Source: Kineosporiaceae bacterium (GTDB lineage Bacteria > Actinomycetota > Actinomycetes > Actinomycetales > Kineosporiaceae). Taken from it: a DNA stretch of 64,000 nt. The position numbers and the translations under genes were made by a program. Shown piece by piece: positions 1 to 64,000 of the stretch. Numbering within the stretch: the stretch's first letter is position 1; each line of letters opens with the position of its first letter. Location of the stretch: NCBI GenBank assembly GCA_016713225.1, contig JADJPO010000002.1:107844-171843 (forward strand), read 5' to 3'. The notes under the pieces are model-generated. The model did no database searches and was not told where the DNA came from. It worked only from the letters and a program-made list of their open reading frames with translations.

Positions 1-46
1 TCGGCTGGTCGACCTGCCGTGACCGGGAGAGCGAACGGATGGTGCG

Positions 47-1027
47 ATGACGATCACCCAGACGCACGTCAGGGAACACGAGGCCGACCTCGTGGTGCGT
101 GACCGGCGTGAGGTGGCCGACGGCGTCGTCGCGCTCACCCTGGCCGCACCGGACGCCACCGCCCTGCCGGACTGGACGCCCGGGGCGCACATCGACCTGG
201 TCCTCACCGACGAGCTGACCCGGCAGTACTCCCTGTGCGGCAGCCCGTCGGACGCCACCACCTGGCGCGTCGCCGTGCTGCGCGACCCCGCCGGTCAGGG
301 TGGGTCGATCCACGTCCACGATCATCTCGCGCAGGGCGCGACGGTGCGGGTGAGGGGACCACGCAACCACTTCGCGTTGGCCGCCGCGCCGCGGTACATC
401 TTCATCGCCGGCGGCATCGGCATCACCCCGATGCTGCCCATGCTGGAAGCCGCCCAGGCGGCCGGTGCCGACTGGCACCTCTTTTACGGCGGTCGCAGCC
501 GGGCCTCGATGGCGTTCGTCGACGAGCTCGCCGCTCACCCGGGCGGTGCCGACCGGGTCACCCTGGTGCCCCAGGACGAAGCCGGGCTGCTCGACCTGGC
601 CACCATCCTGGGCACCCCGGCGCCCGACACGCTGGTCTACTGCTGCGGTCCCGAACCGCTGCTCGCCGCGGTCGAGGATCGGTGCGCCGCGTGGCCGGCC
701 GGGGCGCTTCACCTCGAGCGGTTCGGCGCCAAGCCGGTCGTGGCGGCCGAGGGCGGCGACAGCGCATTCGAGGTGGTGCTGCAGCGCTCGGGGATCACCG
801 TGCCGGTGGCGGCCGACACCTCGATCTTCGACGCCGTCCGGGCGGCCGGGGTGAGCGTGCTCGGCTCGTGCCTGAAAGGCGTCTGCGGCACCTGCGAGAC
901 CGGCGTCCTGGATGGGGCGGTCGACCACCGCGACTCGGTGCTCAGCGCCGAGGAGCAGGAGGAGAACGAGTACATGATGATCTGCGTCTCGCGCTGTCGC
1001 GGCGAGCGCCTGACGCTGGACCTGTGA
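47..1027 (+). CDS. Oxygenase reductase component, phthalate-dioxygenase-reductase/VanB type (flavin + NAD(P)H domains with C-terminal plant-type 2Fe-2S ferredoxin)
   Basis: 326-aa ORF with GC-rich third positions. It has the RQYSLCG flavin-site-like motif, GGIGITP nucleotide-binding motif and C-terminal cluster motif CLKGVCGTCET. Its stop overlaps an in-frame ATG of the next ORF (TGATG at 1025-1029). Confidence 0.85.
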   Translation: MTITQTHVREHEADLVVRDRREVADGVVALTLAAPDATALPDWTPGAHIDLVLTDELTRQYSLCGSPSDATTWRVAVLRDPAGQGGSIHVHDHLAQGATVRVRGPRNHFALAAAPRYIFIAGGIGITPMLPMLEAAQAAGADWHLFYGGRSRASMAFVDELAAHPGGADRVTLVPQDEAGLLDLATILGTPAPDTLVYCCGPEPLLAAVEDRCAAWPAGALHLERFGAKPVVAAEGGDSAFEVVLQRSGITVPVAADTSIFDAVRAAGVSVLGSCLKGVCGTCETGVLDGAVDHRDSVLSAEEQEENEYMMICVSRCRGERLTLDL

Positions 1028-1065
1028 TGGCACCGGACGTGGGAAGACGTGGGAAAGGGACCGCG

Positions 1066-2082
1066 ATGACTGCTCCTCGCCAGGCCTGGTACGCCGCCGC
1101 CTCGTCGGACGATGTCAGCCGGGTGCCGATCGGACGCCGCGTGCTCGGCGAGTCCGTGGTGTTGTTCCGCACCACGACGGGCTCGGTCGTGGCACTCGAG
1201 GACCGCTGCGCCCACCGCCCGTACCCGCTGAGTCTGGGCCGGCTGGACGGCGACCTGATCGTCTCGGGTTATACCGGCTTCGCCTACGCCCCGGACGGCG
1301 CGTGCGTGCGCGTGCCGACGCAGCAGCACGTGCCGGTGGGGGCGCGGGTGCGTGCCTTCCCGGTCCACGACGACGGCGCGTTCGTCTGGGTCTGGGTCGG
1401 CACGCCCGAGTCGGCGGCGTTGCGTCCGGCACCGCAGGCGCCGTGGCTGACCTCGCCGGAGTGGGCCAGCTTCGGGCAGGAGTGGCAGACCGCCGCGGGC
1501 ATCGAGGTGTTGCAGGACAACTTCGCCGACATCAGCCACGTTGCCGTGGTCGACGAGTACATCGCCCCGCCGGTGCTGTCCGCGGCCACCCCGCCGCCAC
1601 TCGAGGTCGAGGTCAGTGAGACCTCGGTGCGGTTCTGGCGCAGCTTCGACCCGGCGCCGCTGGCGGCCTGGCACGCCCGGGCGTTGGGCCTGCCGGTCGA
1701 GGCCCGTCACGAGCAGCGCGAGGAGGGACGGTTCGTCTCGCCGGGGTTGTGGGTCGACCGCTGGGACGTGCTGCCCGACGGCGGCTCGGGGCAGGCACTG
1801 ACCTTCGTGTTCACCCATGCGCTGACCCCGGTCGACGACCGAACGACACGCCACGCCTGGCGGGTGAGCCGCAATGCCGCCCTCGACGAGGCCACCAGCG
1901 CCACCCTGCTGCCGATCTTCGAGCGGTACTACCGCAGTGTGCAGTTGATCCTCGAGACCCTGCAGCAGGTGGTCGACCGGGACGGCGCCCGGCCGGACGT
2001 CAACGTCACGGCCGATGCCGCGGGCATGGCGGTCCGCAAGATCATGCGCCGGCTGGTGGCCGACGAGGCACTGCGCGGCTGA
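1066..2082 (+). CDS. VanA-like Rieske-type oxygenase homologue (terminal oxygenase partner of the preceding reductase) with non-canonical metal ligands
   Basis: ATG 1066 is preceded by GGGAAAGGGA; an alternative coupled ATG lies at 1027. The N-terminal Rieske-fold signature DRCAHRPYPLSLG is present, but the second ligand pair reads VSGYTGF. The catalytic-domain motif reads DNFADISHVAVVD. The first ~830 nt of track ORF 235..2082 is read-through overlapping the reductase gene. Confidence 0.8.
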   Translation: MTAPRQAWYAAASSDDVSRVPIGRRVLGESVVLFRTTTGSVVALEDRCAHRPYPLSLGRLDGDLIVSGYTGFAYAPDGACVRVPTQQHVPVGARVRAFPVHDDGAFVWVWVGTPESAALRPAPQAPWLTSPEWASFGQEWQTAAGIEVLQDNFADISHVAVVDEYIAPPVLSAATPPPLEVEVSETSVRFWRSFDPAPLAAWHARALGLPVEARHEQREEGRFVSPGLWVDRWDVLPDGGSGQALTFVFTHALTPVDDRTTRHAWRVSRNAALDEATSATLLPIFERYYRSVQLILETLQQVVDRDGARPDVNVTADAAGMAVRKIMRRLVADEALRG

Positions 2083-2154
2083 GTCCGCACCACACGACAG
2101 CGGGTGGTCCACCGAACTCGGTGGGCCACCCGCCGTGGGTTCTGGCTTCGGTGA

Positions 2155-3663
2155 TCAGTCCAGCGGGGCGTCGGAGAAGATCTCCTCGCCGCGGTGGCGT
2201 CCCATCGAGGCGTAGCGCTCCGGCGACAGGCTGCGCAAGCGCAGCGCCAGCAACAGGCCGACCGCGGCAGCCGCCGGGATCAGTGCGGGCAGCTGCCAGC
2301 GCAACGGGCTCGCCGGATCACCGATCAGGTTGCCGAACTCGGACGCCGCGTACCCGGCCACCCAGACCAGGGCCAGGCCGGACACCAGCGGCGCCACCAG
2401 GGTGCGGGCGAGGTTGGTGTCCAGTTCGCGGTGCCGGCGGAAGAAGGCCACCACGGCGAACGAGGCCAGGGCCATCAGCACCAGGATCGCCAGGGTGCCC
2501 AGCTGGGTCAGCCAGGTGAACAGGGCCAGGACCGGGTTCTTGTCGGTGATCACGAACAGCAGGACGACGACCAGCGCCAGCGCGCTCTGACTCACCGAGC
2601 CCTTGTGTGGGCTGAGGTGGATCTTGTGCGTGTGCCCCAGCGGAGTGGGCAGGATGCCCTCGCGACCGAGCGCGTACAGGTAGCGGGCCACCGCGTTGTG
2701 AAACGCGAGCAGGGCCGCGAACACGCTGGTCGCGAACAGCAGTGTCATCGCGGTGGTGGCAGCCGAGCCCAGGTAGGTGCCCGAGATCTCGAAGAGGAAC
2801 GCCGTGGGGTCCGGCTTCAGGCCGCCGATGTGGTCGACCAGGCCGTCGGCCCCCTGGGCGTTGACCATCAGCCAGGTGGTCACGGTGTAGAAGAGCCCGA
2901 TGGTCAGCACCGCCACGTAGGTGGCCCGGGGCACGGTGCGCTGCGGTTCGCGGGCCTCCTCGCTGTAGATCGTGGTGGCCTCGAATCCGATGAACGAGGC
3001 GCTGTTGAACAGCAGGGCGATGGCCAGGGAGCCCGAGGTGAGGGCGCTGGGGCTGAAGGCGCTCAGGCTGAGCCCGGTCGAACCGCCCTGCCCGCCGTTG
3101 ATGACGATGGCGAGGTCGAGCAGCAGCACGATCAGGAACTCGGCGGCCACCAGGACGCCGAGCACCTTGAGCGACAGGTCGACCTGCCGATAGCCCAGGA
3201 CGGCGATCACGGCAATGGCGGTCAGCACGTAGACCCACCAGGCGAGGTCGACGCCGAACTGGTCCGACATGAATCCGGCCGTGGCCGCCCCGAACAGTCC
3301 GTAGAGGCCGATCTGCATGGCGTTGTAGCCGAGGACGGCGATGATCGCCGAGGCGCCCCCGAGTGGCTGGCGTAGACCCCTGGTGACGTAGCTGTAGAAC
3401 GCCCCGGTGCTGGTGTGATGACGCGCCATCGTGGTGTAGCCGACCGCGAAGAGCAGCAGCAGCAGGCTCACGATGACGTAGGCGAACGGCACGCCGGCGC
3501 CGTTGCCGAGCAGCATCGCCACCGGCGCGCCGCCGGCCATGGCGGTCAGCGGTGCCGCCGCAGAGATCACGAAGAAGGCGATGCCGACCACCCCCAGCGA
3601 TCCGCGGCGGAGTTGGTGCTCGGCGGTCGAGGCGCCGGTGGCCTCGGGGCGTTCAGCACTCAC
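2155..3663 (-). CDS. APC-superfamily amino acid/amine permease
   Basis: 502-aa ORF with about 12 hydrophobic segments and typical APC N-terminus (LRRGSLGVVGIAFFVISAAAPLTAMAGG). GTG start at 3663 is preceded by AGGAGA. Confidence 0.9.
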   Translation of the reverse strand: MSAERPEATGASTAEHQLRRGSLGVVGIAFFVISAAAPLTAMAGGAPVAMLLGNGAGVPFAYVIVSLLLLLFAVGYTTMARHHTSTGAFYSYVTRGLRQPLGGASAIIAVLGYNAMQIGLYGLFGAATAGFMSDQFGVDLAWWVYVLTAIAVIAVLGYRQVDLSLKVLGVLVAAEFLIVLLLDLAIVINGGQGGSTGLSLSAFSPSALTSGSLAIALLFNSASFIGFEATTIYSEEAREPQRTVPRATYVAVLTIGLFYTVTTWLMVNAQGADGLVDHIGGLKPDPTAFLFEISGTYLGSAATTAMTLLFATSVFAALLAFHNAVARYLYALGREGILPTPLGHTHKIHLSPHKGSVSQSALALVVVLLFVITDKNPVLALFTWLTQLGTLAILVLMALASFAVVAFFRRHRELDTNLARTLVAPLVSGLALVWVAGYAASEFGNLIGDPASPLRWQLPALIPAAAAVGLLLALRLRSLSPERYASMGRHRGEEIFSDAPLD

Positions 3664-3684
3664 AGGTATCTCCTGTCACGAGGA

Positions 3685-3708
3685 ATATCGTTTGGAAGCG
3701 AACGATAT
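3685..3708. promoter_or_regulatory. Operator-like palindrome ATATCGTTTGGAAGCGAACGATAT (site 1 of a motif found three times in the window)
   Basis: Perfect 8-bp arms ATATCGTT/AACGATAT with an 8-bp centre, about 20 nt upstream of the permease start in the permease/ALDH divergent intergenic region. Confidence 0.5.
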
Positions 3709-3781
3709 GACGAAGTGACCCAGGACACAAGGGGAAGCCCATCGCGCGGATCGAGCCCTTGACCCCACCGACGCATGGGAC

Positions 3782-3805
3782 ATACCGTTTGGCCCCGAAC
3801 GATTT
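3782..3805. promoter_or_regulatory. Operator-like site 2, ATACCGTTTGGCCCCGAACGATTT
   Basis: Same CGTTTGG-N3-CGAACGAT core as site 1, in the same intergenic region about 150 nt upstream of the ALDH start. Confidence 0.45.
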
Positions 3806-3956
3806 GCCGGATGGTCCCGGCCAGACCCACCATGCAGCACTGGTTGGGTCGGTAGATCCCAGAGTCGAGGCGGTGACCCGTTTGCAGCACCCGGTGGATG
3901 GCACGGTGGATGGCACGGTCGATGTTCCTGGCGCCTTCACGGTCGAGGTCGAGGGC

Positions 3957-5419
3957 GTGCCGGTCGACGTCCGGCACTGGATCGGCGGACGGCGCGTGGC
4001 CACCGAGGCCACCTTCGCCGACATCTCCCCGATCGACGAGGCCGAGATCGCGCAGGTCTGCGCCGGCGGTCAGGCCGAGGTGGACGCCGCGGTCGCCGCG
4101 GCTCGTGAAGCCTTCCCGGCCTGGGCAGCGCTGCCGGTGGCCGAGCGCTCGGCCATCCTGCGCCGGGTGGCCGAGGGCGTCGAGGCCCGGGTGGAGGACT
4201 TGTCCCGGGTGGAGACCCGAGACAACGGGTCGCTGATCCGCAGCCACCGCCGCGGCGTCATGCCACGGGTGGCGATGAACTTCCGCTACTTCGCCGACTT
4301 CGCCGAGCACGAGCTGGCCCACCCCGAGATGGAGGTGCGCGGCCACCGCGAGCGGATCAGCTACGACCCGGCCGGCGTCGTCGCGATCATCACGCCGTGG
4401 AACGCCCCGCTGATGCTGGCCACCTGGCGCATCGGTCCGGCGCTCGCTGCCGGCAACACCGTCGTGCTCAAGCCCCCGGAGTGGGCGCCGCTGACCGCCA
4501 GCCTGCTCGCCGACATCATGGCCGAGGCCGGTGTGCCGGCCGGGGTGTTCAACGTCGTCCAGGGCACCGGAGCGCAGGCCGGAGCACCACTGACCCGCCA
4601 CCCCGGCATCAACCGGCTGAGCTTCACCGGCTCGGTGCCGACCGCGGGTGTGATCGCCGCCGCGGCGGCGCCGAACATCGTGCCGCTGTCGTTCGAGCTG
4701 GGCGGCAAGTCGCCGCTGGTGGTCTTCGAGGACAGTGACCTCGATCTGGCGGTCGACCTGGCGGTCGAGCAGTTCGACAACGCCGGCCAGGTCTGCTTGG
4801 GCGCGTTCCGGATCCTGGTGCACGAATCGATCCACGACACCTTCCTCGAGAAGGTGGTCGCCAAGGCGCGCACCATCACCCAGGGCGATCCGCGCGACGA
4901 GGCGACCGACATCTCGGCCCTGGTCTCGCGCCCGCACTTCGAGAAGGTGTGCGGCTTCGTCGAACGCGCGGTCGCGGACGGCGCGCGCGTCGTCCTGGGG
5001 GTGGGCCGAACACCGAACTGGGCGGGCTCTACTTCAGCCCGACGATCCTGACCGGGGCTACGCCCGGGTGCGAGATCCTCACCGAGGAGGTCTTCGGGCC
5101 GGTGCTGACGGTGCAGACCTTCAGCGATGAGGCCGAGGCCATCGCGCTGGCCAACAACACCCGGTTCGGGCTGGCGGCCACCATGGTCACCGGTGATCCC
5201 GAACGCGCCGAGCGGGTTTCGGCCCAGCTCAATGCGGGCACGGTCTGGGTGAACTGCTTCTTCGTCCGTGATCTCGGGGCGCCGTTCGGCGGCAATGGCA
5301 CGTCCGGTATCGGACGTGAGGGTGGCATCTGGTCGTTCGACTTCTACACCGACATCAAGAACACCGTGTTCGCCCCGCGCGGGTGGACTGCGTCCGTTGA
5401 GACAGGTCAGGAGAGCTGA
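3957..5419 (+). pseudogene. hpaE: NAD-dependent aldehyde dehydrogenase, HpaE-like (5-carboxymethyl-2-hydroxymuconate semialdehyde dehydrogenase type), split by a 1-nt frameshift
   Basis: Two track ORFs (3759..5051 and 4949..5419) together give a full-length ALDH: HWIGG near the N-terminus, FELGGKSP, VCLGAFR catalytic Cys region, EEVFGPV, PFGGNGTSGIGREGG. The frames switch in the G5 run at 4997-5001, and one extra G restores VVLGGGPNTELGGLYF. The start is uncertain; GTG 3957 was chosen because it lies just before HWIGG. Confidence 0.75.
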
Positions 5420-5420
5420 G

Positions 5421-6446
5421 ATGGGTGAAGTGGTGGGGGCGGGCCTGCTGGCCCACGTCCCGACGATCATGTTGCCCGAGGCGGTTCGGCACGAGCTGTA
5501 CGGGCCGGGGGACACCACGCTGGTGCAGGGGCTGTACGACCTGCGCCGCGAGGTCTTCGAGACCCTCGACTACGACACCGTCGTGGTGCTCGACTCGCAC
5601 TGGTTCACCACGGTCGAGTTCGTGGTCACCGCGCAGGACCGGCGGGCGGGCCTGTTCACCGCCGAGGAACTGCCGCGCGGCATGTGCCGGGTGCCCTACG
5701 ACTGGCGCGGTGACCCCGAGCTGGCGCACGCCCATGCCGCCGCGGCCGATGCCCACGGCACCTGGATCACGGCGAACGACGACCCGTACCTGCCGATGTA
5801 CTACCCGATGCTGAACATGTGGAAGTTCCTCGGTGAGGGAGTGGGCGCTTCCGGATCGGGCCTGGGCGAGGGGCTGGACCCGGGCCGCGACAAGCGCTGG
5901 ATCGCCGTCTCGGTGGCCCAGACCGGCGACCGGGAGGACTTCCTGCGCGCCGGCCGGGCGCTCGGCGATGCCATCGCCGCCACCGACCGCAAGGTCATCC
6001 TGATCGCCTCCGGCGCGCTGTCGCACACGTTCTGGAAGCTGCGTCAGTTGCGCGATCACGAGGCCGCCGCGCCGGAACACATCCACACCCCCGAGGCCTA
6101 CCAGGCCGACCTGCAGCGCCTGGAGTGGTTCGCCGCCGGCGACCACGCCCGGGTGCTGGCCACCATGGACGAGTTCATGCCCTACCGGCCCGAGGCGATG
6201 TTCGCCCACTACCTGATGATGGCCGGAGCGCTCGGTGAGTCCGACCTGACCGCGCCCTCGCGGCAGTACGGCGAGTACGAGAACTCGATCGGCACCGGGC
6301 AGGTGCACCTGTGGTTCGACCGGCCCGAGGGCGGCTTCCCCCGTCCACACCGCACCGAGATCGACGCCGACACCCTGCGCCAGAAGGCTGCACTGTCCGG
6401 CACCGACCCGGCCGCCCCCACCGTCGACCTCCCCGCCGCCGGCTGA
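5421..6446 (+). CDS. hpaD: Class III (LigB-type) extradiol dioxygenase, homoprotocatechuate 2,3-dioxygenase-like
   Basis: ATG 5421 lies 1 nt after the ALDH stop and is preceded by CAGGAGAG. Motifs LAHVPTIM, VVLDSHW, IASGALSH and IGTGQV match the HpaD/HpcB pattern as I recall it. The upstream part of track ORF 5268..6446 overlaps the ALDH gene. Confidence 0.85.
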   Translation: MGEVVGAGLLAHVPTIMLPEAVRHELYGPGDTTLVQGLYDLRREVFETLDYDTVVVLDSHWFTTVEFVVTAQDRRAGLFTAEELPRGMCRVPYDWRGDPELAHAHAAAADAHGTWITANDDPYLPMYYPMLNMWKFLGEGVGASGSGLGEGLDPGRDKRWIAVSVAQTGDREDFLRAGRALGDAIAATDRKVILIASGALSHTFWKLRQLRDHEAAAPEHIHTPEAYQADLQRLEWFAAGDHARVLATMDEFMPYRPEAMFAHYLMMAGALGESDLTAPSRQYGEYENSIGTGQVHLWFDRPEGGFPRPHRTEIDADTLRQKAALSGTDPAAPTVDLPAAG

Positions 6447-6460
6447 TCCCCCCACCCTCG

Positions 6461-6548
6461 GTGATCATGCAATCCGTGCACAATTGGCCCGTGATCATGC
6501 AATCGCTGCACACTCGCAGCCGGGCTTGGGCACGGATTGCCTGATCAC
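6461..6548. repeat. Three copies of a ~20-bp motif GTGATCA(T/G)GCAATC(C/G)(G/C)TGC (two direct, one inverted) in the dioxygenase/FAH intergenic region
   Basis: R1 at 6461-6482 is gtgatcatgcaatccgtgcaca. R2 at 6491-6512 is gtgatcatgcaatcgctgcaca. R3 at 6530-6548 is the reverse complement gtgatcaggcaatccgtgc. Confidence 0.7.
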
Positions 6549-6580
6549 GAAGGCCTTGTCGATCCAAAGGAGTTCGTCCG

Positions 6581-7444
6581 TTGAGTCAGCTGCGTGAGTA
6601 CCGCCGGATCCTGCTGGACGGCAATGCCGTGGACGTCGTCCGGGACGGCGAGTCGCTGCGGGCCGGTGACGGTCGCGAGGTGGCGATCGCGGACGCCGTC
6701 CACCTGCCGCCGGTGACGCCGTCCAAGATCGTCTGTGTGCACCTGAACTACATCTCCCGGGTGACCGAGATGATGACGTCGCTGCCGCCGGCGCCGACCT
6801 ACTTCCACAAGCCGGTCTCGGCGCTCAACGCGCACGAGAGCGCCGTCGTCCGGCCCGAGGGCTGCACGTGGCTCAACTACGAGGGCGAGATCGTCATCGT
6901 GATCGGGCGCACCTGCCGCAACATCTCCCCGGCCGAGGCGGGCGACTACATCCGCGGCTACACGGTCGGCAACGACTACGGCCTGCACGACTTCCGCGAC
7001 ACCGACTCCGGCTCGATGCTGCGGGTCAAGGGCGCCGACACCCTGGCGCCGGTCGGCCCCGGCATCGTCGAGGGCTGGGACTTCCGCGGCAAGGGCATCC
7101 AGACCCGGGTCAACGGGGTGGTGAAGCAGGACGGCACCACCGACGAGATGGAGTGGGACATGCACTACCTCGTCGCCGACATCGCCCGCACCATCACGCT
7201 GCAGCCCGGCGACCTGCTGTTCAGCGGCACCCCGGCGATCTCGCGCACGGTCTACCCCGGCGACGTGGTCGAGGTGGAGGTCGAGGGCCTGGGCACCCTG
7301 CGCAACCACATCATCACCGGCCCGACGCCGATCCGCACCGACGTCGGCGCCCAGCCGACCGAGAGCGAAGAGGTGCTCTCGACCGCGCAGGGCGGCGACT
7401 GGGAGTTCCGCGGCATCCGCAAGCCCAAGCCCCCGGCGCACTGA
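6581..7444 (+). CDS. Fumarylacetoacetate hydrolase (FAH) family enzyme, HpaG-like isomerase/decarboxylase or hydratase
   Basis: 287-aa ORF with a TTG start preceded by AAAGGAG. It shows FAH-family blocks KIVCVHLNY, YEGEIVIVIG, GYTVGNDY and PGDLLFSGTP, and sits directly after the ALDH and extradiol dioxygenase genes. Confidence 0.85.
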   Translation: MSQLREYRRILLDGNAVDVVRDGESLRAGDGREVAIADAVHLPPVTPSKIVCVHLNYISRVTEMMTSLPPAPTYFHKPVSALNAHESAVVRPEGCTWLNYEGEIVIVIGRTCRNISPAEAGDYIRGYTVGNDYGLHDFRDTDSGSMLRVKGADTLAPVGPGIVEGWDFRGKGIQTRVNGVVKQDGTTDEMEWDMHYLVADIARTITLQPGDLLFSGTPAISRTVYPGDVVEVEVEGLGTLRNHIITGPTPIRTDVGAQPTESEEVLSTAQGGDWEFRGIRKPKPPAH

Positions 7445-8722
7445 GTGCTCCGGCTGCGCCGGGCGGTGCTGGACGACGTCCCGCTGCTCACCGACTGGAA
7501 CCGCCAACCGCACGTGCTCGCCGCGCTGAACAACGACGAGCCCTATGACTGGACGGTGGAGCTCACCGAGGCCGATGCGTTCACCGAGCACGTGATCGCC
7601 GAGGACGACGGCCGCCCGGTCGGTTACCTGGCGATCATCGACCCGGCGCGTGAGCACACCCACTACTGGGGTGAGGTCGAGCCCGACCAACGGGCGCTCG
7701 ACATCTGGATCGGCGAACCGGCGGACCTGGGCCGAGGGCTGGGCACACAGATGATGCGCTCGGCGCTGGCGCGGTGCTTCGCCGCGCCCGAGGTGACCGG
7801 GGTGCTGCTGGATCCGCTGACCGTCAATGTCGACGCCCGCCGGTTCTACGCCCGGCTCGGCTTCGTCGAGATCGGACCGCGCCGGTTCGGCGAGGATGAC
7901 TGCACGGTGTACCGAATCGACCGGACGACCTGGGAGCATCGCGCGGACGCCGCCAAGGTCGAGGCCGGCGCCTGGTCGGGTGCGCGCCGTCCGGTGATCG
8001 CCATTCCGGCTCGGTTCTCGCAGTCGGCCGCGGCACTGCGTTACCGCGCGGAGGTCGGCGCCGAGGCGCTGATCACGGCGGTGTTCGCGGCCGGGGGAGA
8101 ACCGGTACTGATCCATCCGCATGCCCCGGGCGGCCGGGTCGACCACGGCGCGGTGCGCGAGCGGATCGCGAGGGCGGACGGCGTCCTGCTACCCGGTGGT
8201 GGGGACCTGTCGGCCCGGTGGTACGGCGCCGGCGAGCACGATCGGCTCTACGACGTCGACGAGGAACAGGACGCCTTCGACCTGGCGCTGGCCCGGGTCT
8301 GCCTGAACGACGGCATCCCGCTGCTGGCGATCTGCCGTGGTCTGCAGGTGGTCACCGTGGCCCTCGGTGGCACGCTGGTACAACACCTGGGAGATCTTCC
8401 GGACGCGGCCAGGGCCGATCACCGTCACCACGTGCACACGGTGGACGTCGAGGCGGATTCCGTTCTGGCCGAAGTGGTCCCGAATCAGCGGATCGAGATC
8501 TCGTGCTACCACCACCAGTGTGTCGACGCCCCCGGCGAGGGCATGGTGGTGATCGCCCGGGCCGAGGACGGCATCCCCGAGGCGTACGCGCTGCCCGCGG
8601 CGTCCGGCTGGTTCCTGGGCGTCCAGTGGCACCCCGAGGACACCGCACGCGAGAACCCTGACCAGGCGGCGATCTTCGCCGCGCACGTGCGCGCCGCAGC
8701 GGCCCGCGGCGTCCGGGCGTGA
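7445..8722 (+). CDS. Fusion protein: N-terminal GNAT acetyltransferase + C-terminal class-I glutamine amidotransferase-like gamma-glutamyl hydrolase (peptidase C26, PuuD-like)
   Basis: The GTG start abuts the FAH stop (TGAGTG). The N-terminal ~165 aa carry a GNAT pattern (GRGLGTQMM, ARRFYARLGF). The C-terminal ~250 aa carry LLAICRGLQV (nucleophile Cys) and GVQWHPE (His). Confidence 0.8.
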   Translation: MLRLRRAVLDDVPLLTDWNRQPHVLAALNNDEPYDWTVELTEADAFTEHVIAEDDGRPVGYLAIIDPAREHTHYWGEVEPDQRALDIWIGEPADLGRGLGTQMMRSALARCFAAPEVTGVLLDPLTVNVDARRFYARLGFVEIGPRRFGEDDCTVYRIDRTTWEHRADAAKVEAGAWSGARRPVIAIPARFSQSAAALRYRAEVGAEALITAVFAAGGEPVLIHPHAPGGRVDHGAVRERIARADGVLLPGGGDLSARWYGAGEHDRLYDVDEEQDAFDLALARVCLNDGIPLLAICRGLQVVTVALGGTLVQHLGDLPDAARADHRHHVHTVDVEADSVLAEVVPNQRIEISCYHHQCVDAPGEGMVVIARAEDGIPEAYALPAASGWFLGVQWHPEDTARENPDQAAIFAAHVRAAAARGVRA

Positions 8723-8809
8723 TGCGCCGCGGCCACTCTCGTCGTCCGGCTCGGCCCGGTCGGCGCACCGCCGCACAATTCGTTGGACGCGGCTGAGAGA
8801 CTGCACCTC

Positions 8810-10027
8810 ATGCGCCGCATCATTCAGAGCAAGAAGCTGCAGCATGTTCGCTACGACGTCCGTGGTCCGATCCTGGTCGAGGCGCAGCGACTCGAGGCCG
8901 AGGGCCACAAGATCCTCAAGCTGAACATCGGCAACACGGCACCGTTCGGGTTCCAGGCGCCCGAGGCGATCGTGGCCGACATGATCCACCACCTGCCCGA
9001 CGCGCAGGGTTACGTCGATTCCCGCGGCATCTACTCGGCGCGCACCGCGGTGGCGCAGTACTACCAGTCGCACGGGCTCACCGAGACCTCGGTGGACGAC
9101 GTCTTCGTCGGCAACGGGGTCAGCGAGCTGATCACCATGGTGCTGCAGGCGTTCCTGGACGACGGCAACGAGATCCTGGTGCCGGCACCGGATTACCCCC
9201 TGTGGACCGGGGCGGTCTCGCTGTCCGGCGGGACACCGGTGCACTACCGGTGTGACGAGACGAACGGCTGGAATCCCGACCTGGCCGACATCGAATCGAA
9301 GATCACCGAGAACACGCATGCCCTGGTGATCATCAATCCGAACAACCCGACCGGCGCGGTGTACAGCGAGGCCACGGTGCGGGCGCTGGTCGACATCGCC
9401 CGCCGCCACGACCTGGTGATCATGGCCGACGAGATCTACGAGAAGATCCTGTTCGACGACGCGGTGCACCACCATGCGGCGACCTTCGCCGGCGATGACG
9501 TCCTCTGCCTGACCTTCTCGGGGCTGTCGAAGGCCTACCGGGTCTGCGGCTATCGCTCCGGCTGGGTGATGATCTCGGGGCCGAAGCACCTGGCCGAGGA
9601 CTTCCTCGAGGGTCTGACCCTGCTGTCCAACATGCGGATGTGCTCCAACGTGCCGGCGCAGCACGCGATCCAGACCGCGCTCGGCGGCTACCAGTCGATC
9701 AACGAGCTGATCGTGCCGGGCGGGCGGTTCTACGAGCAGTCGAAGCTGGCCTCGCGGATGCTCAACGAGATCCCCGGGGTCTCGTGCGTCGAGCCGATGG
9801 GCGCGCTGTACTGCTTCCCGCGGCTCGACCCGGACGTGTACCCGATCAAGGACGACGAGGCGTTCGTCATCGACCTGCTGCGGGCCAAGAAGCTGCTGGT
9901 CACCCACGGCACCGGCTTCAACTGGTTCGACCCCGACCACTTCCGCCTGGTGACCCTGCCGGACGTGACGGTGCTCACCGAGGCCATCGAGCGGATCGCC
10001 GACTATCTCGAGACACTGCGCGCCTGA
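8810..10027 (+). CDS. PLP-dependent class I/II aminotransferase, AlaA-like (glutamate-pyruvate type)
   Basis: MRRIIQSKKLQHVRYDVRGPILVEAQRLEAEGHKILKLNIGNTAPFGF closely follows the AlaA N-terminal pattern, and SGLSKAY is the PLP-lysine motif. ATG 8810 was chosen over the TTG at 8783. Confidence 0.9.
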   Translation: MRRIIQSKKLQHVRYDVRGPILVEAQRLEAEGHKILKLNIGNTAPFGFQAPEAIVADMIHHLPDAQGYVDSRGIYSARTAVAQYYQSHGLTETSVDDVFVGNGVSELITMVLQAFLDDGNEILVPAPDYPLWTGAVSLSGGTPVHYRCDETNGWNPDLADIESKITENTHALVIINPNNPTGAVYSEATVRALVDIARRHDLVIMADEIYEKILFDDAVHHHAATFAGDDVLCLTFSGLSKAYRVCGYRSGWVMISGPKHLAEDFLEGLTLLSNMRMCSNVPAQHAIQTALGGYQSINELIVPGGRFYEQSKLASRMLNEIPGVSCVEPMGALYCFPRLDPDVYPIKDDEAFVIDLLRAKKLLVTHGTGFNWFDPDHFRLVTLPDVTVLTEAIERIADYLETLRA

Positions 10028-10051
10028 CCGTCTCGACCGAGTGCCCGCCCC

Positions 10052-11404
10052 TCAGGTCCGCCGCTGCAGTCCGCGATAGACCTCGACCGGGACGCCGTAC
10101 TGCCAGGCGGCAGCCTCCACCGGGTCGGTGATCGAGGCCGGAACCAGTTCGGCGTAGTGGCGCGGGGCGCCCGAGCGGTCGGGGCTGCCGTTGCGCATCA
10201 CGAGCAGGTGCCCGTCGACGTCCGGGATCGCGTACAGCCGCAGTGTGGCCGAGGGGTTGCCCGGGTCGGGTGCCTCGGCGATCGGGGTGAAGCCACCGCG
10301 CGTGAGGTAGTTCTGCCAGCCCAGGCGTTCGATCGCGAAGCGTCGGATCTCACTGTTGCCCAGGGCATGGATCTCGCGAACCGAGAGTTCACCGCGCACG
10401 AGCTCGCCCGAGACCTCGGTGCCGTGGAAGAAGTACTGGGCATCACCGGTGGGCCACACGATCGCCGGCCCATCCTCACCATGCAGGATGAGCTCTTCCC
10501 GCCAATCCGTCCCCCGTTCGAACCGCATCGTGGTGGGCGGTTCGAGCACGAGCGTGAGGTAGCGGAACACGGCGACGACGTAGGTCTTGCGCAGCGCATG
10601 CGCCGCCTCGAGCAGGCGTCGGGTCGGCTCGTTCGGCACCAGGTCACCGCAGGCCACGAACCAGGCCAGCTCGGTCATCGCCATGGTCCGATCGACGCCG
10701 GCTCGGTGATCCCCGTCGGGAGGCACGATGGTCACGTACCGCACACCGTTCCTGAAGTGCGACCCGTGGTGCGTCAGTGTTCCCCTCGGCACGAGCACCC
10801 GTGCGTCCAGGTCGATGCGCCACGTCGGAACATAGGAGCCGAGGTTCGGGTGGACGAACCCGACGCGGGTCAAGGGAGCGCCGTTCGCGAACGTCGCCGT
10901 TGCCGTGGCGGTCAGACCCGACGCGGGGCCGACCACATCACTGCCGGCCTCTGGCGCCTGCTCCAGAGCCGCCCACCAGATCGAACCGACGACGACGGCG
11001 ACGGCGAGGACGAGGATGCGTAACCCCGCGCCGCGGCGCTCGTCGATCAGGATCCCCACGGCCAGCAGAGCGGAGGCGAAGAACAGCACCACGCTGAGGA
11101 GCTGGCGTCCGCCGCGCAGGATCCGCCGTCGCCGTGACGCCCGGCTCATCCGGGGTAGGCGCTGCCGGATATCGGCGAACCCGCGGAGCTCGTCCGGTGA
11201 GCGAACCCAGACGAGGGGTTCGCCCGGTCGCAGCCGATGGCACGTCCGGAACTGCCGGACGCCGCGCTCGATCTCGGCCCGGTCGGCGTCCGTCAGGGGA
11301 TGAGGACCGTCGGCGGGCAGGCCCCAGGCCTCGACCACGACGAGCGCCTGGGCGCGGCGGAGCGCCTCACGATCGGGGTCAGGGTCGACGGGCTCATCCG
11401 ACAT
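10052..11404 (-). CDS. Membrane protein with C-terminal DUF6745-like domain (function unknown)
   Basis: Start ATG 11404 (MSDEPVDPD) was chosen because the longer track ORF would overlap the upstream gene. It has two hydrophobic helices (LLSVVLFFASALLAVGILI, LRILVLAVAVVVGSIWWAAL). The C-terminus (HGEDGPAIVWPTG, EIRRFAIERLGW, NGSPDRSG, ending RRT) resembles the actinobacterial DUF6745 pattern from memory. Confidence 0.6.
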   Translation of the reverse strand: MSDEPVDPDPDREALRRAQALVVVEAWGLPADGPHPLTDADRAEIERGVRQFRTCHRLRPGEPLVWVRSPDELRGFADIRQRLPRMSRASRRRRILRGGRQLLSVVLFFASALLAVGILIDERRGAGLRILVLAVAVVVGSIWWAALEQAPEAGSDVVGPASGLTATATATFANGAPLTRVGFVHPNLGSYVPTWRIDLDARVLVPRGTLTHHGSHFRNGVRYVTIVPPDGDHRAGVDRTMAMTELAWFVACGDLVPNEPTRRLLEAAHALRKTYVVAVFRYLTLVLEPPTTMRFERGTDWREELILHGEDGPAIVWPTGDAQYFFHGTEVSGELVRGELSVREIHALGNSEIRRFAIERLGWQNYLTRGGFTPIAEAPDPGNPSATLRLYAIPDVDGHLLVMRNGSPDRSGAPRHYAELVPASITDPVEAAAWQYGVPVEVYRGLQRRT

Positions 11405-11409
11405 GCGCG

Positions 11410-11895
11410 TCAGTCGGCGACATAGTCGACGTACGGGGCGTCGTCTGCGGTGGTCTCGGTCTGGATCAGCTCGAATCGCTGCTCGCGCTTGCGCCGGATC
11501 ACGAAGCGGCCCGGGCCGATGCCGTTGGCGCCGTGCTCGTCGGTGTGGATGAGCAACGCCGACTGTCCTGCCGGCACCTGCAGCTGGGCAACCACCAAGG
11601 TGTCGTCGTCCGCCGCGGCGCCCGTCGTGGACGGCGCGTGGCGCTGCCATGTGACGTCCGGACTGTCGAATCCCCGGTGCAGCCAATGCGTGTTGCCGGT
11701 GGCCTCGCCGCGGATCAGCTGGACGCCGTCCTCGGGCAGCGGCTGCCACCCCTGCTCGGGAGCGTTCTCGATCGGCACCACCATGAGATCCCCTTGGGCC
11801 TGCGGCCCGGTCAGGATGGGGACGGTGGCGTCCGCGACAAGGTGGTCGGGCACGGTGACACCGATCAGGTCCAGTGCGCTGGCGTAGGTGTGCAT
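11410..11895 (-). CDS. Hypothetical protein (QGD...GEATGNTHW beta-barrel-like motif), co-oriented 5 nt upstream of the DUF6745-like gene
   Basis: 161-aa ORF with an ATG start and GC3-rich codons. It has the motif pair QGDLMVVPI / RGEATGNTHWL. No family was assigned. Confidence 0.6.
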   Translation of the reverse strand: MHTYASALDLIGVTVPDHLVADATVPILTGPQAQGDLMVVPIENAPEQGWQPLPEDGVQLIRGEATGNTHWLHRGFDSPDVTWQRHAPSTTGAAADDDTLVVAQLQVPAGQSALLIHTDEHGANGIGPGRFVIRRKREQRFELIQTETTADDAPYVDYVAD

Positions 11896-12012
11896 GGCAC
11901 CACTTTCTCGACGAGAGCCCGGGGCGTGTCCGGATGATGATGAACTGTCCCGGCAGGCGCGGGCAACCGGCCCACCCGGACGTCCTCGAGGTGCCGGTGG
12001 GACGTCGAGGGG

Positions 12013-12519
12013 TCAGGAGTCCGACAGGTCCTGGACCCGGGTGGTGACCCGGCGAAGGTGGGCGGTCAGCTCCGCCAGCGCGCCGTCGTCCAGTGCGGTG
12101 ACCGTCTCGGCCTCGGCGGCGTTGAAGGCGGGGTAGAGCCGCTCCAGCAGCTCGCGTCCGGCATCGGTGAGGTCGAGGAACACCAAGCGCCGATCCCCCT
12201 CGACCGGACGACGCTGCAGCAGCCCATCCCGCTCCAGGGTCTTGACCACCCCGGTCAGCGTGGCCTTGGAGATGCTGGCGAGTTCGGCGACCTCACGGGT
12301 CTCGAGACCGTGCCAGAGCCACACCGTCCACAGCACCGTGAATCCGCTCCAGGTCAGGCCGGCGGGCCGTAACACGGTGCGGGTCAAGTGATTTCGGACG
12401 GCGTTGGCCGCCCGATGCAGGTTCGAGACCGCCAGCGCCACCGGGAAGTCCAGCGCCAGGTGTTGCACCTGCTCCGTCATGGCCTGTTCGATCTCGGCCA
12501 GGGAGTGCCGTCGGATCAT
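12013..12519 (-). CDS. MarR-family transcriptional regulator
   Basis: 168-aa ORF with a winged-helix region (LTWSGFTVLWTVWLWHGLETREVAELASISKATLTGVVKTLERDGLLQRRP..DRR) typical of MarR. Confidence 0.85.
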   Translation of the reverse strand: MIRRHSLAEIEQAMTEQVQHLALDFPVALAVSNLHRAANAVRNHLTRTVLRPAGLTWSGFTVLWTVWLWHGLETREVAELASISKATLTGVVKTLERDGLLQRRPVEGDRRLVFLDLTDAGRELLERLYPAFNAAEAETVTALDDGALAELTAHLRRVTTRVQDLSDS

Positions 12520-12559
12520 TGCTCACCATCCGGTGCCGAACTGCCGGTGCTGTCGCTGG

Positions 12560-13366
12560 CTAGGGCGAAGGGGTCAATCGCTCCAGTGAGGTGCCGCCGT
12601 CCCAGACCACCCCGACCTGGCAGTAGTAGCCGCCGATGATCTCGTCGACGCTCAGCCGGTCGAGTTCCTCGGTGGGGGAGGGGAACAGCCGCACGTCGAC
12701 GTCCCCGGTCCAGGCCTGGCCCCGCTCGAACGCGGCCCCGGACGACGAGATCAGCTCGGCGAACGCGTCCGGCTCACCGCGACCGATGCCCGGGTAGATC
12801 CGGTGGTGGGCCATCGGGTGGCCGTTGACGAACCCGTTGGTCTGGCTCGGCTCGCGCAGCGTCACCACGGCTTCGGCCAGGCGTCGGTCGCCGGCAGCCA
12901 GGGTGGCCCCGAACATCCCACCCGGGCCGATCTGCGGCGCGCCCTGGGCGAACGGGTGCGGCCGTGTCTGCCACATCGAGCCCAGCTTCTTGGGATAGCC
13001 CTGGTGGATGCCGCGGGCGATGGCGAAGTCCTTGTCGACCCAGATGTAGACGCATCGCGAGTACGTCGTCCCGCGGTAGGAGCAGCGGACGACGACGAAC
13101 GCCTCCTTGTACTGGGCGCGCACCGGGTCGAGCAGTTCGGCGCGCGAGGTCGAACACGACTGCCAGTCGGCCCAGATCAGCGCGACCGCGCCGGGGTCCT
13201 CCTCGGCGAGCTCGAGCGGGGCCGGCAGCAACTCGGCGACCCGCGCCGGGTCGGTGCGGTACTCCACGGTGAGCAGGTCGCCGGAGTAGAACCAGGGTGG
13301 CGAGGGGATGACGCCGGAATTGCCCTGGGCTGTGCGAGGGTAGAAGAACCCCTTCACATCGGTCAT
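12560..13366 (-). CDS. Acetoacetate decarboxylase (ADC) family protein
   Basis: ATG 13366 is preceded by GGAGG. Its pattern is PPWFYSGDLLTVEYRTDPARVAELLP ... AFVVVRCSY ... VYIWVDKDFAIARGIHQGYPKK, typical of the ADC/MppR-like fold family. Confidence 0.8.
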   Translation of the reverse strand: MTDVKGFFYPRTAQGNSGVIPSPPWFYSGDLLTVEYRTDPARVAELLPAPLELAEEDPGAVALIWADWQSCSTSRAELLDPVRAQYKEAFVVVRCSYRGTTYSRCVYIWVDKDFAIARGIHQGYPKKLGSMWQTRPHPFAQGAPQIGPGGMFGATLAAGDRRLAEAVVTLREPSQTNGFVNGHPMAHHRIYPGIGRGEPDAFAELISSSGAAFERGQAWTGDVDVRLFPSPTEELDRLSVDEIIGGYYCQVGVVWDGGTSLERLTPSP

Positions 13367-13465
13367 CGGTCCTCCGGGTGTCCAGGCTCTGCGAGTCGTT
13401 AGGTTCCGTACGATAATCGCTCGGTCGGTCACAGGGGAACCTCTTGTCGCCGTCGTGAGGGACGG

Positions 13466-13489
13466 ATATTGTTCGTGCCCAAACGAATG
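13466..13489. promoter_or_regulatory. Operator-like site 3 (reverse complement ATTCGTTTGGGCACGAACAATAT), same motif as 3685 and 3782
   Basis: The forward sequence atattgttcgtgcccaaacgaatgg abuts the GGAGG of the GS-like gene, in the divergent ADC-like/GS-like intergenic region. Confidence 0.5.
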
Positions 13490-13499
13490 GAGGTGTGGC

Positions 13500-14852
13500 G
13501 TGGCTCACGTCGATGAAAGTGCTCTGCAGGCCGCTGCGGACCGGTGTGCCGAACAGGGCATCGACGTCATCCGGCTCGGATATGCCGACCTGATCGGCAC
13601 CGACCGTGGCCGTGACCTGTTGGTCAACCGCTTCGCGCGGACGGCCGGGCACGGCGTGGCGTTCTGCCGCTCGGTCTACGGCACCACGCCGATGGGTGAC
13701 GTCGTCGACATCGAGGGCGGTCTGGCCGCCGGTCTGCCCGACATCGTGGCCGTGCCGGATGTCACGACGATGCAGCCGATCCCGTGGGAGCAGGGCGTCG
13801 CGCACTGCATCGCCGACCTGTACAACCCCGACGGGTCCCCGTCCGACGAATCACCGCGGCAGGTGCTGCGCCGGGTGGTGGGCAAGTTCGCCGAGCTCGG
13901 CATGAAGCCCGTCGCCGGCCCGGAGCTGGAGTTCTACCTGCTGCAGGAATCGACCCGTACCCCCACCGGCTGGGAGCGCTACGGCGAGTCCCCGGGCAAC
14001 GTGTACGTCTCCGGCCTGAAGGGCGACCCGGAGAATGTCCTGCTGAACGCGCTGCGCCAGCTCGGGGCCTACGGCATCGACGTCGTCGCCGCCAACCACG
14101 AGTTCTCCTCCGGCCAGTTCGAGATCAACCTGTGGCACTCCGAGGCGCTCGATGCCGCCGACCGGGCGCACCGGTTCAAGGCCGCCGTCAAGGAGCTCGC
14201 CCGTTCGGTGGGCAAGCTGGCCACGTTCATGCCCAAGCCGTTCAACGACGAAGGTGGCTCGGGCTTCCACATCCACTTCTCCACCTGGTCGGACGACGGC
14301 ACCCCGCTGTTCGACGACCCGAAGGGCGAGCACGGCCTGTCCGACGTCGCCCGGTGGGCCATCGGTGGCGTGCTGCAGCACGCAGCTGCCCTGGCGGCGG
14401 TGAGCAACCCGACCATCAACTCCTACAAGCGGTTCGGGCCCGACACCCTGGCGCCCTGGCTGATCGACTGGGGTCTGGACAACCGCTCCGCGATGGTGCG
14501 CATCCCGCCCGAGCGCGGCAGCGCCGCCCGGCTGGAGCTTCGTCTGGGCGACTCCAGCGCCAATCCCTACCTGGCCATCGGTGCGTTGCTGGCCGGGGCC
14601 TACGTCGGCATCCGCGACAAGATCGAGCCGCCGGCGCCGCTGGAGGGGTACGGCTACAACCCCGAGATCTCGCCCAAGCTGCCGAGCGACCTGGGTCAGG
14701 CCCTGGATGCCCTCGAGGCGGATGCCGAGATCACCGAGGTGCTGGGCGAGGCGTTCGTGAAGACCTTCCTGGCCTACAAGCGCAACGAGATCGAGCGTTT
14801 CTCCCAGTGGATCACCGACTGGGAGTTCCGCGAGTACACGTACCACATCTGA
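13500..14852 (+). CDS. Glutamine synthetase family protein (gamma-glutamyl-amine ligase type, GlnA3/GlnA4/PuuA-like)
   Basis: GTG 13500 lies 6 nt after GGAGG. GS catalytic-domain blocks are present: GPELEFYL, NHEFSSGQFEINL, FMPKPF, GSGFHIHFS, NSYKRF, SAMVRIP. Confidence 0.85.
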   Translation: MAHVDESALQAAADRCAEQGIDVIRLGYADLIGTDRGRDLLVNRFARTAGHGVAFCRSVYGTTPMGDVVDIEGGLAAGLPDIVAVPDVTTMQPIPWEQGVAHCIADLYNPDGSPSDESPRQVLRRVVGKFAELGMKPVAGPELEFYLLQESTRTPTGWERYGESPGNVYVSGLKGDPENVLLNALRQLGAYGIDVVAANHEFSSGQFEINLWHSEALDAADRAHRFKAAVKELARSVGKLATFMPKPFNDEGGSGFHIHFSTWSDDGTPLFDDPKGEHGLSDVARWAIGGVLQHAAALAAVSNPTINSYKRFGPDTLAPWLIDWGLDNRSAMVRIPPERGSAARLELRLGDSSANPYLAIGALLAGAYVGIRDKIEPPAPLEGYGYNPEISPKLPSDLGQALDALEADAEITEVLGEAFVKTFLAYKRNEIERFSQWITDWEFREYTYHI

Positions 14853-14883
14853 GTTCGACCGCCCCGCGAGCGAAGGAGCTGCA

Positions 14884-16146
14884 GTGATCGCCCCGACCCC
14901 CGTCCCCCTGGACCAGATCGACCTGAACAACCTGGACTCGTTCCGGGACAATCTGGGTTGGGGGCAGTTCGATACCTTGCGCCGCGAGGACCCGCTGCAC
15001 TGGAGTGACGAGCCCGCGCCCAACAAGGGGTTCTGGTCGGTCACCCGGTACGAGGACATCGCCGCCGTCGACGGCGACCCGGACACGTTCACGTCGTCCA
15101 AGTTCGTCAACATCGAAGAGGTGGACGACGATCTGATGGACGCCCGTCGCTCGATCCTCGAGACGGACGGCGTGCGTCACGCGGCGCTGCGCAAGCTGGT
15201 GCAGCGCGAGTTCTCACCGCGCAACCTGCGTCAGTACGAGGACTTCCTGCGCCAGCTCACCCGGGTCACCGTCGACGAGGCGCTGAGCACGCCCGAGTTC
15301 GACTTTGTGAAGAAGATCAGCGCCGACTTCCCGATCCAGGTGCTGGCGCGGCTGCTCGACGTCCCCAAGGAGCACACCGGCCAGCTCATCGCCTGGGGCA
15401 ACGAGTTCGTCGGCAACACCGACCCCGACTACACCAAGTTCCGCGCCGACCTGCCCGAGAGCGACAAGTACAAGCACCTGCCGTTCCGCTCACCGACGGT
15501 GCAGGAGGTTTGGGACTACGGCAACAACCTCAAGGCCGAGCGCACCGGGGGCGACGGCACCGATCTGATCTCGATCCTGGCCAACCGCATGCCCGAGGAC
15601 GGCATTCCGTTGAGCCAGAAGGACTTCGAGAACTACTTCACGCTGCTGGTGATCGCCGGCAACGAGACCACCCGGCACTCGATCAGTCACGCCATGCTCG
15701 CGCTGATCAACCACCCCGAGCAGTTGCGGTACCTGCAGGAGGACCCCTCGCGGATCGGAGGGGCGCTCGAGGAGCTGCTGCGCTGGGCCTCGCCGGTCTA
15801 TCACTTCCGCCGGACGGCGACCCGCGACATCGAGCTGCACGGCAAGACCATCAAGGAGGGCGACAAGGTCGTCATGTGGTTCGCCTCGGGCAACCGCGAC
15901 GAGGACGTCTTCCCCGAGCCGTACACCCTCGACCTGACCCGCACGAACGTCGACCACATGACGTTCGGCAAGTCCAGCCCCCACCTGTGCCTGGGCAACA
16001 ACCTGGCCCGGCTGGAGATCCGGCTGATGTTCGAGGAGCTGCTGCCGCGCATCGGCTCGATCGAACTGGCCGGCGAGGTGACCCGGGTGCGGTCGAACTT
16101 CGTCAACGGGATCAAGAAGTTCCCGGTGCGCGTCACGCCTGCCTGA
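14884..16146 (+). CDS. Cytochrome P450 monooxygenase
   Basis: It has the I-helix AGNETT, the EXXR motif (ELLRW) and the heme loop FGKSSPHLCLGNNLA. Confidence 0.9.
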   Translation: MIAPTPVPLDQIDLNNLDSFRDNLGWGQFDTLRREDPLHWSDEPAPNKGFWSVTRYEDIAAVDGDPDTFTSSKFVNIEEVDDDLMDARRSILETDGVRHAALRKLVQREFSPRNLRQYEDFLRQLTRVTVDEALSTPEFDFVKKISADFPIQVLARLLDVPKEHTGQLIAWGNEFVGNTDPDYTKFRADLPESDKYKHLPFRSPTVQEVWDYGNNLKAERTGGDGTDLISILANRMPEDGIPLSQKDFENYFTLLVIAGNETTRHSISHAMLALINHPEQLRYLQEDPSRIGGALEELLRWASPVYHFRRTATRDIELHGKTIKEGDKVVMWFASGNRDEDVFPEPYTLDLTRTNVDHMTFGKSSPHLCLGNNLARLEIRLMFEELLPRIGSIELAGEVTRVRSNFVNGIKKFPVRVTPA

Positions 16147-16260
16147 GGCTCGACACCCGGTTCACGACGCCGATCGGGCTGCTCACCATCACGGTGAGCA
16201 GCCCGATCGCCGTTTCGGTGCGGCCGCTGCAGTTCCGCCGGCGCTGTCCAGGGGGCAGCG

Positions 16261-17940
16261 TCAGCACACGGCGTTGATGTCCTGGGCCTGCTTGGTGTCC
16301 GCCGGTCCGGACTTGCTCGGGGACGGGGTGGGCTTGCCGTTGCCGGGGGTCGCTGCCGGTGACGGCTCGACGGACGGGGTGGGCTCGGCGGTCGGGTTGA
16401 TGGCCTCTTGCACCAGGCGGTGGACCGCGGCGATGTCCGGGTCGGCGGTGTTGATCACCGAGGAGGTGAACGGCAGCGAGCGCACCGTGGCCTTCTGCAC
16501 CTTCTGGGTCAGGCTCACCCAGGCGCTCAGATCGGCCAGCGGGATGCCGGTGGTGATGTTGGACTTGGCCGCAGCCGCGATCTGCGGGAAGGCCAGGGCC
16601 AGTTTGGCCGGATCGGCCTCCTTGATGACGGCACCGATGACGCAGCGCTGGCGGCGCATCCGGTCGAAGTCATCGGTCGACCAGCGCGAACGCGCGTACC
16701 AGAGGGCGTGGTAGCCGTCGAGGTGCTGGTTCGGGCCGGCCTCGATCCAGCCGCCGGTGGCGGTGTGGTTCTCGGAGCTGCCACCGATCGGCAGGCGCTG
16801 CCGGACGTTGACCGTGATGCCGCCGATGGCGTCGACGAACTGCATGAACCCACGCAGGTTGAGCATGGAGTACTGGTGCACCGGCAGGCCGGTGACCTGT
16901 TCCACCGCATCGGACGTCGCGCGCAGGCCGGCGTCGTAGGCCGAGGGCTGATCGGCGTAGTACTGCTTCCAGTTCTCCTCGCCGAAGGTCCACATGGCGT
17001 TGAGCAGGCACTGGGGCACGCCGGCGGCGTCCTGGCACTCGAAGTAGCCCCCGACGTTGTCGGCGGCCTGCCGGCTGCCCGGGGGGAAGGGCACCTTCTG
17101 CAGGTTGCGGGGCAGTGAGAACAACACGGTGTCGCCGGTGCGGGTGTTGATACTGGCCAGGATCAGGGTGTCGGGGCGGATGCCGATCCGGTCGGCCCCG
17201 GCGTCCGAACCGATGAGCAACACGTTCACCCGGGGCAGGCTGGCCCAGGGGTCGCCGCCGTTGGCCTTGTTGGGCCGGGCGCCCCCGGCAGTCGTGGTAC
17301 CCGTGCCGCTGCCGAAGATGCCCGTCACGGTGTCGCGCAGGATGAGGGCGTAGCTACCGGCCTTGGCCGTGGGCAGCGCCACCAGGGTGACCAGCGCCGC
17401 GACCAGCAGCGAGCTCACCAGCCGCTGCCCGGTGCCCAGGTGGGCGTATCGCCGCAGCGAGGCGTGGGTGCCGAGCACCACGGCGACCCAGAGCAGCAGG
17501 ATCGTGAGCAGACCGACCGCGAGCACGATCAGCCGGTTGGGGTTGCTCACCATCGAGCCGACCAGGCCCACCGGATCGCCCACCAGGGCGAAGGTGACCG
17601 CGGCGGAGAACACCAGTGAGGCGATGGCGATGGCGATGGTGCCGCTGATCCGGCGCCCGGCGGCGATCAGCCCGGCACCGGGCAGGAGGGTGCCCAGCAA
17701 CGTCCAGCCGACGACCCGGGGGTAGTTCTGCCCGTAACTCGTGGCGTGTCGTCCGCGTGCCGGATCGGGGTCACGTTGCAGGCTGGTGACGGCCTCCGGG
17801 CCGTACCCTCGGGGCGCGCCCGATGAGGGCATGGAGGGCCCGGACGCGTCGGTGTAGCCATCGGGTGGTGGTGCGGACGAGGTGTGTTGAGCTTGGCCGT
17901 GGTGACCACGCTGGGCCTCTCGGGCGTCGCGACGACGCAT
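16261..17940 (-). CDS. LytR-CpsA-Psr (LCP) family cell-envelope phosphotransferase
   Basis: It has an N-terminal cytoplasmic tail, TM helices, then the LCP core VNVLLIGSDAGADRIGIRPDTLILASINTRTGDTVLFSLPRNL. The C-terminal tail is Pro/Thr-rich. The start is uncertain; ATG 17940 was chosen, and the track ORF extends to 18189. Confidence 0.8.
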   Translation of the reverse strand: MRRRDAREAQRGHHGQAQHTSSAPPPDGYTDASGPSMPSSGAPRGYGPEAVTSLQRDPDPARGRHATSYGQNYPRVVGWTLLGTLLPGAGLIAAGRRISGTIAIAIASLVFSAAVTFALVGDPVGLVGSMVSNPNRLIVLAVGLLTILLLWVAVVLGTHASLRRYAHLGTGQRLVSSLLVAALVTLVALPTAKAGSYALILRDTVTGIFGSGTGTTTAGGARPNKANGGDPWASLPRVNVLLIGSDAGADRIGIRPDTLILASINTRTGDTVLFSLPRNLQKVPFPPGSRQAADNVGGYFECQDAAGVPQCLLNAMWTFGEENWKQYYADQPSAYDAGLRATSDAVEQVTGLPVHQYSMLNLRGFMQFVDAIGGITVNVRQRLPIGGSSENHTATGGWIEAGPNQHLDGYHALWYARSRWSTDDFDRMRRQRCVIGAVIKEADPAKLALAFPQIAAAAKSNITTGIPLADLSAWVSLTQKVQKATVRSLPFTSSVINTADPDIAAVHRLVQEAINPTAEPTPSVEPSPAATPGNGKPTPSPSKSGPADTKQAQDINAVC

Positions 17941-18406
17941 CGGAGCCTCTGAGTCGCGCCAGGAATGCCGACCGGAGTGCGGCGCGACCTGGGTCACAGC
18001 AGGCACCTCCGAGGAATGGTGCACGGGAGCCCATCCGATGGTCGCGCGGTCGACGGCCAGGTCATCGGATCGTGCCGTGCATGTTCGGTAGGCATCATCG
18101 TCGCATACGGTCGGTCTGTCGAGGGCATCGATGGCCGTCGAAACCCTGCCGCCGCAACGCACTCCAAGGCGTTCAGTAATCGCCATCACTGCAGGTCAGG
18201 GGCTCGGCTGTGGTCTCGGGCACAGACCGGGAACGGAGGGCCGTGGCACTAGGGTTGTGTCACAACAGGGTGACTCTGTGTGGTCGTTCCGGAGGGCACC
18301 GAGCCCTGCCGGGGGATGCCGAGGAATCGCTCGATCGGCCGATCGGTCACCGGGGCTACCGCTTTGCCCGCTGTCGGCTGCGACCGCTACCCTGGCGCAG
18401 TCAGGA

Positions 18407-18500
18407 GGAGGTGTCGCCTAGTCCGGTCTATGGCGCCCGCCTGCTAAGCGGGTTTGGGGCTAAAACCCCATCGCGGGTTCAAATCCCGCCGCCTCCGCCA
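18407..18500 (+). tRNA. tRNA-Ser (anticodon GCU), long variable arm, encoded CCA
   Basis: A hand-folded cloverleaf gives: acceptor GGAGGTG/CGCCTCC, anticodon stem CCCGC/GCGGG with loop CTGCTAA, variable arm TTTGGGGCTAAAACCCCATC, T arm GCGGG-TTCAAAT-CCCGC, then G-CCA. Confidence 0.9.
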
Positions 18501-18501
18501 A

Positions 18502-18536
18502 CGAGAAGCCCCGGGCGTCAGCCCGGGGCTTTCTCG
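18502..18536 (+). terminator. Stem-loop directly after tRNA-Ser (15-bp perfect stem, no U tract)
   Basis: cgagaagccccgggc - gtca - gcccggggcttctcg. Confidence 0.55.
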
Positions 18537-18639
18537 TGGCCGGAGGCGGCGGTGGTGCCGGGAGTGGCAAGGAGGCGCGCGGAGCGGGCCTCCTTCCCGC
18601 GGTTCCCGCCGCCTCCGCAGGAGAAGTTCCCCCTTGCGG

Positions 18640-18710
18640 CCATGATCACCGTTAGATCGCAGTTTGCACCGGTCCAGGCGGAGCAAACTGCGATCCAACG
18701 GTGATCATGG
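18640..18710. repeat. 28-bp inverted repeat (1 mismatch) with 15-nt spacer
   Basis: The left arm ccatgatcaccgttagatcgcagtttgc (18640-18667) pairs with the right arm gcaaactgcgatccaacggtgatcatgg (18683-18710). Confidence 0.8.
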
Positions 18711-18792
18711 GGCTGGGGGCTGGGGCTGGGGGCTGGGGGCTGGGGGCTGGGGGCTGAGGGGCTGAGGGCTGAGGGGCTGAGGGCTGAGGGCT
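18709..18792 (+). repeat. G-rich microsatellite, about 13 units of GGGGCT / GGGGGCT / GAGGGCT
   Basis: ggggctgggggctggggctgggggctgggggctgggggctgggggctgaggggctgagggctgaggggctgagggctgagggct. Many consecutive G3-5 runs are separated by 2-4 nt. Confidence 0.9.
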
Positions 18793-18892
18793 CAAACAGA
18801 GGAGTGGCCGGTCGCCCACCACGGAGACCGGCCACCCACACTCTGTTGCCCAGGATGACCCGGGGGTTGGAGTCAGGAACGGAGTGCTGAGA

Positions 18893-20704
<1,812 letters not shown>

Positions 20705-21028
20705 GTGGCTGCCTTCCTCGAGCTCGGACCCGTTTGGGGAAACGCTCGGGGGCACGCCCCAGAGCGGCGTCGTCTCAACCCACGTTTGCCGGCCGGACGG
20801 CAGCTCACGTGGACGGCTGTTTCGACCCTACGGGGTCGCCTTTCGGCGTCCCCCGGACAGAGGTCCCCATGAACTGTACGGGTCACTCGGGCCGATCACC
20901 TCTGGAGGTCAAAGCCGCAGGTGAAGCCGCATGTTGCCCTGGTTGCGGACGGCGTGTTGGATATCACGCCAGGGTTGCCTGCCGGAGGGTCCGACCCGCC
21001 CGCGAGTCGACCCTGCACCTGCCCACGA

Positions 21029-21065
21029 CGAGTGGGGGACGAGTGGGGGACGATGGGGGGACGGG
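21029..21065 (+). repeat. Tandem G-run element GAGTGGGGGAC GAGTGGGGGAC GATGGGGGGAC GGG (canonical G-quadruplex-forming pattern)
   Basis: Four G3-6 runs with loops of 6, 5 and 2 nt lie in the divergent intergenic region between pckG and the 21101 ORF. Confidence 0.7.
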
Positions 21066-21100
21066 TAGGTGAATCCTGCGGGTCGAAGAGGTGAGGACCG

Positions 21101-21685
21101 GTGCCACGCCGAGCTGGGCAGAACACCCCGACGGCGGCCGTCGCCGGGGTGCTGACCGCCGTGGCGCTGGCCCTGGCGATCGGCGGCCCGACCGGTGCGC
21201 ACCGGGCTGGGGTGTCGGTGGCCGACCCGGGACGGTGCGCGGCGTCGTCCGGGCAGGTCGCCTACCCGCCGCGCGCCGATCGCGACCGGACGGTGCTTCC
21301 CGTGGGCTACCGGGCCTTGGCCCCGGTGACCGCGGTGTGGTGCCGATACGGTCCGGACGGCGCGCTGACCGCCGCCTTCGATCTGGACGCCGCGCGCAGC
21401 GCGCGGCTCGCGGCGGTGCTGGCCACCCCGGTTGGCGGTTGGCCGCTCGATGCCCTGGCGGCCAAGACGATCCCCCCGATGACAGCCGCCCAGGTGGCCG
21501 CTGCCTCGGCGCCGAGGTGCGCGGCGCCGGCGGCAGCCGAGTGGGTCCGGTTCACCTACGGCCAGGGTCCGGACGCCGCGGTACTGGTGCGTCCGGCGCC
21601 GTGTCGCGACGCCGCCAACGGAGTGCTGCGGCTGCGGGCCTCGGCCGAGCTGCTGGCCGAGTTCGCCGCGCTGGCGCCTCGGTGA
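21101..21685 (+). CDS. Hypothetical secreted protein (signal peptide-like N-terminus)
   Basis: 194-aa ORF with a GTG start and GC3-rich codons. The N-terminus AAVAGVLTAVALALAIGG resembles a signal peptide and there are 4 Cys. Competing ORFs in other frames look like GC artefacts. Confidence 0.55.
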   Translation: MPRRAGQNTPTAAVAGVLTAVALALAIGGPTGAHRAGVSVADPGRCAASSGQVAYPPRADRDRTVLPVGYRALAPVTAVWCRYGPDGALTAAFDLDAARSARLAAVLATPVGGWPLDALAAKTIPPMTAAQVAAASAPRCAAPAAAEWVRFTYGQGPDAAVLVRPAPCRDAANGVLRLRASAELLAEFAALAPR

Positions 21686-21700
21686 TCCGGCCGGGGTAGC

Positions 21701-22120
21701 GTGAAGGTCATGGCAGATCACGGATCAGACCCGTATGTCGTGAACATCGAGGCGGCCACGCTGGAGAACACGGCCTTCCGGACCACGATCTGGACCGGGA
21801 CGACGCTGCAGCTCACCGTCATGAGCATCCCGGTGGGCGGTGAGATCGGGCTCGAGGTGCACGGCGACATCGACCAGTTTCTGCGGATCGAATCCGGGCG
21901 AGGTCGGGTGCAGATGGGTCCGGCGTCCGACCAGCTGACGTTCGAGCGCGAGGTGGCCGACGACGATGCGGTCCTGGTGCCGGCGGGGTCCTGGCACAAC
22001 ATCACCAACATCGGGGACGACGCGCTGAAGGTCTACTCGATCTACGGCCCGCCGGAGCACCCGCACGGCACCGTCCACGCCACCAAGGCCGAGTCGGACG
22101 CCGCCGAGCATCACCACTGA
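21701..22120 (+). CDS. Cupin-domain protein
   Basis: 139-aa ORF with the cupin motifs GGEIGLEVHGDIDQFLRIESG and VLVPAGSWHNITNIG. The start is either GTG 21701 or ATG 21710. Confidence 0.8.
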   Translation: MKVMADHGSDPYVVNIEAATLENTAFRTTIWTGTTLQLTVMSIPVGGEIGLEVHGDIDQFLRIESGRGRVQMGPASDQLTFEREVADDDAVLVPAGSWHNITNIGDDALKVYSIYGPPEHPHGTVHATKAESDAAEHHH

Positions 22121-22216
22121 CGCGGCGCGGGACACACCCCCGAATCCGATTCGGCCAGTCGGGGGGCCGTCCGCTAACATCGTCTCCTGCTGCTGTCCCT
22201 GCGGTCAGCAGCGCCA

Positions 22217-22289
22217 GCGCCCGTAGCTCAACGGATAGAGCATTTGACTACGGATCAAAAGGTTAGGGGTTCGAATCCCTTCGGGCGCG
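22217..22289 (+). tRNA. tRNA-Arg (anticodon ACG)
   Basis: The hand-folded cloverleaf gives: acceptor GCGCCCG/CGGGCGC, D arm GCTC-AACGGATA-GAGC, anticodon stem TTTGA/TCAAA with loop CTACGGA, T arm AGGGG-TTCGAAT-CCCTT. CCA is not encoded. Confidence 0.9.
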
Positions 22290-22292
22290 CAG
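22248..22292 (+). repeat. att copy 1 (attL): 45-bp tRNA-Arg 3' half, identical at 41329-41373
   Basis: ctacggatcaaaaggttaggggttcgaatcccttcgggcgcgcag occurs at both positions. The integrase gene lies immediately downstream. Confidence 0.85.
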
Positions 22293-22334
22293 CGCATTTC
22301 CTCAGTAAACAGCCTCTGACCAGCGGTGACGTGG

Positions 22335-23798
22335 TCAGGGGCTGTTCTCGTCCTGTCCGGTCGTGGTCGGGTCGGAGTGGTCTTCGGTGTCCTTCCGCCC
22401 CACCGGCGCCCCACCGTTTGGTGTCGTTGCCTCGCCGATGGTGGCCTGGATCCGGGTGAGGTGGGCGTCGACGCCGCCGTCGATGCACTTGGCGTAGACG
22501 CGCAACAGGACCTCGACGCTGTGTCCGGCCCATTCGGCGACTTGGGGCGCGGGGACGCCGGCGCTGAGCCAGGTGGAGACGGCGGCGTGGCGCAGGTCGT
22601 AGGGGCGGGCGGCGAGGGGGGAAGCGGCCTGGGCGGCGGTGAGTGCCCGATCTCGGGCACGTCGCCAGATGGTGCGGTAGGTGAGGCTGGACAGGGCCTC
22701 GCCGCGCTCGCCGCGGAAGATCGGGTCGGTCTCGCCGCAGGGCCAGGTGGCGAGGTGGTGGCGCAGCAGGGCGACGAGGGCCGGCGGTGCGGGGGTGCGG
22801 CGGGACTCGCCACGGCTGCGGTGCTTGAGCTGGCGGGTGCTGCGCCGGGTGTTGTCGTCGGTCCACTGGCGTTCGATCTCGGGGGCGGCGCGGCAGGCGG
22901 TGATCCATCCCCAGCCGTCGCCGTCGGGCAGGTCGAGGTCGAAGGGTCGAAGGGCGACGGCCTCCTCCGGGCGCAGCGCGGCGTAGTACAGGCAGCCGAA
23001 GAACGCGACCAGATGTGGTCCGCTGCGCGGGGTGTTCCGGACCGCGTCGAGCAGGGCGCGGACCTGGTCGGGGTTGGCCACGGCGCGGCGGTCGACGGTG
23101 CCTGCTGTGCGCGGGGTCTTCCAGCTGAGCGTGGTGAGCGGGTTGTGGTCGAGGACCCCGAGCTCGACGGCGTAGGAGAAGGCATTGGAGAGGATCCGGC
23201 GTTTGAGTGTCGTGGACCGTCCCGCGGCGCGCTGGCCGTCCAGCCGGGTGGAGATCCGCTCGACGACCAAGCGCAGGACGTCGGGTTGCTGGAGGTCGCC
23301 CAGTGGACGGGCGTGCCGCTGAAGGCTGTCCAGGAGGGCCGTGACGTCTTCAGGCTGTTCGGGGGTGCCGCGTCGTCTGGTGTTGAACGCCCAGTTGTAG
23401 AGCGCGGAGCGCGCCGCCTGGGCCTCGTCCGTGGAGACCTCGATGGTGAGCAGCACCGGGGTGATCGAGGCGAGCGCCTCGGCGATGGACTTGCGGTGGT
23501 TCGGCGATGCGTCGGGCCACTTCATGTCGATGTACCGGCAGGCGAAGTCGTACCAGGTGAGTCTCGAGACCGAGCCGCGGATGGTGCTCACCGGGCGACC
23601 GCTCTCGATATCGAAGGCCTCGCCCTTGCGTTGGGCCGCGACGAGTTCGGACCGGAAGCTGTCGGCAGCTGCGGCCGTCCGGAAGACCGACTTCCATCGG
23701 CGTCCGGCGACGAACCAGGTGACCCGATAGCTGGTGGCGCGCTTGCCGACGTACCTCTCGACCGACCAGACGCGGACGTCGAAGGTGGTCTGCCTCAA
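22335..23798 (-). CDS. Tyrosine-type site-specific integrase
   Basis: The TTG start at 23798 overlaps the excisionase stop (TTGA). The N-terminus FDVRVWSVERYVGKRATSYRVTWFVAGRRW is typical of actinobacterial island/phage integrases. The catalytic region has ALRPEE, YDLRHAAVS, AGHSVEVLLRVYAKC. The track ORF extends spuriously to 24593. Confidence 0.85.
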   Translation of the reverse strand: MRQTTFDVRVWSVERYVGKRATSYRVTWFVAGRRWKSVFRTAAAADSFRSELVAAQRKGEAFDIESGRPVSTIRGSVSRLTWYDFACRYIDMKWPDASPNHRKSIAEALASITPVLLTIEVSTDEAQAARSALYNWAFNTRRRGTPEQPEDVTALLDSLQRHARPLGDLQQPDVLRLVVERISTRLDGQRAAGRSTTLKRRILSNAFSYAVELGVLDHNPLTTLSWKTPRTAGTVDRRAVANPDQVRALLDAVRNTPRSGPHLVAFFGCLYYAALRPEEAVALRPFDLDLPDGDGWGWITACRAAPEIERQWTDDNTRRSTRQLKHRSRGESRRTPAPPALVALLRHHLATWPCGETDPIFRGERGEALSSLTYRTIWRRARDRALTAAQAASPLAARPYDLRHAAVSTWLSAGVPAPQVAEWAGHSVEVLLRVYAKCIDGGVDAHLTRIQATIGEATTPNGGAPVGRKDTEDHSDPTTTGQDENSP

Positions 23799-24004
23799 GC
23801 CGCTTCCTCGCGGCCGCGCAGCCACCGGTCGAGTTCGGAGCGCCGCACCCGGATCGCGCCGTTCGGCAGCTTGATGCACCGAGGAGCGCGGCCCTTGGCC
23901 CGCCAGTCGTAGAACGTCGATCGCGAGATCTGCAGCTCCGCGCAGACCTGGGGGAGCGTCAGGCTGGTGCGTGATTCGCCGGCGAGGCGGGTGAGCGTGC
24001 CCAT
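23795..24004 (-). CDS. Excisionase / MerR-like helix-turn-helix DNA-binding protein
   Basis: ATG 24004 is preceded by GGAGG. The 69-aa product LTLPQVCAELQISRSTFYDWRAKGRAPRCIKLPNGAIRVRRSELDRWL matches the Xis-type HTH_17 pattern. Confidence 0.8.
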   Translation of the reverse strand: MGTLTRLAGESRTSLTLPQVCAELQISRSTFYDWRAKGRAPRCIKLPNGAIRVRRSELDRWLRGREEAA

Positions 24005-24219
24005 GTGGCACCTCCAGGTGAGTTGATGCAGTCGGGCTGAGCCGAGATCGCTCGGTCGCAACAAAGTAGCACGGACCGTAGGGACGTACCAGGCGTTGCA
24101 GGTACGCGACTGTCGCTGAGTCGCGCCGCTTCAGGTGGTTGTGCCAGTGGGTTCGACCGCGCCCGGTCGACGTGGTGGGGCGGCCCCGCCGGGCCGCGCC
24201 CAGCGGGCGTGCAGCTCGC

Positions 24220-24235
24220 GTAGTGACGTCACTAC
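24220..24235. promoter_or_regulatory. Perfect 16-bp palindrome GTAGTGACGTCACTAC upstream of xis-int
   Basis: It is self-complementary by inspection and lies in the non-coding stretch 24005-24835. Confidence 0.45.
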
Positions 24236-24498
24236 CTCTAGCTCGCTCCCGCCTGAACCAGAGGGGGTCTCGTCGCCACAAGGGCGGGCGAAGGCGCCCC
24301 GGGCGCAGGGCCTGAGCGGCCCTCGGAAGGACTCCCGCCGTGGTCATCGCAGACTGGAAGGGCATGCCGTCCAGGGGCGCCGGGTCTGACGCCGACGGTG
24401 TCCAGAGGCTGTCGCAGGCGTCCGCCCGGTGCCCGTGGCCAGATCGGTGCCCTTGGCGACGGGGGGCCCGCGCCTGGCGTTCGCGGCATCGCCAGGAG

Positions 24499-24604
24499 GG
24501 TGATGACGGATGACGGATCAGAGCCTTTTCCACATTTTCCCGCGTACGTATACGCGTACGCGGGTAATAGCGGCTGACCCCCAAATCCGTCATCCGTCAT
24601 CACC
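24499..24604. promoter_or_regulatory. Perfect 20-bp inverted repeat built from doubled CCGTCATC units, flanking an AT-richer core
   Basis: The arms are ggtgatgacggatgacggat (24499-24518) and atccgtcatccgtcatcacc (24585-24604). The core contains ttttccacattttcc and cgcgtacgtatacgcgtacgcg. Confidence 0.6.
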
Positions 24605-24835
24605 CCGGCCCGCGGGTCGGCCACGGGTGTCACCCCTGAGGCGATCCCGTTCTCCCGGCCCGTCACCCGGATGCGGAGACAGGGGGTAACACGGGCGCTG
24701 ACCTGCACCGTCATCCGATCTGGGGCGGAAAGGCCGGTGGGGGTACTCACCTTCGTCAGCGGACCGTTACCCCACCGCGTGGCCTCGTCACCTATCCGTC
24801 ATCGGCCCGATGGGTGACGGGTCGACGAACGTCCG

Positions 24836-25312
24836 TTGGCAACGGTTCACGGCGTGAAGAAGCCCACCGATGACCAAGAACGCACCGCGTCGATCGAACC
24901 GAGCGAGTCTGTGACGGCCCTTGACCGTCATTCCGTGAACCCCCGTCGTCACCGTGCCCGTCATCCCCGACCACGCGTCGAAGAGGGGCACGTCATCGGA
25001 GTCAACGGTGAAGCGCCGCGTGCTGCGGTCGACATCGGCCCAGAGGACGACGCCACGCCCGTCACGGAGGAAGACATCGCCACTGTCGCGTGCTGGCGGT
25101 GCGGCGTCGACATCCAGCCGATTCCCGCCAGCGCGGTGAGCGTGGACGGGTCCTGCCCAGACTGCGCCCTGCAACAGGCTTGCCAAGGACTCGGCCATGT
25201 CTGGGCGCCCTGGACGGAGATGGGTCCGTCACTCAGCGGCCGCTGGCCGAGCGGACGAGCGCGCTACTGCCGTGTCTGCACCCACGGCGAATACGATCCG
25301 CCTGCCGCCTGA
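24836..25312 (+). CDS. Hypothetical Cys-rich (zinc-ribbon-like) island protein
   Basis: 158-aa ORF. Its second half has GC3-rich codons and CxxC pairs (CWRCG, CPDC, CRVC). The start is uncertain, and an antisense 136-aa ORF competes with it. Confidence 0.4.
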   Translation: MATVHGVKKPTDDQERTASIEPSESVTALDRHSVNPRRHRARHPRPRVEEGHVIGVNGEAPRAAVDIGPEDDATPVTEEDIATVACWRCGVDIQPIPASAVSVDGSCPDCALQQACQGLGHVWAPWTEMGPSLSGRWPSGRARYCRVCTHGEYDPPAA

Positions 25313-25384
25313 GCCCTCGACGCAGTGGCGGCCACCGGGGCAGCTGGTAGGACCGCGCAGCCCCTACCCCCGTAGGGTGGCGGA

Positions 25385-26005
25385 GTGCGCAGCCGCAGGA
25401 CACGCCCAGCAACGCCGGTGCAACCCGCGCCGGACGTCGAGTGGCTCACCCCCGCTCCGGACGGCAGTCACGTGGAACTGGCCTGGCCAGAGGCCGACGG
25501 CCCGTACACGTTGACCTGTCACCTGGCCAGGGTGGACGGGCGCACGATGCTGGTCGGCCTGGACATCCGCAGCTTCACCCTCGATGCCGACGGCGAACCG
25601 GTGCCGGGCACGGGCGGGCTGGTCGAGGTGAACCACCCCGCGCTGCGCTCGCTCAGAGCGGGCGAGATCGCCGAGGCCGCCCGCGCCACCCTTGCGGTTC
25701 TGCTGGCCACCAAGGCCACGTCCCGTGCCTTGAGTAAGGACGCCCGCCAAGCCGCCGCCCGAACCCTGGAGACCCTCACCGCGCCGAGCCGGCCGGGCGC
25801 CCGGTCACGCCCCGCCGGCAGCCAACTGGAGAAGGTCGCCGGACTCTTCAATCAGGCCGTCGCAGCCGGCGGCGACTCAGCCCGCCGACCCTCGATCTAC
25901 GTCCACCAAGCCCTCGTCGAAGAGGGCCAAGACGTCAGCCTGAACACCGTCCGCGGCCAGATACACCGCGCCCGCGTCAAAGGCCTCATCCCACTCGCAC
26001 CCTGA
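25385..26005 (+). CDS. Hypothetical island protein (a decayed paralogue lies at 41484-41876)
   Basis: 206-aa ORF with a GTG start. Its C-terminal two thirds are repeated, with frameshifts, in island B, which supports a real conserved island gene. Confidence 0.6.
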   Translation: MRSRRTRPATPVQPAPDVEWLTPAPDGSHVELAWPEADGPYTLTCHLARVDGRTMLVGLDIRSFTLDADGEPVPGTGGLVEVNHPALRSLRAGEIAEAARATLAVLLATKATSRALSKDARQAAARTLETLTAPSRPGARSRPAGSQLEKVAGLFNQAVAAGGDSARRPSIYVHQALVEEGQDVSLNTVRGQIHRARVKGLIPLAP

Positions 26006-26090
26006 CCGACGCTATGCGGGATGCATGGCAGCGGACGACTCCTCACTCTCGCGCAAGGCTCAGTGGCGCAGAAGATGTCCGTCACGCCAG

Positions 26091-26338
26091 CCGACGTCCT
26101 GGCCACCGTCATCCACCGCATCCGGCAACCCTCCGGTTCGGTCGCCTGCGTGGCGTCCTACGACCCGCACGAACGGGTCTGGAACCCGCCGATGCCGCTG
26201 CTGTTCCAACGCCAGATCGGTATGGACACCCGCGCCATCCCCGCCGGCACGATCAGGGACTGGATCTGCCGGTCACTGCCTGACACCGGGCCGGCTGACA
26301 CCGGCCGCGAGGGCGCCGGGCAGACGAGCTCGGCGGGA
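26091..26338 (+). pseudogene. Tyrosine recombinase gene, fragment 1 of 3 (5'-truncated, then interrupted by IS1634-family element)
   Basis: It reads ...VACVASYDPHERVWNPPMPLLFQRQIG... and continues in frame at 28147. Similarity to the island backbone (shared with island B) stops at about 26090, so the N-terminal ~400 aa expected for such recombinases are absent. Confidence 0.65.
26205..26338 (+). repeat. 134-bp direct repeat, left copy (target duplication of the IS1634-family insertion)
   Basis: It is identical to 28013-28146 by inspection and directly abuts the IS terminal inverted repeat. Confidence 0.85.
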
Positions 26339-28012
26339 CCCGACTTGGCTCACGTTTGGTGATCTTGGTGTGTTGCGGGGCTGTGACCTGCGGCGACGTT
26401 GATTGATCATGGGTTTGGTGTGCACTAGCCGGGGGGTGTGGGTCGTAGGCTCGGTGGGTGTCTCCTTACGTTCGGACGGTGCGGACGTCTTCGGGTGCGC
26501 GGGCGGTGCAGATCGTGCACTCGTCGCGGCGGGGGTCGCGGGAGATCACTCATGTCGGGTCGGCGCACACCGATGCCGAGTGGGAGGTGTTGAAGGCCGC
26601 GGCGTGGCAGCAGGTGGCGGCCGGGCAGGGTGAGCTCGACCTCGGCCTGGAGGGTGGGTCGGGTGGGTCTGCTGGTCGGGGTGCTCCGTTGCCGATCACG
26701 GCCTCGCGGATGGGGTACCTGTGGGAGGCGTTGAGTCGTGCCTACCAGGTCCTGGGGTTCGATGCCGCGGCCGGTGGGGACGGGGTGTTCCGGGATCTGG
26801 TGCTGGCCCGGATCATCGAGCCGACCAGCAAGCTCGACGCGGCCCGGGTGTTGGAGGAGGCGGGTGTGCCGGCCGCGTCGTATGCGACGTTGAAGCGGCG
26901 ACTTCCGATGTATGCCAAGGCGTCCTGGCAGCAGAAGCTGTCCGCGGCATGCGCCGCCCATGCCGGGCTGGGTCCGGCCAGCCTGGTCCTGTTCGACGTG
27001 TCCACCCTGTATTTCGAGACCGATCAGGGAGACGGGTTCCGGGAGAGCGGATTCTCCAAGGAACGCCGCCTGGAACCACAGATCACGATCGGCCTGCTCA
27101 CCGACGCATCGGGATTCCCGTTGGCGGTCAACGCGTTCGAGGGCAACAAGGCGGAGAAGGCCACCATGCTCCCGGTCATCGAGGCCTTCATGCGCGCTCA
27201 CCAACTCAGAGACGTGACGGTGGTCGCCGACGCCGGGATGATCTCCGCGGCCAACCAGGAGGCGATCGAGGAAGCGGGCCTGTCGTTCATCCTCGCCGTG
27301 AAGATCCCCGAACTGCCCTACTGCGTGCGGACCTGGCAGGCCAAGAACCCCGGTGAGCCGTTCACCGACGGGCAGATCTTCACCCAACCCTGGCCCGCCG
27401 GCGCCAAGGACACCCGCCGCGACCAGGTCATCTACTACCAGTACCGCGCTGATCGTGGCCGGCGCACGCTACGCGGCATCGACGAACAGGTCGCCAAGGC
27501 CGAGAAGGCCGTCGCCGGCAAGACCGCCATCAAACGGAACCGGTTCGTCAAACTCACCGGCGCCGACAAGAGCGTCAACCGCGCCCTGGAAACCAAGGCC
27601 CGGTCCCTGGCCGGGATCAAGGGCTACGTCACCAACCTGGCCGCCTGCCCCGACGGCACCGCGATCACCGCCGACTTCGTGATCGGCGCCTACCACCGGC
27701 TCTACCTGATCGAGAAGGCCTTCCGCATGTCCAAGCACGACCTGGCAGCCCGACCGATCTACCACCACAAGAAGGAATCGATCGAAGCCCACCTGACCAT
27801 CGTGTTCGCCGCCCTGGCCATCTCCCACTGGATCGAGACCACCACCGACTGGTCGATCAAGAAGTTCGTGCGGACCCTGCGGCGCTACCGCACCATCACC
27901 ATCCAGGCCGGCGCCCACACCATCACCGCCGAAGACCCCCTACCGCACGAGATCCGCGACATCATCACCAAGATCAACTCAACCGGACGACACTAGCCTG
28001 AGCCAAGTCGGG
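26339..28012 (+). mobile_element. IS1634-family (IS4-related) insertion sequence, 1674 bp
   Basis: Terminal inverted repeats are cccgacttggctca (26339-26352) and tgagccaagtcggg (27999-28012). It has a single 512-aa transposase ORF and is flanked by a 134-bp direct duplication. Confidence 0.85.
26458..27996 (+). CDS. IS1634-family DDE transposase
   Basis: The N-terminus MSPYVRTVRTSSGARAVQIVHSSRRGSREITHVGSAH is the hallmark start of IS1634-type transposases as I recall them. It is 512 aa and intact. Confidence 0.85.
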   Translation: MSPYVRTVRTSSGARAVQIVHSSRRGSREITHVGSAHTDAEWEVLKAAAWQQVAAGQGELDLGLEGGSGGSAGRGAPLPITASRMGYLWEALSRAYQVLGFDAAAGGDGVFRDLVLARIIEPTSKLDAARVLEEAGVPAASYATLKRRLPMYAKASWQQKLSAACAAHAGLGPASLVLFDVSTLYFETDQGDGFRESGFSKERRLEPQITIGLLTDASGFPLAVNAFEGNKAEKATMLPVIEAFMRAHQLRDVTVVADAGMISAANQEAIEEAGLSFILAVKIPELPYCVRTWQAKNPGEPFTDGQIFTQPWPAGAKDTRRDQVIYYQYRADRGRRTLRGIDEQVAKAEKAVAGKTAIKRNRFVKLTGADKSVNRALETKARSLAGIKGYVTNLAACPDGTAITADFVIGAYHRLYLIEKAFRMSKHDLAARPIYHHKKESIEAHLTIVFAALAISHWIETTTDWSIKKFVRTLRRYRTITIQAGAHTITAEDPLPHEIRDIITKINSTGRH

Positions 28013-28146
28013 TCCAACGCCAGATCGGTATGGACACCCGCGCCATCCCCGCCGGCACGATCAGGGACTGGATCTGCCGGTCACTGCCTGACACCGGGCC
28101 GGCTGACACCGGCCGCGAGGGCGCCGGGCAGACGAGCTCGGCGGGA
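28013..28146 (+). repeat. 134-bp direct repeat, right copy
   Basis: It is identical to 26205-26338. Confidence 0.85.
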
Positions 28147-28571
28147 GGGCCGCTACGGTTCACCCCGCATGACTTTCGAAGGATCTTCATCACCGACGCC
28201 GTGCTGCACGGCATGCCACCCCACATCGCTCAACTCGTCGCCGGGCACCGGGACATCAACACCACCATGGGTTACAAGGCCGTCTATCCCGAGGAAGCGA
28301 TCAACGGCCACCACGCGTTCATCGCCCGTCGACGAGCCCTGCGACCCAGCGAGGAGTACCGCGCCCCGACTGATGCCGAGTGGCAGGAGTTCCTCGGCCA
28401 CTTCGAGCACCGCAAGGTCTCCCTGGGCACCTGCGGGCGCTCCTACGCCACCGCCTGCATCCACGAACACTCCTGCCTGCGCTGCCCGCTGCTGCGCCCC
28501 GATCCCGCTCAACGCCACCGCCTCGTCGACGTCCGAGACAACCTCATCGCCCGGATCGACGAGGCTCGCCG
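28147..28571 (+). pseudogene. Tyrosine recombinase gene, fragment 2 of 3 (catalytic C-terminal region)
   Basis: It carries RFTPHDFRRIFITDAVLHGMPPHIAQLVAGHRDINTTMGYKAVY (HxxR, GH and catalytic Y blocks) followed by the Cys-rich extension CIHEHSCLRCPLLRPDP. The reading frame breaks at the IS256/IS21 insertion point. Confidence 0.8.
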
Positions 28572-28576
28572 TGTCG

Positions 28577-29994
28577 GGTCTGTAGGGCCAACGGTGTAAC
28601 CGGCCTGACGGGTAGACCAGCGTGTCTGCCAGGAAGGTCCAGTGATGGCCGACAAGATGCAGGGCATGAATGCTCTGGCTAAGAGAATCGAGATGTCTGA
28701 GCTCAAGCCTGGTGATGCTGAGCGGGCCGCGATCCGGGAGATGGTGAAATCTGCCAAGGATCGTGGTCTTGCTTTGACCGGGCCGGATGGCTTGTTGAAG
28801 ATCCTCACCAAGACGGTGCTGGAAACAGCGCTGGATGAGGAAATGACCGGTCACCTCGGTTATGAGAAGCACGCCGTGGAAGGCCGCGACGGCGGGAATT
28901 CCCGTAACGGGATCCGGTCGAAGACGGTGTTGACTGATTCGGTCGGGCCGATCGAGATCGATGTCCCGCGGGACCGGGATGGAAGTTTCGATCCGGTCAT
29001 TGTGAAGAAACGTCAGCGCCGGATGGGTGATGTCGATGCGATCGTCTTGTCGCTGTATGCGCGCGGGTTGACCACCGGTGAGATCAGCGCACATTTCGCG
29101 GAGGTCTACGGCGCGAGTGTGTCGAAGAATGTGGTCTCGGCGATCACCGATCAGGTGATCGAGGAAATGACGGAATGGTCGACCCGGCCGTTGGCCTCGC
29201 ACTACGTGGCCGTGTTCGTCGACGCGGTGCATGTGAAGGTCCGGGACGGGCAGGTCGCCAACCGGCCCTTCTACGCGGCCATCGGCGTGGACCTGCAGGG
29301 CCGCAGGGACGTGCTGGGCCTGTGGGCCGGCACCGCCGGGATGGGTGAGTCGTCCAAGTATTGGATCTCTATCTTAACCGAGTTGAAGAATCGTGGGGTG
29401 ATCGACATCTTCTACCTGGTCTGTGACGGCTTGAAAGGCATGCCCGATTCAGTGAACACGATCTATCCCGACACGATCGTGCAGACCTGTGTCGTGCATC
29501 TGATCCGGAACACGTTCCGGTATTCCTCGAAGAGGTATTGGGGTGAGCTCGCCCGGGACGTGAAAGCGATCTATACGGCGGTGGACGCCACGGCGGCGTG
29601 GGCGGCGTTCGAATCGTTGGAGGAGAAATGGGGGAAGCAGTATCCCGCGATCAGTAACCTGTGGCGGAATGCCTGGGAGAACTTCATCCCATTCTTGGAC
29701 TACGACATCGAGATCCGCAGACTGCTCTGCTCGACGAACGCGATTGAATCGATGAATGCCCGGTATCGGCGGTCCGTGGACGCGAAAGGTCATTTCCCCA
29801 CCGAGCAGGCAGCCATGAAAACCCTGTACTTGACCACCCGTAGCCTCGACCCGAAAGGAACCGGACAGAAACGATGGATCACCCGCTGGAAACCCGTCCT
29901 GAACGTCCTGGCGGTCGTTTTCGCCGACCGCATGCCCACCCCTGCTAGCCTCTAAAACACCAACCGCCGGTTACACCGTTGCGCCCACAGTCTC
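28577..29994 (+). mobile_element. IS256-family insertion sequence (~1.4 kb)
   Basis: Imperfect terminal repeats GGTCTGTAGGGCCAACGGTGTAACCGG and (reverse complement) GAGACTGTGGGCGCAACGGTGTAACCGG bound it. It is flanked by direct repeats of up to 12 bp (CTCGCCGTGTCG at 28565-28576 and 29992-30003). Exact ends are good to plus or minus 3 nt. Confidence 0.8.
28642..29955 (+). CDS. IS256-family (Mutator-type) transposase
   Basis: 437 aa. LTGPDGLLKILTKTVLETALDEEMTGHLGYEKH...NSRNG...DRDGSF and the later blocks DGLKG and CVVHLIRN are typical of IS256 transposases. Confidence 0.9.
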   Translation: MMADKMQGMNALAKRIEMSELKPGDAERAAIREMVKSAKDRGLALTGPDGLLKILTKTVLETALDEEMTGHLGYEKHAVEGRDGGNSRNGIRSKTVLTDSVGPIEIDVPRDRDGSFDPVIVKKRQRRMGDVDAIVLSLYARGLTTGEISAHFAEVYGASVSKNVVSAITDQVIEEMTEWSTRPLASHYVAVFVDAVHVKVRDGQVANRPFYAAIGVDLQGRRDVLGLWAGTAGMGESSKYWISILTELKNRGVIDIFYLVCDGLKGMPDSVNTIYPDTIVQTCVVHLIRNTFRYSSKRYWGELARDVKAIYTAVDATAAWAAFESLEEKWGKQYPAISNLWRNAWENFIPFLDYDIEIRRLLCSTNAIESMNARYRRSVDAKGHFPTEQAAMKTLYLTTRSLDPKGTGQKRWITRWKPVLNVLAVVFADRMPTPASL

Positions 29995-30066
29995 GCCGTG
30001 TCGCTTGCCAGCGTGATGGGACCACCCGTTCTGCCACGAGGATGGGACCACTGTGGGGCGGCTTGA

Positions 30067-30894
30067 TCATGGGGTTCGGTCGCTGTCGGGGTCAAGCCGG
30101 GCAGGTGCTGGGGCGTGGGGGCGTTGCCGGTAGGAGGGTCCGTCGAGGATCAGGGTGTGGGCGTGGCCGGTGAGCCGGTCCACGGCTGCTTGGGCCAGGA
30201 GCTGGTCGCTCGTCATTGCGAGCCACTCAGACGGGTCCCGGTTGCTGGTCACGATCGTCGACGCGGCTCTCGCGTGGCGTTCGACGGCGAGTTCGTAGAA
30301 GTCGTTCGTGGTGACCGGATCCAGGGCCTTCAGCGCGAAGTCGTCGATGATCAGTAGGTCGAGGCGGGCGAGCCGGCGGAACTCGGTCTCCAGGGTTTGG
30401 TCGAGGCGCGCGGCGCGCAGGCGGGTGAACAGCTTCTCCGCGCGGACCATGTGCACGGTGTGCCGGCGACGGACCGCGATGTGGCCCAGGGCATTCGCGC
30501 AGTGACTCTTCCCGACGCCGACCGGGCCCAGGACGAGCAGATTGTGGCCGGCGTCCAGGAACCGCAACGAGATCAGGTCAGCGAACGCGGCCCGGTCGTA
30601 GATCAGGTCGGCGGGTTCGGTCCAGGTCTCGATCCGCATCCGAGGGATCAGCCCCGCCCGGGTGGCCCGGGTCGCCGCGGAGCGGTTCTCCCGGCGGGCG
30701 ACCTCGTCGCCCAGGATCTGCTCCAGGAACTGGTGATGAGACAGCTGCCGACTCTTGGCCAGCAGGAGCCGCTCGGGGAGGGTGTCCTTCAGCCCGGACA
30801 GCTTCAACGCCCGCAGCAGCGCCAACAGATCGCTGCCCAGCGGATCCACCGGCATCGTCGTATTCGGCGGGATGGTCGGGGTGGTCAGGGTCAT
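30067..30894 (-). CDS. istB: IS21-family helper ATPase IstB
   Basis: 275 aa with Walker A GPVGVGKSH and Walker B LLIIDDF. Its start overlaps the istA stop (ATGA). Confidence 0.9.
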   Translation of the reverse strand: MTLTTPTIPPNTTMPVDPLGSDLLALLRALKLSGLKDTLPERLLLAKSRQLSHHQFLEQILGDEVARRENRSAATRATRAGLIPRMRIETWTEPADLIYDRAAFADLISLRFLDAGHNLLVLGPVGVGKSHCANALGHIAVRRRHTVHMVRAEKLFTRLRAARLDQTLETEFRRLARLDLLIIDDFALKALDPVTTNDFYELAVERHARAASTIVTSNRDPSEWLAMTSDQLLAQAAVDRLTGHAHTLILDGPSYRQRPHAPAPARLDPDSDRTP

Positions 30895-31838
30895 GGGGTG
30901 AGGTCCTCCTCGATGGGGTCGGGCACGACGGTCAGACGCCGCCGCGGATTGTTGAGCGAGGTCGTGAACTCGGCGGGGTCGCGGGCGAACCGGCCCGAGA
31001 TCCCCGCGCTGGTGGGCAGCTGCGGTGGGGTGGTCTCCAGGGCCCGAGCGAGCATCGCGGCGATCTTCGCCACGGAGACCACGTCGAGGTCCAACGCTGT
31101 GCGGCAGGCGTCCTCGACGGGGCCGGGACCGTAGCGGCGGACCAGGCCGAGCAGGCGGTAGACGCTGCGCATCCGGGTCCAGGGCAACGGCTCGTCCAAC
31201 AGCCGCTGGACGTAGATCCCGATGTGGTGGCCGTGGCGCTGCGCGGTGGCGTGGAGGCGGTCCAGGTCGCGCATCGCATACCCGACCCGCTCCACCGGCA
31301 GGTCGCTCGGGTCGGTGGAGCGGCCGCCGGGCGGTTGGCGGGGGTGGGTCTTGATCAGGCGGCCGCGGTGGAACAGCTTCACCAGATCACGGTCGGCGCG
31401 GGCGTCCAGGTGGGTGCCGATCCAGTCGGTGGGGACCGAGTACAACGCCTTGGCGATCTCCACGTGGTGGTCGCGGTGCACCTTCACCACCCGCAGCACC
31501 GGCACGTCATAGGCCGCCGGGACCGGCAGCAGGACCGGCGCCTCTAGGTCGGTGAACACCTCCAGCGGCCGCGCAGCCAGGGTGCCGTGCATCCGCATCC
31601 CGGCGACCTCGCGGCACCACCGCGTGGCGGCGGCCTGCGCGGTGGCGAGGTCGGTGAAGGCTTCGCCGGCCCAGAAGTTGCCGCGGACGTACTGCACGAC
31701 CCGCTCGACCCGGGGTTTGTCCTGCGGCGCCCGGACCCGGGCGGGGTCGGTGGCGAACCCGGCGTGCTGGGCATAGTCCAACCACCCGATCGACAACCTC
31801 GGTGTCACCGCGTCAGCCTGGGTGACAACGGGTTTGAG
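30891..31838 (-). pseudogene. istA: IS21-family transposase IstA, C-terminal part (gene split by ISL3 insertion)
   Basis: It reads KPVVTQADAVTPRLSIGWLDYAQHAGF...PRVERVVQYVRGNFWAG. Joined to 33322-34016 across the ISL3 element, it gives VLVPDNLKP|VVTQAD. Confidence 0.85.
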
Positions 31839-33321
31839 GGCTCTTCGTAGTTCCGCGTGATGTCCTGTGTTGATCAAGGTGTTCACGCTGCCGTCCGGGC
31901 GGCGCTGGCCAGGAGGATACGGGCCTTGTAGTGGCTCTCGTTCCGAAATCCTCGGCCGGTCCGCTTGATGTGCTTGATCCCGGTGTTCGCGGCTTCGGTG
32001 CGGGCGTTGGTGACGCCGGTGATGATGGCGACCTCGATGTGCGGCCACCAGGTGCAGATCGTCGCCCACAGCCGGTCGGTCTCCGGCATGCGTGCGGTCA
32101 GGACGTAGGCGCCCAGGCGCATCTTCTCCTCCTGGGCGGTGGCCAGGCTGGAGCAGGCCAGCAGGCGGCGGAGCTGTTCCTTCACGGCCCAGGCCGCGCC
32201 GAGCTCGTCGGTCGGGTCATCGGCGGTGAACGTGCGCCGCAGCCGGGCCAACGCCTTCGGGGACAGGGTGTCACCGGCGCGCAGCAGCAGCCGCCGGTTC
32301 GCCCACGCCGCGTCCCGGCGCCGGCCCCGGCGACCGAACCGTTCCCGGATCACCCGTTGCCGGACCTGGGTCAACGCGTCGCCTGCGAGCTTGACCAGAT
32401 GGAACACATCGACCGCGACCGCGGCCTCGGGCAGGTGCTCGCTGATCGCCTTGCGGTAGGCCGCGGACGGGTCGATCGCGACCACCTCGATGCCTGCTCG
32501 CCAGGTGTCGGTGCGTCCGGCCAGCCAGTCCCCGGCCCCCCGTCGAGGTGCGCCCGTCGACCACGGCGAGGACCTGCCCGGTGTCCAGGTCGACCAGGGT
32601 GGTCATCCACGGCTCCCTGCGCTTCCACGCGCCGTGCTCGTCGCGGAAGAACCGGACCGACCGGTAACGGTGCTCATCGATCCCGAGCCGGCGCACCATC
32701 GTGGCGTCGACAGCCGGCAGCACCAGGACGGCCGCGTTCACCGATGCCTGCACGGTCCACCAAGCGATGCCGTACGCGGCGGCGACCTCGACCACGGCCC
32801 GCCCCGAGCAGATCACCGCGTCCAGCACCGCCCCCCGAAGCCGGGTCGTGGCCTTCGCCCGCAACGGGACCTCATCGGTGACCTCGGCGAACGTCCGCTT
32901 CCCGCACAGGGTTTCGGCGCAGACGAACCTGCGCCGGCGCAGGACCACCTCCACCCGGCCGGCGACCGGGATGTCCCGCAGCCGCGAGGCACGGACCTGA
33001 TGCACCCGGTCCGACAGCACCCCACAGGCCGGGCACGCCGCCTCTGCGGCCTCCGAGGCGATCGTGACCACCCGCACCGGGCAGCCGTCGTCGTCGACAT
33101 CGTCGACCGCCTGCACGACGCGGTAGCCGGGCAGGTCGAACAGCACACTCGCCGCATCCCGCGGCAAGCCCGTAGGCTCGAACATGGCTCGTGGTCCCTC
33201 GACTGGATGAGTGCCTCGCAACACCCATCCCAGCGCAGGACCACGAGCCCCCTACATCACCGGCCAGCCACCAACCCGCCGTGTCGTGATCATGAAACTC
33301 CACGCTCAACTACCAAGAGCC
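31839..33321 (-). mobile_element. ISL3-family insertion sequence (1483 bp) inserted in istA
   Basis: Terminal repeats are GGCTCTTCGTAGTTCCGCGTG... and (reverse complement) GGCTCTTGGTAGTTGAGCGTG.... A perfect 8-bp target duplication GGTTTGAG lies at 31831-31838 and 33322-33329. Confidence 0.9.
31883..33185 (-). pseudogene. ISL3-family transposase with a 1-nt frameshift
   Basis: The N-terminal ORF (MFEPTGLPRDAASVLFDLPGYRVV...CPACG...) and C-terminal ORF (VVAIDPSAAYRKAI...TNARTEAANTGIKHIKRTGRGFRN) are in different frames. The switch maps to the C6 run at 32536-32541. Confidence 0.85.
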
Positions 33322-34016
33322 GGTTTGAGGTTGTCCGGGACGAGGACCTTGAACACGCCGCCGAAGAACGCCCACGCCGCCTCACAGCCGGCGATCACAT
33401 CGCTCAACGTCTGGCCGTGGGACAGGTGGACGTACATGTACCGGGACACCACCGCAGTGAAGATCAACGCGTGGACCTTGCGGCGCCGGCCCGGTGAGGC
33501 CTCTCCGGGCGGGTCGGGCTCGGCGAGGTAGCCCATCTGGGCGAAGTCGATCTGACACTCCACCCCCGGATCCCCATCGACCACCCGCACCGTCACCCGG
33601 CGGGCGCCGCGACCTTGGAAGCCGCACTGCGCGACCGCGAACCGGTGCAGCGTCCGATACGGCACCACCGTCCCGGACCGGGTCAACAGCTCACCGATCT
33701 TCACGATCGACAAGCCCTGCCCCACCCAATCGGTGACGTCCTGGCGACGGCCCAGCAGGACCTCCCACGCGGTCCCGTGCCCGTTCGGCCGGGCCGGGCG
33801 GACCACGTCGATCACCGCGCCGATCAGCGCATCATCCACCGCGCCCAGGTCGGCGTCGCGGGCCAGACCGGCTGCCTGCGCGGCCTCGACATAGCGGCGG
33901 GCGGTCTTGCGGTCCACGCCCGCTCGCTCGGCGATCGTGCGCAGCCCACCCCCGCCCAGCCAACCCCGCAGCACCTCACGGACCTCGACCACATCGACCT
34001 CCCGGAACGCCACCAC
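33322..34016 (-). pseudogene. istA: IS21-family transposase IstA, N-terminal part
   Basis: GTG start. It has an HTH region (LRTIAERAGVDRKTARRYV) and the start of the DDE core (ECQIDFAQMG, ALIFTAVVSRYMYV). Confidence 0.85.
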
Positions 34017-34174
34017 GACTCCTCACGCCCACCAGTACGACGTGACGATCGAAAGCGCCCCAGACCCAGCCCGTCCGTGGACGCGCCGAGTGGTCCCATA
34101 ACTGGCAGAACCAGTGGTCCCATGACCGTGGCAGAACTCAACTCACGGCGGTCCCATCACCGTGGCAGGCGACA

Positions 34175-34306
34175 CGCCGGGAGGGATGGCTCGGTGAAGT
34201 GGAAGGGCTGCAGATCAGCCTGGCCGGGGCCCGCGCCAAGCTCATCCAGCTCGACCAGATCACCAACCCCCGAGCGCCCGTCGGCCTCGGCCTACCGACC
34301 CGCTAA
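34175..34306 (+). pseudogene. Tyrosine recombinase gene, fragment 3 of 3 (C-terminal tail)
   Basis: After removing the IS elements and one CGCCG copy, the frame continues as IDEARREGWLGEVEGLQISLAGARAKLIQLDQI...TR-stop. Confidence 0.75.
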
Positions 34307-34329
34307 CACCCCCTGAAGATCAAGTTCAG

Positions 34330-35278
34330 TCAACAGGAGGACCTGGGGGCATCACCCGTTGACAGCCTGGTGCGACAACACCGGCGAGAACCTCGCACTG
34401 AAGCTGCGCACCGGGTCGGCGGGCAGCAACACCGTCACCGACCACCTCGAGGTCCTCACCGCCGCGATCGCCCAGATCCCTGCGAGCTTCCGCCGAGACC
34501 TGCTGATCACCTGCGACGGCGCCGGTGCCACCAAGGACCTCCTGACGCACATCACCACGCTGAACGCTGCGCCCGGGCGGCGGGTGCGCTACTCGGTCGG
34601 GTTCGACCTCGACCACCGGTGCCGGAGCGCGATCGACAAGGTCCCGGAAGCGTGTGGGAGAACGTCATCAACGCCGACGGTAGCGCACGTGACCCGGAGT
34701 ACGCCGGCGTCGTCGAGCTGACCGGCCTGCTGCGGGAATCCGCCGGCCCCGACGGCAAGGTCGTCGACCAGCTGAAGACCTGGCCGAAGGCCATGCGTGT
34801 CATCGTCCGCCGCGAACGCCCGCACCCCGGCGCGCAGCTGTCCCTGTTCGAGGAGGCCGACGGCTGGCGCTACCAGGTCTTCGCCACCAACACCCCCACC
34901 CGCATCGGCGGCAAGCTCGGGCAACTGGCCTACCTGGAGGCCCGCCACCGCGCCCACGCCCGAGTCGAGGACAGCATCCGCAACGCGAAGAGCACCGGGC
35001 TCGGCCATCTGCCCAGCAAGCACTACTCGCTCAATCAGGCCTGGTGCATCGCCGCCGCGATCGCCGTGGACCTGCTGGCCTGGCTACGGCTGCTGTGCCT
35101 GTCCGGCGACCTGGCCAAAGCCGAACCCAAGACGCTGCGCTACCGGCTGCTGCACACCGCCGCCCGCATCATCCGCGGCCAACGCCGACGCAGAATCCGC
35201 ATCCCCCAGACCTGGCCCTGGGCCCGCGAACTGGCCAGCGCGCTCACCACGGCGCTCACGCTGCCGATGACGACCTGA
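34330..35278 (+). pseudogene. IS1380-family transposase, 5'-truncated and frameshifted
   Basis: It reads GHHPLTAWCDNTGENLALKLRTGSAGSNT...RYSVGFD, then after a frame switch near 34640-34650 reads IVRRERPHPGAQLSLFEEADGWRYQVFATNT...RHRAHARVEDSIRNAKSTGL...AEPKTLRYRLLHTAARI. The N-terminal ~150 aa are missing. Confidence 0.75.
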
Positions 35279-35448
35279 ACCAGCGGCGCCCTGTCCGATT
35301 CGACCGAGGAACCCGCCCGGCCCGTGGAACCGGCGACCACCGACACGACAGCCGGGCCACCGCCACAACCTGAACCGCGATACAGGAGGTGAAGATCCAC
35401 ACAACTCGCTCCTGAAGGCCGGCTCACCTCACCCGCGAATGATCAAGG

Positions 35449-37395
35449 CTAGAGATCGTTGTCCGCCTGGCCCTTCACAAGCCACGTCTCCAGCGAAATA
35501 AGGAATTCATGATCGTCTGGCCCGATGCTTCGCCCATGCGCAAGATCATTGCGTAGAGAGTTCAGTCTCTGAAGCCAAGAGGGACGCGCCTTCCAACCCC
35601 CAGGCTTCTTTTCATCACCGGGTCGCGTGTATTGCTTCTCGAACTGTCGGCCCCAGAGTCCACTGTCCTGCGTGAGAATCGCGTGGTAGTCAACGATGTA
35701 CAGGCAATCCCACGGTTCGACCTGCTCGTCGACGGACGCGGCATCCGCATTCTTCTCGGCAGCGAGCGTTCCGGCGCTCTTCTTGACACCCTTCGGAACT
35801 CCAGACTGGAACCAGTTCGATCCGAACTCGTTCTCCAGGCGCCTACGAACGTCGTTCTTGAGGAATAGCTCGATAAGCCTGACGCGTTCCTGAGAGTCGG
35901 CATCGTCCTGGCGGGCCTGCCCCGCAAGGTATTCCTCAAGGCCGGGAGGGTCAAATTCGGGAATCTGTGAGCGAACAGCTTCCTGGAGCCGACGCCAGTA
36001 CTTCGTAGCACCGCCGGACCCATACTGGCTTCTATAACCTGCAGCTTCATCGCCGGATACGCCAGAGAGATGCCTAACGAGCGCATCCAGATATGGCAAG
36101 CATGCGTGAAAGAGTTCATCCGCATCCTCGCTGTCATGAGCAATCTGACCGCGATTCAGAAGGTGATCAACAATATCACTGAACATTCGAAGGAGCGACT
36201 CAATACCGTTGTTAATGAATACGAACCCACCCTCCGCAGCACCCAATGACCATTGGGTGGAGAGGCCTCCCCGAATGTGCCCGAAACACAGAGTAAGGAA
36301 TTCGCTGAGTAGGTCGTAGGTGGCGTCATTGCTTCCCCGCACTAGGTTCCCGCGGTCTCGGACTTCCGTGCGCGTGTAGGAGCCCAGCAAAGTGCCGCGG
36401 TCGAGGCCGCGACTGATGGCGTCAATCGTGACGCACCGCGTCAACGTCCTCTTGTCTTCGCCGATGATGACCCTGCCGAAGAGGGGAGAGCCCCTGCTCT
36501 CGCCAAGTTGCTGTGCCACACGTAGCTTGAGCGCCCTCGCTTGCTCACGTAGGTCCGTGGAACTCCACAGCAAGTCTGCGTTAAGCGTGTTGCGAAGGTT
36601 CTTTGGAACCGCCTGCTGATTCTCGTTGATCTCCATGAAGATTCGCACCTGCTCCGAGCGGGGGAGATCAACGAACGCAACCACAGGAATTAGATCCGTC
36701 TCAGAGCGTGGCGAGTCGGCGTATCCGTATAGACGATGCTGCCCATCGATGATGTACGCGGCGCGATAGGTCTGAGGCAAATGAAGAATCCCCATTCGCG
36801 GGGAACCTTCTCCCTTGCTAACGGGGTCGAACCTAAGCGGCCGGCGTCCTGGGTCCACGCTGATGATGAGAGAATTGGGAAAGAACCCCCCGGCTTCAAT
36901 GAACTGAGAGACTTGCTTCAGGCGCGTCTTCTTGATCAGTCGCTGATAGGTCGGCATCAAGCTGCTGTTGGCCTTGTTTCTGTGCAAGATGTATCCGAGC
37001 TTGAGGAGTCGATCCGGCTCGATAACGAACGAGTAGTACTTGTGTCCGCCCATGTTGCACTGTATGGCAGCTACCCTTGGTTCGAGGCCCGGAATTTTCA
37101 TACCCGCAAACAGACTTCCGAGCAACTGGTAGCGAGCGGCCCTTCCGAGGTGTTCGGCAAGGTCGAGGTAGTAGTCGATAACGTCCTCGTCCATGTGAAC
37201 GACGTCTGATTCTATGAACTTGTCAGCGGTCGATCGGGAGATGATGCAATTGCTAGAGGCGACTACGAACTTCACCTTACGCTCAGGGAAACTTCTACGC
37301 AGGGAGGCCATGACCTGAGAGCGAGTCTCCTGAATGGCTGCTAGTTCATCGCGGAAGGTGTAAGCGCGCAAAGTATCCATCGAAACGCAATCCAC
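35449..37395 (-). CDS. Large multidomain protein: DGQHR (DndB/ParB-fold) domain + C-terminal Swt1-type HEPN domain; the N-terminus probably continues into ORF 37341..37754
   Basis: It carries YQRLIKKTRLKQVSQFIEAGGFFPNSLIIS and AAYIIDGQHRLYGY (DGQHR signature), then NENQQAVPKNLRNTL. The C-terminus has SNWFQSGVPKGV, PWDCLYIVDYHAIL and LNSLRNDLAHGR (Rx4H). Its codon usage is visibly AT-richer than in neighbouring genes. Confidence 0.8.
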   Translation of the reverse strand: MDCVSMDTLRAYTFRDELAAIQETRSQVMASLRRSFPERKVKFVVASSNCIISRSTADKFIESDVVHMDEDVIDYYLDLAEHLGRAARYQLLGSLFAGMKIPGLEPRVAAIQCNMGGHKYYSFVIEPDRLLKLGYILHRNKANSSLMPTYQRLIKKTRLKQVSQFIEAGGFFPNSLIISVDPGRRPLRFDPVSKGEGSPRMGILHLPQTYRAAYIIDGQHRLYGYADSPRSETDLIPVVAFVDLPRSEQVRIFMEINENQQAVPKNLRNTLNADLLWSSTDLREQARALKLRVAQQLGESRGSPLFGRVIIGEDKRTLTRCVTIDAISRGLDRGTLLGSYTRTEVRDRGNLVRGSNDATYDLLSEFLTLCFGHIRGGLSTQWSLGAAEGGFVFINNGIESLLRMFSDIVDHLLNRGQIAHDSEDADELFHACLPYLDALVRHLSGVSGDEAAGYRSQYGSGGATKYWRRLQEAVRSQIPEFDPPGLEEYLAGQARQDDADSQERVRLIELFLKNDVRRRLENEFGSNWFQSGVPKGVKKSAGTLAAEKNADAASVDEQVEPWDCLYIVDYHAILTQDSGLWGRQFEKQYTRPGDEKKPGGWKARPSWLQRLNSLRNDLAHGRSIGPDDHEFLISLETWLVKGQADNDL

Positions 37396-37754
37396 AACAA
37401 GAACAACCTCATCGTCAGCAGCGATAAGGAAACATTCCTGTCGCTCGACGCTCCACCGGCGAGCGGAATGGAAATCGACGACCCTCTGCTAATCGTTGGG
37501 AAGTACAGCCGTGCCAGCGCCGCCCAAGTACGGTCCAAGAACGCGGCGTCGTGAGCCTTTGGCACGCGCATTCTCACGGATGACTTTAGGCGACGGTCTA
37601 CAACCCATCCCTCGTCTTCAAGCGCAGGCACCATCGAGGGCCGCACCGTCCGGAAAAGGGAAGGGTTCAGTCGCTTCCTGGTCTCGGGCCGGACCCCTCG
37701 AGGCGGCACCCACGAATCGGAGGTGAATGCGTCGGGAACGCGGGCTGTGCTCAT
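37341..37754 (-). CDS. Probable N-terminal segment of the DGQHR/HEPN protein, separated from it by a 1-nt frame change near 37480-37500
   Basis: Its ATG overlaps the methyltransferase stop (ATGA at 37751-37754). The first ~85 aa look protein-like (EDEGWVVDRRLKSSVRMRVPKAHDAAFLDRTWAALARLYFP) and the remainder looks like out-of-frame sequence. The downstream frame is open from 37482 and reads VVDFHSARRWSVERQECFLIAADDEVVLVVDCVS. Confidence 0.5.
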   Translation of the reverse strand: MSTARVPDAFTSDSWVPPRGVRPETRKRLNPSLFRTVRPSMVPALEDEGWVVDRRLKSSVRMRVPKAHDAAFLDRTWAALARLYFPTISRGSSISIPLAGGASSDRNVSLSLLTMRLFLLWIAFRWILCALTPSAMN

Positions 37755-38593
37755 CGGCAGTCCGGTAGGTTAGTGAAGATGTACTCGGATGCGTTTCCTC
37801 GGACCGAGCCGGTTCCACCAACATTGTTGCGCCGCGTCAGCTCGATGCGTGTGTCTCCCTTGTCGAAGAGCTGCGCGATAGAGGAGTGGGCGGCGTTGGT
37901 GAGAATGTAGAACGCACCCCGCTCCTTGATTGCATCCACCAGGTCGCTGAGGCGATGCTGATCTTCAAAGGAAAAGAGCTTCTGATTGTACTTTACGAAG
38001 CCATTATTGTTGTGGGCAACCGTGTATGGAGGATCCAAGAAGACAAGGTCTCCATCCGTAACGTTGTCGATGCATTCCGCGAAGTCTGCAACGCGTAGTT
38101 CTGTTCCCTGGAGTGGCGCGGAGACCGCGCGGAGCCATTTACGATTCGGGATGTGTTCCTTCTCGCGACTACCATAGGGGACGTTGTATATCCCTTTGAG
38201 GTTGACTCGATAAATTCCATTAAAGGACGTAGCGTTCAGGAAAATGAATCGGGCCGCTCGACCCTTCGCTGTGCGCGGCTTGGAGTCGCGGAGATGGTAG
38301 TAATACTCGGGAGTGTTTCGATGCGTGCGCAAAATGTCGGCAACACCCTCTGGATCGTCGCGAATCTGCTGGTAGGTCTCGACAAGTTCCGCGTTGAGGT
38401 CCGCAAGGTATGACTTTCCTGAGGGGAGTATTCCGAGAAACACCGAGGCGCCACCAAGAAACGGCTCGTGGTAATTCTTAAATGAAGTCGAGTTCAACAT
38501 TTGTCGCAACGTGGGGACAAGCCAGCGCTTCCCGCCCGCCCATCGCAGTACCGGCTGCGCTCCTGAGCCGAGGGGAACACCGTTGCCGGTCAT
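37751..38593 (-). CDS. D12-class (Dam-family) N6-adenine DNA methyltransferase
   Basis: 280 aa with LRWAGGKRWL, EPFLGGASVF (AdoMet motif I) and LVFLDPPY (motif IV). The order is that of the alpha group. Confidence 0.9.
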   Translation of the reverse strand: MTGNGVPLGSGAQPVLRWAGGKRWLVPTLRQMLNSTSFKNYHEPFLGGASVFLGILPSGKSYLADLNAELVETYQQIRDDPEGVADILRTHRNTPEYYYHLRDSKPRTAKGRAARFIFLNATSFNGIYRVNLKGIYNVPYGSREKEHIPNRKWLRAVSAPLQGTELRVADFAECIDNVTDGDLVFLDPPYTVAHNNNGFVKYNQKLFSFEDQHRLSDLVDAIKERGAFYILTNAAHSSIAQLFDKGDTRIELTRRNNVGGTGSVRGNASEYIFTNLPDCR

Positions 38594-38745
38594 TCGGCGA
38601 TGCTAGCCGATCCCGTTGATCGAGTCAGGACGATGGAGACTGATGTCGCATGACCGTCAGCGGCGCGAAGCGCCATATCCTGCCGGTCGGCCAAACGCCA
38701 TCCGAGCTGCCAGCCTCGCTGGTCCGGCTCTGACGGATTGCCTGA

Positions 38746-39167
38746 AAGGACCGGCCGGCAGCCACTCCTGCAGCGCCACTCGTAGAGCCGCTCGGCCGAC
38801 GGTGGCTTCGTGTAGTTGCTGTCGCGGCTCACGCGTCGGCCATCTCGGCGGCGCTGCTGCACGCTGACGAGTCCGAAGCGGTCGTCACCGCGGCGTGGCT
38901 GCACGACATAGGTATGACCTCGGAAAGGACGCAGACTCGGACAAGGGTTGTGCCGCAGAGCGCTTGCGAGCTGACCCGACACCCATGCAGTGAATCGGTT
39001 CGGTTGAGTGGTCTATGCATTGGGTGCTCGGCCAACGCAGGTTTGCGAGCTCTGCGACTTTGAGCGGGTGTCGTGAGGGCGTAGGGGCTCGTGGCCCCGT
39101 CATGCTGACCGCGGCCGAGCGCCGCGAGGTCGCCGAGCCGCTTCGGCGGGGCCCGAAAGCAGGCTGA
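38746..39167 (+). pseudogene. Possible decayed HD-domain phosphohydrolase gene
   Basis: Frame 1 reads PLVEPLGRRWLRVVAVAAHASAISAALLHADESEAVVTAAWLHDIG, which resembles the start of small actinobacterial HD-domain proteins. No start codon is in frame and the sequence after HDIG needs frame changes. Confidence 0.3.
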
Positions 39168-39341
39168 GCTGTCACCGAAACACCCACCGCCGCCCAGGCG
39201 ACTGAGCGGGTTGCGATCCCGGTACTCCTCCCTCCCCAGCTCCGAGGCTATTCTCGGGCGCTTGCGGCGACGGTGAGGCCATGATGGTTACTCTCCGTAG
39301 CAGAGCTACGGATCAAGAGGCCGGTTCAGCCGGAGACCGAC

Positions 39342-39380
39342 TGTTGTTCATTGCTAACCCCTGTTCATGCATAATGAACG
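39342..39380 (+). promoter_or_regulatory. Putative AbiEi promoter/operator: GTTCAT x2 direct + ATGAAC inverted in an AT-rich patch
   Basis: The sequence is tgttGTTCATtgctaacccctGTTCATgcataATGAACg. The same arrangement and spacing recur at 43424-43462 before the paralogue. Confidence 0.5.
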
Positions 39381-40413
39381 AGTGCCTTTATTGAACGATG
39401 TGGATGTGGTGGATCGCGCGCTGGCTGGCCTGGCCGACGTGGGACTCCGAGCGGTCCGGCGAGGTGAGGGAGTGGTGGTCCACGCCGGGGATGGCGCGCA
39501 CCGCAGGTACCGGCTCGTGGTTCGTGATCGGATGACGGCGCCGGTGGCGGGGGCGATCGAGGCACCTGGTGAGGCGTCGGGTGCGGCGACGTTGGTGGTG
39601 GCACCGTTCGTTCCGGAGCCGGCGGCTGTGGTGTTGCGTGGGCGGGGTGTGGACTATGTGGATGCCGCCGGGAACGTGTCGTTGCGCTGGGGCGGCGTCT
39701 GGATCGACGTTCGTGGACGGCGCCGGGTCATGGCCGATGTCCCGGTGACCGCGCCGAGCGCGCGGCGTCCGTTCACGCGTTCGGGGGCGCAGGTGACCTT
39801 CTGTCTGTTGTCCTGGCCGCAGCTGTGCGCGACGAGTGTGCGCGAGATCGCCGCGGCCAGTGGGACGGCGGTGGGCACGGCACAGGCTGTACTGCAGGAC
39901 CTGATCACGGGTGGCTACCTGGTCGGGGCCGGCGCCGGGCGGCGCTTGGTGCGTGGCGGGGAATTGCTGACCCGGTGGGCGGAGGCCTATGCCCTGTCGC
40001 TCTACGCCTCGCTCGAGTTGGGCACGTACCACGCCGAGGACCCGCGCTGGTGGACCGATGCCGGCGAGGAGTTGCTCGACGCGGGGGTCGATCTGGGGGG
40101 TGAGGCGGCCGCGTCGCGGATGGATGCGCATCTGCGCCCCAGCGGGGCGATCCTCTACGCCGAGACAGTCCCGGCGGGCGTGCTGGCCGCCCATCGGTGC
40201 CGCCGCGTCCAGCGACCTGACGAGGCAAACGTGGTGGTGCGCAGGCGGTTCTGGACCGTCCCGCAGGAGTCGGATCCGACGGAACCGCAGGGGTTGGCGC
40301 CCTCGGTGTTGGTCTACGCCGATCTGCTGGTCTCGGGAGATCCCCGTCAGCGCGAACACGCTCTGCGAGTGAGGAGTGGTGATGCTCGACTGCGTCGGCT
40401 CGACGGAAGCTGA
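39367..40413 (+). CDS. AbiEi-like antitoxin/transcriptional regulator (type IV toxin-antitoxin, AbiEi_3-type), copy 1
   Basis: 348-aa ORF followed by an overlapping nucleotidyltransferase gene. It has a central wHTH-like segment (SVREIAAASGTAVGTAQAVLQDLITGGYLV). The family assignment is from memory of the AbiEi_3 architecture. The true start may be one of the in-frame GTG/TTG codons at 39382-39409. Confidence 0.65.
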   Translation: MHNERVPLLNDVDVVDRALAGLADVGLRAVRRGEGVVVHAGDGAHRRYRLVVRDRMTAPVAGAIEAPGEASGAATLVVAPFVPEPAAVVLRGRGVDYVDAAGNVSLRWGGVWIDVRGRRRVMADVPVTAPSARRPFTRSGAQVTFCLLSWPQLCATSVREIAAASGTAVGTAQAVLQDLITGGYLVGAGAGRRLVRGGELLTRWAEAYALSLYASLELGTYHAEDPRWWTDAGEELLDAGVDLGGEAAASRMDAHLRPSGAILYAETVPAGVLAAHRCRRVQRPDEANVVVRRRFWTVPQESDPTEPQGLAPSVLVYADLLVSGDPRQREHALRVRSGDARLRRLDGS

Positions 40414-41191
40414 CCTCCTGCTGGAGGCGCAGGCCCTCGGCCGACTCACCGCTGCCCTGGGCGCCCCAGCATCTGGCCTCATGGTCATCGGCGCCACGGC
40501 TCGAAACATCCTGTCCGTCGGCCTGTTCGGCCGCTTGCCCCGACGAGGTACCCGCGATGTCGACATCGCGGTCGCCGTCGCGTCGTGGTCCGCCTACGAG
40601 CGAGCCACGGCGACGTTGCGGCGCCGGGCTGGTGTGCACGCCTTCACCGTCGACGTCGACGGCGTGCACGTGCCGGTCGATGTCGTCCCCTACGGCGGTA
40701 TCGAAGCGGTCGACCGCACGGTCGACCTACCCGATGACCACAGGCTCAATGTCCTCGGACTCCGTGAGGCCTTCGCCACCGCCCAGACCGCGCGGCTGCC
40801 CGGCGACGTCCAGGTGAGGGTGCCCACCGTGCCCGGACTGACCCTGCTGAAGCTGGTCGCCTGGTCTGAGCGCCACCTGCTGCATCGACGCGATGCCGTG
40901 GACCTCGACGAGATCATCGGCTGGTACGCCCAGGGCCGCTTCCTCGACGCGTTGTACGCGGACGTCGCGCTGCTCGAGCTCTACGACTTCGACATCGAAC
41001 TGGCCGCCGCGCATCGCCTCGGATCCGACGTCAGCGCGCTCCTGTCGCCCGCTGCCCACGTCGCGATCGAGGCCCTCCTCGGTCAAGATCGCCGCGCTCG
41101 ACTCGCCGGCGACATGCTGCGATCGGCCACCCGGCATCCTCACCGCCTCGACGCACTCGCCAACGGTTTCGGTGCGGAGGTCGCCTCCTGA
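40382..41191 (+). CDS. Nucleotidyltransferase, AbiEii-like toxin candidate, copy 1 (intact)
   Basis: ATG 40382 lies 5 nt after GAGGAG and overlaps the upstream gene by 32 nt. It has the NTase motif GATARNIL...RGTRDVDIAV. Confidence 0.65.
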   Translation: MLDCVGSTEADLLLEAQALGRLTAALGAPASGLMVIGATARNILSVGLFGRLPRRGTRDVDIAVAVASWSAYERATATLRRRAGVHAFTVDVDGVHVPVDVVPYGGIEAVDRTVDLPDDHRLNVLGLREAFATAQTARLPGDVQVRVPTVPGLTLLKLVAWSERHLLHRRDAVDLDEIIGWYAQGRFLDALYADVALLELYDFDIELAAAHRLGSDVSALLSPAAHVAIEALLGQDRRARLAGDMLRSATRHPHRLDALANGFGAEVAS

Positions 41192-41328
41192 CCACACGGC
41201 CCGAGTCGACCATCGTGACGCCCTTCGGACCTCTCGCCCCACGAACGCCCCACCATCAGCGTCCTGCCGCGAATGCAGCCCGCGTTGTCACAGGTCAGCG
41301 GCCCGCGGCGCATCGATTGTGCGGCGGT

Positions 41329-41373
41329 CTACGGATCAAAAGGTTAGGGGTTCGAATCCCTTCGGGCGCGCAG
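41329..41373 (+). repeat. att copy 2 (attR of island A / attL of island B)
   Basis: It is identical to the 45 bp at 22248-22292. A further ~115 bp (41374-41487) repeats the sequence downstream of attL, including the integrase 3' end (22293-22408). Confidence 0.85.
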
Positions 41374-41483
41374 TGCATTCCTCAGTAAACAGCCTCTGAC
41401 CAGTGGTGACGTGGTCAGGGGCTGTTCTGGTTGTGTCCGGTCGTGGTCGGGTCGGGAATGGTCTTCGGTGCCCTTCCGCCCCA

Positions 41484-41876
41484 TGGGCGGGCTGGTCGAG
41501 GTGAACCACCCCGCGCTGCGCTCGCTCCGGGCGGGGGAGATCGCCGAGGCGGCGCGCGCTACCCTTGCGGTGCTGCTCGCCACCCAAGGCCACCTCCCGT
41601 GCTTTGAGCAAGGACGCCCGCCGAGCCGCCGCCCGAACCTCGAGACCCTCACCGCGCCGAGCCGGCCGTGTGCCCGGTCACGCCCCGCCGGCAGCCAACT
41701 GGGAAGGTCGCCGGGCTCTTCAACCAGGCCGTGGCCGCCGGCGGCGACTCAGCCCGCCGGCCGTCGATCTACGTCCACCAAGCCCTGGTCGAAGAGAGCC
41801 AGGGCATCAGCCTGAACACCGTGCGCGGCCAGATCCACCGCGCCGCGTCAAGGGCCTGAGCCCGCAGGTACCCTGA
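41484..41876 (+). pseudogene. Decayed paralogue of island gene 25385..26005
   Basis: GGLVEVNHPALRSLRAGEIAEAARATLAVLLAT is identical to the island A protein. Reading then needs several frame changes (track ORFs 41411.., 41565.., 41668..). Confidence 0.7.
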
Positions 41877-42357
41877 GCGACGCCACGAGGGATTCGCGGC
41901 AGAGGATGACTCGTTACTTCGCGAAAGGCTCAGCTGGCGCAGAAGATGTCCGTCACGCCGCGGAGCGACAACGCGCACAATGCCGACGAGCGGGAGGCTT
42001 AGCCTCACTGCAAACTCACGTCAGAGGCCTTGCCGCTGGGCAGTCGTGTTGGTCGTGTGTGTCAGCGCGGGAGAACAGGTGCACGACCTCGCACCTGCTC
42101 CTGGATGCAAGACCAGTTGCCAAGCCTCGGGATCTTCGTCTTTGGCGGTAACTCCGAGGACGGTGCCCCTGCGTCGCCTCTCGCACCCTGTGTGCTGAGG
42201 ACCTTGGCCCAGGGGCCAGCAGCGCGCCAGGGCTAGCGTCGAAGAAGCAGGTGTCGGCGTGCGTCGGCATCGGTGCGTTCACCCCTCGGGCAGACCGAAG
42301 TCGTTGCGGAGCAGACAGCGCGCCTAGCGGGATCGTGCTCGATGAAGGAGTCGACCC

Positions 42358-43275
42358 ATGGCCGCAATTATGCGTGAAGGGTATGACCGACGCAGCACGC
42401 CTGCGGCGGTCCTCTTGCTGACTCACCCGGTAGCCGCGTTCTTCGTGCTGGCCTACCTCCTCAGCTGGGTGTACTGGCTGTTTGTGCTCGGGATCATGGG
42501 ACGAGACACGCTTGCCTGGTTCATTCCTGGCGCCTTCGGGCCTCCACTCGCCGCGCTGATCGTGACGGGGCTGCTTGAGGGCCGGGCCGGTACTCGAGCG
42601 TTCCTGCGGCGCTGGGTCCAGTGGCGGGTCGGGGCGCGGTGGTACGTGCTGGCGCTGGTCGGCCTTCCGGCGCTGGGACTGCTTGTCGGGCTGCTGTCCC
42701 GGGACTGGAGCGAGCGGTTCGCCGGGTCGGGCCCATCGGTGGCCGTGACGTACCTCGCGACGTTGTCCCTCGTGGCGGTCTTGGGGGGTGGGCAGGAAGA
42801 GCCCGGATGGCGCGGATTCGCACTACCTCGCATGCAGGAGCGCATGGGGCCTCTCGCGGCGTCGGTGGTCTTGGGGGTGCTGTGGGGCCTGTGGCACCTA
42901 CCGGTGTTCATCCTCGTGCCTGGGTACAACTTCGCCGGCGCTGGCGTGGCCAGCATCGCCGGGAGCGTAGTGGTCTTCACGGCCGCCGGCACGGTCGGGC
43001 AGTCCCTGCTGCTGACGTGGCTGTTCAACCACACCGGTGGCAGCGTGCTCCTCGCTGTGCTGGCCCACGCATCGCTCAACGCCGGCACAGCGTTGGTCGC
43101 CGGTCGGACCGCGTCGATGGCCGTCGATGTGTTGTTTGGGGTCGTCGGTGTGGTTCTCGTGCTCGCGACACGGGGGACGCTCTCCTATCAGTCCGCTGGA
43201 CACTCAGGCGGCACCGGAGCTGCCGACTCTCGACCGGGGGCAGGCGTCCGCTTGAGGACCACGGCCCAGCGGTGA
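42358..43275 (+). CDS. CPBP-family intramembrane glutamic endopeptidase (CAAX protease / Abi family)
   Basis: ATG is preceded by GAAGGAG. It is a multi-pass membrane protein with the EEPGWRGF, LWGLWH and HASLN motifs. Confidence 0.85.
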   Translation: MAAIMREGYDRRSTPAAVLLLTHPVAAFFVLAYLLSWVYWLFVLGIMGRDTLAWFIPGAFGPPLAALIVTGLLEGRAGTRAFLRRWVQWRVGARWYVLALVGLPALGLLVGLLSRDWSERFAGSGPSVAVTYLATLSLVAVLGGGQEEPGWRGFALPRMQERMGPLAASVVLGVLWGLWHLPVFILVPGYNFAGAGVASIAGSVVVFTAAGTVGQSLLLTWLFNHTGGSVLLAVLAHASLNAGTALVAGRTASMAVDVLFGVVGVVLVLATRGTLSYQSAGHSGGTGAADSRPGAGVRLRTTAQR

Positions 43276-43423
43276 ACGCCGGGTCACGTCGCGCCCACGG
43301 TCGTGCATGAGGACCTCGTCGGTCATCGGCTCTCGTCGAAGCAGGGGCTCGGCGCCGCGGACACCGTCCTGGTCGCCCGGCCACCCACGTCCGACTTCGA
43401 GCGCCGCCCGGACGCCGCTGGGC

Positions 43424-43462
43424 GCGCGTTCATTCTTGACCCCTGTTCATGCATAATGAACG
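43424..43462 (+). promoter_or_regulatory. Second copy of the putative AbiEi operator
   Basis: The sequence is cgcGTTCATtcttgacccctGTTCATgcataATGAACg. Confidence 0.5.
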
Positions 43463-44495
43463 AGTGCCCCTATTGAACGATGTGGATGTGGTGGATCGCG
43501 CGCTGGCTGGCCTGGCCGACGTGGGACTCCGAGCGGTCCGGCGAGGTGAGGGGGTGGTGGTCCACGCCGGGGATGGCGCGCACCGCAGGTACCGGCTCGT
43601 GGTTCGTGATCGGATGACGGCGCCGGTGGCGGGGGCGATCGAGGCACCTGGTGAGGCGGCGGGTGCGGCGACGTTGGTGGTGGCACCGTTCGTTCCGGAG
43701 CCGGCGGCTGTGGTGTTGCGTGGGCGGGGTGTGGACTATGTGGATGCCGCCGGGAACGTGTCGTTGCGCTGGGGCGGCGTCTGGATCGACGTTCGTGGAC
43801 GGCGCCGGGTCGTGGCCGATGTCCCGGTGACCGCGCCGAGCGCGCGGCGTCCGTTCACGCGTTCGGGGGCGCAGGTGACCTTCTGTCTGTTGTCCTGGCC
43901 GCAGCTGTGCGCGACGAGTGTGCGCGAGATCGCCGCGGCCAGTGGGACGGCGGTGGGCACGGCACAGGCTGTACTGCAGGACCTGATCACGGGTGGCTAC
44001 CTGGTCGGGGCCGGCGCCGGGCGGCGCTTGGTGCGTGGCGGGGAATTGCTGACCCGGTGGGCGGAGGCCTATGCCCTGTCGCTCTACGCCTCGCTCGAGT
44101 TGGGCACGTACCACGTCGAGGACCCGCGCTGGTGGACCGATGCCGGCGAGGAGTTGCTCGACGCGGGGGTCGATCTGGGGGGTGAGGCGGCCGCGTCGCG
44201 GATGGATGCGCATCTGCGCCCCAGCGGGGCGATCCTCTACGCCGAGACAGTCCCGGCGGGCGTGCTGGCCGCCCATCGGTGCCGCCGCGTCCAGCGACCT
44301 GACGAGGCAAACGTGGTGGTGCGCAGGCGGTTCTGGACCGTCCCGCAGGAGTCGGATCGGACGGAACCGCAGGGGTTGGCGCCCTCGGTGTTGGTCTATG
44401 CCGATCTGCTGGTCTCGGGAGATCCCCGTCAGCGCGAACACGCTCTGCGAGTGAGGAGTGGTGATGCTCGACTGCGTCGGCTCGACGGAAGCTGA
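43449..44495 (+). CDS. AbiEi-like antitoxin/regulator, copy 2 (intact, near-identical to copy 1)
   Basis: The 348-aa product differs from copy 1 at only a handful of residues (for example S/A at 71, M/V at 122, A/V at 223, P/R at 304). Confidence 0.65.
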   Translation: MHNERVPLLNDVDVVDRALAGLADVGLRAVRRGEGVVVHAGDGAHRRYRLVVRDRMTAPVAGAIEAPGEAAGAATLVVAPFVPEPAAVVLRGRGVDYVDAAGNVSLRWGGVWIDVRGRRRVVADVPVTAPSARRPFTRSGAQVTFCLLSWPQLCATSVREIAAASGTAVGTAQAVLQDLITGGYLVGAGAGRRLVRGGELLTRWAEAYALSLYASLELGTYHVEDPRWWTDAGEELLDAGVDLGGEAAASRMDAHLRPSGAILYAETVPAGVLAAHRCRRVQRPDEANVVVRRRFWTVPQESDRTEPQGLAPSVLVYADLLVSGDPRQREHALRVRSGDARLRRLDGS

Positions 44496-44736
44496 CCTCC
44501 TGGCAGGCCCTCGGCCGACTCACCGCTGCCCTCGGCGCCCCAGCATCTGGCCTCATGGTCATCGGCGCCACAGCTCGAAACATCCTGTCCATCGGCCTGT
44601 TCGGCCGCTTGCCTCAACGAGGTACCCGCGATGTCGACATCGCGGTCGCCGTCGCGTCGTGGCCCGCCTACGACCACAGGCTCAATGTCCTCGGACTCCA
44701 CTCGCCAACGGTTTCGGTGCGGAGGTCGCCTCCTGA
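44464..44736 (+). pseudogene. AbiEii-like nucleotidyltransferase, copy 2, destroyed by internal deletions
   Basis: The start and end match copy 1 (MLDCVGSTEADLL ... ANGFGAEVAS). A small deletion after ADLL shifts the frame, and two blocks corresponding to about 40593-40740 and 40758-41160 are missing. Confidence 0.75.
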
Positions 44737-44852
44737 CCATGCGGCCCGAGTCGACCATCGTGACGCCCTTCGGACCTCTCGCCCCACGAACGCCCCACCA
44801 TCAGCGTCCTGCCGCGAATGCGGCCCGCGGCGCATCGACCGTGTGGCGGTTT

Positions 44853-44893
44853 CGGATCAAGAGGTCAGGGGTTCGAATCCCTTCCGGCGCGCA
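44853..44893 (+). repeat. att copy 3 (distal end of the island array), 3 mismatches to the tRNA-Arg 3' half
   Basis: Compare cggatcaagaggtcaggggttcgaatcccttccggcgcgcag here with cggatcaaaaggttaggggttcgaatcccttcgggcgcgcag in the tRNA. Confidence 0.75.
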
Positions 44894-44939
44894 GCGTGAG
44901 TTCCCGATGAACAGCCCTTCCGAGAGCGGTGCGGCGTGG

Positions 44940-45381
44940 TCATCGCGTCCACCGGACGCCGGCTGCGCGGACGTAGCGCCGCCAGACGTACGGCCACGGG
45001 ACGACCGCGAGGATGACCACGACGAGTGAGTTCTTGACCAGCATGTCGGTGGTGGCCGAGTCGAGGCCGTCGCCGAGGGCCTGCGGCAGCGCGACCAGCC
45101 CGAGCCACAGCAGCTTCCAGGCGGACTCGAACAGCAGTACCGGCAGCATCATCAGCGGGTGTCGCAGGCCCAGGAGTGCCCCGAGGGACATGGCGACCAA
45201 CATGGTCAGGGTGACGCCCTCGTAGAGCGGCATGGAGGAGGCGTCCCGGAGCAGCGGCCACTTGACGAGGGCGAGTCCGAGGCCCATGAACAGGTAGCCC
45301 GCCACGCATCAGGTTCAACCGGATGAGTGACAGCTCGGCGGTGACGGTGGGGGCAGAGGTGGCAGAGGTGGCGGTGGACAT
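44940..45381 (-). pseudogene. Small membrane protein, apparently frame-split near 45303-45310
   Basis: ATG 45381 has a strong AAGGAG site and reads MSTATSATSAPTVTAELSLIRLNLMR. The hydrophobic remainder (AGYLFMGLGLALVKWP..., 121-aa track ORF) is in another frame that opens exactly at this point. Alternatively the gene starts at GTG 45305. Confidence 0.45.
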
Positions 45382-45689
45382 GGTGCTACTCCTTCGCGGT
45401 GGAGGTTTGTGGTAGCCCGGCGATGCCGAAGCGGCGACCGCCGAGCGAGTGGCCGATGTCGATGACGCTAGGAACCGACGTGGTGAGGTCACATCACCAC
45501 GTCATGTGACCGGGCTGGTGATTCGGTTCGAAGGGCAGGGATCCGTGAGGTGGCTTTGACGTGCCCGAGCGGCGGGGTGCAGCCGGCACCTTCCACGCAG
45601 ACCCGTCGCTGACCTCCCGCCCACGGACGGAGGCGCCGCGTGGAATGTGCAGTCCGCAGTGCGTGAAAGGTGGACTCACCGCCGGTTGC

Positions 45690-46277
45690 TCAGCTCGTCG
45701 ACGGGTCGAGCGTCGGCCATCGATCCACCGCCCAGGCGAGCCAGGTCGACCACTCGCTCGGTGGGCCGGGGATCTCCTCTCCCGCGAGTTCGGCGGCGTC
45801 CGGCGCCTGGAACTGGCCACGCCAGGAGACAACATCTGACTCGGGCATCGGGAAGCTCTCGTGTGGCCTCTCCGCTTGACGGTGCGCGATACGGGCGAGT
45901 TGGACGTCCAGCTCGACGGGCAGGTACACCACCCGACACGCCACGTCGGCCTCGTCGGCCAGCCAACGCAGAGCCGACCGCTCGTCTCGACCCCAGAGCC
46001 CGAAATCGAGGACCACGCTGGTCCCCAGCCGCAGGGCCTGCAGCGCCAGAGTGATCATTCGGCCCTCCAGGATGTCGCGCTTGCCGTCGGCGGTCAGTGA
46101 CTCGCCGAACAAGGGGAGGTGCCACTCGTCGGGGGTGAGCCGCAGTGCGCGATGCGACCCGGCCAGCTCGCGGGCGAGGGTCGTCTTACCGGCGGCAGGC
46201 AGCCCGACCATCAAGAACAGTGTGGCGTCGGGGGATCCGACGCGTGGATCGGATGGCTCGTGCTGCGGTGCGCGCAT
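45690..46277 (-). CDS. P-loop kinase-like ATP-binding protein (AAA_33 / zeta-toxin-like fold)
   Basis: ATG 46277. Walker A LMVGLPAAGKTTLAREL lies near the N-terminus, with a VVLDFG Walker-B-like strand. Confidence 0.75.
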   Translation of the reverse strand: MRAPQHEPSDPRVGSPDATLFLMVGLPAAGKTTLARELAGSHRALRLTPDEWHLPLFGESLTADGKRDILEGRMITLALQALRLGTSVVLDFGLWGRDERSALRWLADEADVACRVVYLPVELDVQLARIAHRQAERPHESFPMPESDVVSWRGQFQAPDAAELAGEEIPGPPSEWSTWLAWAVDRWPTLDPSTS

Positions 46278-46574
46278 GCATGGCTCCTGGTCGAAGGCGG
46301 GGCCAGACAACGCGGAACGGCCGTCTGGCGGGAAGCCTGACGGCGCGGAACCGAGGAAGGACCGGCGAGGTGCCCGCGCCGTCAGTGAGAACGGCGGGGG
46401 CGCGTCACGCAGGCGAAAGCGCACATGTATGCGACGTTACCGAGTCTGCCCTGAGGCCGGAACGCGGTGATGCGTCAGAGTGCACTGATCGTGCAATGTG
46501 GCGTTGGATCACGCCATTCCCGCGCCAAGGCGGGCACCGTTCTGCCGGCTCCAGGCACCAGCGCGTGACTCGAG

Positions 46575-46790
46575 CTACGGGGTGTCGTCCGGGGTGTCCC
46601 CGGGCTCGCGCTCCATCGACTGCGATCGAGCATGTTGCTGTTCCCGAAGGCCCTCGTCCTCCAGGGAAGGGTTACCGCTGGATCGGCCCATGGCCTCCTT
46701 CGCCCTCCCCTCGAGATCCTCCACCTGGTGAGGATCGAGCTCCGAACTGCGCCCGGAGTGTGGGTTCCGGTTCTGGTTCTGGTCGCTCAT
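46575..46790 (-). CDS. Possible small hydrophilic protein
   Basis: 71-aa charged ORF (MSDQNQNRNPHSGRSSELDPHQVEDLEGRAKEAMG...). It has a weak ribosome-binding site and no recognisable family. Confidence 0.3.
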   Translation of the reverse strand: MSDQNQNRNPHSGRSSELDPHQVEDLEGRAKEAMGRSSGNPSLEDEGLREQQHARSQSMEREPGDTPDDTP

Positions 46791-46963
46791 ACCCTGACGG
46801 CTACGTCGCTTGCTCGTCAGAGCTGCCCATCGATGTCGGCGCATGAGACGGGTCATACCCCGATAGGGGCTTCCTATACCCCGGCCATGCTGGGTGAGGC
46901 GCTCGATCGTGCGCACGTGAACCGTGCTGTTCATGGTCATGTGCAGGCCGCGTGAACGCGGCT

Positions 46964-47230
46964 TCACCCCAAGCGTTCGGGTCGATGACGCTCAGACCAG
47001 CTCACGGGTCCGCTGCGAGTCCCCACCGCAGCTCGGGCGAGTCGGCTGACCGCCGCCACCAAGCCACCCCAGCCCGATCGTAGATCCACATTGGGCACCC
47101 TCAGCCACACGGCGCGCCGGGTCGCGAAGGCCCGGGCCAGCCGCGCATCCTGGCGCAGTTGCGCCTCGATGTCGTGGAGCAGCATCAACTCGCGCTCGGT
47201 GAGTCGATCCCGATCCTGGTTGTCTTCCAT
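46964..47230 (-). CDS. DUF3040-like small protein
   Basis: ATG 47230 lies 6 nt after GGGAGG. LTERELMLLHDIEAQLRQDARLARAF matches the DUF3040 N-terminal pattern. Confidence 0.6.
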   Translation of the reverse strand: MEDNQDRDRLTERELMLLHDIEAQLRQDARLARAFATRRAVWLRVPNVDLRSGWGGLVAAVSRLARAAVGTRSGPVSWSERHRPERLG

Positions 47231-47527
47231 CTGCGGCCTCCCGCTCCCGTCCCGAGTCACGTTCGGCGTCTGGGTTCTTCGTGCCGCAGGATGCGTGCCA
47301 GGAAGAGCAGGAACACTCCCAGGACGAGCCACCCGGCAGTGAGCAGGACGATGCCTCCGGTCATGGCGAGGGAGGTACCCCGGGAGGCCGATCTCATGCA
47401 GCGCCGCGGACGGACTCTGCCGTCGTCGGCCACGTGCACCTCAGCGACCGAGCTGTGGTTACCCGGGCGCCCGTGGGGTAGATGCACCGTGCCCGTACAC
47501 GACGGGTCTGCGAGAGAGGGCAACGCT

Positions 47528-47701
47528 ATGGGTATCGACGACACGATCGGCAACACGGCCGAGGAACTGCGCGGCAAGGCCAAGGAAGGCGCTGGAAAGG
47601 CCACGGACGACGAGGAGCTCGAGGCCGAGGGCCGCACCGACCAGGCGAAGGCGAATCTGAAGCAGGCCGGCCAGAAGGTCAAGAAGGCCTTCGGATCCTG
47701 A
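47528..47701 (+). CDS. CsbD-family stress protein
   Basis: The 57-aa product is MGIDDTIGNTAEELRGKAKEGAGKATDDEELEAEGRTDQAKANLKQAGQKVKKAF. Confidence 0.8.
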   Translation: MGIDDTIGNTAEELRGKAKEGAGKATDDEELEAEGRTDQAKANLKQAGQKVKKAFGS

Positions 47702-47775
47702 GGCGAACGATGAACGGGCACGGGGCGCCGTGCGAGCCAATGGCCCGCACGGCGCCCCGGGTTCGTGACCCGACC

Positions 47776-49995
<2,220 letters not shown>

Positions 49996-50084
49996 TCACA
50001 TATCGGGTCGTGAACGGTGCATCGATCCGGGTGCATCGATCGAACGGTGGGCGAGGTGCCCGGGCGGTGGTGGACGGCGGTTGG

Positions 50085-50513
50085 TCAGGTGGCGGCGGGG
50101 GAGCAGGTGGGGCAGGTGCCCCAGTAGACGACCTCGGCCTCGTCGATGACGTAGCCGTGATCGTCGGAGGCGGTCAGGCAGGGCGTGTAGTCGACCGCGC
50201 AGTCGACGTCCGCGATGGCGCCGCAACGGCGGCAGATGATGTGGTGGTGGTTGTCGCCGACCCGCGCCTCGTAGCGGGGAACCGAGCCGGCTGGTTCGAT
50301 GCGCCGTAGCAGTCCTGCCGTGGTCAGGGCGCGCAGGACGTCGTAGACGGCCTGGGTCGACACCTCGCCGAGTTCGTCGCGGACGATCCGGATGATCGAG
50401 TCGGTGTCGGCGTGGGAGTGCGTGTGGACGGCGCGCAACACGGCGACCCGGGGGCGGGTCACACGCAGTCCCGCCTCGCGGAGCAGGGCTTCGGCCTCGG
50501 GCGTCGTCCTCAC
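50085..50513 (-). CDS. furA: Fur-family transcriptional regulator (FurA type)
   Basis: 142 aa with the DNA-binding helix STQAVYDVLRAL, metal sites HHHHIICRRCG and CPTC, and position immediately upstream of katG. Confidence 0.9.
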   Translation of the reverse strand: MRTTPEAEALLREAGLRVTRPRVAVLRAVHTHSHADTDSIIRIVRDELGEVSTQAVYDVLRALTTAGLLRRIEPAGSVPRYEARVGDNHHHIICRRCGAIADVDCAVDYTPCLTASDDHGYVIDEAEVVYWGTCPTCSPAAT

Positions 50514-50533
50514 GGGCCGTAGTCTGCCGCGTT

Positions 50534-50552
50534 TTCTGGAACTAGTCCAGAA
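50534..50552. promoter_or_regulatory. Candidate FurA operator TTCTGGAACTAGTCCAGAA
   Basis: It has inverted TTCTGG/CCAGAA arms around AACTAGT, about 20 nt upstream of the furA start in the only AT-rich patch nearby. A second TCTGGA follows at 50557. Confidence 0.5.
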
Positions 50553-50649
50553 CTAATCTGGATCAATTCCAAAGGTGCAGCGCCTGCCCGTCCCATCGCG
50601 GTCGTCGCTCACGGGCTGCGTCGGGCGGGCTGCGGCGGGTCAGTGTCGG

Positions 50650-50964
50650 TCAGCGGCGGCGGTGGCGCGCGGTCCAACAGGCACGGTGCCAGTGTCGCCG
50701 GTCCTCCACGCCGCCGAAGGCACCGATCGGCTCCTCGGCGGGCCAGGCGACCAGATGCGCGACGCGTGGCGGGATCTGCTGGCGACAACCCGGGCACAGG
50801 TAGGCCTTGCCCGCGGCGGCCGCACTCACCGGCCGGACCAGCCACTCGCCGTCCGGGTGCTGCTCGAGTCGGCCGGTGCCGTACAGCGCTCGGTCGCGAT
50901 CGATCACCGGCTCCGGGGAAGGCTCGCCCCTGGCGCGGCGACGGGGACGGTTGCTGCGCGGCAC
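50650..50964 (-). CDS. Hypothetical small protein with CPGC...HWHRACW zinc-ribbon-like motif
   Basis: 104-aa ORF with a GTG start and GC3-rich codons. Several overlapping alternative ORFs look like GC artefacts. Confidence 0.5.
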   Translation of the reverse strand: MPRSNRPRRRARGEPSPEPVIDRDRALYGTGRLEQHPDGEWLVRPVSAAAAGKAYLCPGCRQQIPPRVAHLVAWPAEEPIGAFGGVEDRRHWHRACWTARHRRR

Positions 50965-51018
50965 CCGATCAGGGTGACAGACCCGTCGCAGACCGGCCCC
51001 GGCCCCGAGCCGGCCGGG

Positions 51019-52434
51019 TCAGATGGTGCGATGCTCCACATCGGTCTCGATCGAGGTCCGCGGCGCCGGCAGAGCCGCTCGGCGGCGCTCCTTGGCCCCT
51101 CGCTTGGCGAGGTACATGCTCTGATCTGCCTCGTGCAGCAGGTCCTCGAGCGATGAATGGTCGTCCATCAGGACCAGCCCGACACTGACCTCGGGAACCA
51201 CCTCGGCGCCGTCCACGACGATCGGAACGCCACAGCGCTCGCCGAGCCGCTCGCGGATCGACTCGGCCTCCGCGCGATGGTCGATCCCCGGGCACAGGAT
51301 GGCGAACTCGTCACCACCCAGTCGGGCCACCATGTCGGTCGGTCTCACCGCCGACACGAGACGCTGGGCGGTCACTCGCAGCACCTCGTCGCCGACGTGG
51401 TGCCCGTACGTGTCGTTGATCGCCTTGAACCCGTCGAGGTCGCAGTACAGCACGGCCACGATGGTCCCCTCCCGAGGCCTCCGGGCCAGGATGCCCTCGG
51501 CATGTTCGGTGAACCAGCGACGATTCGGCAACCCGGTCAAGGGGTCTTGCAGAGCCAGCATCCGCGCCACGCGTTCTCGCTCGGCCACCGCGGTGGCCGT
51601 GGCCAGCGCCGTGAAGCCGATGACCACCGAGAAGGCCTGGGCCGAGAGCAGGTTGACCACGCTGTGCGCCGGGACGCCGAACGGTCCCCGGCCGTGGATC
51701 CCGGCGACCGAGGCACTGACGGCGACCGTGGTGGCGTTCAGGGCGGTCCAGCTGATCCCCAGCCGCTGCGCCGACCACACCAGTGCCGGCAGGCTGAGCC
51801 AGGCGATGGGGATCCCGCTGGTCGACCAGAACACCAGCACCGTGAGACCGGCCGACACCACCCCCTGACCGATGGCCTCGCGCCAGCGCCCATTGGGCAG
51901 GCGGAGCGGGGCCAACAGGGCCGGCCCGACCGCCGCCACCCCCGCGACGTCGGGCACCGACCAGGTGGCGGCGATCTGCCACCAGGGGTCGGGCAAGCTC
52001 GGCGTCAGCAGGGCAACAGCCAGCGGAGTGCTGGTGGCCACCCCGGCCAGCGCGGCGATGACCAGTAGTGGCATGGCCACGGTGACCTCGGGCCACCGGC
52101 GCCGCAAACGGGTGTATGTCGTCGCCACGACGAGTGGCTCGAGGGCGTTGGCCAGAGTGAACCCCAGCGACGTGCCGAGAGAGTTGCCGGCGCTCAGGTT
52201 GAGCACGAGGTTGTCGATCAGCAGGGCGAGGACGACCGCGACCACGGCGAGCCGGCTGCGGCGCCGCGCGCGGATCATCAGGGCGGCGCCCACGCCGGCC
52301 GCGGGCCAGAACAGGGCGATCGAGGACTCGGGGTCCCTCAGCTCGAGGCCGACCTGGACCGCGACGCCGTAGCAGACGGCGGTGAACGCCAACCAGCGAG
52401 CGAACGCCGCTGACCGTCGCAGCACTCCCGACAC
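51019..52434 (-). CDS. Diguanylate cyclase with N-terminal MASE1-like membrane sensor domain
   Basis: It has about 8 TM helices followed by a GGDEF domain (DPLTGLPNRR, RLGGDEFAIL). Confidence 0.85.
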   Translation of the reverse strand: MSGVLRRSAAFARWLAFTAVCYGVAVQVGLELRDPESSIALFWPAAGVGAALMIRARRRSRLAVVAVVLALLIDNLVLNLSAGNSLGTSLGFTLANALEPLVVATTYTRLRRRWPEVTVAMPLLVIAALAGVATSTPLAVALLTPSLPDPWWQIAATWSVPDVAGVAAVGPALLAPLRLPNGRWREAIGQGVVSAGLTVLVFWSTSGIPIAWLSLPALVWSAQRLGISWTALNATTVAVSASVAGIHGRGPFGVPAHSVVNLLSAQAFSVVIGFTALATATAVAERERVARMLALQDPLTGLPNRRWFTEHAEGILARRPREGTIVAVLYCDLDGFKAINDTYGHHVGDEVLRVTAQRLVSAVRPTDMVARLGGDEFAILCPGIDHRAEAESIRERLGERCGVPIVVDGAEVVPEVSVGLVLMDDHSSLEDLLHEADQSMYLAKRGAKERRRAALPAPRTSIETDVEHRTI

Positions 52435-52451
52435 CCTCGGCTCAGTCCTGC

Positions 52452-53015
52452 TCAGGCGCCGGTCTCGGCGAGGAACTCGGTGGTCACGTACCGACGCATC
52501 CGAGCCTGGAGTTCCTTCAGGCTGCGGCAGCTACCCTCCGGGACCGCGGCAAGGTCCTGCATCTGCTGGCGCACCGGGCCGGTCAGGCCGGCCATCAGGT
52601 CCATGGCCGCTGCGTCGAGGTCGCGCATGGCAAGGACGCCCAGCAACTGCAGGCCACGGTGCACCGTGGCCTCGGGCAGGGTCTGCGAGGACAGGCAGTA
52701 CGCGGCCAGCTCACGCAACTCGGCCCGGATGCAGGTGAGCCTCACCGTGCGAAGGTCCTCCTGGCCGTTGGTGGCCACCCGGACCCAGTAGCCCAACACA
52801 CGTTGGTTCACGATCGGCACTCGGACCGCGGCGGCCAGGCTCACGGTGCCGCCCGCCCCGGCGACGAGTACGCCGGAGTCCAGCAGAGCGCCCAGCTGTG
52901 CCTCGACGCTCTCGCGGGACATCGTGGTCAGGAACGACCTCACCAGGACGGGTTGCCCGAACGGCCCCTCCTCGCGATACGCCTGGGCCACGAGTCGCAG
53001 GATCTCTTCGCTCAC
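52452..53015 (-). CDS. Hypothetical protein
   Basis: 187-aa ORF with a GTG start and GC3-rich codons. No recognisable motif. Confidence 0.5.
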   Translation of the reverse strand: MSEEILRLVAQAYREEGPFGQPVLVRSFLTTMSRESVEAQLGALLDSGVLVAGAGGTVSLAAAVRVPIVNQRVLGYWVRVATNGQEDLRTVRLTCIRAELRELAAYCLSSQTLPEATVHRGLQLLGVLAMRDLDAAAMDLMAGLTGPVRQQMQDLAAVPEGSCRSLKELQARMRRYVTTEFLAETGA

Positions 53016-53182
53016 ACTTCACCCCTTCTCGCCTCGGGCCCTCGATGGGCCGCACCGTCCGGTCGGCAGCACCAGAGGCCATTCCCGTATGTCGGCTCGC
53101 CCGACAAGGCTCTGAAGCGGCGGGCGGGACACCGCGGTGGCAGGTCGGTCCGTGGCGGGTCGGCTCAGTGTGCGGCGGGCCG

Positions 53183-53830
53183 TCAGGCCGTGGCGGGATA
53201 CCCGGTGATCAGCCCGTCGGTGGTCGGGACCGACCCGGTGTCGCCGACGAGCTCTGCGCCCAGAACGGTTCGCAGTCGCCGCAGGGCGCGTTGCCGCACC
53301 GGCCCGACAGCTCCCAGCGGCATACCCAGCCGCCGCGAGATCTCGATGTAGCTGGGTGGATCCGGCTGGAGCAGGAGCTCGACCAGTGCGCGTTCGCGAC
53401 CGTGCAGCAGGCTCACCGCATGGCGGATCACCTGTTGTACCCGGTGGGCCTCGAGCCAGTCGTCGGGGTCCGGGCCCACGACCGGGGCGTCCAGATCGTG
53501 GCGGGGCACCTCGCGGGCCGCGCGACGCCGCAGGGACAGGCACTCCCGGCGGGCCGTCGTCCGCAGCCACGCCGTGATCCCGTGAGGGGTGTGGATCCTC
53601 TCGATGTGGGTGAACAGGGCCAACCAGGTGACCTGCGCGACGTCGTCCGCACAGGCTCCGAACACGCCGCACCGCCGGCACACGGTGCGGACCAACTCGG
53701 CGTGACGGCGCACCAGCTCGGCCCAGGCGAGGTCGTCACCGCGGGCCGCCGCGCGCAGCAGCCGGTCGTGGTCGCCCGGCTCGACGATGTGCCCGGCCGG
53801 TGCGTCGGGACGCGGCACGATGATCACCAC
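53183..53830 (-). CDS. ECF-type RNA polymerase sigma-70 family factor
   Basis: It has a region 2 pattern (DDVAQVTWLALFTHIERI...ITAWLRTTARRECLSLRR) and a region 4 HTH (SYIEISRRLGMPLGAVGPVRQRALRRLR). The start is uncertain. Confidence 0.8.
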   Translation of the reverse strand: MVIIVPRPDAPAGHIVEPGDHDRLLRAAARGDDLAWAELVRRHAELVRTVCRRCGVFGACADDVAQVTWLALFTHIERIHTPHGITAWLRTTARRECLSLRRRAAREVPRHDLDAPVVGPDPDDWLEAHRVQQVIRHAVSLLHGRERALVELLLQPDPPSYIEISRRLGMPLGAVGPVRQRALRRLRTVLGAELVGDTGSVPTTDGLITGYPATA

Positions 53831-53914
53831 GCTTTCGTGCAGGTGCCTTCCTCACCGGCATGAGAGCACCGAACATCACCGACCGCAGCCCGAGGTGCCC
53901 CGGGTCAGCTCGGG

Positions 53915-54796
53915 TCAGCGCATCAAGGCTGCGTGGACGGCGCGGGTGTGGTCGGGGGTGGAGCCGCAGCAGGCGCCGATCAGGTCGACGCCCTGTTCCC
54001 GCAGCCGGACGGCGTGCGCAGCCAGCACCGGGGGTGGTGCGGTGTACTCGAACCGGTCGCCGACCAGCTGGGGCAGGCCGGCATTGGACTGGGCGATCAG
54101 CAGCAATCCCTCGGGTCGAGCGGCGACCATCTCGGACATCACGGCCTCCATCTCACCGGGGCCGCGGCCACAGTTGCCCCCGACCGCGGCAACGCCGAGC
54201 GCCGCCAGAGCAGCGACGGCCTGGGCCGGGGTGACGCCCATCATGGTGCGGCCGTGGGTGTCGAAGGACAGCGTGGCCACCACCGGCAGCTCGGGAGCCA
54301 CCTGCTGTGCCGCGCGTACCGCGGCCTCGACCTCGGCGAGATCGCTCATGGTCTCGACCAGCACCAGGTCGATGCCGCCGGCCACCAACCCCTGCAGTTG
54401 CTCGACGAACAGATCCCGGGCCTGCTGCGGGGTCAGATCGCCCAGTGGTTCGAGCAGCTCACCGGTCGGCCCGAGATCACCGGCCACCAGCGCACCGAAG
54501 GTGTCGGCGGTCTGCCGGGCCAGCCGTGCCCCGGCCTCGCTCAGTTCGACCACCCGATCGCCGAGGCCGTGCATCGCCAGGCGTGGCCGGGTGCCACCGA
54601 ACGTGTTCGTGGTGATCACTCGGGCGCCGGCGCGCAGATACGCCTCGTGGATGCCACCGATGATGTCCGGCTGCTCGACGTTCCACAGCTCGGGGGCGCC
54701 GCCGTCGTCCAGCCCGGCGGCCTGGAGCATCGTGCCCATCGCGCCGTCGAACACCACGAAACCCTGTGTGCGGACCAGATCGGTGAGTGCGGTCAT
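53915..54796 (-). CDS. Homocysteine S-methyltransferase domain protein
   Basis: ATG 54796. It carries FDGAMGTML, ITTNTFG and the C-terminal zinc ligands GGNCG and GACCGSTPDH. Confidence 0.85.
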   Translation of the reverse strand: MTALTDLVRTQGFVVFDGAMGTMLQAAGLDDGGAPELWNVEQPDIIGGIHEAYLRAGARVITTNTFGGTRPRLAMHGLGDRVVELSEAGARLARQTADTFGALVAGDLGPTGELLEPLGDLTPQQARDLFVEQLQGLVAGGIDLVLVETMSDLAEVEAAVRAAQQVAPELPVVATLSFDTHGRTMMGVTPAQAVAALAALGVAAVGGNCGRGPGEMEAVMSEMVAARPEGLLLIAQSNAGLPQLVGDRFEYTAPPPVLAAHAVRLREQGVDLIGACCGSTPDHTRAVHAALMR

Positions 54797-54865
54797 GCCG
54801 CGACGGTATTCCGCAGGCGGGTACGAGTGCACACCGGGGTCCGCGGTTGTGCGAGCATCCGCCCC

Positions 54866-56581
54866 ATGACGGCGACCGAGCCAGCGAGCGGGCCAGCGAC
54901 CAACCCCGCGTCGGGCCGTTCGGCCGGGCAGGCGATCGTCGAGACCTTGGCGCGGCGCGGGGTCCGACGGTTCTACACGGTGCCCGGCGAGAGCTTCCTC
55001 GAGGTGCTGGACGCCGTCGAGCAGACCCCCGGACTGCAGTTGATCTCGACGCGACACGAGTCGGGGGCCGCGTTCATGGCCGAGGCCGAGGGCAAGCTGA
55101 CCGGCCGTCCGGCGGTGGCCATGGGCACCCGTGCGGTCGGCGCCTCGAACCTGATGATCGGGGTGCAGACCGCGTGGGAGGATTCCACGCCGATGATCGT
55201 GCTGTGCGGACAGGTCGAGTCGAATACTTTGGGCCGCAGGGCATTTCAGGAAGTGGACCTCCCCACGTTCTTCGGATCGGTCAGTGTGCACGGCGAGACC
55301 CTGCACGACCCGGCCCGCGCCGGTGAGGCGGCCGCCCGGGCGCACTGGGCGGCCACGACGGCGCGACCCGGACCGGCCGTGCTGGCGTTGCCGGCGGACA
55401 TCCTGGGTCGGCCCGCGCCCGACGGCGCCCGCGAGCTCGCTCCGGGACGGAGTGCCCCGGTGGGACCCGACCCGGCGGCCGCGGCCGAGATCGCCACCCT
55501 GTTGCGCGAGGCACGCCGTCCGGTGATGATCCTCGGCCAGGGGGCGCAGGGGGCCTGGGACGCCGTGCATGCGCTGGCCGAGCGCTACGGCCTCGGGGTG
55601 TACACCGCCTTCCGGCGGCAGGACACCTTCCGCAACGACCACCCGAACTACCTCGGTCACCTCACCCTGCGAACGGCACCCGAGCTGGTGCGTCCGCTGC
55701 AGCAGGCGGACGTGGTGCTCGCGCTCGGGACACGCTTGGGGGACACCACCTCTCAGGATTTCACGCTGCCCGCTCCCGGCGCCGCGGTGATCCATGTCGA
55801 CCTCGATCCGCGGGCGCTGCGGACGCCGGTCACGCTGGCCTGGAGCGTGCGCGCCGACGTCGAGGCCTGTGCTCGGGCGCTGCTCGAGCTGCCGGTGGCG
55901 TCACCCCGGGACTGGTCGGCCGAGCACGGCGTCTACCTGACCGGTTCGACGGTGCCCGACCTCGCCGCGTCGTCGTCCGGCGGTGTGCACCCGGCAGCGG
56001 TGATCGCCGCGCTGGCGCGCCACCTGCCGGCCGACACCATCGTGACCAACGACGCCGGCAACTTCTCGGTCTTCGCGCACCGGTACTGGCGGTTCACCCA
56101 CCCACGCAGCCAACTCGGGCCGATCTCCGGGGCGATGGGGTACGGACTGCCCGCGGCCATCGGCGCCGGGTTGGCCGAGCCGGGCCGGCCGGTGGTGGCG
56201 CTCGCTGGTGACGGTGGCTTCCTGATGACCGCGGTCGAGCTGGAGACCGCTGTGCGCCACGGGGTTCCGGTGCTCTGCGTGGTCTTCGTGAACCGGTCGT
56301 ACGCCACGATTGCGATGCATCAGGCGCGGCGGTTCGCCCGCACCGCGGGCACCGACATCGGTGCGGTGGACATCGCCGGATTGGCCCGGGCGCTGGGCGC
56401 CGACGGGCTGGACGTCACGGCCGCCGACCAGCTGGACGACGCGCTGGCCGTGGCCGCCCGGTTCGACCGGCCGCGCGTCATCGCGGTGCACACCGATCCC
56501 GACGTACTGGTGCCAGGGGTGTCGATGTCATCCCTGGTGCGTGGTGCGCCGAGTCGTTCACCGGGGCAGCAACGGCCCTAG
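54866..56581 (+). CDS. Thiamine-pyrophosphate-dependent enzyme (acetolactate synthase large-subunit-like)
   Basis: ATG 54866. It has an N-terminal TPP pyrimidine-binding domain (YTVPGESFLEVLDA, HESGAAFMAEA) and the C-terminal GDGGFLMT motif. Confidence 0.85.
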   Translation: MTATEPASGPATNPASGRSAGQAIVETLARRGVRRFYTVPGESFLEVLDAVEQTPGLQLISTRHESGAAFMAEAEGKLTGRPAVAMGTRAVGASNLMIGVQTAWEDSTPMIVLCGQVESNTLGRRAFQEVDLPTFFGSVSVHGETLHDPARAGEAAARAHWAATTARPGPAVLALPADILGRPAPDGARELAPGRSAPVGPDPAAAAEIATLLREARRPVMILGQGAQGAWDAVHALAERYGLGVYTAFRRQDTFRNDHPNYLGHLTLRTAPELVRPLQQADVVLALGTRLGDTTSQDFTLPAPGAAVIHVDLDPRALRTPVTLAWSVRADVEACARALLELPVASPRDWSAEHGVYLTGSTVPDLAASSSGGVHPAAVIAALARHLPADTIVTNDAGNFSVFAHRYWRFTHPRSQLGPISGAMGYGLPAAIGAGLAEPGRPVVALAGDGGFLMTAVELETAVRHGVPVLCVVFVNRSYATIAMHQARRFARTAGTDIGAVDIAGLARALGADGLDVTAADQLDDALAVAARFDRPRVIAVHTDPDVLVPGVSMSSLVRGAPSRSPGQQRP

Positions 56582-57213
56582 GAGTTCGCCTGCCGGGCAC
56601 GGGCGCGAGCGAGAGCCTCCTCGAGCATGACCAGGATCGCGTCGCGCACCGACAGGAAGCTGCGCGCATCGAGTTCGACGATCGGCACCGCCGGCCCGAT
56701 CGCCAGGGCCCATCGGATGGTCTCGGGATCGTGCTGGACCTGCCCGTCGAACCGGTTCACCCCGACCACGAACGGCAGACCCGCCTTCTCGAAGTAGTCG
56801 ACGGCGGCGTAACACTCGTCGAGCCGCCGGTCATCCACCAGCACCAACGCTCCCAGGGCACCGTTCGCCAGGTCGTTCCACATGAAGCCGAACCGGTCCT
56901 GGCCGGGGGTGCCGAAGACGTAGAGCTTGATGCTCTGGTCGATCGTGATCCGTCCGAAGTCCATCGCCACGGTGGTGGTGGTCTTCGTGGGCACCAGTTC
57001 GTTGTTGTCGACCCCGGCGGCCACGGAGGTCATCTCGGCCTCGGTGGTGAGCGGGGCGATCTCGGAGATCGTCGTCACCACCGTCGTCTTGCCCACGCCG
57101 AAGCCACCGGCGACGAGGATCTTCACCGGAACCGGCGGGCGACCGCGGGTCACCGTCGCGGCCCGCCCGTCGCCCGCCTGCGCGGCGGGCTCAGGTGCGC
57201 TGTCGTAGGCCAT
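56578..57213 (-). CDS. Conservon GTPase (CvnD-type, Ras/MglA-like ATP/GTP-binding protein)
   Basis: It has the P-loop AGGFGVGKTT and the FGTPGQDRF switch II pattern. It is the last gene of a four-gene conservon. Confidence 0.85.
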   Translation of the reverse strand: MAYDSAPEPAAQAGDGRAATVTRGRPPVPVKILVAGGFGVGKTTVVTTISEIAPLTTEAEMTSVAAGVDNNELVPTKTTTTVAMDFGRITIDQSIKLYVFGTPGQDRFGFMWNDLANGALGALVLVDDRRLDECYAAVDYFEKAGLPFVVGVNRFDGQVQHDPETIRWALAIGPAVPIVELDARSFLSVRDAILVMLEEALARARARQANS

Positions 57214-57622
57214 CGATGACTCGCATGATCGTCTCCACATCGTCGGCGGCGTCCCCGTCGGGGACCTCGGTCGACACCATTCCCTGTTGGGTCAGGTCCG
57301 AGATGAGCACCCGGGCGACGCCCAGGTGCAGGTCGAGCATGGCCGCGACCTCGGCCACGGCGAGTGGCTGCTCGCAGGCCAGCACGATGTCGCGGTACTC
57401 GAGCGACAGGCTGGACACCGCGCGCCGACCGGCAGGAGTTGCGGCCACCTGGGTCTCGACGGCGATCGAGGCGTCGGCAGCCGTACGGCCCCGGGTGAGC
57501 AGGAAGGGCCGGACGGCGTTCGCGGGCTCGGGCAGGTCGAGCGGGTCGCGCTCGTTCCCCGGGCCGACCAGGAACGGCCTGATCATGCCGGCGTCCCCGG
57601 GCGTCGTCGGATCGTCGCCCAT
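57191..57622 (-). CDS. DUF742 protein (CvnC-type)
   Basis: ATG 57622 overlaps the roadblock stop. VRPFLLTRGRT and the wHTH-like LAVAEVAAMLDLHLGVARVLISDL are typical of DUF742. Confidence 0.8.
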   Translation of the reverse strand: MGDDPTTPGDAGMIRPFLVGPGNERDPLDLPEPANAVRPFLLTRGRTAADASIAVETQVAATPAGRRAVSSLSLEYRDIVLACEQPLAVAEVAAMLDLHLGVARVLISDLTQQGMVSTEVPDGDAADDVETIMRVIDGLRQRT

Positions 57623-58053
57623 CAGTTCACCGAGTTCTTCAACTCGTTGATCAGGCGCGGGTTCAGGGTTCCGTTGATCCGATTGATGAACACGGCCATC
57701 TCGTAGGCGACCGTCGCCAGCGAGGCGTTGGTGTCCGCCACGGCACCGAGCAGAGCGCCCGCGCCCATGGCCATCACCACCAGGAAACCGCCCTCGGCGT
57801 CGATGATCACCTTGTTCAGCGCGCCGAGCCCGTAGCTCGTCCCTGCCCCTGCGGCCAGGCTTGCCATGCCCGACACGATCGCCGAGAGCCGGTCGCTGGT
57901 GGCCCGATCGGCATCCTCGGCCGTCGCCATCAACAGACCGTCCGACGAGACGGCGATGACGTCGACCACTCCCGCTGTCTCGCGGGCGAACTTCGCCAGG
58001 AGCCAGGTGAAGTCCTGTGCCGACTCGCTCAGCGTGGTTGTGGCATCGGTCAT
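57622..58053 (-). CDS. Roadblock/LC7 domain protein (CvnB-type)
   Basis: 143 aa. FTWLLAKFARETAGVVDVIAVSSDGLLMA follows the roadblock pattern. Confidence 0.85.
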   Translation of the reverse strand: MTDATTTLSESAQDFTWLLAKFARETAGVVDVIAVSSDGLLMATAEDADRATSDRLSAIVSGMASLAAGAGTSYGLGALNKVIIDAEGGFLVVMAMGAGALLGAVADTNASLATVAYEMAVFINRINGTLNPRLINELKNSVN

Positions 58054-60743
58054 GATGACCCTCCGTCTGCGCCTGTTGTGGGGTGGGGTTCGGCGTTCGG
58101 CTCGAGTTCGGCGAGCGCACGCCCCGGTATACGTCGCGGCGGCAGGATGCCGTCCGGTTGGGGTGGGGCGGGAGTGGCCTCGATGGTCTCGCTGTCGATC
58201 GGATCGAGGACGTGGGAGCCCGATCGCAGTTCGTCGGCCAGGGCGCTCATCGCCTCGCGCTGTTCGTCTCGGCGACCGGTGGCCTCGCGCAGCGCCGACT
58301 CGGCGGCCTCGGCCGCACGCCGCTCCTCGGCGGGGGAGACCTGAGGCAGGCCGTGCCCGGCCAGGTCGATGGCTGCCCCGACCTGGTCCAGATCCGAGCG
58401 CAGCGACTCGGGGTCGTGCACCACGGGGGTGCCTGCGCCCTGACGCGGTGTGGCGTCAGAACCCAGCGCCTGCAGCGCGGAGCCACGCACCCGCCTGGTG
58501 ATCCCGGCCCGGGCGTCCGGCGGGGGCGGCGGTGCCGAGGCCGCGGGAGCCTCGGCCGCCCGCGCGATCGCCTGTTCCAGGTCGTCGACCTGGCGGCGGG
58601 CGCGCTCGGGGTCGGCCACGGGAACGACGAGCTTCGGCTCCGGCCGTTGGTTGCGTTCTGCCGTGGGCAGCTGAGCGCCAGGCACCCGGCGGCGGATGCT
58701 CGGAACCGAGTCGGCGTCCTCACGGGGCGTCACCTCGCCGGAGCCTGCCGGCAGCGAGACCGGCGTGGAGGCCGCTGGGCCGGCCGGCTGGGCCGTCGGG
58801 GCAGGCGCCGAGGGCGCGGTACGGGGCGGTGCGGGGTGCCGCGCCGGCGCGGCGGGGGCTGCACCCGTGGGAGAGTCTGCCAGCGGCAGCAGGAGCGAGG
58901 CCGGCAGGTCGATGCGTGCCGTGATCCCGCGATCCGGATTCGGCTCGAGTCGAACGTCGATCTCGTGACGCCGGGCGATCCGCCCGACCACGAACAGCCC
59001 GAGGACGTGGCTCGGTGCCAGGTCCAGGCGCTCACGGCGCCGCAGCCGCTCGTTCTCCTGCAGCAACCGGTCGGTGGGCATGCCCAGGCCGAGGTCGATC
59101 ACCGCCAGGTGACAGGCGCCGTGCTCGTCCAGTTCACCGGTCACGCGTACCGAGGTCGATGGCGGCGAGAAGAGCACGGCGTTCTCGAGGACCTCGGCGA
59201 ACATCAGCAGCAGGTCACCCAGCGCGCCGGGGGCGATTCCCACGTTCGGCAGCCGGTCGACCTCCACCCGGGTGTAGTCCTCGACCGATCCGAGCGATCC
59301 GCGAATCGCGTCCACCAGGGCCAAGGGGCGCCCGCCACCGGCTGACTCGGAACCACCGGAGAGCACCACGAGGCTGGTCGCGTTGCGCCGCAGCCGGGTG
59401 GAGAGGTGGTCGAGCTGGTACAGGGTGGCGAGGGTGGCGTTGTCCTCCTCGCGACGTTCCAGGGAGTCGATCAGGGCGAGCTGGCGTCCGACCAGGTTGG
59501 TGGTGCGCCGTCCGATGCTGGCGAACATCGCCGCCACGTTGCGGCGACTGACCACCTGTCGCTCCAGGAGTCGCGAGGCCGTCGTCTGAACTCGGTTGTA
59601 TGCCTGGGCCAGCTCGCCGATCTCGTCCTGGGTGCTGACGCCGATCTCGGCCAGCCGTGGCAGGGCGTCGTCCAGGGAATCCTCGTCGCTGACTCGCTGC
59701 AGCTCGGCCTCGGCGAGGTCGGCGACCCGCCCCGCGGCGTGGGTGAGCCGTCGCAGAGGGCGTGAGACCGAGCGGCCGATGAGCACCGAGAGAGCCAACA
59801 CCGCGAGCATCACCAGCGCCGAGATCACGGTCACCGCGAGCGCGGTCAGGCGCGCCTGGCGTGCCTGTGCCTGCGTGGCCACCGCGACGCTCTGCGAGAT
59901 CTCACCCTGGGCCAGCTGGCGCAAGCCGGTCTGGGACTGGACCGCGGCGAACATCTCGACCGTGAGGTCGCCCGTGTCGGCGTCTTCGCTCAGCAGCGAC
60001 ACCTGCCGGGTACCGGCAGCGATCTTGGCCGAGGCGAGACTCTTGGCCGCTCGGTCGAACACCTCGGTGGCGCGTGGGGTGGCCACTTGCCGGAATTGCG
60101 CGCCCGCCTCCGTCGCGCGAGCGGTGAAGTCGATCGCCGAGCTCAGCAGGGTCTGTCGTCGCGTTGCGTCGGCCGAGGTGGCCGCCAGGAGCAACGCCCC
60201 GGCCCGGCTGGTCGCCTCGTTGGAGCGCAGGAGGGCGTCCAGGGAGGTGAGTGCCCAGGCATCCTCGGAGTTCTCGGTGATCTGGCGGGGCAGGCCGACA
60301 GCAGCGACCAGCCGGTCGACCACGGCACCGAAGGCGGCGATGACCGAATCGGGTGCCAGCGTGCCGGCGACCAGTCGGGGGCCGGTGTCGATCACCAACC
60401 TGTCCACCCCCGTGAGGGCGGCCCGCAACTCGGCGGCGTGTGCGCCGGTCGGCTGGATCTGCGATCCCAGCTCTCGTACCAACTGCAGCTGGACGACCAG
60501 ATCGTTGGGGGCGACGGCCGGGGAGCCCTTGCGCGCCACGGCCAAGAGCCGAGCCTGCTGCAGCTCCTCCACGAGGATGGCGATCTGCCGACCGGTGCGG
60601 GCGACGGCCTCGGTGGTGGCGGAGGTCCGGGCCGCGGAGAGCCGCCCCGAGAGCAACGGGATGTAGAGCAGGACGACGACCAGCAACGGGATGACGACGA
60701 GCAGGTTCAGCTTCGCGCCCACCCGAAGTCGACCGAGGATCAT
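58050..60743 (-). CDS. Conservon sensor histidine-kinase-like protein (CvnA-type: N-terminal TM + extracytoplasmic sensor, HAMP, HATPase, long Pro/Ala-rich tail)
   Basis: 897 aa. It has HAMP-like SVSRPLRRLTHAAGRVADL and an ATPase region (VLENAVLFSP, DLGLGM). Start and stop overlap the neighbouring genes. Confidence 0.85.
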   Translation of the reverse strand: MILGRLRVGAKLNLLVVIPLLVVVLLYIPLLSGRLSAARTSATTEAVARTGRQIAILVEELQQARLLAVARKGSPAVAPNDLVVQLQLVRELGSQIQPTGAHAAELRAALTGVDRLVIDTGPRLVAGTLAPDSVIAAFGAVVDRLVAAVGLPRQITENSEDAWALTSLDALLRSNEATSRAGALLLAATSADATRRQTLLSSAIDFTARATEAGAQFRQVATPRATEVFDRAAKSLASAKIAAGTRQVSLLSEDADTGDLTVEMFAAVQSQTGLRQLAQGEISQSVAVATQAQARQARLTALAVTVISALVMLAVLALSVLIGRSVSRPLRRLTHAAGRVADLAEAELQRVSDEDSLDDALPRLAEIGVSTQDEIGELAQAYNRVQTTASRLLERQVVSRRNVAAMFASIGRRTTNLVGRQLALIDSLERREEDNATLATLYQLDHLSTRLRRNATSLVVLSGGSESAGGGRPLALVDAIRGSLGSVEDYTRVEVDRLPNVGIAPGALGDLLLMFAEVLENAVLFSPPSTSVRVTGELDEHGACHLAVIDLGLGMPTDRLLQENERLRRRERLDLAPSHVLGLFVVGRIARRHEIDVRLEPNPDRGITARIDLPASLLLPLADSPTGAAPAAPARHPAPPRTAPSAPAPTAQPAGPAASTPVSLPAGSGEVTPREDADSVPSIRRRVPGAQLPTAERNQRPEPKLVVPVADPERARRQVDDLEQAIARAAEAPAASAPPPPPDARAGITRRVRGSALQALGSDATPRQGAGTPVVHDPESLRSDLDQVGAAIDLAGHGLPQVSPAEERRAAEAAESALREATGRRDEQREAMSALADELRSGSHVLDPIDSETIEATPAPPQPDGILPPRRIPGRALAELEPNAEPHPTTGADGGSS

Positions 60744-61870
60744 CGGTCGTTCCCGGCGGCGCCGGCGCCGATCAGGTCGCCGTCGGACGACAGTTCACGA
60801 GCAGGGGCGCCCGGAGCCCTGGCGGGGGCCACGCGGGTGGTCGTCCAGGCCCACACCCCGGCCAGCCCCAGGGCCAGGAGCAGCCCGACTGCCGAGACCC
60901 AGACCACGAACCGTCGTTGTCCCTCGATCCGGTCTGAGCGCGCCACCAGCAGAGCGTCCAACTCGGTCAGCGCCGAGGCCTCGAACGCCAGCGCAGCGTC
61001 GCGCACCGTGCCCCAGCCCCTGAGCAGGTCCGCGCCGGGCCGCTGACCGGTCGCTGCGCCGACCTCGGTGCTGGGCGGGGCGAAGTCCGTGACGGCGTCA
61101 CGTAGCTTGTCGAGGTCGCTGAGCAGGCCGGCCCCGAGGGTGCGGCTCTGAGTGATACCGAAGCTCTTGCGCAGGCCGTCGTCCACCGCGGTGATGTCGG
61201 ATCGGACCTTGGTGAGGGCAACCGCCGCAGCCAGTTGGTCGGCGTCGCTCTGGTCGGAGCCGGCGGCTTCGGATCGGGCGAGCGCGGCCAGGCCGGTCGC
61301 GTGTGCCGAGTCGACGAGGATCGCAGGGATCCGCAGCAGGGTCGCGTCCATGACGTAGTACGCATCGAGCTCGGGATCGAGGATCAGGTTCGAGCTGTCC
61401 CCGACACGGGCGATGAGAGCGACCTCGAGGTCGACGACCACCGAGTAGGCCCTCAGCGCGGCTCGGCCGCGAGCGTTGCCGGCGGTCAGGGTGTCGAGCC
61501 TGGCCTTCAGGTCCGTCCATCGCACGGTCGTGCCCAACGTCGCCCCCACGCGGTCGTCGACACCGTCGACATCCTTCAGCGCGGCCCTCACGGCGTCGGC
61601 GTCCACAGCAGTGCCCGCGACCGCCGCGTTCTGCGCGTCCAGTGTCGTGCTGAGCAATCGGACCAGCGGGCGGAGATAGCGCACGCCGTCCCGCTCGCGC
61701 GCGTCGAACGTGAGGTCTGAACCCGTGCTCTGCCAGAGCGTGGTCAGGGACAGCCCCAACGGTACGAGCAACAGCAGGATTGTCCCCACGGCCGCCCAGC
61801 GGCCGAGTCTGGTGTGCACGCCACGGGGGCCGCTGACGGTCCGATCGACCACGGTGGTCCTTTCGCTCAC
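60740..61870 (-). CDS. Hypothetical two-TM protein with large extracytoplasmic helical domain, translationally coupled to the conservon kinase
   Basis: 376 aa. TM helices lie near residues 25-45 and 320-345. Its stop overlaps the cvnA-type start (ATGA). Confidence 0.6.
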   Translation of the reverse strand: MSERTTVVDRTVSGPRGVHTRLGRWAAVGTILLLLVPLGLSLTTLWQSTGSDLTFDARERDGVRYLRPLVRLLSTTLDAQNAAVAGTAVDADAVRAALKDVDGVDDRVGATLGTTVRWTDLKARLDTLTAGNARGRAALRAYSVVVDLEVALIARVGDSSNLILDPELDAYYVMDATLLRIPAILVDSAHATGLAALARSEAAGSDQSDADQLAAAVALTKVRSDITAVDDGLRKSFGITQSRTLGAGLLSDLDKLRDAVTDFAPPSTEVGAATGQRPGADLLRGWGTVRDAALAFEASALTELDALLVARSDRIEGQRRFVVWVSAVGLLLALGLAGVWAWTTTRVAPARAPGAPARELSSDGDLIGAGAAGNDR

Positions 61871-62095
61871 GACCGAGGTGGGCTCGCAGGAGTCGGACGG
61901 TGATCACCGTCGGTGACGGCTCCTCGGGTCCGGCCCCCGTCGCGTGTCACGTCGATCACGCTGGACGATGTGCCTCGGCGTAATGTATGTAGTCAGGTCC
62001 ACCACGTTCTGTCCGGTGCTTGGTCAAAATTTGGATCAAAAGTTCGATCTTCATCACGCACGGTAGTTGTTCGATTGCGGATGGATGATCGTGGA

Positions 62096-62905
62096 TCACA
62101 CGTCGTGACCTTCGCCGGCCCTCGAGGTGGTCGAGCGGCCGACCGCCACCGCGGCCGCCAGGATCGCGACCGCGGCGATCAGCGCGGTCACGGCGGTGAC
62201 GGTCGACCGGGGCGCATCGCCGGTGCGGCCGATCGCGATCCAGGTCAGGCCCCAGGCCATGGCGGCGGCCACCGCCCAGCGCGCACCGACCGAGCGCATC
62301 AGCAGCACCCCGACGCCGCCGGCCACGGCCAGCACCACCACGGCGATGGCGGCACCGACGCCCGCCGAGGCGTCGACGCCCGAGGCCACCAGCGTGGCCG
62401 TGATGTTGGCGCACGTGGCGACGGCCACCCACCCCAGGTACAGCCCGAAGGTGGCGTCCACGACCAGCCGTTCGAGGCCGGAGGCCGAGGTCGCGGCTGC
62501 GTCGAGTGCGGCCAGCCGGCGTCCGATCACGGTCAGCACCGCCAGCAGGGCCACGATCACGCCGACGCTGACCCACAGCCACCCCTGCTGGGTCACCAGC
62601 AGCCACCCGGCATTGAGCACCATCGACGCCGCCGCCAGCCACCCCGTCGTCCGGGCTCGGGTGCTGGTCAGGGTCGAGGGCAGGGCCTGCCAGACGGTGT
62701 ACCCGAGCAGTCCGAGGTAGATCACCGACCAGATCGAGAAGGCGGGGCCCGCCGGGGCCAGCAGCGTGGCGTCCGCGGCGAGGGCTCCGCCGGAGGCCTC
62801 CTGCACCCGGGTGCCCAGCACCCCCACTCCCACGAGAGTGCCGATGACGCAGAACACTTCGGCGATCACCACGGTGACCCTGCGGGCGTGATCCATACCG
62901 GCCAT
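62096..62905 (-). CDS. TspO/MBR-related tryptophan-rich membrane protein
   Basis: 269-aa multi-pass protein. FSIWSVIYLGLLGYTVWQ and GWLLVTQQGWLW resemble the actinobacterial TspO-like family. Confidence 0.55.
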   Translation of the reverse strand: MAGMDHARRVTVVIAEVFCVIGTLVGVGVLGTRVQEASGGALAADATLLAPAGPAFSIWSVIYLGLLGYTVWQALPSTLTSTRARTTGWLAAASMVLNAGWLLVTQQGWLWVSVGVIVALLAVLTVIGRRLAALDAAATSASGLERLVVDATFGLYLGWVAVATCANITATLVASGVDASAGVGAAIAVVVLAVAGGVGVLLMRSVGARWAVAAAMAWGLTWIAIGRTGDAPRSTVTAVTALIAAVAILAAAVAVGRSTTSRAGEGHDV

Positions 62906-63129
62906 CTGATCAGCTCGTCGCGCCGTCGGCCACCCGGAGTGATCGGCGACGGCGGCCGAGGTCCGTTCGGACGACGCTGCGCCATCCGGGTGAGGTGGAA
63001 CGCCTCCGTTGGAGTGATCTCGGGTGTCCGCGTCGAGGTCACCGGTATCGGCGCCCGATGACCTTCCTTGGTATCGCGTTGACGTCGTGTTGGTGGGCCC
63101 GTGGCCCTCACGAGGAAACGAGTGTGTCG

Positions 63130-64000
63130 ATGAAGCTGACCGTCACTGCCCGGCTGGTGGCCACGACAACGGTGTCAGTGGTCGCCGTGCTCGGCCTGGG
63201 GGGGATCGCCCTGGCCAACGCCGTCACAGAGCGGGCCGCCGCGACAACGATGGCAGACACCTCGACGGCCCTGTCGCACACCTGGAACGCCGACATGATG
63301 CACGACGGCATCAAGGCCGACGTGCTGGGTGCGCTCTACGCCACCACACCGCAGCTGCGCGAGCAGCTCGACGCCGAGCGGGTGACGCAGGACGCGGCCA
63401 CCATGCTCGAGCAGATCGACGCGGCGGCCAAGGTCGCCCCGGCCGCGATAGTGCCGCAGTTCGAGGCCATGCGGCCCACGATCGAGAAGTACGGCCAGTC
63501 GGGCATCGCCATCGTGGCCCGAGCCGAGAAGGACAGGGCCGGCGCGGCGACCGACCTACCGGCCTTCCTGGAGCTGTTCGACCAGCTGGAGGAGAAGCTG
63601 GGTGCGGCGGACGAGGCCATGGTCGACAGTGTGGCCGCCGCCGAGAAGTCCATGCGGAGCACCGCTGACCGGGTGATCACGGTCATCGCCGTGGTCGGCA
63701 TCGTCGCGGCCCTCCTGGTGGCCATCAGCAGCACGCTGGTGCTGGTCTCGGTGCGCCGGGGCATGCTCGCGGTCATCAATCGGTTGCGTGAGATCGCCGA
63801 GGGAGACGGCGACCTGACGGCCCGCCTCGAGGTGCGCGGCGAGGACGAGATGTCCCGGATCGCACAGTTGTTCAACACCTTCGTCGAGCAGATCGCCGGC
63901 ATGGTGCGGCGGGTCACCGACTCCGCGGCCACCCTGGCCGCCGCGGCCGAGGAACTGGCTGCGACGTCGTCCGTGGTCGCCGATGTGGCCGACCGGACGG
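63130..64000 (+). CDS. Methyl-accepting chemotaxis protein-like sensor (5' part, runs off the window)
   Basis: ATG 63130 follows GAGGAAA, and I translated an open frame to the window end. It has TM1 (LVATTTVSVVAVLGLGGIAL), a periplasmic helical region, TM2, HAMP (LREIAEGDGDLTARLEV..EMSRIAQLFNTFVEQI) and the start of the signalling domain (AAAAEELAATSS). It is absent from the ORF track because it has no stop in the window. Confidence 0.8.
   Translation, partial: MKLTVTARLVATTTVSVVAVLGLGGIALANAVTERAAATTMADTSTALSHTWNADMMHDGIKADVLGALYATTPQLREQLDAERVTQDAATMLEQIDAAAKVAPAAIVPQFEAMRPTIEKYGQSGIAIVARAEKDRAGAATDLPAFLELFDQLEEKLGAADEAMVDSVAAAEKSMRSTADRVITVIAVVGIVAALLVAISSTLVLVSVRRGMLAVINRLREIAEGDGDLTARLEVRGEDEMSRIAQLFNTFVEQIAGMVRRVTDSAATLAAAAEELAATSSVVADVADRT

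Follow-up and report, generated by a model that had tools for sequence, protein, structure and literature searches.

Does the DNA that separates a tRNA-Arg(ACG) gene from two further copies of its own 3′ half represent one island, two islands or a longer history of insertion and decay at a single site? We addressed this question for a locus within a 64,000-nucleotide stretch of DNA of a Kineosporiaceae bacterium; the window denotes this whole stretch. Stacking of integrating elements at tRNA genes is a well-known route by which genomic islands grow, and an initial annotation had read the locus as tandem accretion of two related islands. That reading holds overall, with four corrections that concern an internal relic, the third repeat copy, an AICE origin and recombination between AbiE modules. 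We consider it highly probable that the array is made of integrative-element remains, assembled by serial tyrosine-integrase recombination at one tRNA-Arg(ACG) att core and later remodelled.

The target is the sole tRNA-Arg(ACG) gene of the whole genome; a second ARAGORN prediction on contig C1, 95 nt long and GC-rich, was rejected as a false positive. The gene and its repeats are as follows.

22217-22290, + strand: tRNA-Arg(ACG), the target gene (ARAGORN)
22248-22292, + strand: att copy 1 (attL core), beginning in the anticodon loop and ending 2 nt beyond the tRNA end
41329-41373, + strand: att copy 2, the exact 45-mer, at an internal right-arm/core/left-arm junction
44853-44894, + strand: att copy 3, matching 22251-22292 at 39 of 42 bases

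As first described, the 45-bp segment of copy 1 recurs in copy 2 without mismatch, while none of 100 shuffles matched with three or fewer mismatches, and the repeats are collinear with the tRNA far beyond chance. The three mismatches reported for copy 3 were confirmed at 44861 (A>G), 44866 (T>C) and 44885 (G>C); this copy also lacks the anticodon-loop CTA, having TTTCGGA in place of CTACGGA. A T-arm 17-mer occurs three times against 0.15 expected, the tRNA 3′-half segment has only these three copies genome-wide, and no further att copy was found between 44.9 kb and katG. The att copies, each starting exactly at the anticodon loop, mark the unit boundaries, and we infer the att crossover position solely from the start of the identity block. 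As in other tRNA islands, an intact tRNA lies at one end and its 3′ part is repeated in direct orientation at the other, a tyrosine recombinase with its catalytic residues adjoins the att site, and the content of the site varies among relatives. Self-comparison of the window revealed wider homology than previously noted, in three blocks: 22248-22408 with 41329-41489 (93%), 25609-26088 with 41482-41959 (89%) and 39346-40599 with 43428-44673 (98%).

Unit A spans 22293-41373 (19.1 kb), and its left end holds the integration functions.

22293-22408, + strand: left (P′) arm of unit A, 93% identical to 41374-41489, holding the integrase 3′ end and a hairpin
22335-23798, − strand: full-length tyrosine integrase (487 aa; Pfam Phage_integrase) with conserved catalytic motifs
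23795-24004, − strand: excisionase (HTH_17 type), its stop overlapping the integrase start
24502-24965, no strand: cluster of 7 CCGTCATC units, with a 51-nt inverted repeat at 24498-24605
25385-26005, + strand: o206, a conserved hypothetical protein whose homologue lies directly upstream of xis-int in closer relatives

The integrase-excisionase pair does lie directly beside copy 1, beginning 43 nt past the tRNA, and the integrase motifs ALRPEE, LKHR, YDLRH and GHS..YAK are kept across nine relatives. The CCGTCATC cluster is presumed to be a protein-binding array. Integrase relatives at 41-51% identity adjoin tRNA-Arg(CCG) or tRNA-Tyr, and the four of these loci that were annotated (L035, L037, L046 and L049) carry Prim-Pol/DUF3987 and/or FtsK-like genes. 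Closer relatives (53-62%) adjoin xis and/or o206 homologues, with Prim-Pol in two of three, and have no tRNA beside them within the sequence examined. Other o206 homologues occur in mixed contexts, some without an integrase, so that o206 is no strict marker of the integration module. Judged from these relatives, the int-xis-o206 module, an actinomycete-lineage int/xis module at a tRNA gene, is of AICE origin.

The remaining functions of an AICE were sought and not found. Neither a replication gene (RepSA, RepAM, Prim-Pol) nor an FtsK/SpoIIIE-type Tra gave a Pfam match in the array; by tblastn, the only Prim-Pol match in the genome is at C2:298 kb, outside the window, and two Tra queries found none genome-wide. 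A tblastx comparison of AICE relatives with the array returned mostly high-GC noise, with int, xis and o206 as the only real matches and no Prim-Pol or Tra remnants. The earlier statement that replication and conjugation genes are absent from the array is thus borne out, and the conclusion that it is not an AICE stands as regards gene content, with the qualification that one module descends from such an element. Nor is the array a prophage, as had been concluded: Pfam found no capsid, terminase, tail or lysis genes, and the only PHROGs matches of known function are the integrase and the excisionase. Unit A retains an excisionase as well as an intact integrase, and both of its 45-bp att sites are perfect; it is predicted to be capable of excision as a circle, which would restore a perfect tRNA. 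Lacking replication and transfer genes, it would not drive its own movement between cells.

The interior of unit A is filled for about 9 kb by nested insertion sequences, one of which, of the IS1634 family, interrupts a tyrosine-recombinase fragment (26021-26338 and 28147-28599), and these are followed by cargo and the right end.

26339-28012, + strand: IS1634-family insertion sequence, bounded by a 134-bp target duplication without mismatch (26205-26338 and 28013-28146)
28575-29995, + strand: IS256-family element with 30-nt terminal inverted repeats
30028-34137, − strand: IS21-family element (istB at 30067-30894, istA split)
about 31883-33224: ISL3 element nested in the IS21-family element
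34370-35278, + strand: IS1380-family transposase fragment
35449-38593, − strand: cargo of low GC content (56-59%), encoding a DGQHR-domain protein and a Dam-like type II methyltransferase
39234-39322, + strand: relic att junction of X type, about 75 nt of X-type right arm, then 15-16 nt from the start of the core (CTACGGATCAAGAGG)
39367-40413, + strand: AbiEi_2-domain protein of unit A, in an AbiE-like pair at 39367-41191
40376-41191, + strand: nucleotidyltransferase (AbiEii-like) of unit A
41154-41328, + strand: right (P) arm of unit A, the last 92 nt being 41237-41328

The segment 39234-39322 reads as a fourth, truncated att junction, of a second element family, X-type, found in sister genomes. 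An X-type right arm, 77-85% identical to window positions 39234-39317, abuts tRNA halves in G003, G008 and G009, and the element in G003 has an integrase different from that of unit A. Unit A itself would therefore be composite, and the array does not consist of just two units as had been supposed. At three loci, including the present one, the X-type arm is followed by non-tRNA sequence starting TCAAG(G/A)(A/G)G, so that the relic may instead be a secondary-site insertion. At the right end, the 135-nt stretch 41237-41371 shares 90% identity with the right arm of the element in G001, the closest relative.

Unit B (41374-44894, 3.5 kb) has no integrase.

41374-41959, + strand: left arm of unit B, abutting a truncated o206 homologue with a frameshift
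42358-43275, + strand: CPBP/CAAX-type intramembrane protease, the cargo of unit B
43449-44736, + strand: AbiE-like module of unit B, AbiEi intact and AbiEii destroyed
44895-44948, + strand: stub like the left arm of the element, ending at a deletion scar, beyond which the DNA matches the chromosome of G001

The 3.2-kb counterpart of 22409-25608, with int, xis and the repeat array, is deleted from unit B, where the junction joins 22408 to 25609. Unit B thus resembles a CIME in being flanked by att sites, the outer one degenerate, without integrase or transfer genes, and in deriving by deletion (loss of int-xis, a frameshifted o206) from an integrase-bearing relative. A hybrid tRNA with the half from copy 3 loses the cloverleaf fold. 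Efficient cis-movement of unit B by the integrase of its neighbour is made less likely by the mismatch in the presumed overlap region; with copy 3 altered in the presumed strand-exchange region and the acceptor stem mismatched in the hybrid, B and A+B are probably locked in place.

The initial annotation took copy 3 for the old, displaced end of the tRNA. We found that the 60 nt after copy 3 bear a moderate resemblance to the left arm (z about 6) and also have a few short motifs in common with native downstream sequence. The native downstream motif CTCGTTGAGACAGCGAC directly follows the outermost copy in G001, G003 and G008, and is absent from the window and from the whole genome. Since element-arm-like rather than native DNA follows it, copy 3 probably marks an internal junction, with the true right end probably deleted. 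The 3.85 kb between attR and the o121 homologue in G001 was rejected as conserved backbone, having only scattered matches and a dispersed repeat of about 110 nt; a deletion here is therefore indistinguishable from an insertion in G001.

Collectively, the cargo is, by its predicted products, accessory and of defence type: the DGQHR protein with the Dam methylase, the AbiE-like pairs and the CPBP protease. AbiEi scores 92.5 bits to PF09952 against a cut-off of 21, as expected of an AbiE antitoxin domain; AbiEii scores 22.7 bits to PF08843 against a cut-off of 22.5, and neither PADLOC nor NCBIfam gave an AbiE match. An AbiE-type module had been placed before copies 2 and 3, and an AbiEi_2 gene does precede both; an intact AbiEii precedes copy 2 only, that of unit B having lost 8, 138 and 391 bp in three deletions. 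The AbiEi genes of the two units differ at 8 nt. Over 39346-41274, the modules are 98-99% identical, against 89-93% for the left-end segments, which suggests recombination in addition to integration, with duplication or gene conversion as the source of the AbiE likeness. The last 100 nt including att are about 85% identical, and identity falls from about 55 nt before the core, not at the core. AbiE is missing from the element of G001, AbiEi homologues are sporadic (7 of 49 family genomes), and that of G009 lies about 214 kb from its tRNA-Arg(ACG). Judged from this distribution, AbiE is not a family-wide end module. The claim of related units integrated in series is upheld by the homologous arms and the junction at copy 2.

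The same arms occur in a single unit in G001, and are homologous among that element, unit A and unit B. Extra tRNA 3′-half copies are present in about 16 of 40 relatives, with three copies also in G003; tRNA-Arg(ACG) is a hotspot across the family. Within the genus, A-type and X-type elements are both found at this tRNA. Of the states that the initial annotation envisaged for the locus in relatives, the single unit was found in G001, and no truly empty site within the genus; G004 and G006, considered as empty sites, have an X-type left arm directly after the tRNA. The integrase is 97.3% identical to that of G001 and the flank 90%, with third-codon-position differences of 5% and 16%, respectively; the element thus postdates the divergence of the hosts.

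We propose that elements integrated repeatedly at a core that extends through the sole tRNA-Arg(ACG) from its anticodon loop to its 3′ end, and that deletions, IS insertions and some homologous recombination would then have reshaped the array. Copy 2, with its order of right arm, core and left arm, would be the expected product of integration into the att site belonging to an element already in place. Unit A would combine an AICE-descended int-xis-o206 left part with the internal X-type relic at 39.3 kb, unit B would be an integrase-less deletion derivative of CIME type, and a further unit with the original right end has apparently been deleted. The mosaic of identity levels, from 85 to 99%, does not fit a simple ordered series of integrations. 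It is possible, though we hold it unlikely, that the AbiE and right-arm block of unit B is a recent intrachromosomal copy of that of A, produced when att copies crossed over unequally or through homologous recombination. The excess of AbiE identity over that of the left ends and the att-bearing last 100 nt, the drop that starts before the core, the AbiE-less element of G001 and the sporadic AbiEi would all fit such a copy. Against this, the left arm, o206 remnant and CPBP cargo of B are clearly diverged, so B is not wholly a copy of A, and conversion should have mended the AbiEii deletions unless these are younger.

A composite of A and B with the relic might also have been built in another host and have arrived in one step, by excision at the outer att sites with helper transfer or cis-mobilisation. 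Transfer of composites is documented in ICE-CIME tandems (PMC5704250) and tandem AICEs of Frankia (PMC3218068), and the X-type relic, together with an AAGAGG variant that it has in common with copy 3, is consistent with neighbouring DNA having been captured. However, local assembly suffices when both element types occupy this tRNA within the genus, and the missing right end makes the last integration untraceable; we regard arrival in one step as rather improbable. The idea that assembly error or ancestral core sequence accounts for the repeats, without any mobile element, has next to no likelihood and is already contradicted. Only the general assembler risk from near-identical 1.25-kb repeats speaks for it, whereas point changes and four deletions distinguish the two AbiE copies, each of which has flanks of its own, the DNA between tRNA and katG differs among relatives, int and xis are present, and the arm and att architecture recurs in independent genomes. 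Going beyond serial integration and remodelling, unit A could be an active, AICE-derived mobilisable parasite of double-stranded-DNA conjugation, with the CCGTCATC array (24.5-25.0 kb) as a transfer locus read by the FtsK-like translocase of a co-resident AICE, and the orphan antitoxin of unit B neutralising the AbiE addiction module of A. This is highly doubtful; if true, unit A would ferry defence cargo without replication or transfer genes of its own.

Taken together, the array is a clear and well-bounded case of defence and accessory gene build-up at a tRNA hotspot, from an actinobacterial family that has been little studied, and reveals no new mechanism. One anticodon-loop core has been used by two unrelated integrase families, in a stack that deletions, nested IS insertion and recombination later altered. 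As the array also shows, the repeat lying farthest out in a stack of this kind is not necessarily the ancestral end of the tRNA, a point that matters for automated calling of island boundaries.

Tandem accretion of ICEs and IMEs with CIMEs has been described for ICESt1/ICESt3-related elements of Streptococcus thermophilus (Pavlovic 2004, Bellanger 2011; PMC5704250). There as here, site-specific integration has occurred beside a decayed, integrase-less relative with att sites, giving three att copies, an attP-like internal junction and several possible excision forms. The present array differs in being actinobacterial, at a tRNA gene and with an AICE-type integrase; its outer att is degenerate, making cis-mobilisation doubtful, and no unit has a conjugation module. 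Tandem AICEs at tRNA-Arg, namely Sav3708/Sav3728 in Streptomyces avermitilis and Fean5518/Fean5534 and Fean6303 (three repeats) in Frankia (PMC3218068), share with it the actinobacterial tyrosine-integrase lineage, the tRNA-Arg target, repeats reaching past the tRNA 3′ end and two integrase subfamilies at one site. Those elements keep rep and tra and have PCR-shown excision, whereas our array lacks rep and tra, is known from sequence only, and has IS DNA as half of its unit A. AICE remnants or 'mobilizable integrating elements' without tra or rep, such as Fean1457 and Fcci0407 among others (PMC3218068), likewise retain int and xis while lacking the full complement of transfer and replication genes; unlike them, the array described here carries defence-type cargo, an IS nest and further stacked remnants.

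The tRNA-Arg(ACG) gene at 22217-22290 is the sole such gene in the genome: another ARAGORN prediction, on contig C1 (95 nt, GC-rich), is a false positive. We confirmed that the 45-mer at 22248-22292 (copy 1), which runs from the first anticodon-loop base to 2 nt beyond the tRNA, occurs exactly a second time at 41329-41373 (copy 2), while shuffled sequences gave no match. The third copy with 3 mismatches, reported in the initial annotation, was also recovered: copy 3 at 44853-44894 matches at 39 of 42 bases and has lost the anticodon-loop CTA. In the whole genome (5.67 Mb, 11 contigs), we found three copies of the tRNA 3′ half, all in this array. The earlier observation therefore holds, and its interpretation, two related units integrated one after the other, is largely right but too simple.

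Features of the array (unit A, 22293-41373; unit B, 41374-44894)
22217-22290: tRNA-Arg(ACG) gene (ARAGORN)
22335-23798, minus strand: integrase, 487 aa, full length, retaining the motifs conserved in nine relatives
23795-24004: excisionase (xis), overlapping the integrase start
25385-26005: o206, a conserved hypothetical gene, after a repeat-dense spacer
26339-28012: IS1634-family element, exact 134-bp target duplication at both sides (26205-28146)
Unit A IS block: IS256 element
Unit A IS block: IS21 element with an ISL3 element nested inside
Unit A IS block: IS1380 fragment
35449-38593: low-GC block (56-59% GC), DGQHR-domain protein and Dam-like methyltransferase
Right end of unit A: AbiEi_2/AbiEii-like pair
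Unit B cargo: CPBP protease

The integrase-excisionase pair proposed beside copy 1 is borne out. The spacer between xis and o206 is dense in repeats, with 7 of the window's 11 CCGTCATC units within 24502-24965; together with a 51-nt inverted repeat, this cluster (24498-24965) looks like a putative protein-binding array, such as an operator, iterons or a transfer locus, and is present neither in unit B nor in the element of the closest relative, the Kineosporiaceae MAG G001. Insertion sequences occupy about 9 kb downstream of o206, where the IS1634-family element interrupts a C-terminal tyrosine-recombinase fragment. A 137-aa ORF ahead of the DGQHR-domain protein (648 aa) may represent its split-off N-terminal part, and the protein and the Dam-like methyltransferase could together form a defence pair resembling restriction-modification. 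The AbiEii assignment in unit A is borderline, and PADLOC does not call the AbiEi_2/AbiEii-like pair.

The first 116 nt of unit B match the left arm of unit A at 93%, after which the match skips to the counterpart of 25609, so that unit B has no integrase, excisionase or repeat array. Its o206 homologue is frameshifted and truncated. An AbiE-type module does precede both copies 2 and 3 as had been claimed, but in unit B, where AbiEi is intact (8 nt differences from that of unit A), AbiEii has been disrupted by deletions of 8, 138 and 391 bp. The AbiE blocks of the two units are 98-99% identical up to 41274, compared with 89-93% for the left-end segments and about 85% for the last 100 nt including att. 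AbiE is not present in the G001 element, and its occurrence across the family is sporadic. This uneven identity and sporadic distribution argue that homologous recombination or duplication acted on top of site-specific accretion.

Comparing the tRNA-Arg locus across relatives, a check suggested in the initial annotation, came out in favour of accretion. In G001, a single 13.3-kb element occupies this tRNA; it has left and right arms as in the array, different cargo and a truncated integrase. Extra tRNA 3′-half copies starting at the anticodon loop are found in about 16 of 40 relatives, G003 having three copies. The distance between tRNA-Arg and katG varies within the genus, from about 3 to 33 kb. 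The integrase is closer to that of G001 (97.3% identity, 5% third-position differences) than is the flank (90% and 16%), which argues from sequence divergence that the element is younger than the split of the two hosts. Downstream of the G001 attR (L024, about 5505-5618) there is a dispersed repeat, possibly a MITE, of about 110 nt, which occurs at at least 14 loci in the window's own genome.

Furthermore, about 75 nt within 39234-39322 are 77-85% identical to the right arm abutting tRNA halves in G003, G008 and G009, and are followed by the core start CTACGGATCAAGAGG. We interpret this as a probable att junction of a second (X-type) element family, whose G003 member has arsenic-resistance cargo and encodes a distinct integrase containing an Arm-DNA-bind_4 domain. 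Accretion as originally proposed thus stands, but the two-unit scheme does not, since a second-family junction inside unit A would make this island itself composite. At two other loci this arm precedes non-tRNA DNA starting TCAAGGAG, so it is possible that 39234-39322 arose as a secondary-site insertion. In L062 (G009 C16) and L063 (G004 C52), which are on contigs other than that with the tRNA-Arg(ACG) gene, the X-type right arm plus CTACGGATCA runs into non-tRNA sequence starting AGGAGC; the family may use both as secondary integration sites. L065 (G009 C20:5410-5526) has an attP-like or tandem X-X arrangement, in which a full tRNA 3′ half links the X-type right arm to the X-type left arm, and stacking therefore occurs in the second family too.

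The outermost copy 3, read earlier as an older copy no longer under selection, is probably not the original tRNA end. In G001, G003 and G008 the native downstream motif CTCGTTGAGACAGCGAC comes after the outermost copy, and in other genera after the tRNA itself; it is absent from the window and the whole genome. The 60 nt beyond copy 3 score like the left arm of the element (z about 6) rather than native sequence (z about 0), and the DNA from 44949 on matches the G001 chromosome. The missing motif and the left-arm-like DNA argue that copy 3 probably lies at an internal junction and that both the real right end and a further unit have probably been lost by deletion.

During integration, crossover would take place in the anticodon loop, with the incoming element providing a new 3′ half of the tRNA. 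Because copies 1 and 2 are identical, integrase together with excisionase should be capable of removing unit A with a perfect tRNA left behind. Copy 3 diverges in the presumed overlap region, and joining it to the present 5′ half places a mismatched C-C pair in the acceptor stem and abolishes the predicted cloverleaf fold, so excision of A+B would damage an essential single-copy tRNA; unit B and A+B are probably fixed at this site.

Integrase relatives at 41-51% identity adjoin tRNA-Arg(CCG) or tRNA-Tyr, and the four annotated loci (L035, L037, L046, L049) have the gene content of actinomycete conjugative elements (AICEs), with Prim-Pol/DUF3987 and/or FtsK-like genes. Three closer relatives (53-62%) are accompanied by o206 and Prim-Pol (L069), o206 and xis (L070), or xis and Prim-Pol (L071), with no tRNA beside the integrase in the DNA examined for these loci. 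We found no Prim-Pol or Tra remnant in the array, no related Tra gene in the whole genome, and no PHROGs match pointing to a prophage. The initial description as neither AICE nor prophage, without replication or conjugation genes, is thus upheld for gene content, but the AICE-type integrase relatives indicate that unit A is AICE-derived.

The o206 family comprises conserved hypothetical proteins of about 205 aa. In L069 and L070 the homologue immediately precedes xis/int and is read in the same direction as int; in the window this orientation is inverted. A second copy in the same genome (79% identity; L072, C2:298105-300607), about 128 kb past the window's right end, neighbours Prim-Pol, a D5_N primase-helicase and a relaxase fragment, and this locus looks like a remnant of another mobile element.

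In Streptomyces avermitilis and Frankia, AICEs in tandem and structures with three repeats at tRNA-Arg are known (PMC3218068), and the array described here follows the accretion and cis-mobilisable element (CIME) pattern reviewed in PMC5704250.

Follow-up and report, generated by a model that had tools for sequence, protein, structure and literature searches.

A DpnM-like methylase paired with a DGQHR-domain, nuclease-like effector: a candidate modification-gated defence module on a tRNA-Arg island

Introduction

Type II cassettes of the DpnII/MboI kind and effectors built around a ParB-like domain are among the described systems that come closest to the locus considered here. DpnM is a GATC m6A methylase. 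SspE is a restriction effector that combines a ParB-like domain with a nuclease and reads a modification; like GmrSD and BrxU (DUF262-DUF1524), it is built on a ParB/Srx-fold centre that bears a DGQ(H/Q)R motif and is fused to nuclease domains, in these proteins DGQQR (DUF262) together with HNH (DUF1524), either stand-alone or PT-linked. GmrSD has likewise been described as a restriction effector made of ParB-like and nuclease parts (PMC4619093, PMC12839542). DndB-like ParB-fold proteins bind ATP/GTP (bioRxiv 10.1101/2025.10.10.680097). DndB has been described as repressing the dnd operon under modulation by ATP, and DpdB as having ATPase activity that aids DNA modification (PMC10853773, PMC12839542).

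Computational work of 2013 had already recorded ParB and HEPN domains in combination, together with a link to restriction-modification (PMC3632139, PMC3710099), and had predicted a second line of defence for HEPN domains that are attached to restriction-modification nucleases (PMC3710099). A protein with a putative architecture of this kind, encoded beside a DNA methylase, is the subject of the present analysis.

The module and its island

The module occupies positions 35449-38593 (minus strand, 3145 nt) of the window, by which we mean the whole 64,000-nt stretch of Kineosporiaceae bacterium DNA that was analysed. Two minus-strand genes run in the same direction, a methylase followed by its effector, and an ATGA at 37751-37754 is common to the stop codon of the first and the start codon of the second. 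The GC content is 0.53-0.60 over approximately 35.5-38.5 kb compared with 0.67-0.73 in the flanks. The island around the module is defined by three features:

22217-22290, plus strand: tRNA-Arg(ACG), where the island is integrated (ARAGORN and Rfam)
22335-24593, minus strand: tyrosine integrase of the island (PF00589, 2.6e-9)
41332-41395, plus strand: direct repeat matching the tRNA-Arg 3' half, distal att site of the island (repeat search and DNA alignment)

From tRNA-Arg to the distal att site the island measures about 19 kb, and an extra copy of the tRNA-Arg 3' half was found by repeat search and DNA alignment at 44853-44916. The module is surrounded by IS transposases and their fragments, AbiEi/AbiEii, the tyrosine integrase and a CPBP/Rce1-like gene. 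The initial annotation had described a co-directional pair with an ATGA overlap, a stretch richer in AT and an integrative island with AbiE, CPBP/Abi and IS debris, all of which is borne out. The best reading is that the module was horizontally acquired and is carried on the tRNA-Arg island.

The methyltransferase

The first gene encodes a 280-aa protein whose class, proposed from its motifs in the initial annotation, is upheld by three profiles:

37751-38593, minus strand: D12/Dam-family (DpnM-like) N6-adenine DNA methyltransferase, 280 aa (PF02086, TIGR00571, PADLOC MTase_II)

The scores are 4.5e-43 and 148 bits for PF02086 (cutoff 22), 192.6 bits for TIGR00571 (cutoff 114.85) and 1e-91 and 305 bits for PADLOC MTase_II, and the translation contains FLGGASVF, the SAM-binding FxGxG motif, as well as the catalytic DPPY motif. 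Together these identify the product as a D12/Dam methyltransferase. Its closest solved relative is DpnM (2dpm), with 181.7 bits and 39% identity over 261 aa, against 98 bits for E. coli Dam. In the alignment the counterparts of Dam N120, R124 and P134 are kept, residues which we take to be the DNA contacts. The target of the methylase is most probably GATC, based on DpnM as nearest solved relative, the conserved counterparts of the Dam residues and the presence of R.DpnII in related loci. GATC occurs in the window at about 1.0 times its expected frequency, and this lack of depletion speaks neither for nor against such a target.

The effector gene

Immediately downstream, the initial annotation had placed a single "giant" gene, which does not hold up. 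The effector is split in the window into one ORF at 37341-37754 (137 aa) and another at 35449-37395 (648 aa), while an intact 768-aa protein (P0001) is encoded at the same locus in six other assemblies (L001-L006):

37428-37754, minus strand: 5' portion of the effector, coding for residues 1-109 of the 768 in the intact protein (within the ORF 37341-37754; equals the P0001 N-terminus through ...DRNVS)
37427-37431, minus strand: site of the frameshift, where one base is lost from a CCC run (window aligned to L001-L006, single gap at 37430)
35449-37428, minus strand: 3' part of the effector, residues 110-768 and stop codon, in another frame (100% identical to P0001 residues 110-768)

One C is missing from CCC at about 37430 (GGG to GG on the plus strand), with the result that the 5' frame continues past the break to a stop at 37341; the 3' frame stays open between 37488 and 35449. 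Apart from this one gap, the window has zero mismatches to L001-L006 over the 3145-nt module. A string quoted in the initial annotation, "ECFLIAADD...", likewise fails, as it fuses residues from different frames; the correct sequence around it reads ...NVSLIAADDEVVLVVDCVS. As a whole, the initial observation is partly confirmed, being real only in part; its interpretation is supported.

Domain architecture of the effector

The intact effector is arranged as an Hjc-like PD-(D/E)xK domain, a DGQHR (DndB/ParB-like) domain and a helical C-terminus with the motif RNDLAH:

37111-37559, minus strand: PD-(D/E)xK (Hjc/REase-like) domain, residues about 66-215, across the frameshift (Pfam Hjc, Foldseek and conservation)
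36136-37071, minus strand: DGQHR domain (DndB/DpdB-type, ParB-like), residues about 229-540 (TIGR03187)
35452-35958, minus strand: all-helical C-terminal domain, residues about 600-768, putative Swt1-type HEPN (PF18731 sub-threshold; Rx4H)

The central domain is strongly predicted to be a ParB-like domain of the DGQHR/DndB type. The DGQHR signature that had been pointed out initially lies at 36733-36747 (minus strand), and TIGR03187 matches the effector at 6e-42 with 144.3 bits (cutoff 58.85), followed by PF14072 at 1.4e-14. Among 77 species-level relatives, DGQHR, F373, N377 and E378 are invariant in every one, and this core is the only part of the effector that is universally invariant.

In the case of the C-terminus, the proposed Swt1-like HEPN domain fared less well. 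The Rx4H motif is indeed present as RNDLAH at 35536-35553 (residues 735-740, with a helix at 727-739); R735 and H740 are invariant in 111/111 close homologues, and 64 of 77 more distant homologues retain them. PF18731 (HEPN_Swt1) matches 16/30 homologues at E <= 0.05 (best 2.2e-6), but the window copy reaches 15 bits against a gathering threshold of 27.5 (E 0.03-0.04). Foldseek with the isolated C-terminal model gave a best E-value of 1.1 and no HEPN match, and a PDB profile search with this domain gave no match. For the window copy, a Swt1-type HEPN domain is therefore a tentative assignment.

The N-terminus is probably REase-like, as supported by profiles, predicted topology and structural models. 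Pfam Hjc matches 15/30 homologues (best 3e-6), the predicted topology is alpha-beta-beta-beta-alpha-beta, and the top Foldseek matches are the PD-(D/E)xK nucleases Card1/Can2/Cdn1, EndoMS, McrC and FokI, with probabilities of 0.9-1.0 but E-values no better than 6e-3 to 0.4. D74, D114 and K160 are present in the window effector, in which the ExK motif reads D122-C-V124. Both the nuclease-like pattern and its replacement of K by V had been noticed in the initial annotation; the latter is real against the family consensus ECK. Conservation of the canonical REase residues is not strict, E122 being found in 61/77 and K/R124 in 69/77 species-level relatives.

Since it combines a one-base deletion with a valine in place of the ExK lysine, the effector copy in the window may be inactive, with an orphan methylase that is still functional. 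The effector would in this case be a pseudogene, and the module a decaying remnant in the source genome in which only the Dam-like enzyme acts. Restriction-modification systems commonly lose the restriction gene and keep the methylase, and split effectors also occur at L038, L124, L136, L145 and L158. The deletion could instead be an error of the assembly: the gene is intact in six assemblies that are otherwise identical over the module, and further indels in short homopolymers separate the window from L001 at 45300 and 46535, as expected of long-read assembly error. Position 124 is also V, L, H or T in 14/111 homologues that are otherwise well conserved. A decaying remnant is a possibility to be taken seriously, although we lean against it.

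Conservation of the methylase linkage

Of about 75 informative genome loci in at least six phyla, nearly all have a D12 methylase next to the effector, usually with a 4-nt overlap, which answers the question of synteny raised by the initial annotation. It is detectable by phmmer at 73/81 genome loci and lies immediately upstream on the same strand in about 64 of these 73, mostly with an overlap of 4 nt or 1 nt; Pfam finds a D12 methylase at L019, L050, L073 and L080, and L043, L051, L069 and L070 run off the contig end. A similar ORF, not scanned by Pfam, lies upstream at L075. Relatives with 28-40% identity continue to have the methylase as a neighbour, which lies upstream in 16 loci and downstream in 13. 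The pairwise identities of the effectors correlate with those of their methylases (r = 0.79 over 1770 pairs). The linkage of the effector to a modification-type partner is near-universal, and the two co-evolve.

In six loci the effector adjoins R.DpnII (PF04556, 1e-94 to 1e-97) within DpnII-type cassettes, which implies that it does not simply stand in for the restriction enzyme of these cassettes. McrBC beside the effector was also seen among the genome loci, while most loci have no nuclease other than the effector.

Comparison with described systems

The module resembles a DpnII/MboI cassette in its DpnM-like methylase, for which DpnM is the best PDB match, in the order of methylase and effector with overlapping stop and start, and through the six related loci in which the effector stands beside R.DpnII in a real DpnII cassette. 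It differs in that R.DpnII (PF04556) is missing from the window; an unrelated protein of 768 aa and three domains takes the partner's place, and GATC is the probable rather than the established site. With GmrSD/BrxU and SspE the effector shares the central fold fused to nuclease domains, a location in defence islands and, presumably, the discrimination of modified from unmodified DNA. Unlike them, it combines DGQHR (TIGR03187) with a PD-(D/E)xK and an HEPN-like domain and has an m6A methylase as its linked partner; identity with GmrSD, SspE or BrxU was ruled out as DUF262/DUF1524 gave no match in Pfam, NCBIfam or PADLOC.

The DGQHR domain is common to the effector and DndB/DpdB, as seen from PF14072 and from domain-level matches to DpdB and DndB models, but the effector is about twice as large and has two additional nuclease-type domains. 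Identity was ruled out by scores of 25.4 against 328 for DndB (TIGR03233) and 60.2 against 300 for DpdB (NF041060), and TIGR04172 gave 80.5 against a cutoff of 450. Membership of these systems was also rejected: dndACDE and dpdA/dpdC are absent among the neighbours of the module, where IS fragments, AbiE, the integrase and CPBP are found instead, in agreement with the initial annotation, and no dnd genes were seen beside the pair among the 81 genome loci, none of which had been chosen for such genes. PD-Lambda-5, a PADLOC system of two genes for a methylase and a nuclease, was ruled out as well, with the effector unmatched by PD-Lambda-5_A and the methylase giving a weak generic D12 match to PD-Lambda-5_B (48 bits).

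PrrC/RloC anticodon nucleases similarly couple an HEPN-type RNase domain to restriction-modification as a possible second line (PMC3710099). PrrC, however, is a separate ABC-ATPase-HEPN protein inside a Type I system, whereas the HEPN-like domain of the effector shares one polypeptide with REase-like and ParB-like domains, and the partner is a Type II-style methylase. An identical domain combination is found in the HEPN-ParB fusions of Anantharaman et al. 2013 (Swt1-like HEPN "ParB (Saro_3948)") and in the COG1479/DGQHR fusions of Makarova et al. 2013. Judging from organism and architecture, a full-length homologue on the N. aromaticivorans plasmid pNL1 (31% identity over 93% of the query) is probably the protein listed in the HEPN-ParB work. 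The 2013 papers differ from the present analysis in giving a table entry or a sentence only, without a two-gene system, an analysis of methylase or radical-SAM partners, or an experiment.

The effector is missing from current catalogues, there being no whole-effector model in Pfam, NCBIfam or PADLOC, the last of which was among the checks proposed at the outset. In the searchable literature no named or experimentally tested version of the system was found, as had been presumed.

Proposed mechanism

As in Type II systems, a methylase and a nuclease-like gene lie side by side in the module with conserved linkage. While the domain identities emerge from the comparisons above, the mechanism is one that we infer, and so are GATC as the target, the protective effect of methylation, the switch by NTP and the two nuclease activities. 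The methylase would place m6A on host DNA, with GATC as the most probable site, and the 768-aa effector would be the executioner, its central DGQHR (ParB/DndB-type) domain serving as an NTP-binding, DNA-engaging switch between the N-terminal PD-(D/E)xK DNase-like and the C-terminal HEPN-like RNase domains. DNA without the mark of the partner would be attacked, either by DNA cleavage, by HEPN-mediated RNA cleavage that arrests the cell, or by both. Translational coupling through ATGA could ensure that the methylase is made before, or together with, the effector. We give this modification-gated, restriction-modification-like defence by two genes an even chance.

The methylase could also be an activator or self-reference rather than an antidote, its mark on host DNA being needed to switch on the DGQHR NTPase of the effector, which would only then attack unmarked invader DNA or RNA; the effector alone would be harmless. 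This would parallel ParB-like NTPase and nuclease effectors that read a modification (SspE, cited in PMC10853773). It fits an effector obligately tied to a modification-type partner in whichever gene order: solo effectors are absent among about 145 informative loci, save for L100 and L121, at which no such partner was detected. Antidote logic predicts the same synteny equally, and the analyses here do not discriminate between the two, but the methylase-first overlap that dominates in the closest 64 loci is typical of toxin-like restriction genes. We regard a licensing role of the mark as rather unlikely.

The presence of the effector in complete DpnII cassettes that already contain their own REase would fit a back-up guard similar to PrrC, in which a latent HEPN RNase and/or DNase is freed when a phage blocks methylation or restriction by anti-restriction proteins or SAM depletion, and the outcome is cell death or arrest instead of direct DNA restriction. 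A general proposal of this kind exists for HEPN domains in restriction-modification loci (PMC3710099), and an actinobacterial clade keeps Rx4H invariantly while E122 is often gone. A Bacillota clade (13/77 relatives), on the other hand, has lost Rx4H and retained ECK, which means that an RNase cannot be the universal output; moreover, the effector is the sole nuclease at most loci and structural support for the HEPN assignment is weak. Such an abortive-infection guard is improbable.

That the effector is not part of a defence system but a DndB-like regulator or accessory, steering the methylase or directing it to its targets in epigenetic regulation, is very improbable in spite of the DndB repressor and modification-aiding DpdB ATPase precedents (PMC10853773, PMC12839542) and the invariance of the DGQHR core alone, given its approximately 770 aa with two flanking nuclease-type domains whose catalytic-type residues are kept in most members, its mobile, defence-island-like surroundings, its presence in DpnII cassettes and beside McrBC, and scores far under the DndB/DpdB equivalog cutoffs.

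Partner exchange in the effector family

The modification-type partner is not always a methylase. In 40/80 metagenomic relatives its place is taken by a radical SAM protein and a GHKL ATPase, and the same replacement is found on plasmid pNL1 and in Agrobacterium/Rhizobium. The radical-SAM module occurs with or without a small DGQHR protein and in any orientation. On the effector tree the type of partner switches at least four times. Partner swapping is the behaviour of a common effector that is plugged into alternative marking modules.

A low-GC pair of a methylase and an effector gene

The module, a minus-strand methylase gene (gene 1) followed by an effector gene (gene 2), occupies 35449-38593. 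The initial annotation had described it as an AT-rich pair whose genes share an ATGA, and both points hold: GC content is 0.53-0.60 across ~35.5-38.5 kb as opposed to 0.67-0.73 in both flanks, and gene 1 ends in the tetranucleotide that opens the next reading frame at 37754.

37751-38593, minus strand: gene 1, D12/Dam methyltransferase, 843 nt, 280 aa (reading frame and profile matches)
~37430, minus strand: frameshift, a C missing from a CCC run on the coding strand (comparison with six assemblies)

Profile scores agree with the earlier assignment of gene 1 to the D12/Dam methyltransferases (PF02086, 4.5e-43; TIGR00571, 192.6 bits with a cutoff of 114.85; PADLOC MTase_II, 305 bits). Its top solved relative is DpnM (181.7 bits, 39% identity over 261 positions), with E. 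coli Dam scoring lower at 98 bits. Within the DpnII system, DpnM is the m6A methylase that acts on GATC, and GATC is also methylated by E. coli Dam. Dam N120, R124 and P134, which we take to be DNA-contact residues, have conserved counterparts in the alignment with gene 1. Together with the kinship to DpnM, this makes GATC the most likely predicted target. Observed/expected ratios were calculated for GATC and other 4-mer palindromes in the whole window as well as separately in the module and outside the island; the value for GATC is ~1.0 and is thus uninformative on the specificity of the methylase. A promoter and terminator scan of 35000-39500 returned no promoter-like site, and terminator-like matches were at background level.

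Integrity of the effector gene

The continuous 'giant' second gene that had been proposed does not exist in the window. The reading frame from 37754 terminates at 37341 (137 aa), and the long frame carrying the DGQHR motif is a separate one, open only from 37488, in which the earliest start codon is found at 37395 (648 aa). A database search identified an intact effector of 768 aa, P0001, annotated as 'DGQHR domain-containing protein [Kineosporiaceae bacterium]', with 100% identity to both pieces; residue numbers given here follow this protein. Its gene was recovered from six independent assemblies of the same locus (a 141-kb NCBI MAG contig, GCA_016709945.1, as well as ENA and Logan contigs), and compared to all six the window lacks a single base and is otherwise identical over 3145 nt. 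As this deletion splits the frames, the peptide 'ECFLIAADD' quoted in the initial annotation mixes out-of-frame residues; the true in-frame sequence is NVSLIAADDEVVLVVDCVS.

Elsewhere, the window differs from the NCBI contig (L001) by 1-2-nt indels at 44503, 45300, 45678 and 46535. Those at 45300 and 46535 sit in short homopolymers and are of the same kind as the effector frameshift, so that a long-read assembly error is one explanation for the deletion at ~37430. The other is a real inactivating mutation, in which case the effector may be defective in this genome. That this copy has decayed to an orphan methylase is a reading to be taken seriously if falling somewhat short of probable, with the frameshift on one side and the intact gene in six other assemblies on the other. 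Split genes were also observed in further assemblies, for the effector in L038, L124, L136, L145 and L158 and for the methylase in L090; these may reflect either true pseudogenes or errors of assembly.

The integrative island

The surroundings were correctly recognised from the beginning as an integrative island with AbiE modules, a CPBP gene and insertion sequences.

22217-22290, plus strand: tRNA-Arg(ACG), integration site
41332-41395 and 44853-44916, plus strand: repeats of the tRNA-Arg 3' half (repeat search)
22335-24593, minus strand: tyrosine integrase, between the first two tRNA-Arg repeats
39367-41191: AbiEi/AbiEii pair, between the first two tRNA-Arg repeats

The window thus has three copies of the tRNA-Arg(ACG) 3' half, a signature of tandem integration, which indicates that two or more elements have inserted one after another at the same tRNA-Arg. 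The segment just downstream of the tRNA gene (22298-22375) is likewise repeated at 41378-41455 with 95% identity. The interval between the first two repeats also contains several IS transposases (DDE_Tnp_1, Mutator family, IS21 IstA/IstB) and the module, and beyond it lie another copy of AbiE and a gene of CPBP/Rce1-like type. The AbiEi/AbiEii duplicates (39346-40599 and 43428-44673) are ~98% identical and ~4.08 kb apart. SNPs between the window and L001 are concentrated in the repeated AbiE and IS segments, most of them in the AbiE duplicates, a pattern that points to collapsed repeats or gene conversion at these copies in one assembly. The lack of SNPs in the module was considered as a mark of recent transfer and rejected, as SNPs cluster in repeats and other unique stretches are likewise identical.

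A second patch of lower GC (~0.60) at 28000-30000 corresponds to the Mutator-family transposase gene (28642-29955, PF00872 1e-123). The integrase gene carries a 51-nt inverted repeat (24498-24605, 76% complementary, 6-nt spacer) at its 5' end. An Rfam scan of the window found nothing beyond two tRNAs.

Domain architecture and conservation of the effector

Three domains can be distinguished in the effector.

Residues ~66-215 of P0001, minus strand: PD-(D/E)xK-type domain (structure model, Pfam Hjc, Foldseek)
Residues ~229-540 of P0001, minus strand: DGQHR domain (TIGR03187, 144 bits, cutoff 58.85)
Residues ~600-768 of P0001, minus strand: all-helical C-terminal domain with RNDLAH at residues 735-740 (putative HEPN_Swt1)

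All three had been anticipated in the initial annotation and are supported to different degrees. In the AlphaFold model (pLDDT 87.5, pTM 0.70), the REase-like N-terminal domain forms a canonical alpha-beta-beta-beta-alpha-beta core; Pfam Hjc matches in 15 of 30 effector homologues (best 3e-6). The best Foldseek matches of the full-length model in the PDB are PD-(D/E)xK nucleases (VC1899/Card1/Can2/Cdn1, EndoMS, AF1548, FokI, McrC, XisH), with probabilities of 0.9-1.0 and weak E-values of 6e-3 to 0.4, and neither ParB nor HEPN is found among the top 50 of this search. The DGQHR domain is clear from its TIGR03187 score and lies far under the DndB, DpdB and DGQHR_dnd_1 equivalog cutoffs. For the proposed Swt1-type HEPN domain, the RNDLAH motif is present and 16 of 30 homologues have a match to HEPN_Swt1, the best at 2.2e-6, whereas the window's own copy stays below threshold at 15 bits. 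Neither Foldseek with a separate model of the C-terminal domain (pLDDT 87.5) nor profile searches of PDB sequences gave a PDB match, so the assignment depends on the Pfam matches and the motif; HEPN identity is plausible, and it is the weakest of the three assignments.

DGQHR, R735, H740, D74, W77, D114 and K160 are invariant in 111 close homologues, and the ExK motif varies among them (E122 in 74/111; K124 in 69/111 and R124 in 25/111). Across 77 species-level relatives with 33-98% identity, the DGQHR core is again invariant; 61 of them retain E122, 69 have K/R124 and 64 have Rx4H. The window's copy reads D122-C-V124 with Rx4H intact. Motifs have been lost along clade lines: many actinobacterial effectors (L008-L029) retain Rx4H with a hydrophobic residue replacing E122, and Bacillota effectors (L048-L057, L076-L086) retain ECK in the REase-like domain and have lost the HEPN Rx4H. 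Both motifs are lost in 2 of the 77 relatives compared to ~3 expected by chance, and this reciprocal-loss test therefore gives no evidence that the two domains are redundant.

Linkage of methylase and effector across genomes

The effector family is moderately large, with relatives in more than 520 species-level genomes and 472 representatives of 50%-identity clusters at E <= 1e-30; the length is ~750-790 aa in nearly all of the top 150 cluster representatives. Synteny was assessed in 81 loci from species-representative genomes, spanning Actinomycetota, Bacteroidota, Bacillota, Pseudomonadota, Campylobacterota, Nitrospirota and others (at least six phyla, judged by record titles, among the 80 best). 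A D12 methylase was detected by phmmer in 73 of them, and ~64 of the 73 are directly upstream on the same strand, mostly with a 4-nt or 1-nt overlap. Among the exceptional loci, Pfam identifies a divergent D12 methylase in L019, L050, L073 and L080, the upstream reading frame of L075 resembles that of L073, and L043, L051, L069 and L070 end at a contig edge. In Microbacterium sp. CFH 31415 (L027, 774-8265), the order is D12 methylase, McrB-like (AAA_5), McrC-like, effector. Pairwise identities of effectors and methylases correlate (r = 0.79), and even relatives of 28-40% identity from IMG/VR and metagenomes have the methylase adjoining, either upstream (16 loci) or downstream (13 loci). The methylase is thus largely always beside the effector. 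A phage-borne system was rejected, with only four full-length relatives in IMG/VR and none in GenBank phages.

An alternative partner of the effector

Full-length effector homologues with 29-31% identity occur without a methylase on the Novosphingobium aromaticivorans plasmid pNL1 and on Agrobacterium/Rhizobium plasmids, adjoining three other genes.

L087 (pNL1) 7308-11448 and L088 7368-11591: small DGQHR protein (~335 aa), radical-SAM protein (~540 aa) and GHKL (HATPase_c_3) ATPase

A metagenome scan seeded with this branch yielded 80 loci (L097-L176), in which the radical-SAM/GHKL pair is beside the effector in 40, in every orientation, and a D12 methylase in 29; L100 and L121 are the only informative loci with neither. 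At least four switches of partner type are seen in a neighbour-joining tree built from 143 effectors. This fits a 'mark and execute' logic in which one effector is combined with alternative partner modules. Neither PADLOC nor the Pfam families nor the NCBIfam equivalogs supply a name for this conserved trio, which may be a module for DNA modification or sensing that has yet to be described. A wider generalisation, as yet rather doubtful, would make the effector a portable 'modification reader and executioner' and the founder of a new class of modification-gated defence with DNase and RNase output and interchangeable self-marking modules, either a DpnM-type m6A methylase or a radical-SAM protein and GHKL ATPase, with or without the small DGQHR protein, making an undescribed DNA modification.

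Possible mechanism and significance

The domain identities and the genetic coupling make a restriction-modification-like system the best-supported reading of the module. The DpnM-like enzyme would methylate host DNA, probably at GATC and presumably in a protective role. The effector would engage DNA via its ParB/DGQHR domain, a putative NTP switch, and where the mark is absent could attack nucleic acid via the REase-like and/or HEPN-like domain, both being candidate nucleases. A DndB-like protein has been reported to bind ATP and GTP (bioRxiv 10.1101/2025.10.10.680097). The same gene pair could also work by SspE-like licensing, in which methylation activates the effector instead of protecting against it, and this is considered unlikely.

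In five Bacteroidota loci (L059, L060, L065, L071, L074), D12 methylase, R.DpnII (PF04556, 1.7e-94), effector and DpnA-like N6_N4 methylase follow one another in this order, and L175 has the order N6_N4 methylase, R.DpnII, effector; a gene for an NOV_C protein comes next after the DpnA-like methylase in these DpnII-type cassettes, which are complete and have the effector inserted. The co-existence with the conventional GATC endonuclease R.DpnII in six loci argues that the effector is more than a plain restriction enzyme. A PrrC-like abortive back-up is likewise considered unlikely.

Parts of this architecture were foreseen by comparative genomics. DGQHR/ParB fusions to PD-(D/E)xK and HEPN domains with restriction-modification association were described in two surveys (Makarova et al. 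2013, PMC3632139; Anantharaman et al. 2013, PMC3710099), and the Swt1-type HEPN fusion 'ParB (Saro_3948)' given there is probably the pNL1 homologue. PADLOC v2 has no effector model and returned domain-level DpdB/DndB matches and a marginal PDC-M34B match to the C-terminus only, while NCBI names the effector by domain alone ('DGQHR domain-containing protein'). In the literature searched, with REBASE and most subscription journals outside its scope, the pair is neither named, defined nor tested. The initial annotation described a real module, with the exception of the frameshift and one peptide, and its interpretation as an uncharacterised methylation-linked defence system is supported by synteny and catalogue searches, with the HEPN assignment as its soft spot. 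The module is best filed as restriction-modification logic with an uncharacterised three-domain effector, of unproven mechanism.

The family is widely distributed, coherent and open to direct testing, and if the proposed reading is true, several hundred 50%-identity clusters represent an unrecognised restriction-modification-type defence. Particular clinical clades of Mycobacterium abscessus subsp. massiliense are marked by four genes, two of which encode a DGQHR-domain protein and a 'DpnIIA' adenine methylase (PMC9248903). These two are apparently the same module and, as clade-specific accessory genes, could influence the uptake of DNA and the ease of genetic manipulation. The alternation between methylase and radical-SAM/GHKL partners offers a tangible lead towards what may be a new DNA modification. 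The effector is predicted to combine two distinct nuclease folds with a ParB-type nucleotide switch, and would thus serve to test how the methylation status of DNA can be sensed and converted into an attack on DNA or RNA.
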